Origin: Podarcis melisellensis
Lineage: Eukaryota
Reading direction: 5' to 3' (one strand)
Length of the DNA: 64,000 nucleotides
Assembly (NCBI GenBank): GCA_964234715.1
Contig: OZ174278.1
Of this stretch, positions 1 through 64,000 are shown in pieces. Each line of letters begins with the position of its first letter. Positions within the stretch are counted from its first letter, which is position 1. Under the pieces are notes generated by a model, which saw only the letters and a program-made list of their open reading frames with translations, made no database searches and was not told where the DNA came from. A program made the translations under genes and the position numbers.

Positions 1-700
1 TGGACTCACAGCCGTCCATGGAGGTGCAGGGCAATTCTGTGAGCAGGGCAGCTGTTTACCAGCTCCATCTGGTACGCAGGCTGAGACCCTATCTGCCAGC
101 AGACTGTCTCGCCAGAGTGGTATATGCTCTGGTTATCTCTCGCTTGGACTACTGCAATGTGCTCTATGTGGGAGTACCTTTGAAGGTGACCCAGAAACTA
201 CAACTAATTCATAATGCGGCAGCTAAACTGGTGATTGGGACCGGCTGCCGAGACCACATAACACCGGTATTGAAAGATCTACATTGGTTCCCAGTACGTT
301 TCTGTGCACAATTCAAAGTCTTGGTGCTGACCTTTAAAGCCCTAAATGGCCTCGGTCCAGTATACCTGAAGGAGCATCTCAACCCCCATCTTTCTACCCG
401 GACACTGAGGTCCAGCGCCGAGGGCCTTCTGTTGGTTCCCTCACTGTGAGAAGCCAAGTTACACGGAACCAGGCAGAGGGCCTTCTCAGTAGTGGCACCC
501 ACCCCGTGGAACACCCTCACATCAGATATCAAAGAGAACAACAATTACCAGACTTTTAGAAGACATCTGAAGGCAGCCCTGTTTAGGGAAGCTTTTAATG
601 TTTGACAGACTACTGTATTTTAATATTTTGTTGGAAGTCGCTCAGAGTGGCTGGGGAAACCCAGCCAGATGGGTGGAGTATAAATAATAAATTATTATTA
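1..700 (+). mobile_element. L2-clade LINE, 3' part (ORF2 C-terminus, 3' UTR, simple-repeat tail); continues left of the window
   Basis: ORF 18-449 has the typical L2 ORF2 C-terminal signature ISRLDYCN..L.G.P......LQL.HNAAA.L......DHITPVLKDLHW.PV....FKVLVLTFKALNGLGP.YL; a TGA at 447-449 interrupts it; it ends in taaataataaattattatta followed by (cta)n. Confidence 0.92.
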
Positions 701-730
701 TTACTACTACTACTACTACTACTACTACTA
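691..730. repeat. (TTA)n/(CTA)n microsatellite forming the L2 tail
   Basis: attattattattactactactactactactactactacta seen directly. Confidence 0.95.
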
Positions 731-733
731 GGA

Positions 734-846
734 TGTGTCCAGTGCTAATCCTCATTGGACTAGACCTGTTACAATTAATTGACCTAAATTAGTCATTTTC
801 ATTCATTTCAGTAGGTTTCCTTTGAGAAGGATTAGCACTGGACACA
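734..846. mobile_element. Short palindromic MITE-like element with perfect 19-bp terminal inverted repeats
   Basis: tgtgtccagtgctaatcct (734-752) is the exact reverse complement of aggattagcactggacaca (828-846); the interior resembles the degenerate palindrome at about 24985-25090. Confidence 0.6.
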
Positions 847-2559
847 ATACATTAGTCCAGTATACATTTGTATTATAAGGTGTTTTGCATGTTTGATAAA
901 TTGATTTTTTAATTAATGTTCTATCGGAGGTGTTTGCAAATCCCCTGTCATGAAACAATATCATTCAGATGTGATATCAACCAGTAGCTATCAACCTAAC
1001 CCAATCCACACTACAGCATTGTCAATCGACAATTACTGTTCTTCAAACCTTTGTACACACTCCCTGCCAACTGGGGAAGTGTAAACACTCCCATTTGCTT
1101 TGGATCTGCTGGTATGGGAATCCATACCTCTCTTGTATCTATCCTATAGTTTATTATGGGATTCTGCATTTTGATGCATCCCCCCCAAAAAAAACCCCCC
1201 AGATAAGATTTGAATTGAGAAAAAGAATGACCTAGCTATATTTCGAGCTGGTAATGTGTACACAGCCTGAGAGAGCCTGCTCTTGTGAAACAAGCTGGAA
1301 AGCAATAGGGAATGAAAGCTCCTAAAGGCTTCAGTGAGATCAGCCTCTGCAATGACTCATCTTTTGTTGTTATTTCCCATCACAGGCGTCCTCCTAGTGG
1401 AAATTTCTTGACATTCAGGGTGTGATATTAAAAAATGGTTTGAAGTTCTCTTGGGTCCACTCTACCAGCTTTCTAATTTCAGTATGCATGAGAATACAAG
1501 CAGTTCCTAGGACAAGGCAGATGAAAGAAAGTGGAAAACAAAAAGATTAAAAATCAGATTAATCTGGAAAAGTCAGATCAAAGCAGTGTTAACAAAATGC
1601 TTCGCCAAAAGAAACTCATCATTTTTAAGCACCTCAAGCAAACTAATTTTAACACGGAGAGGGTGGGATGCAAGCTTTTCTTTTATTTGAAAACTGGGAT
1701 CCTTAGTATAGAAGAAAGCATTTACTGAATTGAGTGAAAACAATAAGGGGAGGGGGAGGACAACAAAACCAACAACATTAATGGAATTAATGGAGCTACT
1801 GTTTGAATATAAAACATTTTAAAAATTACATTCTGAGGAATTCTCAATGCATGCAATCTTACTGCACTGCTACCCTGGTCCAAATATTTGTTCTAGGCTT
1901 GCAGAGAAATCCCCTCCTGTACTAGAGATAGGCTAGCATGCATACATTCTAGTACACAGAGAGAAAAACTGAAATTCTGTTAAAAAGAAGAGGTTTGCTG
2001 TAGCCACGTGCCCCTGTTTATCTAATCCAAGATGCTTCTGCAGGCTGTGATGATAGGAATGTTAGTTTCAGGCCATTTCATGCATAAACCTGAGCTTGCC
2101 ACTCAAGTCCAAGCAACAAGAGGAGTGTGCTTATATGATAAGCATGTTTCAGAACTAGTTTACATTTTTATAAATCAGATTATTTTTTAAAAAGTGTATA
2201 GCTAAAGAAAAATAGCCTGGTCCACATGACACGGTAAGCCAAACTATGAGAATCTGGGAACACACAAACATGTAGTTTTCTGGAGAGGAACTTACAGATG
2301 CTTTGCTCATCCACAGTCTGTTTTGGGGGTTTTTTTTACTTCTGTGCTATGCTGAGCTAAGACAAGGTTTGGCTTAACCAGTGGTCAGTCGTCCAAAAGC
2401 AGCTAGAGACCCAAGTTTGGTAAACAGTGCACTACGTCATAGTTGTGATGCCCTGCAGTGCTCCCTAGCTGTGGCGCCCAGTGTAGTAGAACTGGTTGCA
2501 CTACCCTAAATTCCCCTCTGTCCTATGCTTACATGTCATACTATCTACATAGTTGTTAA

Positions 2560-2730
2560 TTATTATATTTATTATTATTATTAATAATACCCCACCCATC
2601 TGGCTGGGTTTCCCCAGTCAATCTGGGCAGCTTCCAACAAAATGCTAAAAATACAATAAAACATCAGACATTACAAACTTCCCTAAATAGGGCTGCCTTC
2701 AGATGTCTTCTATAAGTCAGATAGTTGTTT
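2560..2730 (-). mobile_element. L2 LINE 3'-end fragment, same family as 1-700, inverted
   Basis: cccacccatctggctgggtttccccag...ccctaaatagggctgccttcagatgtcttcta is the reverse complement of about 540-700; the (tta)n tail lies on the left. Confidence 0.9.
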
Positions 2731-2751
2731 AACCATAGAACTTGCTCTCAC

Positions 2752-3020
2752 TGTGATGGCTACCAACTTGGATGGCTGTAAAGCAGGATATGACAAAGTC
2801 ATGAAGAATAAGGCTATTAGTGGCTACTGAGTTCTGCTCTATGGCTGGAGACAGGAATGCTTCTGAACAGCAGTTGCTCAAAAGCACAGGAGAAGAGAGC
2901 GGTCTTGTGCTTGTGCCTGCTAGCAGGCTTCCCAAAGGCATTTCATTGACCACTGCGAGACCAGGATCCTGGACTGAATGGGTCATTGTCCTGATCCAGC
3001 AGGCTCATCTCACTTTCTTG
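2752..3020 (+). mobile_element. CR1 LINE 3' fragment
   Basis: Translates as MATNLDGCKAGYDKVMKNKAISGY* (decayed CR1 ORF2 end), followed by a 3' UTR ending ...ggactgaatgggtcattgtcctgatccagcaggctc, similar to 13570-13812. Confidence 0.8.
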
Positions 3021-3263
3021 TGTTCATACCAAAGAAATTCAGCCATATGCTCTAAATCAGTGAGAGTGGTTCATGAGCAAAAGCAGCTTTTTCCTCCCAT
3101 AATTCCCATTTCTGGAGAAAAACTCTTCTTCCCCAGCCAACTAAGAGTAGTGTGGGATAGAGGAGCTTTGCATTAGCTTTCAGAAGGAAGCGAGGTATGA
3201 AGTGATGTGTGGATATGTCACCAGGAACAGTTAGGATGGTGTCACTTCAATGAGCAACATTTC

Positions 3264-3546
3264 GCCCCACTCCTTGAATGGGGACCCCTTGAGGGGCACC
3301 CCTATCCGATGTAAGTCGTAGGGCAACTCCACTCCCCAGTTGGGTTTACACTCAGACCCACCTCCAGCAGATGGGCCAGAGTGGATTGGAAGTGGCTTCA
3401 CCCAGTGGTTATTGCCAAACCTTCACATCTGTAACCAATAAAGTTGTGGCCTTAATTTATCCTATAAACAAATATACTGTTATTTGTCTAGGGAACAGGG
3501 TGGTCATAAGGAAGACTTGAGATGGTGCCAACCCAGACACTGGCCT
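3264..3546 (+). mobile_element. Degenerate terminal-repeat fragment of an Ngaro/DIRS-like family, flanked by a 19-bp direct repeat
   Basis: Contains tgccaaacc...caataaagttgtggcc, shared with 8138-8174 and with the minus strand of the 17.4-kb and 44.3-kb elements; cttcaatgagcaacatttc occurs at both 3245-3263 and 3547-3565. Confidence 0.55.
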
Positions 3547-4697
3547 CTTCAATGAGCAACATTTCACCCACCATCCCATTCCCCAATTGTCAGCACAGGT
3601 AATATTGCTTCTGCGCTGAGTATTTTTTCCCCTTTTGCTTTTTTTTCCAGGCTGCCCATGGAAAGTCATCCATTTTTTGGCTATACTGCACCCGGAGAAT
3701 TATTGGCTGAGGTGGTATCATATAGAAAGAATTGGCCATGTCTGTAGGACACAGCATGCTGAAAATTCACAATAGTGGATCTTTATGGGGAGATGGTTTC
3801 CTATACTGGCTCTGTAGATCTGTCAGCCCCAGGGACAAAGAAGAACCCGTCTCTGAAGTTTAATCAGTTCAAACCCTCATGACTGTGGGACTGGGTGAGT
3901 AGGTAGTAAATTGAAAGGACTTTCCTCCACACCTAAATTCCATAGGATGATTGCAGGTAAATTCCTGTCCACAATCCAAATCAGAGTTGACCCACCAATT
4001 GAAATTGACACAGGAAAGTCAACAGCTCTTGCCTCCGGATTGCTAGACCTGCCAGTGTTGACCAATGGAAGGAGGACAGAAGTTTGCAGCAGGCACTGAA
4101 CCATATGTTGCACGCTAACATCTCTGGAATAGGATCACTTAGAAATAAAAAAGGTAGCATAATGGCCTTTGGGTTTGTGCTGTCGGCTGGCATGGCAGGA
4201 ACTGAGCCACTTAAAATTCATTCTTATTATAATGGTGAATATGCATACTCTCTGACATAAAGGAGTGAAGTTTTGCAAACACCAGCAACATCACAGGAAA
4301 GATTTAGAAAGGCTGCTCAGTAATGTGAATTTTTAGCAGCACTATGCAGCCTTCTTTCTCATCTGAAAGTCATTTCATATCATAGAATCTATCTGTATAT
4401 ATGAATGAAATTCCAATGCTTCTCTGTAGCATGCCAGGCAACGCTTATCAACAATTGTAAATCTAGCATAAAATATATAGTTCAAAAATGTAGGATTAAA
4501 AAAAAAGGCTCAACATGTGAAACTTCAAATTGTGTAGTTAAAATTTGACAGCATTTGAGGAACACTAGCGTGGAGACAGAAAGAAAAAAAAATTCTATTA
4601 ACTCAATATACTTTCACTGAGCTGTTTTGAAAGTCCAAGTCTCAACATAAAAATATGTATAGTTCCTAGTGGAATATTATATATAGCCTAAAGCTTG

Positions 4698-4699
4698 AT

Positions 4700-4739
<40 letters not shown>

Positions 4740-4748
4740 TTTATTTAT
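4698..4748. repeat. (TTTA)n microsatellite
   Basis: Seen directly. Confidence 0.95.
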
Positions 4749-4807
4749 CCAAGTGCCATTGGATTCAATGGGACCTGCACCCAGGTAAGCAACCCCCTAT
4801 TCCACAC

Positions 4808-5001
4808 ACAGCTACAATTTTCAGAGTGGTTTAAAAGCCAATCATCCTTCACAGGGAATTCTGTGAACTGTGACTCTTTGAGGGGAACTGGGGTATCCTC
4901 GCAAAGCACAGCACTGTTAACAAACTACAGCTCCCAGAATTATTTGGGGAAAACCATTACCATTTAAAGCGCTATCATAAATGTTTGGTGTAAATGGGAC
5001 C
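4808..5001. mobile_element. Partial copy of a palindromic MITE family (see 52931-53224)
   Basis: aaactacagctcccagaattatttggggaaaaccat...tttaaag matches 53138-53185 and the related stretch at 31992-32040. Confidence 0.65.
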
Positions 5002-5929
5002 CTAGACAGCAACAGCAATACAGGTTCTAACTAACTCTGTGATGAGCCTACCACGTTAGCAAATTATCACTTAGGATTTTACACACTGACCTTCATGCCA
5101 GAATAACAATGCTAGGCTGGCAGTGTAAATCAGGCCTTGATGCCTGTAGGACAATGTGAGCTACGGCCACTACGCTGCTACAAAAAGCAACAATAGACAG
5201 AAATGTCACTGCCTGTTGCTCAGAGCTGTTATGAAGCCCATAAATAATAGTCAAGAATGAGGTATGGTGAATGCAAGATTAGTGCAGGATAGTGGACAAA
5301 TCACCTACATACCATCCTAAGGGCATTAGAGTCATGAGGGAGCCATCTGTGTCAGCACGACCCTATTTGTGTGATATATGATAGTAAGCCGTTTCAATGT
5401 AGTACCAATATATTTCCGAGTGTATTCTGTGAAGCAACATTTTGTCACCTGTGATATGCCTGACCTATTATTTGGTTTTGTAGAAGATTATGGAAGAAGA
5501 CGTACATTTTAATTTACTCACAGGTCCGACCAAATGTTACATGGACCATATTACAGATTTTTGCATGACCTTGCAAAGGTTTGTTTGTTATATTAAGCTT
5601 TTAAACGTTCCTTGTTGTGGTGTTTTGGCACATAGGCGGATCATTCCTTCTCTTTTCTAGCGCTTTCTTGGGAAAGAGTTTAAGCAGAAATAAAGTTTTA
5701 ATCTATACTCTATAACAGCTGATGCAAAGAAAAACACTTTACGTACAGCAATTTTAATTATCATTTTTCTTCCTCTGGAATGATGCAGCTAGGAATCTGG
5801 GTATGGCCCCTGGATATGGTCTGAACGTACACAAGGGGAAGGATGCATTCAGCAGCTAATTCCATCGCATTTCATTTCCACTGTCTCCCTATCATTGGTC
5901 TGGGGTATTTGGGGAGAGGTTTTGTTGGG

Positions 5930-6147
5930 AGCTTTTGCTATTGTTACTGATATTAACTGATATTAACTTTTTGTATCTTTATTTTTAGGTGGAAATTGTT
6001 CTGTTTGGTTATGTAGTTTTTAATGTGTTTTATTTATTTTCATGACCACTTTGCTATGTTTGTAATTATGTAAATCTTTTCATATTGTAAGCTGCCTTCA
6101 GCATTGTTTTAACTGTGCAAAGGCAGCATACAAATAAAATGATGATG
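5930..6147 (+). mobile_element. Old L2-like 3' UTR and tail fragment
   Basis: T-rich run, then tgtaagctgcctt...aaggcagcatacaaataaaatgatgatg, an L2-type terminal stem-loop plus tail. Confidence 0.5.
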
Positions 6148-6256
6148 GTCTGCTCCATTCCAATCTTGTTCTGTTCCAATCTATATCACTCTATCCCATT
6201 GTGTAAACTTATCATGTAAATTACAGGGTTGTTTTTTTTTCAATGTATTCACCCAT

Positions 6257-6504
6257 AAGAAGAAGAAGAAGAGTTTGGATTTGATATCCCGCCTTTCACT
6301 CCCCTTCAGGAGTCTCAAAGCGGCTAACATTCTCCTTTCCCTTCTTCCCCCACAACAAACACTTTGTGAGGTGAGTGGGGCTGAGAGACTTCAGAGAAGT
6401 ATGACTGGCCCAAGGTCACCCAGCAGCTGCACGTGGAGGAGCGGAGACCCGAACCCGGTTACCCAGATTACGAGACTACCGCTCTTAACCACTACACCAC
6501 ACTG
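6257..6504 (-). mobile_element. tRNA-derived SINE with (CTT)n tail (Squam3-like), young and apparently full length
   Basis: The minus strand reads cagtgtggtgtagtggttaagagc (A box) ... ccgggttcgggtctcc (B-box-like) ... gggtgaccttgggccagtca (CORE-like) ... and ends in (ctt)n; CpGs are retained. Confidence 0.88.
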
Positions 6505-7869
6505 CAGAATATGTATTTTTGTGTATACTTTTTGGGCAGCAAATATAAAATCAGAGAAGTGTGTAATCCAGCTGAGAGTTGTGTTCCACTCTGCAATCAA
6601 GTTTAGGAGCATCAGAGTGGGCTGATCCAGTGGGGGGGGGAGTGGGGTGAACAAATTATCTTCCCCTCCCACCCATACATGAGATCATCACCTTGCTGAA
6701 GCGAAGAAGGTGTATAAGTGCCTGAATGGGTGACTTCCTGTGAAGCTCATGTGTGCTATCTTGGGTTCTGTAAATGGAATAAATGCAGGGTATAAATTTA
6801 AACAAACAAACAAACAAATTGCTAATTCGTTTAGATGGTTAGGAATGTTATGCTACAAATTTAAAATAATGAAACATTAATGCCAGTTCTTATTATTTGA
6901 AACAACTTTAGGATCTGTAGATGCAAGATGAAATTTAAATCTCTGTGCATAACTGTGAAACATCAGCACATTCAGTGAACAGTCATCCTTTCGAAGGATG
7001 TAAGAGGCAGGGATCCTGATAATTTAATAGTTCTGTAGGAGAAGACATTGCAGTTTGTGCAGTTTTTCATAGCTCTCCACCTTTTATACCTGCTGCTAAA
7101 GGTGTAGAAACCCATTCGCCTCAGGGATTCATCCGCACCTTGTCACAGTGTGCTGCTGATACCTGTTTCCTGAAACAGCAGATTAGAGACAATATCACAC
7201 CAGGTAGTGTACTGCTCATGGAATTATCACTACTGTGTTGTACCAGGAACTTGACTTGTGCCACATTCATTTCTCATGCCTTTAAGGAACTGTTTGTACA
7301 TGCCCTTGTAAGGCTGCAATGAGGTTCAGCTAATTAACACCATAGAAGAACTTTGGGAGAGTGCTTGGTGATTCACTTTAGATTATTGCTATTATTTTTG
7401 ACAAATAACTCCAGCTGAGAAAGGACCATAGCTAGCTGATGAAATAATGACCTTTCCACAGACTCCAGTGCGATCTCAACCAGCGGAATTTCAGCTTCCA
7501 AGGCACATCACAGACTCAAATGTCAGCTTAAAATTGTAATGAGAACCTGTCATTACAACATTCGTATTCAGGCTCATCACTCAGGGATCAAAGCATATAC
7601 ACTTTGCTTCTGCCTTGACACATCAATATAACAATACATCAGCATTAGTTGTTTTTGTTTCATTTTTAAAAAATAAGGTTTCCATTTGTTTTGACCAACT
7701 CTATTATGAGTGCCTTTCCCAAAGCTAACATGCATTTATGCACATATGCATTTCCCACAAACAAAAGCCACTCAAGCTATGCAGGATACTTTCCAGGGAC
7801 CCTGAGATACTAGGAGACAGCTCCCCCCAGTGTCTGATGGCTCTATTCCCTCATTGGGAATTTTGGCTC

Positions 7870-8262
7870 GTGCAGCGGTTTAGTAGGCATAGAGTAACCT
7901 TAGTCTTGGTTGGGGGAGTATCCTTACTTCCCCCTCCTGAAATAGGGTATTCCATTAAAGGGATCTGTGATGGAGCTGCTTGCGTCCATTTGCCCAGATG
8001 GGGGCTTGGGTCTCAGCCCTTGAACCCTGTGGGGATCCCCCTATTTGATGCAAGTCACAGGAATCCCCACTGCCGGGTTGATCCTGATGTCATTTCTGGC
8101 AGACGGACCAGAAATAAATGCTTACCGAATGCCTATGCCAAACCACTTCATCTGTTGTCAATAAAGTTGTGGCCTGTTTCAATCCCATTCAACTGTGTGG
8201 TCTTGTTTATTTGGTAGCTCATCTGAACGAAGAACGGCAGAGGGTGCAACTTGGGGCTGCAA
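7870..8262 (+). mobile_element. Degenerate terminal (B-type) repeat of an Ngaro/DIRS-like family
   Basis: Ordered motifs taggcatagagtaa / agggtattccattaaagggatctg / aatgcctatgccaaacc / caataaagttgtggcc are colinear with the reverse complement of 44289-44654. Confidence 0.65.
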
Positions 8263-8298
8263 TACATTCAGTTGCCCACATTTCTTCAGCAAGTTGTG

Positions 8299-8299
<1 letters not shown>

Positions 8300-8346
<47 letters not shown>
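8300..8346. repeat. (TTTA)n microsatellite
   Basis: Seen directly. Confidence 0.95.
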
Positions 8347-8347
<1 letters not shown>

Positions 8348-8359
8348 AAATCCTAATGA

Positions 8360-8658
8360 TCCCCCCCATTTTTGTATGCAGTTTTGAACAGTGTATACAT
8401 TTTTGCCCACAATTTCCCTTAATTTCCCTTAATACACATTCTGTATGTTATTTTCACCAATTTCTTCATTTCTTTGCACATTTCTTTGTAATATGTGCAT
8501 TTTTGTAAACACTGCTTCATTGGAGAACTGCATTCAAAATCCACATTTCAGATTTCACTGAATGGTTGTGTTTTCATTCTCTAACTGTTTTTGAATGTGC
8601 GAATTTGATAGATTCAGCTTTAAAATATGCACTGACTCAAATTTTCCCCACACCCCTA
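8360..8658. mobile_element. Old AT-rich non-autonomous DNA-transposon-like repeat, related to 49820-50226
   Basis: Both copies share tgtatgt(t/c)attttcac, ttgtgttt and a terminal caaattt(t/c)..ccc...cccta motif. Confidence 0.5.
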
Positions 8659-8689
8659 ACACATACCTACCTCCACTTCTCTCCAGCTT

Positions 8690-8862
8690 CCACTCAGACA
8701 AGCAAGAGGCATCACAGTTCTAAGATACATTCCAGCCAAGCATGACCATGAGGACAGTAAGAAGCAGGGTTGGTTAAGGAGAGTTGGCTGGGGAGAGTCC
8801 CAAGGCTCAGTTACAGAGACCAGGAGGTCTGCATTGGAGCCCCAGGCTTGAAGTTCCCTATC
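8690..8862 (-). mobile_element. Old hAT-like MITE fragment, related to 23107-23400 and 29301-29620
   Basis: The reverse complement contains ccttgggactctccc...ccctgct...tggctggaatgt...gaactgtgatg, as in the two plus-strand copies. Confidence 0.55.
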
Positions 8863-10116
8863 ACAAGTAGAGAATCCTTATAACTTTTTTATTTTTTAAA
8901 AAAACAAGCCCAATCTTAAGGTTCCCCTGAAACAGGAAAATGTATTGGGTTTCACAAAAGGAAGACTTCATTCAAAATGAGCTGTGTTCTAAGTTTGGAC
9001 ATTTTCTGCAAATGTGTATTGAGTTAATTAACTTGGTGTTCCCAAGAACAGTAAAATAGGCCCTTCACCTGTTTGGTAAGTGATGTCCATGAAATGTCCT
9101 GAAAATTATTCCTATGCATTTGGTTCTATTTTCCAAATCCAGAAATGCCATTACCCTTAGTGTTTATTGCACAGTTGTCTGTAGAGAAGAGATCACCACA
9201 TAAGTCTAGCAAAATCACAGCAGCATTCTGGCCAGCAGGGAAACTGGCAGATGATGGGAAAACATAGATGTAGAAATAAATATTTTCCTTTCTTTCTTTT
9301 TATTTATTTTGCTGTGGAAATAACAGTAGCTTGAAGAAGGAGACATCTGTTAAACTTGAAAACATCTACACTCACAGGCACTGAAGTTGTTACCACACAA
9401 AGGAAATGCAGCAGATACAAGCCAGTTCTAGTCACCTGTCATTCGCTCTCTTGAACCAGCTAAAAAAAAAGTAAATCAAGAGCCAAACTAGCAGTTGTCA
9501 AGCATGGCTCCTCTTTTTGCTAGACTTGGTTTGTTTATCTCTCATAATAAGCTAAAACTTGACATTGCACTTCTTTTTGTCTGGTTGGCTTCAGCAACAG
9601 CTGACTTGATGCAGCTGACTTTCACAGCAATTGTCATAGAATGGAAATGAGTCAGTAATATAATGGCTAAACTGAGCAACAATTCTAAGAGCCAATGGCT
9701 TAGAAGTACCACTCATGCTAATACAGAACAAGCAAAGTTGTTTGGGGGTGATATTGCTTCACCAGTCCTAGAGAATGTGAGAGACTAGCGGCATTTATGT
9801 TGATTCGCTTTCTTCCTGGATTTCTTTAAGGTGCATTATATTGCTTTTAGGATACAGTAAACGCCCAACCATTGTCTTCAATGCATGTATTGGTTCTTCT
9901 TTGTCCAACACTTGATCAAGATTCCTTTTTCTAAGTGGATCATGTGCCCATTGCAGGTATATTTAGTTGGGAATGACACCACACTGGGCTCTGCCATTCA
10001 AGCTGTAGTTTCTGAGGGAGACACAAGCTTTCCATATCTTTCCATATGGCCACCAGGTTCTTAACTGGACTCATGCTTTTTGTAAGGTTTCTTTAGAAGA
10101 GTAAATAAACTTGGCC

Positions 10117-10394
10117 CCGGGGGCGTAGGAAGGGGTGTGCGGGGGATGCAGCTCACCCCGGGTGTCATCACTGAGGGGGTGACAAAATGGCACACCGCGG
10201 GGGGGGGGGTGGCACTTAACCATTGGGCCTGGACCCTGCACCCGAGCCACGCGTCTTCCCTGGGAATGACATGGTGGCTCGGGCGCCACACTGCCTGAAA
10301 TGGCAGTGTGGGGCTTGCGTCTGCCAGGGGACTCTTTGAGCAGCTCGCCCCGTCCCCACTGCTCCGGGTGCTGGAGCAGCTAGCTATGCAGCTG
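10117..10394. mobile_element. GC-rich MITE-like element with degenerate TIRs
   Basis: An abrupt GC/CpG-rich island that begins ccgggggcgtagg and ends gctagctatgcagctg (imperfect inverted ends), with internal hairpins such as ccacactgcc...ggcagtgtgg. Confidence 0.55.
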
Positions 10395-13300
10395 CATAGC
10401 CCTATCCTCTTTTACATTTCCATAGCTTCAGGACTTTTTGAAATATATGTCATTAGTGAAGACAGAATCCTAATCTAAGAATGCCCATCACCTTCCTATG
10501 TTCTCAGTTCATCACTTTAGCATGCGGCCAGTGTTCCAAGAAAAGTCAGGTATCTATTCTACTGGAATATTCACTCATACTAGCAATGGAAAGTAGTGCT
10601 GTGCTGAAATCCGTATATATGTGTGAGTATTACTTTATAGTAAGCACTTCTCCAGCAAAATCCAGTCTGCCTGATCCGAAAAAAGCCCTATTGGAAAAGT
10701 TATAGCATAAGGCTTACATCTTGTCTTTAACTGAAGTGCAGGCACCACTTCTGAGTTCAAACTGTGATTTGTAGAATGAAAGGACTCTTTGGCCATTGCA
10801 AAGGTAGTCCCAGGAAAACCCTACTGCTCTTTAATCATGAGAATTTCACTGGAATTTTATGGAGAATAGTGGGAGAAATTCTGGTATGCCATGTAATTTA
10901 AAGCTACTGCAGGTTAAAAACTCAGACATCAGAGTTGCTCAATCAAAAACACTGCGAGGGTACACCTTATTTAGGGATGAGGCCAAACGGGGATTTTAAA
11001 TTAAACATATAGGCAGTGTGAATAAGTCCACTTACACCCAGTTCAATTATTTTCCAGACATTGCCTCAAAAGGGTGCAAAGTTATTTACCATTGAGAGTA
11101 AATAGATTCTAATATTGAATTTTTATAATTGTCATCTGCCCTGGACCAGGAGGTAGAAGCAGAAGCAGAGGAGTAGGAGAATACAGTTTCTTTAGCACAT
11201 AGCCAAATTTGTACTTTTGTGATGACACCCCAATCACTAGACCCCTCCCCCCAAAAACTGAGATGTTCATGTAACCATTTACAGGAAGAGAAAATAGTAA
11301 ACATAAAAGCATGGTGCCGAAGCTGCAGCAGATTTGGGGAAATGATGGCATCAAACAGGCTGTGAAAGGTGGACATTCTCATCGTGTAATCACTATTTTT
11401 GCCTTGAATTTTAAACAGTTAAGGATTTGCTTCAGCCCTAATCCAGCTCCTCAAATTACCCACAATGCAGATGCGCCATTCAGGGTGAAAGAAAAAGAGT
11501 AAAATCTCAAAAATTAGCTTTGCAGTGATGCAGCTGAAGATTTACTTTGAATTGCACAACATTTATATTCAGCATTTTCTCTCCCCTATTGTGTGCTTTA
11601 TTTCCTCCTTCTAATTAAAACTGAAGAGTGCTATTTTTTACTGATGCATCATGTAGCAAACTTCCAAGACTTTCCCAAGGCAGCTGAAAGAATATTTTTT
11701 GACTAGAGGGAGCACTAAGAGAACTAATTAAGGAAATGGAGCAATACAAATGTTCCCAGGCTACTTCCATCGGCCATGTTACAGGGACTAGGCACATTCC
11801 CCAGGTCCAGTTTTGTCATGAGTTCTGAGCACGATTGACTGTTTAAATTCACTGTAGACTTCTGTGCTTAACCCTAGAGTTCCCACTTGAACAAATGTGT
11901 TGTACCCTTAGAGCAAATAAGGAAGGGTAAGTAAATTAATGAACTGCTTCACCCCTCCCTATAACACCTGGATCCAAGTTTCAACTTTAAATATCAATTC
12001 TATTGTGACTACAATAAAGTCTAGTGTTGTTTACCCTAAATTAGTGCCCTTCATATATTTTGGATTACAACTCCCGTCGTGGCTATGTGTGTTGTAGTAC
12101 AAAACCTCTTGAGGGCACAAAGTTGGGGAGTGATGGTCCAGTGAAACCAGTCATCAAACTGATAGCTTTTTGCCACCTTCCATTTAATCTCCTGAATTAT
12201 TGTTTATATATAAAAAGTGTAATATATGCAAAATATTTGGAAACAGAATACTGGCAACTCTCTCTAACTTTACTCTTCATTAGTTGCTTCTGCTAAATAT
12301 TCCATATCTGTACCATAGTATTTGGAATCACCCCAGTTTTTTAGCACTTTCAAATGTTGATCCTTTGAGACTCCTTTCTAAAAGAAATATGTATAGATGC
12401 ATAATTTACCCAATTTAGTCGGATCTTAGAATCCAGGCTTTCTTGATGCAGAATCAGAGACTTGTCTAAAACCCAGAACGAATACATTTTCAATGAGCTT
12501 AGCTATCCCGTTTGTCTTAACTGGGGGAAACTTTGCTGCTGTTCACAACATATGACTGCACCAGGTACTAAAAATTATTTTGCTTTTGAATGAACCTATT
12601 CTCTTTAGGCAAATCACAGTGGTACAGGTTCTGCTCTTGTTTAGTGTCAGATGGTCTATTGGGTACATCACACAGAGAATTCCATTTGCAATGTAAATGC
12701 ATCTGGTGCTACCAATAAGCCAAAGGGAGGTTATTTCAGTCTAACAGAATGTCTAGGCTACTGTATGTAGGTGGATCATATTTATTCTATGAAAAATCGT
12801 ATTTATCTTTCTCTTTCTGTTTGTGCATTGGTGGAGAGAGATTTCCTGCAAACTTTAAATAGTTATTTCTGAATGTATTATAGATTGAATTTCAAGAAAA
12901 ATGTGAACATTGACAGCATTTTTTATTATTTTAAAAACATCATAGCATAACTATCAATTACGGTAAGTCAACTAATCGCCTGTTCTTAAGTAAAGGGATT
13001 TGTTCTTTTGACATGCATGTAATACTTACCTACACTTGTTTAAGTGTTCTTAAGATATGGAATGAAGGAAGCAATTTAATGGATTTGAAAGGAGGGACTC
13101 AACTTCAACGTTCTGAACAAATTGGAAAATGACACTCTCTCCCACAATATAAGTTGACTAGTTCTAAAGTAATTGCTAGGAGTGCATAAATCAAACTTCC
13201 TACCTTATATCTTGGGACTGAGCTATGTTCCTTCTGACCCACATACCTGAAAGATGTGCCAAAGAGTCTCTGTCACTATCATAATCATATATGGCCTGTG

Positions 13301-13569
13301 AAGCTTGTGGCCTAAAGCAGATTCCTTTCTCAGATTAGGGAAGCTATGAGTGGTTGCTAAGCTTACCTTCACCATTATGATACAGAAGAGTGTTTACCAA
13401 TGCACCAGATACATTCCTTCCAATCTGTACTACACCTTCCAGTTGTGGTCACTGAAAACAAACAGACTAAATTGGTCCAAGGGGAGGCACTTAAAATGCA
13501 TGCTGCCATACACCTCTTCCGCCAGCTATCTGCACCTCATGTTCCATCCTAATACACAATGCAATTAAG

Positions 13570-13812
13570 TTGTTTGAAAATTCAGGACAGATAAAAAAAG
13601 TAGGTTTTCACAGAGCACATAGTTAAACTATGGAACTTTCTCCTACAGGAGGCAATGAAGGCCACCAGCATGGATTGCTTTAAAACAGCATTGGAAGAAT
13701 TCAAGGAGGATAAGACTAACAATACCTACTAGTGATGGCCATGCACTGCTTTGTGGTTTCTCACAGGCATCTGTGGCCACTGTGAGAACAGGATGATGGA
13801 CTAGATGGGCCA
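13570..13812 (+). mobile_element. CR1 LINE 3' fragment
   Basis: Decayed FRTDKK...IVKLWNFLLQEAMKATSMDCFKTALEEFKEDKTNNTY*, then the 3' UTR motif ggccactgtgagaacaggatgatggactagatgggcc. Confidence 0.82.
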
Positions 13813-16800
13813 ATGTTGATGCTGATTTCTTTTCCAGATGACTTATCTCATAAATTAGCCAAATTCCACAGAGAGTATCCATGCCAGCACTGTGTGTTCT
13901 TCCTAGCCAGAGGAATTGGTATGAAGGCTCCCAATGTGTCTGGCCTGATCCATGAAGTGTGCAACTTGCAAAACTTCAAGGACGCAACTTCAGGGCCCAT
14001 GCTATTATTCCTCAGGTGCTCCTCTATCTGTTTCTATGCAAAACTAATATTGTCCACAATATTACTTCCCCCCCCCACAGCATGATTGATAGGTGTCAAG
14101 CCCGGCCTGACAGGGATGGGAAAGGTACACACTGACCAGATGCAGGCCCCTTCTCCTGTTTGAAGCAATCCGAAGCTGGGGGGGGGGGAAGCAGTCCATA
14201 GGCATGACACAATAAGAAAAGCACCAATGACCTTGGTGAATTTCCCACTCTTATAATCCTTTCTGTGTTATGATGACAATTTGCTTCTCTCAGTTCAATC
14301 CCACTTATATCCCCCGCCCCAATACAGACCTTATCATCTGTGTCCTAATTTCCATGGGGACCATCAAAAATTTCTTTTAGGCCAAAACAGTCAATATATT
14401 CTCACTTTGTTGTTGAAGAAGAAATAGCACAATGTTTCAGCTTAATAAAAACTATCTTCTAAAATATTTATTGCATAACATGCCCATGATCTTTATTTGC
14501 AGAATTAGTCACAAGGATAACACACAAGGGTAATCTTGATATATTAATGAACTGTTTTAGTACTACTGGTATTTTGACTTTGGGAAAAGATTCCACAGCT
14601 CTATAAACCATGAATCTTTCATGTTACAGCCCAGTTTTAATGACTGAACAGAATATTAAAATAATTTATTGTGGAATAGCAGCACAGAGAATTAATTGTA
14701 GGAGCAAATTGCTTCCAGCCATTGTCAATTGGCCATTGGCCACTATAAATTTGGTTGTTGTTGGCTTTGTTTGTTCCTGTTCATTCAGAACTTTAACAGA
14801 AATGATGCAGACAAAACACCTTTTTGTCCAAACACTGCAGAGGACACAGTCCCACATTAGCAGGTGCCCCAAAATGCATTAGTATAATCTATAAGGATTC
14901 CTGAGCTTAGAAATGTTTTATAAATATAGTTTTTTTATTATTTAATGTATCCACAAACAGCACCCCTCGATCCACTCAAGCACACTTGGTAGGTAGAAAT
15001 AATCTTCTTTTCACTTAGCTGCAGCTGTTTGGAGAACTGTAATGGTGGGCTTGCTCTTGCTATTCCCACAGGATAGAACAAGTTGAAAAGAACCTTTTAG
15101 GTTATTTAGTTATGCCTCAGAAGTAGCTGCCACCACGTCTGTGCTCTTCTTATCCCTTAAACTGCAGGCACTTCATAGATGGATAAATGAATTTAAGGTT
15201 AGATAAATAGTGCTTGCAAGCCACGGTACTCTGCCAGGCATGGGCCCCATGTCCATATCATTTCTATAACTCCTCAAAAGCTTGTAGAATGGATGAATGT
15301 TTAAGGACAAGGTTGAGAAAAATTGTGGGAGTCAGCCAACAGTTAGTCAACTTTAATATTCTAATTCAAGTTCTTGATCAAAAGTCTCAAGACAAAGGAA
15401 TATGAAGGAATCCCAAGCCAACCTTCATGAATCTAGTTTTTAGTTAAGTTAAGTCTTTAAGAAAAGTATCATTTTTGTGTATAGTGCTCTGGAAGACCAA
15501 CCAAGCAACAGTCTCAGGCCAAAGGAAAGACAAAGTCATACTCAATCCACCCAATTTTATGGTGTGTTCCAGATAGGGTTCAACATAGATAGGGAGAGGC
15601 ACCCAATCAGATAGTGTGCTAGAGTGTGCCAGCATCAGCACATATGTAGGATTGAAATACTTATCATTTAACTTAGCTAGGGAAGGAAATTCAAACCTGA
15701 GGACATACCTCTTTTACCTCCCTGCTAGTCGGCATCCAGGCATAGTTCATCCTACAAGACATGCTGCCTTTTCTTTAATGGAGAATATATTTTGATGGAG
15801 AAAATGTGGAGTTTATTTCTTTAATTTTATTTTTAAAATATAGATCCAATCTTTGTTCATTAACCTCAGGTTGCAATGGAGAAAACAAACAGAGTAATCA
15901 ATATTAAAACCAGTTAAAACCATCAGTTGGCTTACATTTGTCAGGAAAGTCCTACTCATATATGAATCCTGCATTGCACAACTGGTGCATGCTCAGCAGA
16001 CACAGCTGCATACAAAGAATCTGTTTGAAAAATAAAAATAAAAAATGCTTATCAGATGTTTATCAGCAAATGTATGTGAAGAATGATAAGATTCACCCCC
16101 TCTTCCCCATTATACAGACCTGCCAACCAGGTCTCTTTAAAACTTTTTACTTGTGCAGTGAATGGGCAGTACTTTGGAACAGGATAACTGAGCTTAGAAA
16201 TATAGTAAACTCAGATTACTGTGAGATGTATTTATTATAAATTTTTATTTTTAGAACTATATTAAAAATAGTAATATTAATAAGAGTAGCAACATATGCA
16301 AATATATTCACAAAATCTTCAGATTGATCTCAGGAGATAATACAGTATCTGGTTTAATATGGTGTATGACATCCCCTTTCCCTCTTCCTCTTAGTAAGCA
16401 GCAGAGGTCCCACTAGCAGGAAGGTAGTATGGCAGCCTTGACCAACCAGGAGAGCTACCCCTGATTTACTATAAAGAACAGGGAGTATGGTAACACAAAT
16501 TTGGCTGTGAAGTAAACTTCCAACTGGATTTATGTTGCCCCGTCAAAAGGCACTTAAGATAAAAAGAGATGTGGGTTCCTTTTTTAAAAAGTAAATGTGA
16601 GATATGAAAGTCTGGATAAAACTGTATGCCTGAGAGGATCTGGAAGATTGACTTGTGTTGCCCTCTGGGCAGCCTAAGGACAACAAAACAGTGCCAACAT
16701 TATTTTTGTGCAGCTTCTTGAAGGTCAACACGCATCCATCAGCCTTACAAATAGTTTTAATATCAAATCAAACTGGTGTTTACACAGAGTATCTGACCTT

Positions 16801-17412
16801 CAAAGCAACTTCAAAATTGCGGTCACTGGGAGAGTTTGAAGAAGAGTTCCACACCACATAAATTATCTGAAAACAAATTACACCCAGAAATATTCTGTTA
16901 AGAAGAGAAACAAGGAAAAGTTCTCTTATAAAAAGAAGAAATCTGAGAGATCCACATTCAACTTAGCCACAGATGACAGATAAAAATTGTGTTAATCTTC
17001 TCCTAGGTCAAGGCTGTGCTGCTGAGGCAAAGTATCTGTTGCTGTTACTGCATTTGAACATCAGCAGCAAAAGTTGTGACAATGAAAATTATTAGATGAG
17101 AAATGGAAATGAGAGGTTTTTTTTCCTTTCAAAAAAGTATTTTTGGTACTGTAGAGCTTTCTGAATATGATAGACAGATCTGAAGAGTCATTTGAACATG
17201 GAAAATGGCTCACTTTGAAGGAAATGCAAGGAGGATAATGAAAAATATATTTCTTTCTGAAATGTTTCAGTATAATATTTCAGTTCCTAAAAGATTCTTG
17301 TCACACTCTGAAATTTCCACTTCCTTCCAAGGTTTGAGGTCCTAGTTTGTATTAATCCCTTTGTCTGCTTTGCCATAGCAGATGACATGGTGGGGCTGCC
17401 CCACTCAGCTCA

Positions 17413-18222
17413 TTGTGGTTCGAGGACCTGACCCCCGCGATGTGGAAGGAATACACAAGGACACGTGATATAAGGTTAATGGGCAAGGAAAGGGCACAAC
17501 TTTATTGATTACAGCAGTGAAAAGGTATTGGCTTAGGCATTGGATTTCTGAAACAAGTGGGTTTATTCACCAGTAGGTGGAGCCTGTTGATGCTAATCCA
17601 ACTATAGGCTCACCCCTGATGTCACCGAGGGTCGTGCCATGGCCTCCCGCCAAGCAGGCATCGGACAGAATACACGACCGCCAGATTCCTTTAACCTAAT
17701 ACCCCTAAAAATTGAAGGCATAGGCGATGGCCACACCTAGCTCTTCGACACAGCACATCACATTATTCCAATGCCTAACCGCCACCCGAGCTCCAGGGCT
17801 CGCCGCCAATACCCTCAGGGCTGTAACCAATCCCGGATGCTATTGATGACACTATCTAACCAAATGTCGTTCCCCAGGTCTGATAAATGCACCCCGTTTC
17901 GGGCGGCCAGCTGCGGCCTCGCGCCTAACCTTGGTCTACCACCTGGAGTTCGAGTTTCCTGGTTTTCAAGAAGAGGCATGCGCTGGGTCGAGCTTATGCC
18001 ATTGCTGTGGGAGAGACGACGAAGGATGAGGCCGGGCGAAGGCTGGCGCCGCAGCAAAAGGCTGCTGAACACGCCCCCCTCAGGCACCTGGTTGGATGCC
18101 TGCTGAGGGGCGTGGGTGCCAGCCAGGTGAGGTGGAGGCAGGGGGCTAACGCCCCCTGCTAGGGTCGGTGCTCGGGCTCCCGCCCACAACCACTCCCCTC
18201 TCTTGCAGGGAGGAGAGTCTTT
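17413..18222 (-). mobile_element. Internally deleted and rearranged Ngaro/DIRS-like (tyrosine-recombinase) retrotransposon relic with SGNH-hydrolase remnants
   Basis: 17413-17780 and 18013-18222 align closely with 44289-44654 and 44844-45055. The minus strand at 17815-17901 encodes RNGVHLSDLGNDIWLDSVINSIRDWLQP*, resembling SGNH block V (DGVHL). There is a minus-strand AATAAA at 17501-17506 and no TSD. Confidence 0.72.
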
Positions 18223-18279
18223 GTCTGCATCATTGCTGCGTACTGAGACAAAGTGGAAAGAGCTAAGCAGCTTCATTTG

Positions 18280-18418
18280 TTTGGTTTGTTTCTCTTCTTA
18301 TTTTTATTATCTATTTTTGTGGGATTTTTATATTGGAATTTTATGCTGTGAACTGCCCTGAGAGCTATGGATATAGGGCGGTATACAAATTTAATAAATA
18401 AAATAATAATAAAATAAT
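18280..18418 (+). mobile_element. L2-like 3' end with (AAT)n tail
   Basis: tgtgaactgccctgagagctatggatatagggcggtatacaaatttaataaataaaataataat: a terminal stem-loop (ctgccct/agggcgg) plus tail. Confidence 0.65.
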
Positions 18419-18751
18419 TACCTGTCCATGTGTGCTAATTTTACAAACCAAGAAATCTGTAGCAGTATGTATGGTGGGAAAGAGCCAGCCTCCTGAATTT
18501 GGCATTGCTTTGCTTTACCTGGACAGGGCTGGCAGTGAGGTAAGGTCTATGTGGATATACTGATGGAGCCACTGTCAGCAAACCAGTGGTCCTCCCCCCT
18601 CAATACACCCACATGGCTCTAACCTTGTCCTTGCTCTAGCGCTGACCAGGTATCCATCAGTGTTGCCAGTATCAAGAAGGCAGCTTCATGGCTTTGCCCC
18701 ACTCTAGGCACCACCACTGCAAGAGTCCATCCTCAGGATCTCATAATAGTT

Positions 18752-18966
18752 ATATATATTTACATCCCAACTTTCCTCCACGGAGCTCAAGGTAACATAA
18801 ATGGGTCTCCTCTCTGCATTTTAGCTTCAAAATTATGCTGTAAAGGTAGATCGCACTGGGAGATGACTGGCCCAAGGTTACCTTGTGAGCTTCATGGCCA
18901 AGTAAGAACTTAAACTTGGTACTTTCCAGTCTGACCATGGCAATTTAAGAACTACACTCCACTGGC
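18752..18966 (-). mobile_element. Older, diverged tRNA-derived CORE-type SINE, related to 6257-6504
   Basis: Shares atgactggcccaaggt(t/c)acc and the terminal actaca...cactg with the SINE at 6.3 kb. Confidence 0.7.
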
Positions 18967-19169
18967 CTGAAGTTAACTGAGTTATGTTAAGCAATCCTGA
19001 ATGTATGCATTCTTGAGCATTATAATAGATCAGTTAAAGCTATATTTATGCAAGCAATTTCCACCCCCAGAATCCTAACACCCAGTGGGAACAATCCAAT
19101 ATGGTACAGTCTGTTTATTATAGGCCAGGCTCTGGACTGAGGAGAAGCAACTCAGTATTGTCTATACAA

Positions 19170-19303
19170 GCTATGGGGAACTAATGTCCCTTCACATGTT
19201 GTGGGTTTATGGCTCCAAACAGTCCTAAACATTGGCCATTTTAGCTGGGGATGTTGGGAGCTGGAGTGCAAAGACACCAGGAAGACCACAGATTCCCCAT
19301 TCC
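19170..19303. mobile_element. Old short palindromic hAT-like MITE; relatives at about 34810-34930, 35482-35605 and 61088-61280
   Basis: ggggaact...gattcccc ends with a degenerate internal inverted repeat; relatives carry ggactaca...tgtagtcc arms. Confidence 0.45.
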
Positions 19304-19314
19304 TAATTTATACA

Positions 19315-19425
19315 GACTATTCAGGGTTTCATATGGAGTGTCTCCCAGTCCTACTTGGGGATACCAGGGATTAAACAAGGGGCCTTCTGCACAGAATGCA
19401 TGTCCTTTACCACTGAAATACATCG
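19315..19425 (-). mobile_element. Decayed tRNA-headed SINE
   Basis: The minus strand reads tcagtggtaaaggacatgcattctgtgcagaaggccccttgtttaatccctggtatc, a decayed tRNA A/B-box head; a similar head lies at about 56992-57046 (+). Confidence 0.5.
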
Positions 19426-21169
19426 CTTCTCCACTGCCTATTATTTCTGCCTTGCTATACAATATAGGTTTTTGATTGTACAGTGCTTTGGGTGCCTTCA
19501 ATGGCAGAAAGGTAGCTATAAATAAATCCGAACACATAGTGAAACACACTATGTCCATGACATGTATTTTCTGCATTTCTCATATTCTAAATTTGCTAAA
19601 AGCTGTGAAATCTCTGTTACTGAACATGCTATGCCACCTATTGCACACTGTGCAAAATGTGTCCATTTCTTTACAAAGATGGATATTCAAGTTCCACTTG
19701 AGACAAGAAATCGAAGGAGACAGTTGCAAACACAGAATGGGAGGAAAGGTGATGATATTTTGCAAAGAAGAGGAAGAAGAAATAATGTTGCTACTTCATG
19801 AAAGGCTCAACATGTCTCAATTTGATTTATGCTATTCTGCCAGTAATTCTCCAGGTGATGTACCGTCTACCTGACATGACTATGACTATTCATGAATGCC
19901 AGTTTTGCCAAGCAAGATGTTTAAATGAAAGCTGATGAGGCAATGACCCACTAAGAAACTTGAGATGGAAAAGAATCGGGAGGAGCATCTCCAGTTCATT
20001 CTTATGCTAATTACTGAAGTGAAAGCTTGCACTTCTGAGGATCAGAGGCTGTGCAGGTAATATAAATTTATCATGATGGGTGTGTATAATAAAATGCATT
20101 TTTCTGATTGAGTGTAACAAGTCACCATCTTCCAGTTTCTGAAGGCAGGGCATACACAATAAATAAAATATAAGCTATTTCATGAAGTTTACATGCTGCA
20201 AAAATCCAAAAACATCTTAACAGCAAAAGCTGCTTTGAAGATCTATCATATACATACTACCGCAGATGCATTTAAGCTGATTTTATCATTCATAAATTTT
20301 ATCATTTCACACTGGCATGTGTATGCCTGGAAGAAGTCCACCAACAGCTTCTTTACCGCATGCCCATTCAATCTAAAATTGATCGTGTGCATATTGTTAT
20401 GTTGGTAACATTAGGTCATAACTATAGCCAAGAATCAAGTTGTGTTGAATTTTTTAAAAAATAATACATACATACAATAGCAGATATAACTGCTCTTTAG
20501 CTATACTTTATTCTCTGAATAAAATTATTTCTCTGACTAAAATAGGTATTTTTCATTTGATTTAATATCCTTTACACTTGCCTACCCTCAGGAAAATAAT
20601 AGGCCAATCAGTTTTGCTTTGGAAAGGGCAAATATTGATTAATGAAAATATGCAAAATCTGAGTGCTTTCCATTTAAGAAGCACTTTGTATAGAATAAAA
20701 AGAACATTAAGTTAGTGCAAGTTTTATTTTTCTGTTTTTAATAGTCTCATATTGGAACATTGCTGCAGATAGAATATTTGAATTATTTGGCTGATTTTCA
20801 TAACTCTGAAATACTTTGATCTACTGTTGTATTATGAATTCATTTTCCTCACAAAGACAGCAATGTAGAAAACCAAGCGCACTAAAAGAATTTGGAATGC
20901 CAGAATAAATATCAGATGCATGTAATTCTAAATCATTTCAAGTTAATTTTACCCTATTTCTAAAGATTTGTCTTTTCCTTCAATATTCCTAGGCTTACAT
21001 TTTGATTCTAAAACCAAAACCTGTTTCATCCTATTAAATATTATGGTTGGAGCAAATCACTGGATTAAGGTAACTGAATACAGTCCAAGTTCTGGAATTA
21101 AGTTCAGAAATTTCAACTAACTGAAATACAACTGACTGATTTCAATTGTCGGATCCCCTAAAAAATGCA

Positions 21170-21276
21170 TGGGAGGAGCTTCCTGCAGCCAATCAGAAGC
21201 TGCACTTTGGTTTCTGAACATTTTGGAATTCGGACTTCCAGAATGGATTCTGTTTGACTTCCAAGGTACTACTGTA
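21170..21276. mobile_element. One end of a Tc1/mariner (Tigger-like) MITE
   Basis: Ends ...gacttccaaggtactactg followed by TA, a degenerate TIR of the cagtggtacct type; contains gcagccaatcagaagctgc. Confidence 0.5.
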
Positions 21277-23106
21277 TAGGGTCCCCACAATAAATAGTGT
21301 TTAACTTTGACATTATGTGGCTTTTATTTCCTCAAAGCCCTGCAAAACTACTCAAAAACTCTGTGTGGCTTCCGCCCACTTTCTCTTGTGTTACCAAGAA
21401 GTTAGAGAAAGCTGGCCTTGAAGAATATGAGGCAGTGATATTTAGATATCAAGTAGTTTTATTACAGCTATCTGTAGTGTTGATGTTTGAGGCTTTTGGG
21501 GTTGGTTCCCCCTGCGCACATCTTTTCTAGGCTCCAGATCTAAAGCTAGAATGCAGACGATTGGCCCCAGGAACCAAATGCAGCCCCCTGGAACTTTTTA
21601 CTTGGCCTGTGGGAATCTCAGGCCACATCCACCATGGAAACTGCTTGTTTGGGTGGTTCCAAAACTTCTTTGACCCACGGACCACTTGAAATTTTTGGAG
21701 GGACTTGGCAGACTGACTATTGCAACAATTGCAGTGTGCTGTGCTGGATGTCATATGATTTCCAATTATATTTTTACTGCTTATTTCTTTTCTTATATTA
21801 TATTTCAGTGTATTGCACTTTTGAATTCCATAAAATTCAAATGATAATGCAACAAAATGCAATATGAAAAATAAAAGAAGCAATAAAAATTCAACTAAAA
21901 ATAAATATGCATTTTTAATGGCAGCATGTGGGACACTTGAATGAAGTACATGGACCAGCCACAGTTTGGGAACCTTTGATCAAGAGCAGACAATGGCTAT
22001 CAGGTAGCAGTCCAGAAACAATAATAGCATATTATTTGGTTTTCTCTAAACATGATTTCCAGGAATGGTGTTTCTGTGTGTTTGGGGTTTATTAGGTCTG
22101 TTGGAACAAAAAATCAATAACATCATCTCTTCACCACCATTACTCTTCTATTTCAATATGCAAGCTTAGAAGAATCTGAAGGTGTACTATTGGAAAGTCA
22201 TGCTCCTCTGATGCTACTTGCCAGGTGGAGGAGAGCTGCTACACCAGCTTCCCAGCATGTGTATCACTGTTGTTTACTGAGAAGGAGAGATACCAAGTGG
22301 TGAAGAGGTCAATGAAGTGTAAACACACTGACAGGAGAGCCATATTTGTTCCACCAATGCATTTACACCACAATGAGTTCCTTTTGCCTCAAGCCATCCC
22401 ATCTTCCTGCTTGTAAGCAACAATGAATATAATGTACCAGCTTCATCTCACCAGGAGCACCATTTCTGTTACATGAGGAACAGTGGGCAGGCCTGGACAA
22501 CCTCCCATGTGAACTGAAGATGCACCTTGAAATTTAATCCCAGAATTCTACGCAGTTGGCACATCTTAAGGAACATGCAGGGTAGACAAGTAAATGCAGA
22601 AAGAATTCCTGAAGGTAGAAAGTTTGAAAACTAATGACTTCATGTCTTAAACATTTTGAAGTAGCAAAAGTCAACACAGAAGCATGAAATGTTAATAAAT
22701 GTGCAGAACAAGACAGACCTCTAATACATTTATTTAAGCAATGGAGGTTGGACATTAGCAGTCATTTTCTATAATTTATTCAAGGGCATTCCTGCTGTGG
22801 CTAATTTTTTGCCAAATCCATTTCCCCCCCCCCCCTGAATAAAGTACACTTTCAAAAAATACTTTCCATCTCCTACATTTTCCCCTCACTTGATTACTGT
22901 CATTTTGAAAATTTTACAGCGTACAAGCTAATCAAAATTCACAGAACAGATGTCCTTTCTTTCAGCATTTGGAAACTGATGATGCCGCAGAAGAAAACAT
23001 TTTGATGCACTGAAAATGTTTTAAGTGGACTTGAAGGCGAAAAAAACTTAAAACTTCAACTCTGAAATCCGCAACCAGCTAATATTAAGTACTTGAGCTC
23101 TTAAAG

Positions 23107-23400
23107 CAGGGGAACCTCAGGTTCAAGGAGTGAACATAGTCATCTATGCATCTCTATCCCTTGGGGTTCTCCTTGCCATTCCCTTTCCACAGAGCACCCA
23201 TTCACCAGCCCTGCTCCACACCCTTCTTAAGTAATTTTGCCTGACTGGAATGTGCCTTTGAACTGTGATGATGGCTTTTCTAGGTGTAAAATAAAAAAAA
23301 GAGAAGTGTGTGGGTCTCTATAGAAATCTCTGCCTTGTGTGTCCTGAATGTAGTCTTCTGAATGAATGTAATACTATTGCTATGCCCACTTTTCTTCTGG
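23107..23400 (+). mobile_element. Old hAT-like MITE
   Basis: Starts caggggaacctc and shares gccctgctccacaccctt...aatgtg with 29405-29455. Confidence 0.55.
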
Positions 23401-23665
23401 CCCAACACAGAACGTTGGCGCTGAGGAAATGCTGGAAAATGGCTGGAAAATGGCTCCCTATGCCCGGTGTAAAATAAACATTATGTATTGCGTGTGTTTT
23501 TAATATATGTATTCTTTGTTGGTGTAATTTGGGAATATGTGCAAAATTGCATTAACTGCTTGGTTTGTCTCCGGTTGCCCTTCTCCCGTGTGTGATTTCT
23601 GTTCAGGGCTAGGGCGACAGCTGGGGTGAGCCTTTGGAAAGAGCTAAAGGCTAAAGGCCTCTAGC

Positions 23666-24305
23666 ATGACTCGCCCATCCTCCTTTTCTCCAAAGAATGT
23701 ATGTACATGCTTGGGTGGGTATAAAGCCAAGGCTGCATTCAGCAGCAAAGAGGCAGCAAACAATGTGAGTGGTAGTGAATTGTGGTGGTGCCAACACCTG
23801 TGCCATGTTTTCCTGCCTAAGAATGTGCAAAACTATACCTACAGCAGATGCAAGCTGATTGCCTTGCTGGAAGAGAAGGCATAGCAACTTGAGACCTGCT
23901 TATCCAACTTTGAGCTATTAGAAAAGATGAGGAATTTCTCAGCAGAGTAGACTGTCTTGGAGCAGCGACACAGCTGGGGTCCACCTAGGGAGGTGGAAGA
24001 TCACTCATCGCAGGAGATGAACTCCTGGAGGAACATGACACACAGAAGCAGAACTGTCAGAGGCATGCTGTGTCACTGGAGCTGTAAAATTGATTCCATG
24101 CCCTCACCTCAGACTCCTCTGGGCTAGAGGAGCAAGGACAGGAATTGCAGACTTCGGAACACAAGGAGGTAGCTGGGGAAGATACAGTGTACAGAATGAG
24201 TCCTGTCACTCCTAGAAGAGGAAGAGAGGTGTGGTGGTGGTAGGTGATTCCCTACTGATGGGGACAGAGGCAGCAGTGTGCAGAGGTTACAGGATGTCCT
24301 TGGAG
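23666..24305 (+). mobile_element. CR1 LINE ORF1 remnant (zinc-finger/leucine region and start of the SGNH esterase), disrupted
   Basis: FLPKNVQNYTYSRCKLIALLEEK resembles the CR1 ORF1 N-terminal motif (FLP...YTC.KCKL.ALLEEK). VVVVGDSLLMGTEAAVCR at about 24231-24285 is the CR1 ORF1 esterase GDS motif. Stops and frameshifts lie between the two. Confidence 0.82.
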
Positions 24306-27300
24306 GGGCTACAGCTCTTCCTTCAAGACCCAGTTGTTACTGTGACCCAAGCAATGCTAATACTATATGTTAAGAAGCAAACAAAGTTAGCATTCTTTTA
24401 TAAAAAAAATCTGTGACATCTTTTCTCTGTACCTATTTTTCTTCAGAAATGCAATATTAACACTGTTCACTGGACTTGTTTTCTCCCCACCCCCTTCAAT
24501 TTAGCTATATTTGAATATATATATATATATATAAATGTGTTTCTCCCTTTTTAAAGGCAGAAAACAAATTTATTTACTTCTCTAGATATGAAGGATGTCA
24601 TAAATGTCTGTTTCCATTGGAGAAAAGAAGTGACTAGATGAACAAGCTTATGCGGCACGTAAAATTACAGAGAACATTGCCCTGCTGAGTCCCTCTGATT
24701 CTCAGTTTCTGATCAGATCACATTTGCTTCCCAGTGGGCAACACAATGTAGCTTTAAGACTGCAGTTTCAGATCATAGCAGGCAGGCATATCCCAAATGT
24801 GGCTTATATGGCTTAGTGATGTACTTCCCGATGGGGAACATGATGCCACTTTTAGCCAGCTTCATACCCTTTCATGTTCCCTGGTGAGGTTTCTACTGAG
24901 AGATGGTACTCCCAGTGTATGGTATTGGTATAAAGTCAATGGAATGCCCACAGGAAGGGAGATATATCCATAACATGAAAGCCAGCATTAGTCATGCTCT
25001 GTGTAGACCCATTGCAATTGATGCACTTCCACAACTTGCCCATTGATTTCAATGGGTTTGTGTGGAATAGGTCTCAGTTGGATGTCACCCATAAAAATAA
25101 AGGGAGAGATCTCTGAAGATTCTGCTCACAAAAAGGCAGCTGTGAGTTGTGGTTGGAACAAAAGACAGAACCAGAAAGGTAGTGGTGGCTTTAGTGTAAA
25201 GACATAACTTTTATGTTATGATTGCTGTAATGCTCTAGTAAGAACAAAAGGTATTTGAATTAAAGGACCTTGACACATGCTTTCTCCACAAGAAACACAT
25301 TTTAATTATATGCTCCATTTTCTTCCCCTTTATTTGTGTCATCTGCGCTGTGAATTCATTGAGAGATAAAAGATTTTCCCCTGACATGTTTGTATAACAA
25401 CAAAGTAAGTCTGCAGCACTGCCATTTTCTAGCGTTACATATTTACTGGTTTGCATTCTTTCTCTCTCACCCTTGATTACATCAGAAATCACACTGTTTC
25501 AGCATTTCCCATCTTTCAAGCCAGCACAGGAAGAATGGATAACTACAGTGTTTATTTGTGATTGTTTCCAAACATGAGATCTGCCATAACATGCAGAAGA
25601 GGAAAGGAGAGTGTATTAAAATGAAATGAAGACTTTTAAAAGTCTTTTGAAATTAGTAAAACAAAAACAAAAATATTGTCTAAGAATAACATATTGATTC
25701 TTTGAGCTGCATTCTGCACTGAATAGTTCCAAAGAACATGGCTGAACTGGTTTTTACAGGTCTATATTATATTGGAATCTCACAGTTAAAAATCAGGGGT
25801 GTGTAAAAAACTTTAAGCATAAATATTTGGTGAGATATGCCATGCTAATGTTTACTTGAGCAGGAATATGACATTGTACAGTTCATAATGATGGGTTGAA
25901 TCAGGTAGGGGTTCCCTCAAATGTTCTTCTCTACTTTGGAAATTAAATCAGGTAGTTCCTTTGTCGTGTGGTTCTCTGAAAACCATAACTGCAATATTTA
26001 AAACATCAGGGAGCTTGATAACTTTTGAGGAGCCAGGATACCAGGATAACTGATTCTTTATTCTGGATATCAGATGCTCTTCAAAGTATACATCCCAGTA
26101 CTCATTGCACATGTTAATCATGCTGACAGTAAGGCAATCCATGGCATGTGCATTTTCCAGGGATCTTAATGCTCCTACTAAAGCACATTCCCCAGGACTT
26201 TTGGTGCCTAGGATGCTGTTGCAGTCTTCAGGGTGCCACAGTAGGAGAGTTAGCTCTTTGAGAAGCTCCAGTGAGAGCTTCCATTGCCAGTATTGGCACA
26301 AGGTAGGAAGGGGTGGTGGGATAGGGCACACACAAGGGCAGGAGGTTGGAGGCATGCAAGGGGATTGCTCAGTTCCCATCACACACTTTGTGATTTCAAC
26401 AGGAGCAAAGAAGAGTCCACCATTTGAATTTCAGCTTGGAGAAGCCAAACTGGTTTGGGGTCATGGGGGAGAAGAAGTTAATTCTTTTTTCTTTTTCTTT
26501 TTTTTCTTTTTTCTTTTTTGAAAATAACATAATATGCCAAGCCCAATACCAAAGCCCCCAGCAGAGGCCATTTTGCCCATCACAAATGGAAAACTTGATT
26601 TCTTCCCTTGACTATACTCACTTTATACATACACAGACAAGTCACAAACCAAACTTTTGACTTTGTAGCCCCAGGACTTTGCTGAGCAGCTGGTCACTTT
26701 CCATAGTACTTTTTTTACTCTGGAAATCTTTAACTCTACAACAGTGCACTTAAGGCATTAATCACTTTCAAACAAACAGAAAATTCAAAGAAACAGGGAA
26801 TTCATAGAAGACATCCATGACAGCTCACAGAGGCTGCTAGAACACCAAACGAGAGAGCCCAGAGGCCATATTGTGAAGCCAGATTTGGGTGGGGGAGAGA
26901 TATTATACCAGTTCAAAATACTATCAGATATACTAGAAAAGTGTGTAGTCAAAGCAAAAAGAAAAAGGAAAAAAAAGTGTGGAATAACTAGAAGATTATA
27001 TTCATTTTATATTTTTAAAAAAGATTTGGGCAGGGTAGGGGGGAGCCAGATACTGTATTCAAATATCAATACATTTCCATTAGCTTAATTGGCACTGCTG
27101 TGTATTCTATAATAATACTGAAATGTCTCACAAATTAATGATTGAAGCCGAGCTTCATACAAAGGCAGCTGTCCTTCACCATGCACCCCAAATGTCTGCC
27201 CAGGGCTGGCTCAAGACATACTGCTGCCTGAGGCAAAGGACAAAATGGGGGCCTCCCGCAAACCTCATACAGAAGCCAATTTAACTGGTAGTTAAATCTT

Positions 27301-27573
27301 ACTCCATTACTGGAGCACTTGAGGGCAGCAGGCTAGCGTTGGTCTGTCAGGGCAGGCCACATGACACTCACAGCTCTGTCTTATCCCCACACCTCAGCAT
27401 CTGTCACCTGAGGCATCTTCACCACTTCAGTGCTGGTCCACCCAAGGACACTTTTCTCTCTTTTCCTTCATTGCATACAGTGATGATATTCTGCCCATCA
27501 GACTGTAGGGTGCTGATGCTGAGCTTAGATAGTTTCACACTGACTACCATATTCAACCATCACAAAACTCTCT

Positions 27574-28170
27574 GTTGTTGTTGTTTAGTTGTTTAGTCGT
27601 GTCCGACTGTTCATGATCCCATGGACCAGAGCACGCCAGGCACTCCTGTCTTCCACTGCCTCCCGCAGTTTGGTCAGACTCATGCTGGTAGCTTCGAGAA
27701 CACTATCCAACCATCTCGTCCTCTGTCGTCCCCTTCTTCTTGTGCCCTCAATCTTTACCAGCATCAGGGTCTTTTCCAGGGAGTCTTCTCTTCTCATGAG
27801 GTGGCCAAAGTATTGGAGCCTCAGCTTCAGGATCTGTCCTTCCAGTGAGCACTCAAGGATGATTTCCTTAAGAATGGATAGGTTTGATCTTCTTACAGTC
27901 CATGGGACTCTCAAGAGTCTCCTCCAGCACCATAATTCAAAAGCATCAATTCTTCAGCGATCAGCCTTCTTTATGGTCCAGCTCTCACTTCCATACATCA
28001 CTACTGGGAAAACCATAGCTTTAACTATACGGACCTTTGTCGGCAAGGTGATGTCTCTGCTTTTTAAGATGCCATCCAGGTTTGACATTGCTTTTCTCCC
28101 AAGAAGAAGGCATCTTAATTTCATGACTGCTGCCACCATCTGTAGTGATCACGGAGCCCAAGAAAGTAAA
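27574..28170 (-). mobile_element. RTE-BovB LINE, 5'-truncated, frameshifted, with (CAA)n tail
   Basis: LLLGRKAMSNLDGILKSRDITLPTKVRIVKAMVFPVVMYGSESWTIKKA and LRVPWT.RRSNLSILKEI..ECSLEGQILKLRLQYFGHLMRREDSLEKTLML.KIEGTRRRGRQRTRWLD are classic BovB RT C-terminus; candidate TSD aaaactctct (27564-27573) / aaagctctct (28171-28180). Confidence 0.95.
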
Positions 28171-29300
28171 AAAGCTCTCTATGCAAATACAAATAAGGTG
28201 GTTTTATTATGCAAATATGTGTGTGCTTTAAAGAGACTGCCTTAATCCTGCATTGTGGGGGAACTGTCTTTATATCTACTGCTGCTGCTGCTACCAATAA
28301 CACCTAACGTATCATTAAGCATGGATGCACTTTACATTGTCCTAGTCATATATGTCTCTGGGATTTAAATCATGACGATCTTCTAGAAGGCTCTTGTGTA
28401 GCATTAGGTTAAATCCACAATGGAAAATTTTCCCTAGCATCTTTTATGTGAGTTAAAGTATGCAAAGTGAAGGACACTGATGTGTCCATGGGCTGCCGCC
28501 TGCTTATATTCTAGCAGCCTCTCACAGTTTCCAGTCTAAGGTTCCTTATTAAACATTCCTGATACAAAATCATTCCAGTTTGACAAGCAGTTTCCATGGT
28601 GACGGCATCGTCAAAAAAACCTGAAATGCTTTTGAATCTACATTGTCTGTTCTTCTGTGCATGCCATACTTGATCAGTAAATTCACTATATAAACAATTG
28701 GATTTTGAACTATTTTCCACATTTGGTAAAACCACACTACTCCTTGTTTTACTTTTTTATGTCCCAGGAGAGAATATAGACATTCAAATCAATGTAGCTT
28801 ATATTTTTAAATATTTCAAAAGTCTTTCTTCAAAGGATAGGCTCTTCATTAGATTCTTCATTGGATTCTCTTTCTTACTATTGACAATTTGTTATCCATT
28901 TGCTTCCTGCTTTCCTGAAGCTGCAGTTTGAATAAATTGTTAATACTCTTTCTAAACCATCTCCTTTAGCAGTCTTTCTGCAGAGATGTACAGGCTAATC
29001 TTGTCACCAGTGGTGGAGGAAGCAGCTCAGGTGCCTGGGGCAGCATGCCTAGGGGTGAGGTGAGCGCCCATAGGGGCAGGGCGAGAGCGGGACGCACTGC
29101 GGGGCCTCCAGAGTCTGCCTGCCTCCTCCCCCACAGCTGCCCTACAGCTGGGGAGGCAGCAGGCAGACCGTTTGGGCAGCGAAGAGCCTGTGCATGCCCA
29201 AGCCACCACGTCTCTCCAACAATTCCATGAGGACTGCAGGTTCTCCATCTCTAGCAAAACAAATGTGGAAAGCTAGAGCAGAATATCAAGTAGAATAAAG

Positions 29301-29620
29301 CAGGGGTGGGAACCCTTAGGCCGGTGGCCAAATTGGACCCTACAATACTCTATAACTGGCCCTCGGGACTTTCTCCACACCACCACCCTCCCTAGACTCT
29401 CACTGGCCCTGCTCCACACCCTTCAAGCAAGCACTCGCCTGGCTGCAATGTGTCCATGGATTCTGATGAAGCTTCTTGCTTTTCTTGAGTGTGTTGGTGT
29501 GCATAGAAACTAAGCTATTGCACAAAAGTAAAATCTGTATTTGTTATTCCAGCTCACTTTTCTTCTACCTATCAATGACTTGTAGCCTTGGAAGGCTGTC
29601 CAGAAGGAAATGTGTCCCTC
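29301..29620 (+). mobile_element. Old hAT(Charlie)-like MITE
   Basis: Starts caggggtgggaaccctt...ggccaaattggaccc; the interior is shared with 23107-23400 and 8690-8862. Confidence 0.6.
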
Positions 29621-31864
29621 AACATTTGGCATGAAGGAGACAGGGAACAAGGAAACTTAATGCTTTAGAAACTGCACCTGAATCTTAACAAAGCTTGAGA
29701 ATTCCCCGTTCACCTTCAGACTGATGAACTGCTTTATTTAAGCCAGTTCTCAAACAACAGCAGGCATAGTTTTTGCACATTGCCATTCCCACTCTTATAT
29801 GGTCACTCTGGTCACCCCAGGGGATGACTCAAATGGTTTCTCCCTGGAGTGTTGGGGTGGCATAAGTGGACACCTGACCACTACAGACAGAAAGGGAGCA
29901 GGGATCTATATTCCCACTCCTCTCCCCACTCTTCACCCCATTTCTGTTGTGGCACCCACCCTCCTTCCATTTTGCAGTGTGGGCTTTGCCATTCAACTGT
30001 TGAAGAAGCAGAGTAGGATTTTTTTTTTTGGGGGGGGAGCTCACAATTGGTCCGGCACTCATCTCATCTCCTCTCTTTTCCTCTCTTCTCCTCTCCACTC
30101 TCCTCTCTTCTCTTATTTTCTTTTTTTGTCTACTCCACACTGTTGGGAATAATTTTGAAGTGGTGTAATTTGGCCTTTAGTCTGGGCAGGAAAGACAGTT
30201 TAAGATATGGAAAACTTTAATCCTTAAACGCTATGGAGCACAGGCACTCTGGAGTTGCTCCACATTGTTTCTGCTTAATGGGTGACAGTGGCACCCTGTG
30301 GCCTGGGCATGAGCATCGGGGTGAACACCAAACTTGTAGGGCATGGTGCGCCTAACCCAAGGCTCAGGTAGCAAGGAGGAAAAATTCCTTCCAATCCTTG
30401 CTCCCCACCTCAGAAGTTGTGAGAGAGATTATCACATAGGGAACTTTCCAGCTTGGACTATACTTCGTTTAGTTGAACTGCATCAAGTTAGGTTAATTGC
30501 TTTTTTAAAAATTTTCTGCCGATCCTCAAGTTTTCCTTAATGTTGTATTTAACAAATATAACCTTGTACCCAACTTAAATAGGTGTCTCAAGTCTTCTTT
30601 GGTGTAGGTGTGATGGCAATGAGTGTAAAGAAGCTGCTTTTCTCTAAGACTACAAGTGAAACTGAGAAACACAAACTAATTTCTTCCACATGATCTGCCT
30701 CACCATTTAATGACACAAAGTAGTTGCTGCAAGCAGCAGATTACAGATGAGGTGCCATCCTCCTAGCTTCAACCTCCATCTCTGTGTGTCATTTGAAAAT
30801 GAACTCCAGCCCAGAGCAGGGGGCATCATTTTGAACTTTTCACTTCAACTGCAATGTCTAAGGCTGGCAGTGCTTTCCCAGCAGGAATTCTGCCCTCTTC
30901 GCCTTGCAGGTTGGAAACACAGGCTTGATTCCCTGTTTCGAAGGGATTCAGATTCTTTCTTGACAGCAGCCAGATGTGAGGCAAGTTTGCAAACTGAAAA
31001 TAAAACATTTTAGAGCAGAGGTCCTGGCTCCCATCTCTGCAGAGAGCACCTGGGAATATTGCTTTATTGCAAAGCAATTCCAATCAAATAAATGCATAAG
31101 TGTAGCAGTAGCATCATCATAATCAGTAGCTGTAAAGGGTTGGGAGCCCTTATCAGACAAAGCAATTTTGTATTATTTACTCAGCATTGTCTTTTAAAAT
31201 CATTTTAGTATGTTTGTTGTATTTTGTTTGGCTGGTAGTTTAGGCAATCAGCAAGGTGAAAAGGGAAAAAAAGGAAAGAAATGTTATAAAGGGAAGACTG
31301 TAGGCCAGATATCCTCTTTCCATAAATAAATCTTCTGTCTTGCATGGTTTGTGAGATTTTTTCCATGTGCTTGAATAAAAACTGCACTGAAAGGGATAAA
31401 GTGAAACTTACTTAATCCAGCCTTTTAAAACTAATTAATCAACAGAGTTTGAACATATAACAAATGCATGTGCAAAAAATATTACTTCAACTTATTCAAA
31501 AATCTGTTAACTTTTGACACAAATCTAATTATGTGTTAACAGAGCAAGTATTGACAAGAAATACATCCATTATTTACAATTTAGCAAGTCTTAATAATAT
31601 TCACCTCTCCTTTTCATTCTTTCTTGTACTGATACTATAAGAGATGAATGATATAGACATATGTGTATGTTACTCCAGTAACTGAAATTTGACTTCTAAT
31701 GAATACATGAATTATACTCCTTTGCTAATGTAACATTTTAAGGTAGAAACAGTTATTAAGCTATTCTGTTATTAATAATTATGCAATTCAGAAGAATATG
31801 GTTCAAAACAAGGAATAGCTCCGCTCTGAATGCATTCATTTTTACAGTTTTACAATATTACAAG

Positions 31865-32079
31865 TGTAGCTCTCAGAGTTGCAATTCCCAGAATGGTTTA
31901 ACAATAAATGCATCTTCCCAGGAAACTTTAGAAATTGTAGCTCCGTGAAGGCAATAGAGGTTGCCTTACAATTCTCAGACCCTTAAGAAATAAACTACAA
32001 CTCCCAGTATATTTTGCAGGAAGCCATGGCAGCTTAAAATGGTTTGATAATATTTTAAATATATGGTGCAGATGAGGCC
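31865..32079. mobile_element. Partial copy of the palindromic MITE family (see 52931-53224)
   Basis: aaactacaactcccagtatattttg...ccatgg...atatatggtgcagatgaggcc matches the right arm of 52931-53224. Confidence 0.7.
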
Positions 32080-34016
32080 CAAGTCTCAGATGGTCTTCCT
32101 CATCGACTGCTACCTATCCTGATTTTTAGTGGAGATGCCTGTGGCTTTCTGCATGCCTTTGGCTTTCTTCTGCCGAGTAAAAAGTAATGTAAGTAGTTAC
32201 CAGGCATATTTTTGGATCTCCTGAAATTAACAACATTCAAAATAGTTCTGTTTTATATTATCACATTGGACTACTTTTCCAAGAGCACAGTATAGTATAT
32301 ACGTACCCCACACTTTTTCCACAGGAAAACTGAGAGTGGATTGTCTAATGTTATCCTCACAACTTTTTTATATAATGCAGACACCAATGAATGTATAAGT
32401 ATTTTAACAAGGCCCTTCACATCCTGCTGAAATGTTCTTCAAACTGTCTTAATATGTGAGGGCTGAGTAGTTTCCATTATAATGACATGACCATCATAAG
32501 CGTTGTTATAAATTGACCCCTGTTTCAATACACTCTAAAAACCTAGTAAAATTGTAGAGACTTGAAAGGATTGCAGATGCTTTGTCAGTTGCTGAGTCAT
32601 TCTAATATTATAAATATAACAAGATTGTTGCTTTAATCAAAACTTTTAGAACAGCAGAAGTTCCATGCAAAAACCACCTTCTCACAACAAAAGTGGAGTA
32701 CACTAACAGAACCGTGCTATAAATGTATACTCATAAGTAAATTTCATTAGTTTTCCTTGGGCCTTACTCCCAATTAAGTTGGTAAACCATTGCTGTCTTA
32801 TTGGAGAGGTTTGCATTCTTTTTGCAGATGACCTTTCCATCTTTCTGCTCATCCCTAGGAAGTGCCTAAAGTAGCCTACCTATTTCCATAACAATAATTT
32901 GTGATTGTGCAAACAGAGGATTACAGCAACAAATCTTCTTAGTACAAACCCACAGGAAGAGAAGATAGCTGTTGGGGAGAATGTTTAATGAACATTTATC
33001 TGCAGTAATTAGCCACTCTGGGAGAAAGATAGCCATGAACACACAATAGGCAAATTGGCATGTATTTTAATAACATTAATCTACTAAAGGGTTTAGCTTG
33101 AAAGGTCCTTTGAAAATAAATCTGAAGCACAAACTCCTCAGTGGAAGAATATTTAAAATAAGTGTAACACGTAGGCACAGTGCAGCCATCTGGATTTAAA
33201 ATGAATGATGATATTAGACATTAGAAAGGAAAGACTGATATTAAAGGAGCGGAACTTCCTCCATTGCTCTGGTATTATAAGACCCAACACAAATCTTTTG
33301 CTTTTCTATTGGGCAATATGGTACAGGCAACATTTGAGAGATTTTCTAAGGTTTTGTAGAAGTGAGGTAACAAGATGAAAAAGAAACAGAAACTGGTAAG
33401 ACAGAAACAATGTGTCCAGTTATAAGTTTTAGAACTTTACAACATCTGTAGGAATGGCTCGTGTGGATCATAGGATCATTACAGCTCTATGTTGCAGAAC
33501 CTCCTTACTCCTGCTCCTACAACCCATTACACTGATGTAAAACCTCTTATAAATCTCAGATCAAGGCTACACAAACTAAGAATTACATGGCAAAACACTC
33601 CCCATACTGCACAGGTAGGAGATCATATGACTGAATGTTCCGCCATATAGCCTTAGTCTCTGCTCATAGAAGATTCTACGTTCTGAGTATGACTAATGTT
33701 GGATAGTACCCATTATCTTCTATTTTACCCACAAGCTACAGGCTTGTTTGCACAGTGAGAACCTACAGCCGGAGTTGCTGAACTCTTGCTCTCCAGGTAT
33801 TTTTGAACTCCTAACTTTCATCAGCTCCAGACAGCAGGACCAGTGGTCTGTAATGATGGAAATGCAGCCCAGCCCAGAACTGCAGGATTAGCCATAGCTG
33901 CCCTGCACCAAGGATCACAAAAAACATGCCCTAGAAATCACCTTTCAACAACTGGTTATTCGTGGTTATTAAGCAGAATAAAAAGCATGGTTTTTTCTGT
34001 ATTAAAATAAAAGACA

Positions 34017-34223
34017 GTTACAGATAGGTAGCCGTGTTGGTCTGCCATAGTCAAAACAAAAAAAATTCCTTCCAGTAACACCTTAAAGACCAACTAAGTT
34101 AGTTCTTGGTATGAGCTTTCGTGTGCATGCATCTGAAGAAGTGTGCATGCACACGAAAGCTCATACCAAGAACTAACTTAGTTGGTCTTTAAGGTGCTAC
34201 TGGAAGGAATTTTTTTTGTTTTG
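34017..34223. mobile_element. Penelope-like element terminal relic (inverted pseudo-LTR hairpin) with 13-bp TSD
   Basis: TSD aaaataaaagaca at 34004-34016 and 34224-34236; 81-bp inverted arms at 34051-34131 and 34144-34224 with one mismatch; the leader ttacag.taggtagccgtgttggtctgcc is shared with 56564-56592. Confidence 0.85.
34133..34167 (+). ncRNA. Minimal hammerhead-ribozyme core of Penelope type; stem I truncated, probably inactive here
   Basis: CTGAAGA (34133-34139), then a, the palindromic stem II gtgtgcatgcacac (34141-34154), GAAA (34155-34158), gc, TC (putative cleavage after 34162) and atacc. Confidence 0.65.
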
Positions 34224-35298
34224 AAAATAAAAGACATTTGCCTATATTTTAAAGTGTTGGGCATATTATCTGAATTTAAAACTTTTATTAATTTTACAAA
34301 ACATTAACTATCATCCAAAGAACCGAAAGGTGTATTTGTGTGAGATCATGCTGAGAAATTCCTACTAGGGATTCCTTTACATTCCAGGATTCTTTGAAAT
34401 AAAATGACTAATAAACTAGTTTAGGTATATAGAAATCCACCATTAATATATAATGAACTTTTTTCTACCACAGCACTAGCTGTGCCCCACCATCACCACT
34501 GAAAAATGGAATACGCAGGAACTTCCATGATCTGATCTCATTCCATCTCTGTAACTTATTAATAAATCTACTGAAAATTCTCTTCAAAAAGGCAGAGTTT
34601 CATACATATAATATCCAATAATCTTTTCTTTGAGATTTAGATTTTACCTTTAATATATGGCACAAACACATATATAATTAATAGCAGGTACTTCCCTGAC
34701 AGTTTTTATTATGTGTCTGTACATATAATAACTATGTCATCAATTATAATATAGAATTGGTTACAGACTTGTCCATTGCAGTTAGTTTTCTTAAATTATT
34801 GTATCATCCTTCCACAACCTGGTGTATTCCAGAAGTTTTGGACTACAACATTGATAATTGGCAACACTGGCTGGGGCTTATGGGTATTGTAGTCCAAAAC
34901 ATGTAGAAGGCAGAAAGTTGGAGAAGGCTAGCCTGTATTATCCTATGTAGTGTACAGTTGGTTCAAAACCTTTGAAGGAAGTTGGTTAGCCCAAACATCT
35001 TCAGTAAAATAAAAAATTAAATAAATTAAAATGCACACTGAGTGAAACTCATATTTTTGGAATGCCTGCAAATAAATATAATGCTTCTGGTGGCAACAGT
35101 AGCAAAAATCCATCCTGATCTTCAAGCCTTTGGGGGTCTTTGACACCACTGATCTTAATAAATCTAGATTTTCAACTAGTAAATTTTCTATTGCTCTTCA
35201 CATTTCAAGTAGCCGGTAGCTATTTAACCTTCACACAGCAGAACATACACATATTTCTGAAATCAAATTACAGCCCATAGGGCAGGTTGAAGCAGTTA

Positions 35299-35440
35299 AT
35301 AAGAACATAAAAATTGCCTTGCTGGATCAAACTAAAGGTTCTTCTAGTCTAGCATTTTGTCATTCCTGTTGCCTCTGGGAAGCTCAGAAGCAGTGCATTA
35401 TGGCAATAGCCATGCTCTGTTATTTGTGCCCAGCATCTGG
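35299..35440 (-). mobile_element. CR1 3' UTR fragment
   Basis: ataagaacataa...ttgctggatcaaactaaaggttcttctagtctagcatt is the reverse complement of a CR1 3' terminal stem-loop and tail; similar to 41768-41830. Confidence 0.65.
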
Positions 35441-37780
35441 CATTCTAAACTTCTCAAACTGCTATGTACTTCTGGGTACTCATAGGGAAGCTGTGGTCCT
35501 TCAAGTGTTGTTGGACTACAATTCCCATCATCATTGGCCAATGATCATACTGCCTAGGGTTTATGGAGTCCGATTATTTCTAGGGGGTCACAGGTTCCCC
35601 ATCTGTGGTCTAGTTGGTCACAATTACATCTGGGTAAATCCCACCAATAACATAGTTCCTAAAATGCAAAGGATCTTAAAGAAGTGGAATGGCTTCAAAG
35701 CAGGAGAAAAACGGTAATACAGTGGTTAGTCTAGAATCAATTGTGTCCACATGAAAAGAAGTGGGATCATGTCCCAATGAATCCAACCTCACTTTGAGCA
35801 CTGGATACACCAATACAGAACTGCACATAGGATTCCATCCTATGGTATTATAAAGTAGAACTGATATAACCAGAATGATCATCAAATTTCTCCCTAAATA
35901 ATAATAATAAAGAGATCTAAGTGCATTCATAGATTCTTCTCAGAAAAAGCATTCAAGAAATGCAAAGGAAATCCAAAGGATGAGCAAAATTTTCTTGGGT
36001 TGATGGGGTCTCACACTACTAAGCTGCCACAGGGTACTACCAGAAAAGAAATTTGAATTGGATGTGGAGGTTCCTCCTGATGTAATCCTGAAATGAAGAG
36101 ACTTTCTTTCTGTGAGGTTACCGAGAAAAACTTGGAGTTCCTTCCTATGTGAAGCATTCAATAATTTCTAGTGAAGGCAAACTATTTGCAATTAGAGTAG
36201 CAGTGTTTCTTAGGGAACTCTGCACAACCCTAGATACTACTCACACAGTCTCTTACTGATCATAAAACATTTCTAGCGGATTGCTTGTTTCCTGTGCCAT
36301 CACTTGCAAATTATTTCAATAGTTCTGGGGTCTTTGACAGTTTATCATATGAACTGCAGACAAAATCTCTTCACCATAAACACCACTAGATCATCTATTT
36401 CACATCTGAGGATTCATAATCCAACAGAATGATCACACATTTGATGACACAAAGATGTGTTTCATTAATAAAGCAGAAGCAAAAATGGAAATCAAAGTTG
36501 CAAATCATTACATTTATGCTGTGGCTGAGTTTGATAGCTGTCTTAACACATTATGAGGAGAATATGAATAACTAGCTGAATTACATTTAGGCAATGGGGA
36601 CTATACAGTGTGGTGGAATGTTAACATTAAAAAACTGTCTTTCTAGTTATTAGAATGGTTTCCGCATACAGGGTGGGGGTGGGACTGTGAGTAATCCAAA
36701 AACTGAGGATGGTGGTGAAGACAGGTGGAAGCATATGAAGATTTTAAATAATGTATGATTGGTAATTGCACTGATGTGATACCATGTGTGATTATGACCT
36801 GATTTCATCATTACCTGTTCAGGGTTAATTTCCACAAATGAATTAAAGTTTAAAGCTCACTGTACTGTGCAACACTGAGGAATGCATCAGTGCTGAATAT
36901 TTGATGAGAGAAAAAGAGGATCTGCCTTTAGCTGACATTTTATTGCTCAAGGTGATAACAGTTAAACAAATGGGAATTGTAGATATTTGATATTCTTCTT
37001 CCCCTTCCACTGAAATGCTATCGATGCCCATTTTTATTAGCTATGGAACTGCAATATCAGAAATATAGATCCAACTGGTTCATCATTACCAGTCCTGAGA
37101 GATGCATTTCCATAAACAGTTTATGAATGCAAAGGAAATACTGTATTTAGAAGGGAAAGCTTTGGTTTATTAAATGCACCATTCCTTAATTGCTGCCAGG
37201 CTCATACTTATTTACTCTGTCTCCTATTAAATCAATGGAATTGGTGGCCCCACAATTAAATATTTTAATCAGAAAATTAACAGCACTGCACATTTTTACT
37301 CCAGTACCTTTAGTGATAACAGTGTAAATACGCTATAAAACCAAGAGCTACTTTAGAGTGCTAAACCTGTGAAATAATAACACACTGTTCTACAGTTCAT
37401 TTTAATGAGGAATATTTCATTAAGGATCTGACAGCCACAACATACAGAACTGCATACAAAAGCTACATTTAGAAAGAAAGCTCTAACAAATTCTGCAGAG
37501 CCAAGCAGGAAAGGTTAAGATATGCCAGCCTTAAGGCTCTTTATGCATGCTTGATATTAAGACTGATTTTCTCCATCTTAGATTGCAACCTACACTTCTT
37601 GTTTTCCTTTTTTTAAAAAAAAATTGTTGGTTTCATTTTCCATTTAGCCACAGAAACACATTGTGTAACATTGGCAAATTTGGAAGAGTTGGAAAGTATC
37701 TTGGAGGTCATTTAGTCCCACCTTATTCACAATTCTGGATATGTACTTCTGGATGCAACTACAGCAGGGCTGTATTAAAG

Positions 37781-38232
37781 CATGGGTCAGCAAACTAAGG
37801 TCCGCGGGCTGGATCAGGCCCAATTGCCTTCTGGATCTGGCTCATGGATGGTCCGAGAATCACCACGTGGATTGCCAACATGCAGGTTCTTTCCCTCTCC
37901 CTCACACGGTGGTGGCAGCGCCTCCCCCCACCTGGCTTCTCCCTGCCCTGCCTAGAGGAGGAAGGGGGCTGGGCTTTGTTGGTGCCAGCAGCAGCAGCAG
38001 CGTTTGAGCAGCCGCCATTTTAAGCAACCCCTCTCCAGAGCCCTTTCAAGCGCCAATCATCGTCCCTCTGCCATCGCTGCCACCTGCCCCTGCCGCTCAC
38101 AAGACACAGGTAAGCAGCCACCAGGGCTCGTGGTGCTCTTGCATCATTCCCCCCCAAAAAATATAGTCTCCCCCCCCCAAGGTCTGAGGGACAGGGGACC
38201 AGCCCCCTGCTGAAAAAGTTTGCCGACCCCTG
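37781..38232. mobile_element. hAT (Charlie-type) non-autonomous DNA transposon / MITE
   Basis: TIRs catgggtcagcaaact (37781-37796) and agtttgccgacccctg (38217-38232) match at 14/16; the 8-bp flanks tattaaag and tgctaaag (6/8, central TA) fit a hAT TSD. Confidence 0.85.
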
Positions 38233-38669
38233 TGCTAAAGACATATTTCCTTAGGGAAAGTAGGTGGGTAGGGCCAGACCCCAAAACAGGCAGACTCCCT
38301 TTTTTCTCTGTCTGCCACACTATTTCCTCTCTCTGTATCTCCTGTTCCCCCCCATCTCCTCCCCCCCATTTACTTATTCCCTTACTATTCCCATTAACCT
38401 TCCTGCCATCCAGGGGGTGGGGGGAGGAGGATTCGCTTTCACTCAACCTAGCAGGGAGGGAAGCAAACTTGGCCTCCTGAAACAGTAGTTGTGCTCCTTA
38501 TTGCCACCAGCATTGTCATTCGTTTTCTGCATGCCAGTTGGAGTACACCAACATTGACCTTCATTTTTGCCTGTGCGTAAAGAAAAATAGGGAGGGGGAG
38601 AAAAAGAGCAGAAAACTGCTGTGGGGCACAGGGTGCAGGCTGACTCTGTCTATCATAACAGCTCTTACT

Positions 38670-38889
38670 NNNNNNNNNNNNNNNNNNNNNNNNNNNNNNN
38701 NNNNNNNNNNNNNNNNNNNNNNNNNNNNNNNNNNNNNNNNNNNNNNNNNNNNNNNNNNNNNNNNNNNNNNNNNNNNNNNNNNNNNNNNNNNNNNNNNNNN
38801 NNNNNNNNNNNNNNNNNNNNNNNNNNNNNNNNNNNNNNNNNNNNNNNNNNNNNNNNNNNNNNNNNNNNNNNNNNNNNNNNNNNNNNNNN
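38670..38889. other. Assembly gap (220 N)
   Basis: Run of n; ORFs spanning it are artefacts. Confidence 1.
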
Positions 38890-39344
38890 TGAAGGAATGG
38901 TGGCACAAAGAGTCTGGCCAAAACTCAGATAAGCAGATGGGTTTTCACCAGGAGTAGGCTGCTTGATAATTTCTACTTTTGAAAGGAATATGAAACAAAA
39001 CCTACCAAAATCAATAATTTTGAATTACATTTTGTTTTGTACTTGAAGTTTCAGAATAATTTTAGTAGCAATGTATTGGAATAGAAGATAAATAATTTCT
39101 ATGCTGATTCATTCCACTACGATGACACCGTATTATTGGAGTAGTGGGGGTGTTCACCAGGAAACACACATCTTCCCATTTTAAATTTGCTAGAGATGTG
39201 TAGCAAGCAGAGAAAGTCTCTATTTCTAGCCCTATGTGATAGATCTACACATAGTTCTATTAAGGATTTGGAAGAGATAGGGTTGCTTAGAAAGTCAAAT
39301 ATTTATTATTAAATATGTGCAGATTTTCACATGTGCAGATGGTT

Positions 39345-39395
39345 GCTAGGGAGAGGGCCTTTTCAGTGGTGACATCCCTGTTATGAAATGATCTC
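39345..39395 (+). mobile_element. Short L2 fragment
   Basis: agggagagggccttttcagtggtgacatccctgttatgaaa resembles 471-512 (aggcagagggccttctcagtagtggcacccaccccgtggaa). Confidence 0.55.
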
Positions 39396-39410
39396 AGTCA
39401 TGAGGCTTTC

Positions 39411-40100
39411 TGTCAGGGGCTCAGGAGCAGAAGCACAGGAAAGGGAGGAAATGGAGAGCGAGGGGGAGGAATCCGAAGGAAACGTAAGCGATGACAGTGG
39501 TCCGAGGTCTCTGAGTCTTTCCAGCGAATCGGAAGACTCACAGAAAGGGGCTCCCATGGTCAGAGCAAGGGGGGTGCCTAGGGGGACACCCCAGGAAGAA
39601 GGGGCCAGAGGGGACTCAGAGAGCAGCAGTTGGAAATCAGGACCAGCTTCCCCACCAGAGCGCAGTAGGGGGGAGGAGTCCCAGGTATCGGGATCAGGCT
39701 GCTCACCGCCAGTGGGAGGAGATGAGTCAGGATTGGCCACGCCTCCATCGGAGAGCGAGGAAACGGTCAAGAGGAAGGTTGGAAGCTGGGCGCGCGCGCC
39801 AAGTTCAAATGTACAGGCGAGCGGCACAGTGGGTAGCCCGGATAGGGAGCCAGGTCCTAAAGCCCGCCGAAAGGAGGGACAGGAGTCAGGGGGGTCAGCG
39901 TCAGAGGAGTCCAGGAAGGAGGAGACCCCGGGGGGCAGAAGGACCCAGAGGAGAAAGGTACGCCGGAAGAGGTGGAGTAAGGCGAGAGTCTTAAACTGGT
40001 GTACAGGGGGTGGAGACTCAGACGGAGCTTCGCCGATCTAGCTTCTAGACGTAGAACTGCACGCTGCAGCTTGTAAATGGAAACTGAACTTAGAATGACA
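39411..40100 (+). mobile_element. Young LTR-like segment (probably a Gypsy-type solo LTR, 3' end possibly deleted) containing a long ORF
   Basis: A sharp switch to purine/CpG-rich sequence starting TGTCAGG, with a TGACA at 40096-40100. No matching TSD (ctttc vs ccaca) and no AATAAA, so the right boundary is uncertain. The frame is open from ATG 39451 to TAG 40041. Confidence 0.62.
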
Positions 40101-40751
40101 CCACACAGCGACTCACATTTCAGAAATCACATATGGAAATCAATTCCTCAAGATGAGTAATGAGGAACAGCCACTTAGATCTGTGCTTATGGTATCCCAC
40201 TGAAAGGCTCCAGAGTTTTACAGCTATGAAACAAAAGTAAAATGGCTCGAGAGTGGGATGCTAATGCAAAACATAGAGATGTTTTCTTAAGGGTCAATTC
40301 TGATATATGAAATCAATCTCCTCCTGCTGCTCCCTCACTGCCTGCAGGATTAAAATCACAAGTGTTGTGGAAATGTGAAGAACTGAATTTAAGACTGGAA
40401 AAATGAGAAACGTAAAGAAACCAAAACCTACAGATTTGCACTCCCTATTCACACTCCTCAGCAACATGGCTGGGCTATACCATCCCCATGTCCCTCCCAT
40501 CCATTTGCCAGATCTTATTATTTCTTCTACTGCATATGCAACCCATTTTCCTTTCATTGGTAACTTTGTTCTCCCACACTCCTATATGAATGTAATTGGT
40601 GCTTAGTGCTTCAGAATCTTTATAGTTTATAAAATCTGTCATACTTTACAACTATGCTGCCAGACAATAGTCTACAAACTGACATAGTACTATCAGGGCT
40701 TCCTTTTTTACTTTTCTTATATCTGTGCATGTCCTTCATACAGATAGTAAA

Positions 40752-40754
<3 letters not shown>

Positions 40755-40813
<59 letters not shown>
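40755..40813. repeat. (TC)n(TG)n microsatellite
   Basis: Seen directly. Confidence 0.97.
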
Positions 40814-41767
40814 CATTTAATATAAGGACTGTTTCAAAAAGTTTAGATCATGACTCTTGTCAGAAACTTTTTTTAAAAAAAAATGTGATTATTTTTTTTA
40901 ATGCAAATTGAAAACACTTAGTCTTGAGGAAGCGATTTTTAAAAAAATACAGTTTCCTTTATAGTCAGCTTCACACCACATCATTTCCCTCATAAACACA
41001 ATGTTAGAGTATGCTATTAGTGAATATAATGGTGTAACGATGTAATGGTGGGCAATTTTGAAAGGTGCAGATGATGTTAAGCATTTTAAAGGATTGGAAA
41101 GGATGGGTAGAAGAGAGAGGGAGACTTTTTTCTCTATATAAGTGGCAGATCCCTGCCTTCTTTAAATTTATATAGCTTAATGAAAGCAAACACAATGCCT
41201 ACGTCAGCCATAGTGCTATCAATCAGAACACTAGCCAGGAAAGCTCCTTTATTTGAAGCTCCTTTATTCAAAATTCCTCTCATGTGCATTTTCCACAGTG
41301 TTCAATGCATGCTGATGCCTGGATGGATGAGGAAAAATAACATGATAAACTGATGATTTATTTCCTTTGAGAGCAACAGAATGTAGAATACTGTGACAAA
41401 TAGAGGATCTAGTGGGACCGGGAAACATTATATTAAAAAGTAGGAGACCTGATTACTGTATTGTCAGTAATTTATCACTCTTTCCCTCAGTGACTTACCC
41501 CTGAAAGACTATTTATGTGTGAAAATCCCTGCAATTGCTCCTTGCAATATTGAACTAGTTTACATCACATATAAGGCTATTCTGAAATTTTAGAAAAGAT
41601 AGTAGAAATGTAGAAACCTACCATGACAACATTTCTCCTTAAGGTGCCTTTCCAAACTCCAGATGTATGAAAGCCTAGTCATATGTGTACAAAGCAGTCA
41701 AGCCTTTGGGAACAGAGCCTGAGGCCACCTTACTTTTTTTCACCACATCGCTCCCTTCATCCAAAGA

Positions 41768-42033
41768 TCATAAGAACAACCCTGCTGAATCAGGTCAAAG
41801 GCCCATGTAGTCCAGCATCCTGTTCTCAGTGGTCAACCATATGCCTACGAGAAGCCCTCAGACAAGACCTCAAGGTACCAGTGCTTCTCTTCCCACTTGT
41901 GTTTCCCAACAGTTGGTATACAAAGGTATAGTGCCTGAGAAAATGGAGGTACTATATAGTCATTGTACATTTAGCAATTGTACATTTAGCCATTGATAGA
42001 TTTATCTTCCATGAATTCGTCAATCCTTTTTGA
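41768..42033 (-). mobile_element. CR1 LINE 3' fragment
   Basis: cataagaac...ctgctgaatcaggtcaaaggcccatgtagtccagcatcctgttctca is the reverse complement of the CR1 3' UTR; the minus strand at about 41987-42020 gives EFMEDKSING*, the ORF2 end. Confidence 0.8.
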
Positions 42034-43409
42034 AAAGAAGTATCCCAGGAATATGACCTTTTACTACTACTACTACTACTACTACTATTAGTATTTACCA
42101 GTAATACTAGTAATACTAGTAGTATTTACCAACCCTTCAAGCTAAGGTCCCAGGGTGGGTTATAGCAATTTTAAATACAAAATTAAAAATCATTTAAAAA
42201 CTTACAATCACAAAAAATACAATCACAAAAATTAACATTTAATAAAAATAACAATATCACTTACTGGTTTCTAACATATGTCTACCATTACTGTTCCCTT
42301 TGTGGGAAAATAAATTCAAGCAGAGGAAATGCAGTTTGAGGGGAATAGGAAGAAAAAAGACACATCTGACTTCAGATGACAGGCTCTTTCTTTCTTTTTT
42401 TTACTCAGCAGCTTTGAAATTGGGGTAGATTCCTAACTGACTGGATAGCAGCAGAATTATTGTGCTGTGAATTAAAAAGCATAAAGTCATAGAACAGGAA
42501 TAGGACACTGACTGCCTAAAGCCCTGATTCAGTTCACCATTTGGACTAGCCTACCATCCTCTTCAACAGTGATCCAAACGGAAACACAAAAGCACCATCT
42601 TCAGCTTCTGCCACTTTAAATGGCAAATGAAGTGCAAGATGGGCAGAGCATGGCAACCATCAGAAATGGGAAACCAGGCTTTTTCTGATGCTTACAATGT
42701 TCCGTCCATTTTCCCTTGATGGAAGTGGTAGTTCTAGAAGATTTCCTTCACCTTGCTCAGTGGGGCACATTGAACATCTTGAAGCAGCAGTTCTCAGTGG
42801 CTTTCCTTAAGGTGATGAAAACCAACCATGTTAGGAGCTGCTGCCTCAGGGCATTCAGCACACCTTGAAACTGTGTCTCTCAAGGCAGCGATCCCATCAT
42901 CACCCCTGCTCATCTAGGCAGCACAGCAGAGTGTTTAGCTTGTGTGTGGAGATGGCTGCACCCTCTATTTCTAAAATGTAAATACAGTTGTTGTTGTTTG
43001 TTTGTTTGTTTTTTGTTGTTAAATAAATGGGATTGGCCTAATCATCTCCATAAGCAGAAACCCTGCAAAAGGACTTCTTATTCTGCAATGGGTCTTCCCC
43101 TCTCTCCTGCTCTTGTCCCCCCTGAAATTATCTCTGATGGGGTCTGGAGAACCACCAAAGAAGTGTATGGAAGAAGGGGATTAGGAATCATTCCACCTGG
43201 CAAACTGCATGCTTTCACAGAAAGAACAATTGTGTGAGTGTGATGTTGAATTCCATCTGATAAAAATAATGGCTTTTGCTGGTTAAACCCTAGGCAATAT
43301 GTTGGTCAGTTTTAAACAGAAGTACCGAAAAGCCATTGCACTGCCCCACCAAGGTCAATATATTTCTCTATATGAGATGTGAATTCAATTTCAATACAGT
43401 TACAACTCT

Positions 43410-43859
43410 TTTTTTTTTTTATATAAATATTTATTAAGGTTTTTACAGAAAAGAAAAAAAACATCCAATAACAATAAACAGTATTACTTTGTTTAACAAA
43501 ATTTCATATCCTCTTTGAACTTCCTCACGCCTCCCGCTCCCATTTGCATCATTAATAAATTTTGTCCAGCAAATTATCATCTTATTTCCAAATTTTAAAA
43601 CCGCTTATTTAATTACAATAAAATTGTTCTCCTGCAATTTTGTTTTTCTTAATCTCTCTTGTCATCAGTTCCTGATCTATTTTAGTGATGGCCAATTATT
43701 TATAACTAAGCATCTTTCTTAACATTCCAATAATTCATAATATTTTTGTAGATAGATCTTAAATTTCTTCCAATCTTCTTCCATCCTTTCTTCTCCCAGG
43801 TCTCGGATTCTGCCAGTCATCTCCGCCAGTTGCATATAGTCCATCAGTTGCATCTGCCA
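43410..43859 (-). mobile_element. L1/Tx1-like LINE 3' fragment with poly(A) and 19-bp TSD
   Basis: TSD tcaatacagttacaactct at 43391-43409 and 43860-43878; poly(T) at about 43409-43420; the minus strand encodes WQMQLMDYMQLAEMTGRIRDLGEERMEEDWKKFKIYLQKY, homologous to the ORF2 end at about 51740-51877. Confidence 0.92.
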
Positions 43860-43954
43860 TCAATACAGTTACAACTCTAAAAAAGTATGCAGAGTCTCTT
43901 CTTTGGTGCATATAACTCTGATCAGTGAGCAATGCAGTGGTACATTGTGCTGCA

Positions 43955-44102
43955 ACACAGCTCAGTTGGTAGAACATAAGACTCTTAAATTTCAGGGACA
44001 TGGATTTGAGCCCCATGTTGGGCAAAAGATTCCTGAATTGCAGGTGTTGAACTAGACCACCCTCATGGTCCTTTCCACCTCTAAAATTCCATGATCCTAT
44101 GA
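43955..44102 (+). mobile_element. tRNA-derived SINE with CR1-type 3' end (Squam2-like)
   Basis: agctcagttggtagaacataagactcttaa...ggatttgagccccatgttggg is a decayed tRNA-Lys-like head, followed by tgaactagacc...ggtcctttccacctctaaaattccatgatcctatga, a CR1-like stem-loop and 8-nt tail. Confidence 0.8.
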
Positions 44103-44288
44103 CATCAAAGTTAGAGGTATATTCCTATTAAAATGTATGGTATGATGTCCATTTAATTATAAAATATGGGACTGATCTGGAGTTCAGTCCTAAGGAATGG
44201 AATTCTGGAGTAAATACTAATTTGCACCATCATTCCCCATACCACCGTAAATATGTTTTGGTTGGATTTGCATCCTGTATCCTGAGGG

Positions 44289-45055
44289 TTGTGGTTCGAG
44301 GGCCCGACCCCCGTGAAGTGAAATGAAGACACAGGGACACGTTATATAAGGTTAATGGGCTAGAAAAGGCCACAACTTTATTGATTACAGCAATGAAAAG
44401 GTATTGGCTTAGGCATTGGATCGAAACAAGTGGGTTTATTCACCAGGGGTTCATCACCTGTTGATGCTAATTCAACTATAGGCTCACCCCTGCTGTCACC
44501 GCAAGTCGTGCCATGGCCTCCCGCCAAGCAGGCATTGGACAGAATACACGACCGCCAGATTCCTTTAACGGAATACCCCTAAAAAATGAAGGCATAGGCG
44601 ATGGCCACACCTAGCACTTCGACACACCACAACACATTATTCCAATGCCTAACCTACCCAACAATACCACAAAAGTTGTGACGATTGCTACGAGGTAGGC
44701 AAAAAAACTAAAAAGCCTATTGCCTAATGGAAAAACTCCTACCAGGCCCCCCCGGGCAACCAGGGCGACCAACCTAAGGTCCATAGCAAGGCCAATGACC
44801 TAAGCCCTAACTAAAAGGGAGTGGAGGGTGGGTGACTCGTGACGAGACGACGATGAGGAATGAGGCCAGGGAAAGGCTGGCACTGCAGCAAAAGGCTGCT
44901 GAACACGCCCCCACCGCGGCACCTGGTTGGGTGGCCACCGGGGGGGCGTGAGTGCCAGCTAGGTGAGCTGGAGGCAGGGGGCAACGCCCCCTGCTGGGCG
45001 GTGCTCGGGCTCCCGCCCACAACCACTCCCCTCTCTTTCAGGGAGGAGAGTCTTT
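44289..45055 (-). mobile_element. Non-coding Ngaro/DIRS-like terminal unit (putative solo A-B repeat pair)
   Basis: Both ends match the 17413-18222 element up to the same terminal bases (ttgtggttcgag... and ...ggagagtcttt); the middle (44655-44843) differs and has no hydrolase motif; minus-strand AATAAA at 44377-44382; no TSD. Confidence 0.7.
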
Positions 45056-47597
45056 ATTGGTGCTGAGCAACTGCACACCAATACTAATAATATCAAATCA
45101 GCTGCATCATGTGTTGTCATGATGGCTGTTTTTGATAAGTTGCAGCAAAAGTGCTGCTGGGAGACACTTGATGCAGCTCCCGCCCACCAAGGAAACCACT
45201 CCTAGGTAGCATATATAAGTGTTGACAAATGGACGTGGGGATTTTTCACTGCATGGAGCCCCTTCACACATACATTACGGCCTAGGACCCTCGTACATTA
45301 CGGCCTAGGACTGCCTCTCTTGGTATGCCCCACGGAGGACCTTAAGGTCTGCAAGGACTTCCCTCCTTCCTTCCCCATGCATACCCCAGCCACCCCTAAA
45401 TCTGCTGCAGAGGGTCAGAGGGTTGGGGAATCCAGGACAGATCCTGGAGGACACAGAGCAAGGAGAGGGGGAGAAAATTCCCATGTGCATGAAGAAATCC
45501 TTGTATTGATGGAATGTTTGTTTTTTGTGCTACAACCTAATATCTTCATACCCCCAATCATTTTGAAACCTTAGTTATGCGCATATGGCTAGATCTTCAG
45601 ATGTATGCACTCTCACTAAGCAGAAATTTTCATCTGAAAATAATTATAGGTTTATTTTTATTTATTTAAATTCAGTCATACAGTATTGCAATCCTGCAGC
45701 GAAATACACAGCAAGAGTTAAGATAGCTCTGACCATTAGTATTTGTTTAAAACACTACAGGTTTATTGCTATACTAAAACCTTTTACATCATATTAAAGA
45801 ATGTGCACACAATTTTTTTCAATGGTGTGTATCTATCTATACAGTCAAATTTTATGTCATCTCAGAGTGAAAGACTTTTTCTGGTTACTGGCTTTTATAA
45901 TGAGAAATTTTAAGGTTCAGTAGCAAGCATGCTTGATGAAGCAACTAGATTTCTTAACATTTGCTTTTTATGCTAGCAAATAGATTGAATGAATCCCTGC
46001 TCACAATTCATAGCAGCAGATAAGAAGGTCTGTGAGTCTCCCACAAATAACTCTAGAGGTCACAGCTTTAAAACTGTTAAGTTTCATCCAGAGTAATATA
46101 ATACTCTCCAGCCATTAATTTAGTGAACTAGCATATTTATGATTTTTATATTTCAATTTTTTATATTCTTTCCAGGAAACTTTAAAATATTATCTTTATA
46201 TCCCTTCTACATGGTTTCATCTCAACAGATAAATAACTTTAGGTTCTCTTATTCATTCAGCTTTCCAGATAGAATATTAGAAAAGCCTTTTAGGATTTTT
46301 CTTTCATTTTCATCTTTAAAAGATCCTAAACACCCCAAATAACTCCACAGTTTCTATCTATATTGTTTTCATAGTAAATAGTATGTACAAGATCAAATAT
46401 TTTTTCCTGTTCTTTTTTCCTTTGTGCTTAGGTTTGAGAAACAGCTGGGCAAAGAATTTATTGAACCTTTAGAGCTAATCTTGGCCCCCATTCTTATATT
46501 GACAGTTTCTCTGAACTTCTTGTAACAACTTAAAACAAGATAGTGTTGGTTTTATTATTTGACATATTTTTCAAGAACCAATAGGGCCTGGCATCCAAGA
46601 TTCTTCACCAAGGTTAGCAAAATACCTTTAGCCAGCCCATATCCACCACGTATACCAAGAATACAACTGTATCAGATGATGTCTATTATCTACAGATCTT
46701 ACTTTGCAGCTTATCTCTGTAAAACAGCACTTGGGTTATTAACTAGCTTTCTCAAGGGCAGATGTCACAAATCATTAGGAAACATGTTCATTGTCTCTTT
46801 TTTTGTGAACACATTTGTTCTCTTTCGACATGAAAGACAATGGTTGGCTACAAAGTTGTATAGATTGAAAGACAGTCACAACTAATTCTCTGTGCTCAAG
46901 GGAGTTTGGCGCTTGTGTCCCTCAGCCTCTCCTTCATTATATAGCCTGGCAAAGCACTTTTTGTGATGTGGTATGGAGTGGAGAGTCTGTTTTAAAATGG
47001 AAAAAGGTTTTTTAGAAAATCTTCCTGGGCAAATCAAAGCACTGAGCTCGCCTTAGGTCTTTGGTCTCTGGCCAGTGATGCCTTTCCTTTCAATTTATTC
47101 CAACCTATTTTACAAATAAAAGGACAGTTAAACAATCATTTTTATTGCTTGTTCTAAGTAGTACAGATAGTCTGAAGTCTTTTGCTGGAGTATGAAGATG
47201 ATTCAATTAAAAGAAAAATTTCATGCTACTGAGACAAAGTTTTCCATTCCATTCCACTTAAAAAACAACAACAGGAGATTTTAGCAGAATATTAAATACA
47301 GATTAATCCAAACCTATGTAATAAACTTTTATTCAAAGTACAGATATGAATGGACCATTATTGGCTTAAACTGCAGTGCAACATTGCAGCTCAGATTCTA
47401 CTGACCTCACTGAAATCAAGCAGCTTCACTCTGCACAGCACTGCAAGCTAAGAGAAGAAATCACATTCTTCTAAACTGAATCTATAATCAAGTTGCTGAG
47501 TTATAGAAGCACAGCCTAGGACTTCTCAGTATCCACTATGAAACAGTTTGCATTCATGGATCTTGTTCCTGTACAACAACAACACTGAGATCCAGCT

Positions 47598-47778
47598 GCC
47601 AGGGCCAGCGCTACCATTATACAATCTGAGGCACTGGCCTTGGGCAGCAGAAACCTGGTGGGATCCAGGAGCGGCAGATCCTGCTACTGCGGATGCCGCT
47701 TCCAAACCCTGCAGCCTTGACACCACCTTTGGAGGCAGCCACTTCACCAGTTCCCACTGGTGCTGAAACAGCCACTGC
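47598..47778. mobile_element. GC-rich MITE-like relic, possibly Harbinger-like
   Basis: Starts cagggccagcgctacc...tgaggca, like cagggctggctc...gcctgaggca at about 27200-27235; GC-rich island in an AT-rich background. Confidence 0.35.
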
Positions 47779-49654
47779 TGCCCAGTTGCTGCCCTTCTCT
47801 GTCATTGGATGGAGAACAGCAGCAGCAGCTAGAGCAGAAGCAGCCAAAAGACCAAGCCACAGCTTCTTCAAAGGTCTTCTAGCTTCAGGCTCACCTGATT
47901 GGTTCACCTACTCCTTCTGGCTCTTCTGATTGGTTCTCTTTCCCTGGGCTTCCATTCATTTTGTGTTTGATTGTGCCTGTTGGGCAATCCTGTACATGTT
48001 AGGACTGCCTTACCATGGACCATAAAAAAGGAAATGAAAGGAAGTTTGTTCCAAGTTTTGAACTACAAATGGATCTCTTTGATATATGCAAAGTAAAGTG
48101 TTTTATTGAGGCTGCAAATAGCCACAGGACTGAGATGTTAGCCAGTCATCAAATAATAGTAATTTATTTACTCATGTGAAAGAAGGTTGTGTTGCATAGA
48201 AAATTGATTTTTAAAACTGAGGATTTTTTCAAAACCTTTGTAACATGATCTTTGCATATCTCTCTCTCTCTCTGTGTGTGTAGCAGCAAAGCTCCTGGAT
48301 ATGCCCAATACTTTGGGTGTTCCCTAAATGAGCTCTTTGACTCCTAGCTAAAATGTGCATCACAGTTTCTATATTGCTATACTGAATGGAAATGTTATAT
48401 TGTCAGTTTAAAAAAAAATCAGCATAATTACCATATTATTAATGAGAAAAGTACTGCATCATAGATCTCAGCATTATTTAGATTAGTTGCTTCAAAAGTA
48501 ATTTTTATTAAATGGATTAGATCAGAAAGAAAGGAAAGGAAATACAAGGCTGAGCTTTTGTTTGCAAAAAGAACAAACTTGGTACAAGTCATAACCAACA
48601 ACTTAAAACAAGTCATAGTTTGATAGGGATCAGGGAAAACATTTCTTTTGACTTTACAAAAATCTTTTCATGTTTTTGAAACAAAGCCATCCTCCTGTGC
48701 ATTGCCTGGTCAAAGAATGTTCTTGTGTTGATAAATGATTACTCTGATCTTTCTTCATACCTTTGATTTTATTGTTGAATAGTGTTCTCCATATATTTAT
48801 TTTGAAAAGACTTCATCTTACAATTCAAAACTGACTTCTGAGATGAGTATTTTCTGATATATATACATAAGGAGAATTTGTGATAGTGGCAGTGTTCCTA
48901 CTTCATTCTGATTCTTTGTATAGCAAAAAGAAAGCATGGTAGTGTGATAACAGAGCTTTGCTGTCCCTTCTAATTGTAGCTCTTCCCCAATTCAGTGGCT
49001 CTTAAACTTTACTGTACTGATGACCATCATGCTGTTTGGTCATGTTGTTTGTAGGTCATTACATTTCCTTGTCCCATGACCATTGAGGAGGAGGGCACTT
49101 GAAATGTTTCTGAATTAAAACTCAATTGCAAGCCACTTTTTAATTACTTTTGTTGCTTAAAATAATACAGCCGCACACACAAATAATCTCTTGATACATA
49201 TAAAGCATAAATTTAATGACAAACTGCAAAGAACGTATAACTAACTTAAGAGAAAACACATTTATTACTTCTTAGGTGCCCATGGCTACTGAAAAAGAGG
49301 CAAGCAATTTCTAAAAGGGATGATGCAATGCAATTCCCATTGGGGCATTTTGTAAGAGTGAAGGATGCTGCCAGACTGATCAGTGCAGCTCTTCAAGGTG
49401 CCCCTTGAATCAACAGCACAACTCAAAACCTTCTTTCAGCATATCTTAAATGGTAAGCCATCCTTGTTAACCAAAAAGTACTAGAATTACATACCTCCCT
49501 CCCAAATGTTTTCTGACAGTGTGCCCTGAATTTCAGGGTGGACAAATGGTCCCAATAAAGGTGGGGAGGGAGAGGTCATTTTCAGCCTGGAACAACTCAA
49601 CCCCCATCAGCATCTAAGTGAAATTATGTGTGGTTTTTTTGCCTCAATGTGCAG

Positions 49655-49790
49655 CGCATTACACTTACTTTGAACCACATTTGCCAGTTTGTGGCCCATT
49701 CACCCAGTTTGAAGAAATTTGTTTGGAGTTCCTCCTAATCTATTTTTGTTTTTACTACCCTGACTAATTTGCTGCCATCCACAATCTTTG
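49655..49790 (-). mobile_element. CR1 reverse-transcriptase fragment
   Basis: The minus strand reads KIVDGSKLVRVVKTKID*EELQTNFFKLGEWATNWQMWF, a decayed CR1 KFADDTKL...LQ.DL..L.EWA..WQM.F motif. Confidence 0.75.
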
Positions 49791-49819
49791 ATGCTTCCTA
49801 ACCGCAGGGTCATTTCTTG

Positions 49820-50226
49820 CCTTAGCTCAGTTTCTTTCACTTTTTCATTTTTCCAGTCTTAGGTTCAGCAAACATTTTCAACTCATTTTGCATTAAAAAA
49901 AAGTTTTTAAAAATTCATCAGCATTTCAGTACACATTTATCCTACTGTTGTTACACATTTTTATCTTATTATAAGATGTTTGCAAAGCAATTTCCCCTGA
50001 AATAATGTTTCTTGTATGTCATTTTCACTAATATATGCATTTTAAAATAGATACTTTAACACAGAATGGCATTTTATACACATTACTTGGATAGAAAATC
50101 ATATTGCAAAATTCAAATAGGTTCTAAAGTTTCAAAGGACAGTTGTGTTTCAGTCCTTGTATTGTTTCATAAACTAAAATTAGGTCGTTTCACTTAAATG
50201 TGAATCAAATTTCTCCCCCATTCCTA
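49820..50226. mobile_element. Old AT-rich DNA-transposon-like repeat, related to 8360-8658
   Basis: Shares colinear motifs and the terminal caaatttctcccccattccta. Confidence 0.5.
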
Positions 50227-50372
50227 TCACCACATAGGACCCACTTAAGCTTAAGTGTAAGGTGACCTTTAAGAATGAATCATCAAGGTACAATAAAAAT
50301 GAAATAATCTAAATATGGAAATCAATTGAAAATAATGTTGTGGCTTGGATAAAGAGTAGAATGCTAATTATA

Positions 50373-52261
50373 TAGAGAGATAAGTTTCAGAAGGAGATAG
50401 GATTAACATTGGTTAAGAAAGTGAAATATTTAGGGGTTAACATGACTGCCAAGAATGTGAATTTATTTAAGGATAACTATGAAAAATGCTGGATTGAAGT
50501 GAAAAAGGACTTAGAAATATAGTCAAATTTGAAGTTATCATTGTTAGGCCGAATTGCTGTGATAAAAATAAACGTATTGCCAAGGATGCTGTTTTTGTTT
50601 CAAACATTGCAAATCTTGGACAAAATTGACTGTTTCAAGAAGTGGCAGAGAGATATCTCCAGATTTGTCTGGCAGGGCAAGAAGCCTCGAATAAAATTTA
50701 AGATATTAACTGATGCTAAAGAAAGAGGTGGATTTGCCCTGCCAGACCTTAAACTTTACTATGAATCAGCTGCTTTTTGCTGGCTGAGAGAATGGCTGCT
50801 TCTTGAAAACACTGATGTGCTGGACTTAGAAGGTTTCAACAATGTATTTGGTTGGCATGCATATTTGTGGTATGACAAGGTTAAAGCACATAAAGCGTTT
50901 AAAAACCATATTGTTAGAAAAGCACTGTTTAATGTCTGGATAAGATATAAGGATTTGTTAGAAAATAAAACCCCAAGATGGTTGTCACCAATGGAAGTGA
51001 AGGCTCAGAAAAAACTCAATATGGAGGCCAAATGGCCGAAATATTGGGAAATTCTGGAACAAGATGGAGACAGAATAAAACTGCAGAGCTTTGAAAAATT
51101 AAAAAATAGAGTGTGATACTGGCTCCATTACTACCAAATAATGGAGGCATATAATTTGGACAAAAAACTTGGCTTCCAGGTGGAAAAATCAAAATTGGAA
51201 ACAGAATTGTTAGATCCCAAAACTAAGAATTTGTCAAGAATGTATAACTTGCTGTTGAAATGGAACACTCAGGATGAAACGGTGAAATCTGCTATGATTA
51301 AATGGGCACCAGATGTTGGACACAACATTATGATGGCTGACTGGGAACAGTTATGGACCACAGGTATGAAATTTACGGCATGTAATGCCCTAAGAGAGAA
51401 TTTAATGAAAATGATTTACAGGTGGTACATGACACCAGTCAAGCTTGCAAAAATTTATAATTTACCTGACAATAAATGTTGGAAATGTAATGAGACTGAA
51501 GGTACATTCTTTCACCTTTGGTGGACGTGCCCAAGGATTAAGACATTCTGGGAGATGATTTATAATGAAATGAAAAAGGTATTTAAATATACCTTCCTGA
51601 AGAAACCAGAGGCCTGGGCATGGTCGGCCAATTGGTGCCAAAGAAGGATAGAACTTTCTTTATGTATGCAACAACAGCAGCAAGAATACTCATCGCAAAG
51701 TATTGGAAGATACAAGATTTACCCACCTGGGAAGAATGGCAGATGAAGTTGATGGACTACATGGAACTGGCGGAAATGACTGGCAGAATCCAAGACCAGG
51801 GAGAAGAGTCGGTGGAAGAAGATTGGAAAAAATTTGAAGATTATTTACAGAAATATTGTAAAATTAATGAATGTTAGAAAGAAGCTGGAATGAAGTTACA
51901 TGGCTTTAGCAGAAATGTTACAAAGAATTAAGTACAAATAGATTGTTAATGGATTAAAGGGAAAAATAAGGTTAGAATGTGTTAAGATAAATTATAGGAC
52001 AGAAAACTGAGGAAGGTGGAAAGAATTTGCTGAAACGGTTAATTGAAGTGGAATACAAAAAAGGGAGGTGCGAGGAGGTCGCTGAAACAAGTAAACGAAA
52101 GATAAGATATTGAAATAATTGGATGTGTTTTTAATTGTTTTTGCTTTGTTTTGTTAAGATTAGTGTATATTTATATGTAGTGTTTTTGTCTCTGTATTGT
52201 ATTGTATTGTTTTGTTTTGTTTAATTCTTTTTCCTTTTTTGTAATCTTTAAACTAAAAAAA
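50373..52261 (+). mobile_element. L1/Tx1-clade LINE, 5'-truncated (ORF2 C-terminal half, 3' UTR, poly(A)), with 22-bp TSD
   Basis: TSD aaagagtagaatgctaattata at 50351-50372 and 52262-52283. Motifs KYLGV...LSLLGRIAVIK.NVLPRMLFLFQ...GGFALPDLKLYY and the CCHC knuckle CWKCNETEGTFFHLWWTC. In-frame stops near 50520 and 51114, a frameshift near 51615, and ORF end at 51877. Confidence 0.95.
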
Positions 52262-52930
52262 AAAGAGTAGAATGCTAATTATAGAATATTGTGCTGTGTG
52301 TTCAATCTTTCAGATGAGAATAAAGCATTCTTGGTCCCTCAAAGCTCCCAGAAGAAGACAGCCTTTCGGAAATGTTAATCAATCCCAATGGCACCCCCCC
52401 TTCATTTACAGAAATCAGGTTGACTAACTGTGAAGGAAAAAGAGCAAGGCAGGGTATGGACACCCTGGAGTAATGTATGATCTTCCATCACTATGATGAA
52501 GTCTTGTTTCTAGACTGTCTGAGCAAGTTTGACAGATTTTCAGAAATGGATGCAAGCACTACCACTCAGCATAACAAGTCTCCTGTAGCTAAGTCTCATA
52601 CATCTTTACTTATATGTAACTCCCATTTGTTATGGGAAATTTGAATGAGCCATGTCCTAGAAAGGTTCTTAAATGTGATTATATCTGTGGTCTATTCAGA
52701 GCATTACTTGCATAGTGTGGATCAAATCTATGTTGTTCCCCATCCCTAAGCACTGCTGCAGTTCCACCATGCAGTTTGAGTGGAACATAGAGGTTCCACA
52801 TATGTGCAATGTGTTACCTGAACCTACAAACACCTTTCAAGAGTCAAGCCTTTTGTCTGAACACTTCAAAAGTGTGGCCAACTGGTCTGTGGAAAGTACC
52901 AAAACAAAACATATTTATAAGTTTTTATAT

Positions 52931-53224
52931 GGTCTCATCTTCACTATATATTTAAAGAAGTGCCATAGCACTTTAAACAGCCATGGTTCCCCCAAATAAT
53001 CTTGGGAATTGTTGTTTGTTAAGGATGCTGAGAGTTGTTAAGGGACCCCATTACCCTTCCACGAAAAAAAAAAATCCAGAGTGGGAATTGCAGCTCTGTG
53101 TGAGGCAAGAGGTCTTCTAACAACTCTCAGCACCTTTAAACTACAGCTCCCAATATTATTTGGGAAAACCATGACTTTTTAAAGTGGTATGATAGCGCTT
53201 TATATGTATAGTGCAGATAGGGCC
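52931..53224. mobile_element. Long palindromic MITE (PIF/Harbinger-like), apparently complete
   Basis: The left end ggtctcatcttcactatatat resembles the reverse complement of the right end (ggccctatctgcactatacat); imperfect complementarity extends over about 120 bp per arm; tat on both flanks fits a 3-bp TSD. Confidence 0.75.
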
Positions 53225-56200
53225 TATTACTGTGTATATAATTGCCATTCAGGGGAAAAAATGTGATAAATGCTTCCACTAAATGTCCATTTCCCCTCTC
53301 CTCTCCCCCCACCTCTTGGTTTTGAAATTTTGGTTCCAGATTATAATATGTCACCCCAATCTATGTGCACTAGAACCTTAATTCAATCAGTAATTTTTAT
53401 AGGCAATACAGATGCTTCACAGCATTGCTGTGACTGCAGTTCTGGAGAACATTATAAAGATTTATTTTCTTGTAATAAGCCTCCTTAAATATAACCACCT
53501 TATGATCTCTTCTTAACTGATTAAAAGGTGACACATATACAGAGCCAAAACATACTGACATTTCCCCCAATAGCGGCTGTCATTCAGTGAACAGTTTATC
53601 AGCTGCCATCCACCATATGGAAAAGCCTCCTGTATCCTCCAGTTTGGGATTGGAGTGGAACAAAAACAGCAGGCTTTTCTGTTGAGATTAGAGGAATCTG
53701 CGAAAAACAGAATTGCAGCCAACCGTATCCTAATCTGCATGTACCAATGGGATGGGCACCATTTACAAAGTTCTGTTCCATCACCACATGGCACAGGTTT
53801 TAAGTGTGCACTCTCAGGTAGAGCCTTTGCTGTGCACTTTGGGTTGCTGATCAACAGGCGCCCGAGGAAGGAAGGTCTCACCCTGGTCACTCAAGTGAGA
53901 CCTTGCCAGATTGGCTTACAAGGTTCAATGCTGGCCGACTCCCAAGGAACAGGTTTGGCACAGTCCAACCCCTGCTGAGCCAATTCCACCAGCATCGAGT
54001 GTATGGAATGATGAACTGATCCTGGCCCTACTGCCATGCCAACCCTTACCCTCCCTGCTGCAGTCAGGGGTTTTTTACTGCAATACCTGGTGTCTTGTCT
54101 GCTTATTTGCCATTCTTCTGTGTCACATCATGCACCTGCCAGGGCAATCGTTGCATGCCAATAGCCTAATACAAAAAGCAGTTGCCATTCAATGTAAATT
54201 AAATATATTAAAGAAGCAAGGGGTTTTTCATCTTCCATTCAATGTGATTTCATACAGGCGAGAGTAGTAAGTAAACTGAAATTGCCCAAGGTGGTCTTAG
54301 GCTTGGACATGCTAATAGAGAAGGTACTATCTGTATTAGACACTACTGAAAAAATAATAAAATGGAGAGAAATATTCTTTAGCTTGCTGACAGTGGTGAA
54401 TGTCTGCAGCATGCTGTAGACATGCTGATTTTTGATTTGGTAAATGGAACCTGCAGTAATTCATAGATGCACATATCACAGAAGCATCCAGACCATAACC
54501 AAATGAAAAGAAATCTAATATGAAGAAATAGTGGGAAGTGGGGGGGGCAGGATGCTTAAAGCTGAAATGAGATTGACAACATTACAAATTGCACACCAAA
54601 CAGAATGGAGAAAAAGACTAGCAAATCCTCATATTTACAGTGGAACAGACATAAACCCCAAGAAGAATGGCTGGATGCCTGAATGAATGCTGAGAGTTTC
54701 ATACCTCCCCATTCTCTATGTGGTGGTTTGTTGCAGATGAACTCCTCATGGCATGGGGCCAGTTGCCATGGAAAGCAATGTACAGCATCTATAGGGCATT
54801 GGTCCAAAATTGTCCATTGAAAGTTAAGCATTCATTGATGTTTGAAGAAAGTCAGGTTCTATTCTCAAAGGGCAGGGCTGTTATTACCATCATGAGTGGT
54901 AAATTATAGCACAATGTTAATGGATTTGTGATGGGAGAAACTTCCTATTGCTCAGAGTGCAAGTTAGAGAAAGTTACAAAAGGAAATGTTTTTTTCTGAT
55001 CAAAGATCTATTATTGCTACAACTTTTAAAAATAAAAAAATCTTTTAAATACTAACATGTTGAATGGTGAATGGTGCTTCTGCTGAATGGTGCTTCTTTG
55101 ATAAATGCACTAGATGATCTCTGAAAATGGGTCTGAGCATGTATTATTATTGGTCGTAGTTCTGCTAGATTCTGTCTTCTGCAACTGCATTTAGATTTGT
55201 TATTGATGACCAAAAGGGTCACCAAATAAGGGTACATTGATCCAGTCATGTGACTCTTGAAGCTGTATTGGGGAAATGAAGGAAGAACAGGAGACTACAG
55301 GATCCCAGGAAAAGAGGGCACTGAAACTGTGAAGAGGTGTCAAGGGAATAGGAAAGTATGAAAAACTGCAAGCTATTTTCCCTTTGTTGTCTGAAAGGAC
55401 AGTGAAGCCTTTTTGAAAAGAAAAAAAGGTTGCAGTATACATCAGAGCATGTCTACATTTTTATTTTTGTTTTGTATTTAATGAGCATATATTGGAAAGA
55501 TCATATAATGGGAAGTAAACAAAAACAATCTCATAATAATTTATCATGCAGCTGACCACACCTATAGCCAAACAAGCATTGCTTTAGGATTTTAAGAATG
55601 CTCTCTGCTGCTGAGACTTGTACAATATTTATAAGGCTCAAAACCCATTCAGATGTTCATCCATTCCTATGCAACATGTTATGTTTGCTACAACCTTTAT
55701 CAATAAAGAACATCCAGGACAAGTTAATATGCTGTAGTAAAAATTCCTGTTGATTAAAAATGTAGTTCCCTCTTTCCATTTTCTCTCAAAATGCCAAAGA
55801 ATATAAAATATTTTGCATATTCATGTTATTCCACTGACATTGTATACAGAATTCAGAGATAGTGTATTTCATCAACAAGTGACAAATGTTGCCTTAACAT
55901 GACATTTGTGAAGATTTTCACATTTGGTATTATTACAACTGTCATTTCTAAGCTCTGATAATGAGCCCTGATTATATGGTGTACAAAACAAAACAAAATA
56001 TATTTTCCTAGCCTCAAGTAGTCTATTATCCTGAATGAGAAATGCACATTCAGAGCGGGAGGGGGAAATAATAATAATTTTTCACTAAATGTGCCCCTCA
56101 AGGAATTTGATCTTATCTTCCTTGCTAATAAAGAGCAGCTATGATATTAAAGCAGAAATTCATCTACATTTTCTCAAGGCTATTGCAATCACTGGTTGAA

Positions 56201-56563
56201 GAATTTTGCATTTGGAAATAACCGTTAGAGTTTGGGTGTTCATTCCTGATTAAAATTTATTGTCTATAATTTTCTATTTATTTTTATTGATGCTTCATTT
56301 GGTAGAAACAAATCATTTAAGGTCATGCTGTGACTTTTCTTTGATAGCATTTTGAGTATGCTTTTATGCAGAAGTGCTTGGTCTGATCTTATAAAGTCTC
56401 TTCAGCTTTCTCACTCTCTCTGTTTGCGTTTGTTTCAGACAAGCAGGATGTAACTATCAGCTCCTGTTCTTGTTATTACGAATGTCTTGTCTGGTATCTC
56501 AACAGTATTGAGGGGGTATTTTGGAAACTCACTGATGACCCATATGCTTATTCTGTTGAACAG

Positions 56564-56703
56564 TTACAGGTAGGTAGCCGTGTTGGTCTGCCGTAGTCGA
56601 AACAAAATAAAAAAAATTCCTTCCAGTAGCGCCTTAGAGACCAACTAAGTTTGTCTCTAAACAAACTTAGTTGGTCTCTAAGGTGCTACTGGAAGGAATT
56701 TTT
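56564..56703. mobile_element. Penelope-like element terminal relic (hairpin) with 16-bp TSD
   Basis: TSD ttattctgttgaacag at 56548-56563 and 56704-56719; inverted arms at about 56606-56654 and 56661-56708; same family as 34017-34223. Confidence 0.85.
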
Positions 56704-57164
56704 TTATTCTGTTGAACAGGGCACACAAAATATTATACAATTCCTTGAACACATAGATGTTTTCTACCCAGCAACAGGGTAAGAAACATTTGAACATATG
56801 CAGGGGGGGGGGGAAAGATTTGTATTGGAGCAGATAGTGAGTTCATGCCTAAATTCTGTCCTCTTGTTCTTGAATTAGCATGGCACACTGATATTTTCAG
56901 TGCATTCCCACTATTGCCTACAGATTTGGTAAAGCTCTCCTGAAATAGCAGTTTTGTGATAGTCTAGTTTAGGAACACACAAATGCAAAGACCCTCAGTG
57001 TTAGGGCATCTGCTTTTCATGCAGACCATCCAAGGTTCAGTCCCTCTAATGGGATGCTACTCACCTCCTACTTATTGGCCAACAGCTGCATCTGCATCTG
57101 CACACCTGCATCCCTGAGGTCATATGTCACTCTGCAAGACATGGGGGCAAATACATCAACACAC

Positions 57165-57545
57165 ATACAATCCACTTCAACTGATTCAAAATACATCCAG
57201 ATTACTGGCTCAGGCTGCTTTTAGAACTCACATAGACGCTTTTCTAAAACAGCTGTGCTGGCTGCCAGTTCATTTCCACACCCAACTGAAGGTTCTGATG
57301 TTAGTGTTTAAAGTCTCAAATGACTTAGGCTCCCTTCAGACCCTCTCAAGTGTTAAGATCAGCAGAGGGAGCCCTCTTGGTAGAGCCACTGCCCTCAAAA
57401 TTTCACTGTGGGGCTGGGGGAGGGTTTTCTCTGGGACAGCACTTAAATTGTGGAATTCCTTCTCCAAACAGGTACATCTGTCACCTTCACTATACAGCTT
57501 GTAGCAAATTCTGAAGACTTCTATTTACCCTAACCTTTAACACTT
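57165..57545 (+). mobile_element. Old L2 LINE 3' fragment
   Basis: LQLIQNTSRLL....RTHI..FLKQLCWLPVHFHTQLKVLMLVFK...RVFSGTALKLWNS is a decayed L2 ORF2 C-terminus. Confidence 0.8.
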
Positions 57546-57580
57546 GAGATGTGTGTTTTCAGAACCCATGCTATTTTTAT

Positions 57581-58330
57581 GATGCCGAGCTGGACAAGCA
57601 TACCGGCAAAACAGCTACAGCAATGGCTCACCTCTCCAAAATGGTAGTGGAGAATGTGATGCTAATGTCCAATCCCAAGACGAAGGTCTATCAGGCTTGT
57701 GTGTTGAGCACGTTGCTTTACAGGAGTGAGTTGTGGGCAACTTACACCTTCCAGAAGCAACTCCTCAGTGCCTTCAGCATGCGCTGCATCAGGAAGATTT
57801 TGGGCATCAGATGACAGGACAGAGTCTCAAACAAAGATTTGCATTCTCAGGCCCACATTCCCAGCATGTTCACACTCCTGCTCAGTGACACCTGCACTGG
57901 CTTGATCATGTCCACAGTTTAGAAGATAGCAGGATCCCCAAGGACCCTGTTAGCAGACCAGCTCTGCATGACAAAGATGCCTGCAAGCATAACATGAAGG
58001 CTAGTAACGTTAACCCCACTGTGGGGAATCTCTTGCAGATGATCACAGTGCCTGGAGACAGTCAGGTTGTGTATCCATAGCAGAGACCAGAGGAAGAATG
58101 ACTGCTGGGAGCAGCTTGGAAAAAAAAAATGCCATTGTACACCTGCATCAGCACAACCAGACACCATCATCTTCCCTAGCTGCAACAAAACACAGCATGT
58201 CTTTTCCATATTGGTCTCCATAACCATAGCAGGCACTGTAACACTCAGACAGTTTGCCTGCACCTCTGAAGACACACTCTTCCACTGTTTCCCAAGACAG
58301 ACAGATGCCAAACAAACAAACAAACAAACA
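57581..58330 (+). mobile_element. RTE-clade (non-BovB) LINE 3' fragment with (CAAA)n tail
   Basis: DAELDKHTGKTATAMAHLSK.V.EN..L....KTKVYQACVLSTLLYRSELWATY....QLLSAFSMRCIRKILGIR*QDRVSNK is an RTE RT C-terminal signature; ends gacagatgcc(aaac)n. Confidence 0.85.
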
Positions 58331-58458
58331 GTTTTTAATTTCTGAATTTTAAATTGTAACCTATCTGGGGACCAGCTGGTGAAGAGCAGGGTAATCAACA
58401 TAACAACAACTTGTGAGCAAGCATTATGAACTAGCCCTTTGTTACATGTGAAAAGGGT

Positions 58459-58482
58459 AACAACAACAACAACAACAACAAC
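58459..58482. repeat. (AAC)n microsatellite
   Basis: Seen directly. Confidence 0.92.
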
Positions 58483-61400
58483 TAGCTCCAGCAGCACATA
58501 TACTTTTTGGTTTTGCAGTCATCCCCACAATCCATGGCCCCATATGTTTTTATATGAGAACATAATTTCATATGTTCATTTGGCTTTAATTCTAGAGAAG
58601 TAACACATTTGACTGGCAAACCACTTAATATAGAATATATCTGAAGATTGAAGAAGACAGGCATAGTATATATTAAATATGTACTGGCCAACATTCAGCA
58701 TGCTACATTACTCAGTTTATTCACTCCAAGATTTAACTCACATGACTACCTCCACAGAATATTTCTAACCTTGGCACATTTCCCAGGACCTTATATTTTG
58801 GAAAGAGATTTAAGTTAAGTTGTTAATTCTGTGCTGAATAAATCCTCCTGTCTCAAGAGAAATGTATAAGATCGTTAAAATAATCCATCCTTTTCTACCA
58901 AAATTGAGGTTAATTGATCTATAGAGAGTCTTAAAGAATCTACCTTTTTACTCTCTTCTATAATCCATCAAGGGATAGTTCAGTTTTGGGAGGCCTTCAG
59001 TATTCTATCCTTTCAAGAACACCAAAGCTTCCACACACAGAGAGACACCCCTCAGAATAACAAAGATGTCTACTTTAACGGAAGTTGTTTAAAATTAAAA
59101 TATTTATAATGAAAGACTCAAGCAAGTGCATATTCATAGTTATATTAGAACAAAGTGCTATGACTTCCATATATGGCAGTCATGTGTCCTACTTTACAGG
59201 GCACAGCCCTCTATTTGGAGACCTAAAAAACTATTCAGGCCAAGTCCAGTTTAAAAGAACAAGCAATCGGGAAAGCAGCGGCCTTGAAATTGCCCATCAA
59301 CAGACTGTGCAGGCACACAAGTCACCTTCCATTGTCTTCCTCACTATGTCTTGTATTTGTATTTAAATTAAATGTATTAGTTCTAAATTTTCCTGGATGC
59401 ATATATAAATGTGTACATGCCATTTTATTGGATCTGTGTCTCCTTTTCTGATTATACATTTCTCCTTCTGCTTTTTGGTATTGTGTAAGTGGCCACTTTA
59501 CTTTCGGGTTGGGTTATGGTTCAGCAGAAGTCAAGGGCTTCAAGTTCCATTCAGTTCAATAGAAGACAAAAGTATCTCATAGAAATTAAAGGAATTTAAT
59601 ATTTCTTAACGTTTGCTGGATTGTGCTCTTATAGTGCAGGAACAAGCTCTTGAGGCGTACATCCCAAAACTGAAGTGAAGATAAAAGCTTCCAGATCATT
59701 TCAGCAGATCAAGATACAGATCCATGAAGATCTTATTCACCACATGTGTGATCAGTTCTAAGGTGAGCTGGCCATTGCATAATTGAAAACAACCTTAGGA
59801 CAACCCTTATTTCCCAATGATGGCATAAACAAGCTTTCTGCCTGCAAAACGGCATCACATTAGGACATAAATATTCCAAATACTTTCAGTTTCTTCTTGG
59901 CACTGTGCTTCCCAGAGAAAGGGGGGGGGGGAGAAGGGAACAAACAACAAAAGATAATGAAACTTAGTGCATATAAATATGCACTAAAATCTTAACAGAC
60001 AAGGTTAACGCTTTGGGGCATCCAATCTATCTTTTAAATATGCATTGTCAGACAAGCCTGAGACAGTACCAAAATATGTTTCCTTCACAGTAAATCTCCA
60101 TCAGGATTGCCATTATTGATCAGTACAGTCAGTAACTGAATCTATCCATGGGATTCAACACTATCTGTCTTCATATTATATAGCCCCTTCCTCCTGCCAG
60201 AGCCCATTAAACTGTCACCTCTGGACTTTACATCATTTTTATTTGAGGGTCCTAGTGAAAGTTTGCAGCCCTTACTTGTCTTTAAAAATATAGCATTGCT
60301 CTGAAGTATGGCATCCTGAAAATTCCATTTCACATCCCTTGCTTTGTCTCTTGTTATCTTTTGTGGGGAAAGAAGGGCAAATTTAATAGGTTTTAAACAG
60401 CATGATATCACAAAGACCAAGCAATAGAAATATTTAAATTAGACATTTGATATATAATTCCTCAGACCCCCGTCAAATGTCGTTGAGCTTTTGTTGCACA
60501 CTTCTGCTTAGAGATGTATGTGAGTCACGTTTGTTTTGTTAAGGTGCTCGCTTTGATGTGCAAATAAATGACAAAGTTCAGATAAGAAAATTCAATATGT
60601 TTGCTGTGTATTTTAGGTCTTTGACGGAAACATATGAGGTTCAGTCACACTGGGGAGGGGAGGTGGAGTTGGTCCCAGAAAATGTCATCAGGAAAAATTT
60701 GAATTGTATTTAATAATTGCTGGAAAATATATTTTACTGGGATATGAGTACAATCAAAGCCTGTATATGAAGGGGTGAAGAAGAAGAAATCTGTTTCCAT
60801 AATTCTGAAGTGGAAACATTTGTATATCTAGTGCCTTAATATGAAACAGTTTTGTTGATGTCAGATGAACACACTTCCACTTTCAATATATTAAAATGAA
60901 AGAAAAGCACATTGCAATCAATGACATTTACTTACAAGGAAATGGTTTCAAAGCAAGGTCTTATCAAAAATAAAAGCTGACTATTGATGATCAACTGCTT
61001 GATGAGGAAAACTAGCTGCCTGACAGAAAAGAATCTAGATTAGGAATCATGATCTTCATACATCTGTGAGCAGATTGATCATTAAACAAGGGTTGGTGAA
61101 CCTTTGAGTGTCCAGATGTTGAATTTCAGCTCTCAGCAGCCTCAGCCAGCATAACCACTATTTAAGTGATAGTGCAAGGGTGTCCTCCAGGTATCTGGGG
61201 CTACAATTTCCATCTTCCCTGGCCATTGGCTATGCTGGCCGGGACTGGTTGGAAGGAGGTCACAACTTGTGAAGGGCACAATATTGACAATCACTGTACT
61301 AAAAGCTGAAAATATACATATGCCTATAAGAACATAAAAAGAACTCTGCCGGGTAAGACCAAAGAGAGGCCAACCAAATATAAAGATGCTTAGTACATAC

Positions 61401-63260
61401 GTATTTGTTTGTATATGTCGGTAATGTTATGAGATAATGAACATCAACTATATGTCTCTCAGGGCACTCAGAGGTTTACCCCAATTCGGGATGCACCTGA
61501 GTACTTCCTACTCATCTGTCTATGCCCCAAACAACTACAATTTCTGTTATACAAATATTATTGGTCCCATCAGAGCTGTGGAGAAAGCTTTGGAATTGCA
61601 ATACCAGGACAAAATGCAAGATGAAGGTCAACTAAAATAAGAGAACAAAAGCATCCAGATCAGAATGTTCTGATCCACATTTATTGTCCAATATATTAGA
61701 TACCTATTTTCTTAATTTAAATGTTATCCCATAAATCAGTGTGCTAAACAGCTTCCCCCAAACCAGCATGAGTCACAGGATCCAAGCCTGTGCTTCATTT
61801 GAGTAGCTAAAACCTGCTCAATCCCTGCCCTAAAACTAGAAGTAGAATATGTGTCCTTTTCTCAATCCACAGATGTGCTGGAGTGAAATAATTCAAAACA
61901 GCTTGAGCTGCGCACATTGCCAACTACTGAAAACCAACTGTGCATTTCCATTTCGTAGAATGATGCCTGCTCCTGGCTTGATCACGCTAAGCCTCCTTAG
62001 GCTACCTAGTGCAGCATCACTTTGAGCACAACAGTGGCATCAAACAATGGAAGTAATTCTCAATCCGATTTATTCTCATGCCTCCCAAAATGAAAACAAA
62101 TGTGAAATTAGAGAGAAGCAGTAATCTTCAACCACATGTCGCTGTGTGATTCGCAAGGAGGCAACTGTCATCTCAGGAACACATCAGCTGTTGTTTGTAA
62201 TACAGAGGCAAGGAAAAATATGTGAGGAAGGCAAAATGCCAGATACTATTATTACATTGCCTATTGCTACTAAAATGCACTGGATATTTTGACCCAGTGC
62301 AACTGGGACAGATCTAGATATACCAGATAAAATGCTGCGCAGCATCAGAAAATAAGTATAATTTTAAAAGTTATATGGTTCCTATACATGAAGAAGGAGT
62401 AAGTTATCTGATTCCACATAGTCTAGCATTTTAGAATTGAAATTGCATACTTTGGGTTCAACTGAAGTCAAATACCGCCATCACAGTTGCACATAACAAA
62501 AAGCTGGAAAAATGGGCCCCTAATCAGCATATATTTCTCTATAGCTAATAAAAGTGCATATGGTGCTACAATGCAATCACATTTTTAAACAATAATTATC
62601 CAATCTGTTTTCCATTTGTTCAACTTTGTAAGACATCAAAACAAACTTCCTTGAATATTCACAGTCCAATTATAGAAAAGCCTGAAGAGATGTTGAGCAA
62701 CACTGAAGCGCGTGAAATGGCTGCCATAAGGAGAAGGGGGGGAGAGGATGAAGTAAGATAATGGCCATCATTGCAAACTTTAACTTGCATTGTAAATTAG
62801 GAGTGAAGCCAGACTGACATTGAATTGTGGGAAGGGGTAGTGGCTTGAACACACATTCTCTGTTCTGAAAATAAGTGCCTCAGATACCTTTCAGATGCTG
62901 AAATTAGCATATAGGGCCTGGGGGCTGGAAAAAAAATAACAATGGTAGGTTCTGCTCTCACATGATATACATGTTCATTTGAAATGTCCTCTGCACATAA
63001 GCTTTTGTACATAGAGAGCTTCATCTGTGAAATCAGTAATCCTAGAAAAACAAGATTCTAGATTACAGACTCAGAGGGGTCTGCACAGGGGCTTTCTTCA
63101 GACCTTCATATCAATGCATGTAGCTTAGGGTGGAATCTGCTTTTACTGCAATTCCACTCTCCACTCCACATGTATTCAATGGATGTTTTAAAAGGAAATT
63201 CCAATGCAGAAGACAGGAAGGATCTATCCAATGAACTATCTGACTATCTATGTATCAATC

Positions 63261-63261
<1 letters not shown>

Positions 63262-63299
<38 letters not shown>
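63262..63299. repeat. (AACT)n microsatellite
   Basis: Seen directly. Confidence 0.95.
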
Positions 63300-63655
63300 G
63301 AACAATTGAGTATTTTTTGCCCCAACAGAACATTCACCTCTGACAGTACTTTAAACATGTAATGTCTACCGTTGCCCTATGATACTCTTAACTCTGATGC
63401 TAACCACAGCAAATATTAATATTGTGAAATGATAGCAGCAAACACAGTAATTTTCAATGACAATAATTTCCCTATTGTTACTGAATCATTTTCCAAATGT
63501 TAATAACTATGGGTAACTGTGAAACGTAAGTGAAACCAGATGCATGGAGACAGGTAGCATAGCAAACTAGAACCTCTTGATAGTTGCCCCAAGATGGGAA
63601 ATGTACATGTCTGGAGAGGTGCTTCCTGTATTAGAGGTTGTATGCTGCTACATAC

Positions 63656-63853
63656 TGTCAGGAGTGTGTGCAGGAGCCGGGCCCTGTGACTGGTAGGGCC
63701 TCACAACACTAGGGCCTTCCTGAGTTTGGCCTGGAAGGGCAAGGCGCGGGCACACAGGTGAGGCTTGACAGAAGACTCGTGGTACCTGGTGGCAAGGGCC
63801 GGGAGGGGTATATAAGAACAGCATTTCCCTCTGGCTCTTTACCACAGCAACAT
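63656..63853 (+). mobile_element. 5' part of an LTR (U3 with TATA box), interrupted by an L2 insertion
   Basis: Begins TGTCAGG; GC-rich; contains gggtatataagaacag (TATA at about 63809-63815) followed by a pyrimidine-rich start region; switches abruptly to L2 at about 63854. Confidence 0.6.
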
Positions 63854-64000
63854 GGTCCAGTATAACCTGAAGGAGCATCTCCACCCCCATCATTCTGCCC
63901 GGACACTGAGGTCCAGTGCCGAGGGCCTTCTGGCGGTTCCCTTGCTGTGAGAAGCCAAGTTACAGAGAACCAGGCAGGGGGCCTTCTCGGTAGTGGCACC
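63854..64000 (+). mobile_element. L2 LINE, 5'-truncated, same young family as 1-700; continues right of the window
   Basis: ggtccagtata.cctgaaggagcatctc...cggacactgaggtccag...gtgagaagccaagttaca closely matches 354-499. Confidence 0.92.

Follow-up and report, generated by a model that had tools for sequence, protein, structure and literature searches.

Two short elements in a stretch of 64,000 nucleotides from Podarcis melisellensis (the window) share both of their ends and differ in their middles, which raises the question of what kind of parent could have left such a pair and how each member came to be shortened. The two copies are young, shortened insertions of one Ngaro tyrosine-recombinase (YR) retrotransposon family: copy 2 is a solo unit composed of repeat A, a spacer (M), and repeat B, and copy 1 is a repeat A that is joined through an inversion to the end of a hydrolase frame and repeat B.

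Two insertions of one Ngaro family

The two blocks that had been paired in the first-pass annotation are real, as the self-BLAST of the window aligned 17413-17780 with 44289-44654 (90.3% identity over 370 columns, E 9e-141) and 18013-18222 with 44844-45055 (87.9% identity over 215 columns, E 6e-67). The terminal bases of both copies are identical at both boundaries, and the middles are as dissimilar as had been described, with a top local alignment score of 16 on either strand. Copy 2 was rightly recognized as a solo terminal unit but its A is shorter than the proposed 44655-45055 (Table 1), and the boundary drawn between A and B was wrong: A measures about 223 bp and is followed by the separate spacer M, which cannot be counted as part of A, as it follows A1 in none of the seven long copies compared. 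The middle of copy 1 is hydrolase-coding, as claimed, but consists of two pieces, one of which is inverted; the earlier description of a partial A followed by the hydrolase end thus fails, with A short by just 11 bp and the inversion to be added. The inverted piece meets A with 2 nt of microhomology, and in a relative that retains both SGNH pieces in native order the equivalent of 17898-18012 lies 319 bp upstream of the equivalent of 17781-17897. The latter segment shares 94.9% DNA identity with a long copy (L031).

Table 1. Parts of the two copies in the window, with positions counted from its first nucleotide
Feature	Position	Strand	Details
Copy 1, repeat B	17413..17780	-	368 bp; AATAAA 17501-17506; AA core 17413-17414
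Copy 1, 3' end of SGNH hydrolase ORF, stop codon, and short trailer	17781..17897	-	tblastn 76.9%, E 3.4e-8
Copy 1, inverted piece of SGNH hydrolase ORF	17898..18012	+	N-terminal part, about residues 56-94; tblastn 84.6%, E 1.7e-15
Copy 1, repeat A	18013..18222	-	210 bp, 11 bp missing before A end; 94-95% to A of long copies
Copy 1, AA core at A start	18221-18222		
Copy 2, repeat B	44289..44654	-	366 bp; AATAAA 44377-44382; AA core 44289-44290
Copy 2, spacer M	44655..44832	-	178 bp; predicted multi-helix RNA fold
Copy 2, ENE-like arm of M (predicted)	44694..44743	-	6-bp stem, opposed U tracts, G-C closing pair
Copy 2, G-rich tract at A/M border	44817..44832	+	antisense strand; imperfect G-quadruplex motif
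Copy 2, repeat A, complete	44833..45055	-	223 bp; AA core 45054-45055

Both copies could be placed on empty sites in other genomes. At copy 1 the joint runs from 17412 to 18221 and skips 808 of the 810 bp in three of the four runs compared, and at copy 2 it runs from 44288 to 45054 and skips 765 of the 767 bp, likewise in three of four; TT is present once at either empty site, and no flanking sequence has been lost. A same-species run (X4) yielded a contig with just 26 bases inside copy 1, too short for a presence call, and another run (X14) carries a larger deletion spanning copy 2, which makes it uninformative there. No RNA data set was listed for the copy-1 region. The reported lack of a TSD stands for duplications of 4-6 bp but has to be qualified for the dinucleotide TT (AA on the element strand), which is present at both ends of the copies. 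Family-wide, 156 A starts and 161 B ends carry AA in 96-100% of cases and show little further target preference, and the exact junction of B with A (the B-A junction) occurred 45 times against 0 in the control.

A parent with YR, RT, SGNH, and split direct repeats had been predicted and was found among related copies. Complete copies are ordered A1-leader-gag-RT/RNase H-YR-SGNH-B1-A2-M-B2; in the parent, four open frames lie between A1 and B1-A2-M-B2, and A1/A2 are 99.6% and B1/B2 100% identical. The arrangement A1-ORFs-B1-A2-B2, with M between A2 and B2 and the internal repeats downstream of YR, is seen in L114, L123, and L127. The RT matches PF00078 (E 2.6e-11, above the Pfam cutoff). Downstream of it, on the same strand, the YR matches PF00589 and PF13495 (E 4e-3 and 7e-4, under the curated cutoffs), with three integrase models matching and with weak PDB matches that are all Cre-type enzymes. 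The SGNH frame that follows matches PF13472 (E 9.5e-6, under the curated cutoff), and gag was called from its position and a weak CCCH match (E 1.2e-3). RNase H, for which there was no Pfam match, was assigned from motifs in the translation that we take to be those of this domain. Neither a methyltransferase domain nor a DDE integrase was matched by Pfam on the parent's four ORFs at E values up to 0.1. The ORF order, the split repeats, the SGNH frame (in vertebrate members), the lack of methyltransferase and DDE domains, and a short crossover core at both ends in place of a classical TSD are traits of Ngaro elements (order DIRS). What would have pointed to an LTR retrotransposon and its solo LTRs, namely TG..CA termini, 4-6-bp TSDs, and a DDE integrase in place of a YR/RT-bearing parent, was not encountered in these copies.

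The suspected youth of the family is borne out by 99-100% identity of A1/A2 and B1/B2 in complete copies and by the absence of copy 2 from another sample of the same species. The inversion and the 5' truncations brought up a Penelope-like element, an identity with which the YR of the parent is at odds; there was no GIY-YIG match in the parent and no ribozyme match in copy 2. A literature search, mainly of open-access papers, found no report of lizard Ngaro families.

Predicted folds at the B-A junction and in spacer M

Twenty diverged YR loci were collected for comparison, of which 13 carry two B repeats and 11 also A1; the 7 loci that lack a B1/B2 pair were excluded from the analyses of the junction and of M. 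Across the diverged families, the B-A junction is predicted to form a covarying hairpin of 80 nt that contains the crossover. Its core is the same in all 13 diverged two-B loci and in six junctions of the family itself, and in 19/19 junctions the crossover AA occupies one structural position, at the end of an invariant CAA/TTG helix beside a 2x2 loop. In the alignment 95.2% of cells are paired, and both partners vary in 7 of 13 pairs; none of 500 shuffles reaches the score, a control that overstates the significance because the 16 aligned junctions are kin. RNAalifold independently gave 21 pairs, 14 of them with compensatory changes. The sense strand gives the more stable fold in 13/13 diverged loci, and the hairpin carries an invariant U-G pair. 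The z-scores of the junction fold are modest in the diverged loci (-0.8 to -6.5), and some control windows within B fold too (down to -4.7). AATAAA lies 81-96 nt from the end of B in 11/11 diverged loci and 88 nt from it in both window copies; in copy 1, the 5' arm of the hairpin is held by B and the inner stem and 3' arm by A. An imperfect conserved hairpin, covariation, a crossover within the stem, and strand asymmetry are the structural hallmarks of attC-like sites, and we propose that the junction hairpin is likely a folded single-strand recombinase substrate, at which one strand may be exchanged. Titles and abstract openings of the mainly open-access literature report no junction hairpin, quadruplex, or plus-strand stop in Ngaro elements.

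Long copies have M between A2 and B2, solos have it as well, and diverged families conserve it as a spacer of 160-185 bp. It starts with a G-quadruplex motif on the minus strand: the four-C3 motif, a perfect four-G3 motif on the antisense strand, was counted 13 times in 396 kb, each of the 13 diverged two-B loci having a single one, at the A2/M border, and it follows A1 in 0/11 loci. In the window family, in which the breakpoints described below were counted, the tract is imperfect and ViennaRNA calls no quadruplex. Within M, one arm that precedes a poly(A) site combines a U-rich internal loop with flanking helices and adjoining G-C pairs, and is predicted to be ENE-like, with a putative triplex with poly(A). 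Its alignment (12 sequences, 30 pairs) has 98.6% of cells paired, but both partners vary in only three pairs. The loop is part of the MFE fold in four of six sequences and not in that of copy 2, where one G of the G-C closing pair is altered. Rfam searches of copy 2 and of six M-bearing loci returned no credible match.

Formation of the shortened copies

Counting of the solo units, as the first-pass annotation had suggested, started from 90 A-start matches on C1-C3, which represent 85 elements classed by hand. Solo A-M-B units make up 42 of the 85; the rest comprises 17 copies with A joined to a truncated B, 3 with A joined to a truncated M and B, 8 that keep the B1-A2 junction, 10 with A only, and 5 unclassed, and none could be shown to be full-length. 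Breakpoints were tallied over 81 A1 starts that were neither full-length nor solo. In 57 the break lies no more than 25 bp from the A end, in 13 it lies further inside A, 2 have lost an internal part of A, and 9 continue into the leader, which suggests that A1 rather than A2 was the source in these nine or that they suffered ordinary later deletions; these nine and the 13 deeper breaks tell against the reading preferred below. Among the 59 that have a B end, a simple uniform null predicts 0.27 breaks in this terminal 25-bp stretch and 48 were counted, although part of the sample was drawn from short windows, in which short copies are more readily recovered; counting by hand in the census, whose members were chosen by the A start alone, gives a lower share (28/41). 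Retained 3' lengths range from 90 to 6393 bp, and the downstream breakpoint differs in nearly every truncated copy, with one pair sharing a breakpoint while having different A ends. Two features were read as marks of reverse transcription: inversions in copy 1, L037, L113, and L128, and, in L126, the replacement of part of the leader by a complete 5S rRNA (model positions 1-120, 107.9 bits) that directly adjoins the end of A1. The A-only copies, examined across 3.6-9.4 kb downstream, end at most 25 bp from the A end in 8/10 cases. In one copy (L160) A begins exactly at AA in a host repeat whose remainder is not in the 9.4 kb downstream; the A-only and headless copies were checked for collinear host DNA, and these sites were mostly uninformative.

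We lean towards a reading in which both window copies were made at insertion, a folded plus-strand piece with the B-A junction being recombined into an AA target and the free A end then priming the copying of cDNA. The order of events is inferred at every step from finished insertions. Transcripts that pass the poly(A) signal of B1 and end in B2 would be stabilized by the ENE-like loop of M, a spacer placed solely before B2. Reverse transcription would proceed as minus-strand cDNA from B2 towards A1, with frequent early stops, and a plus-strand B1-A2 piece would halt close to where A meets M, the G-rich tract being the probable stop. The YR would join this folded piece to any AA, so that the left flank stays on an A with a free 3' end. 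Annealing of that end to the complement of A1 would give a full element and annealing to the nearer complement of A2 a solo A-M-B; annealing elsewhere through 0-5 nt of microhomology would give truncated, inverted, or chimeric copies, and repair to host DNA an A-only copy.

A stronger version, which we offer as a whole only tentatively, would specify each signal: plus-strand strong-stop DNA ended by a G-quadruplex would adopt an attC-like fold, the YR would swap one strand with any AA, the chromosome-linked A end would prime the second strand, and the ENE in M would select full-length RNA. If so, the split direct repeats would be a three-signal device, with solos and A-capped truncations as its diagnostic failure products. 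To our knowledge, target-anchored, single-strand integration is undescribed for eukaryotic retroelements.

That a circle came first is rather unlikely in our view, even though this is the standing model for DIRS elements (PMC7192593). Truncated cDNA would then become a double-stranded circle that the YR integrates at its B-A junction, with solos closed through homology of the A copies and other copies by end-joining. This route accommodates equally well the AA core that flanks the copies, their precise outer ends, the solos, and the ladder of truncations; it cannot, however, by itself yield A-only copies with an end at the border of A (8/10), and it leaves unexplained the conservation of pairing, as opposed to sequence, across the junction. 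Moreover, the cDNA of DIRS-1 is described as mostly linear and single-stranded, with circle junctions that could not be amplified (PMC7192593).

The hairpin taken by itself might be an RNA signal rather than a recombinase substrate, for example one that suppresses polyadenylation at B1 and lets transcripts extend to B2, an idea that is compatible with any of the other explanations. Its formation solely at B1-A2, just downstream of AATAAA, the stability of the sense strand, and the invariant U-G pair all agree with such a role, which we nevertheless hold to be unlikely, as a poly(A) switch has no need of a crossover AA that is structurally fixed in 19/19 junctions.

Recombination after insertion is improbable as the origin of the solos and of the copies that end in a single B, although the solo AB repeats of Cafeteria Ngaro, isolated terminal units that are scattered there beside 5'-deleted copies as they are here, were ascribed to it in analogy to solo LTRs (PMC8547959). 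A1 x A2 exchange would leave A-M-B, B1 x B2 exchange would leave A-ORFs-B, and copy 1 would have been deleted and inverted in place. Long copies without A2-M-B2 do exist (L031, L038). In age, solos do not differ measurably from copies keeping A1 and A2 (median nearest-neighbour identity 97.9% vs 99.2%, p 0.48), with medians that run in the direction predicted by this route. B is longer than A, however (about 366 vs 223 bp), and the B repeats are closer together, yet products of the A x A and B x B types stand at about 42:8 in the hand tally of the census, and some solos have 100%-identical neighbours. Later deletion also gives no prediction of breakpoints at the A end, of the truncated-M rungs, or of the 5S insert, and both the census and the breakpoints speak rather for an origin during insertion.

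It is very improbable that A-M-B is itself a mobile non-autonomous element amplifying from solo masters, as had been suggested early on, for although it is the commonest form (42/85), copy 2 is polymorphic, and for one older clade of three solos the sample contains no close long relative (89%), the idea is unsupported because solos and the 3' units of long copies are intermixed in a tree (53 solos and 38 3' units, mixed in three of the main clades, with no young clade made up of solos alone) and because a solo has no internal B-A junction from which its ends could presumably be rebuilt. If recombination of the folded B-A piece precedes the copying that is primed from its A end, the solos would be by-products rather than a mobile family.

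Relation to known elements

The closest likeness is to DIRS-53_XT and DIRS-54_XT of Xenopus, which encode gag, RT/RH, YR, and SGNH in overlapping frames and have A1...B1-A2-B2 split repeats that are near-identical in young copies (PMC9210276). There A measures 236 bp and B 152 bp, as compared with about 223 and 366 bp in the Podarcis family, which unlike the Xenopus pair has the conserved 160-185 bp spacer between A2 and B2; solos, truncation patterns, and folds are unmentioned in the accessible passages of that account (PMC9210276). SIRE, associated with VIPER of Trypanosoma cruzi, likewise consists of A, a short exclusive internal region, and B, corresponding to an A2-B2 region, and the accessible part of the paper takes no side on whether it is mobile or a remnant (PMC6681497). 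It differs in belonging to another YR group and in the length of the internal region, about 30 bp as compared with the 178 bp of M, and the Podarcis tree favours by-products. The loop in M resembles the ENEs of KSHV PAN and Arabidopsis Evade in its stem-loop with opposed U tracts beside G-C pairs and in lying upstream of the poly(A) signal of the terminal repeat (PMC7583470, PMC12501189). It differs in its position, since it sits within a multi-way junction and AATAAA follows at a distance of about 300 nt, and in lacking an Rfam match, the triplex being putative; the passages accessible of the Evade paper do not mention DIRS or Ngaro (PMC12501189).

The junction hairpin is comparable to the attC sites of integrons in how the two might work: both are imperfect hairpins of a single strand in which pairing is conserved, internal loops are present, the terminal loop varies, and the strands are asymmetric, with a YR crossover in the stem (PMC2727003). 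The Podarcis element differs as a eukaryotic retroelement whose YR has weak Cre-type PDB matches and whose single-strand recombination is putative. In the literature examined, DIRS-1 alone has a tested replication model, and its primer and YR specificity are stated to be unknown (PMC7192593, in the part available). As a mere catalogue entry, the Podarcis family would be an ordinary finding; if the folded-strand route holds, it would be a vertebrate retrotransposon with an integron-like, structure-read site that needs two matching target bases. It offers short, defined sequences for such tests, namely the 80-nt junction hairpin, in which the crossover is mapped by empty sites, the G-rich stop at the A/M border, and the ENE-like loop. 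TOC1 of Chlamydomonas, an element of the PAT group and not a Ngaro, presumably also carries a unique segment between its internal A and its last B, as the Podarcis family does.

The two window insertions and their parent

The window lies at G000:C4:56482001-56546000 in the 1.57-Gb assembly of the species (G000). The two blocks shared by copies 1 and 2 have the coordinates claimed in the first-pass annotation, with identities of 90.3% and 87.9%, far above chance, and their middles, which had been called unrelated, gave no alignment with each other. The copies belong to separate subfamilies; the nearest relative sampled for either one is about 97% identical to it.

Empty sites were read from contigs of public sequencing runs, one contig per run. 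Copy 1 is absent in three of the four runs compared, all three from other species, and 808 of its 810 bases are skipped; copy 2 is also absent in three of the four runs compared, including another sample of the same species, with 765 of 767 bases skipped. Therefore, the dinucleotide TT/AA stands on either side of each insertion and once in the empty site, and no flanking sequence is lost. The description of both copies as lacking a TSD thus needs to be qualified by this dinucleotide. Near the copy 1 site, the window lacks about 350 bases that are present in three other species (an unrelated insertion or deletion), and run X14, from another species, has a 1117-base deletion over the copy 2 site.

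A genome search with the middle of copy 1 recovered SGNH ORF sequence, as had been proposed, but in two halves on opposite strands. In copy 2, repeat A had been drawn from about 45055 to 44655, which is too long: because A measures about 223 bp and the spacer M follows A1 in none of the seven long copies compared, copy 2 is composed of A(223)-M(178)-B(366).

Coordinates of the two insertions and of associated features
Feature	Sequence	Position	Strand	Basis
Copy 1	window	17413-18222	-	
Copy 1, end of SGNH hydrolase ORF	window	17781-17897		genome search
Copy 1, inverted piece of SGNH ORF, native place 319 bp upstream	window	17898-18012		genome search
Copy 2	window	44289-45055	-	
Site of extra bases in three other species	window	17289-17291		
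Deletion in run X14	window	44244-45362		
Old B-repeat fragments of diverged Ngaro families, around poly(A) signal	window	8128-8194 and 3413-3453	+	
Short tandem repeats in variable leader	L038 element	555-890, 1187-1441		
Tandem array, L096-L099	G000:C7	41310577-41315167		
5S rRNA, complete	L126	7234-7352	-	Rfam, 107.9 bits

A search for longer elements recovered the expected parent bearing YR and RT as complete copies at three loci (L114, L123, and L127), which share the order A1, leader, gag, RT/RNase H, YR, SGNH, B1, A2, M, and B2. The leader spans 1.5-2.4 kb and varies between subfamilies. L123 has four open frames, its A1 and A2 are 99.6% and its B1 and B2 100% identical, and a 100% identical copy of its YR is present at one other locus. 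The parent ORFs gave no match to a methyltransferase or a DDE integrase. This anatomy agrees with the definition of Ngaro in PMC9210276, PMC4157794, and PMC3783388, and the elements almost certainly belong to that group. Broken frames or an internal deletion are common to young subfamilies (L114, L128, L109, and L111, and also L121, L122, L126, and L246), so that long non-autonomous masters appear to have been mobilised in trans. Short tandem repeats also occur within repeat A of L265 and L266.

The B|A junction and a possible route of integration

An imperfect hairpin some 80 nt long is predicted at the junction of B1 with A2 (B|A); the four own-family variants that occur most often have z-scores of -4.9, -5.8, -5.1, and -3.1. 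Of 20 loci from related families (YRs 56-60% identical), two B repeats flanking A2 and a spacer are present in 13. All 13, together with six own-family junctions, have a common hairpin core, consisting of a 5-bp helix at whose end the crossover AA lies, a 2x2 loop, and a stem of 8 bp in which the sequence varies. Across 16 aligned junctions, 95.2% of the cells are paired and both sides have changed in 7 of 13 pairs; pairing drops to 47-62% in slid controls. RNAalifold predicts 21 pairs, of which 14 are compensated. The sense-strand fold is the more stable one in 13/13 cases, with modest z-scores and some control windows that also fold. A working analogue of this hairpin is found in attC sites (PMC2727003), and DIRS-1 cDNA is described as mainly linear and single-stranded (PMC7192593).

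We lean towards a route in which the folded B|A piece is recombined first and its A end primes copying, each step being inferred. The RNA would extend from A1 through B2, with B2 as the starting point of a minus strand that would often end early. A plus-strand B1-A2 piece would stop near the A/M border, fold, and be recombined into AA, after which the chromosome-linked A end would act as primer. Its pairing with the A1 complement would yield a full element and its pairing with the nearer A2 complement a solo A-M-B unit such as copy 2; joining by microhomology would account for copies that are truncated or inverted, copy 1 among them, and failure would leave copies with A and no B (A-only). Closure of a circle before integration agrees with most of the data but leaves the A-only copies and the conserved pairing unexplained, and we regard it as possible though rather unlikely. 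Slightly less probable is a role of the hairpin in RNA, where it would allow the B1 poly(A) site to be skipped, in addition to or instead of the recombination of a folded piece.

Census, relationships, and breakpoints

Exact patterns counted at least 324 A starts, 404 B ends, and 45 B|A junctions, with zero control matches for each. The census, based on 90 A-start matches on contigs C1-C3 (100 listed of the 324 found), comprises 85 elements whose classes were set by hand: 42 solos, 17 copies of the copy 1 type (A joined to a truncated segment with a single B at its end), 3 with A and a truncated M-B, 8 that keep the B1|A2 junction, 10 A-only copies, and 5 of unresolved class. No full-length element was demonstrated among these 85. 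Among 156 A starts and 161 B ends, 96-100% carry AA, and the surrounding bases show a weak preference. If recombination took place after insertion, B x B products should outnumber A x A products, but roughly 8 of the former and 42 of the latter were counted, which makes this explanation improbable. The array L096-L099 alternates A|truncated-B with A-M-B through exact B|A joints.

A tree built from 53 solos together with 38 3' units from longer copies shows both kinds intermingled, contains no young solo-only clade, and has one older solo trio without a close long relative. An age proxy does not differ significantly between solos and copies keeping both A repeats (p 0.48). The tree thus lends no support to the earlier suggestion of a mobile A-B unit, and a self-amplifying solo is very improbable.

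Breakpoints were collected from 81 non-full, non-solo A1 starts at all fetched loci, a sample partly biased to short copies. The break falls within the last 25 bp of A in 57, deeper in A in 13, and within the leader in 9; the other 2 have a deletion within A. Where a B end is present (59 copies), 48 breaks lie in these last 25 bp, versus 0.27 expected under uniformity, and a hand tally in the A-start-only census gave 28/41. Downstream breakpoints are scattered over distances of 90-6393 bp ahead of the B end, one pair having a common downstream point, and the junctions mostly show 0-5 nt of overlap or a short gap. In L126, the 5S rRNA begins at the A1 end, takes the place of the first part of the leader, and is fused at its other end to more distal leader sequence; this arrangement can be read as a template switch by the reverse transcriptase. 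At the A-end junction of L095, some 228 bp from the element start, there is a short poly(A) filler. The inverted pieces of copy 1 and L037 have the arrangement known from LINE twin priming, a process that would here depend on a sense-strand 3' end located at the terminus of A; a fold-back switch would also fit as the source of both inversions.

Spacer M and the wider family

M is conserved across the diverged related families. It starts with four C3 runs, a minus-strand G-quadruplex motif that occurs 13 times in 396 kb, every time at the A2/M border, and follows A1 in 0/11 cases; in the window family the motif is imperfect and ViennaRNA does not call a quadruplex. For the rest of M, a multi-way junction is predicted whose internal loop is U-rich and lies between G-C pairs (98.6% paired; 3/30 pairs covary). 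This loop lies about 300 nt before AATAAA, itself 81-96 nt from the B end, and may be set beside the ENE, a U-rich RNA stability element (PMC7583470, PMC12501189).

Solo AB units have been described for Cafeteria Ngaro (PMC8547959), and SIRE is presented as the A-spacer-B unit of VIPER, its mobility being called open (PMC6681497). The literature searched, which lay outside key subscription papers, supplements, and Dfam/Repbase, gave no report of a folded junction, a quadruplex, an ENE, or A-capped truncation in Ngaro elements. The interest of the family lies in its testable anatomy. A first look at G000 gave 1444 YR candidates, and about 95 of the 119 scored are relatives with 56-60% identity. 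Their number, divergence, and open frames, which most of them retain, suggest that the assembly holds a large, diverse, and recently active Ngaro radiation; many of these relatives are located on contig C19.
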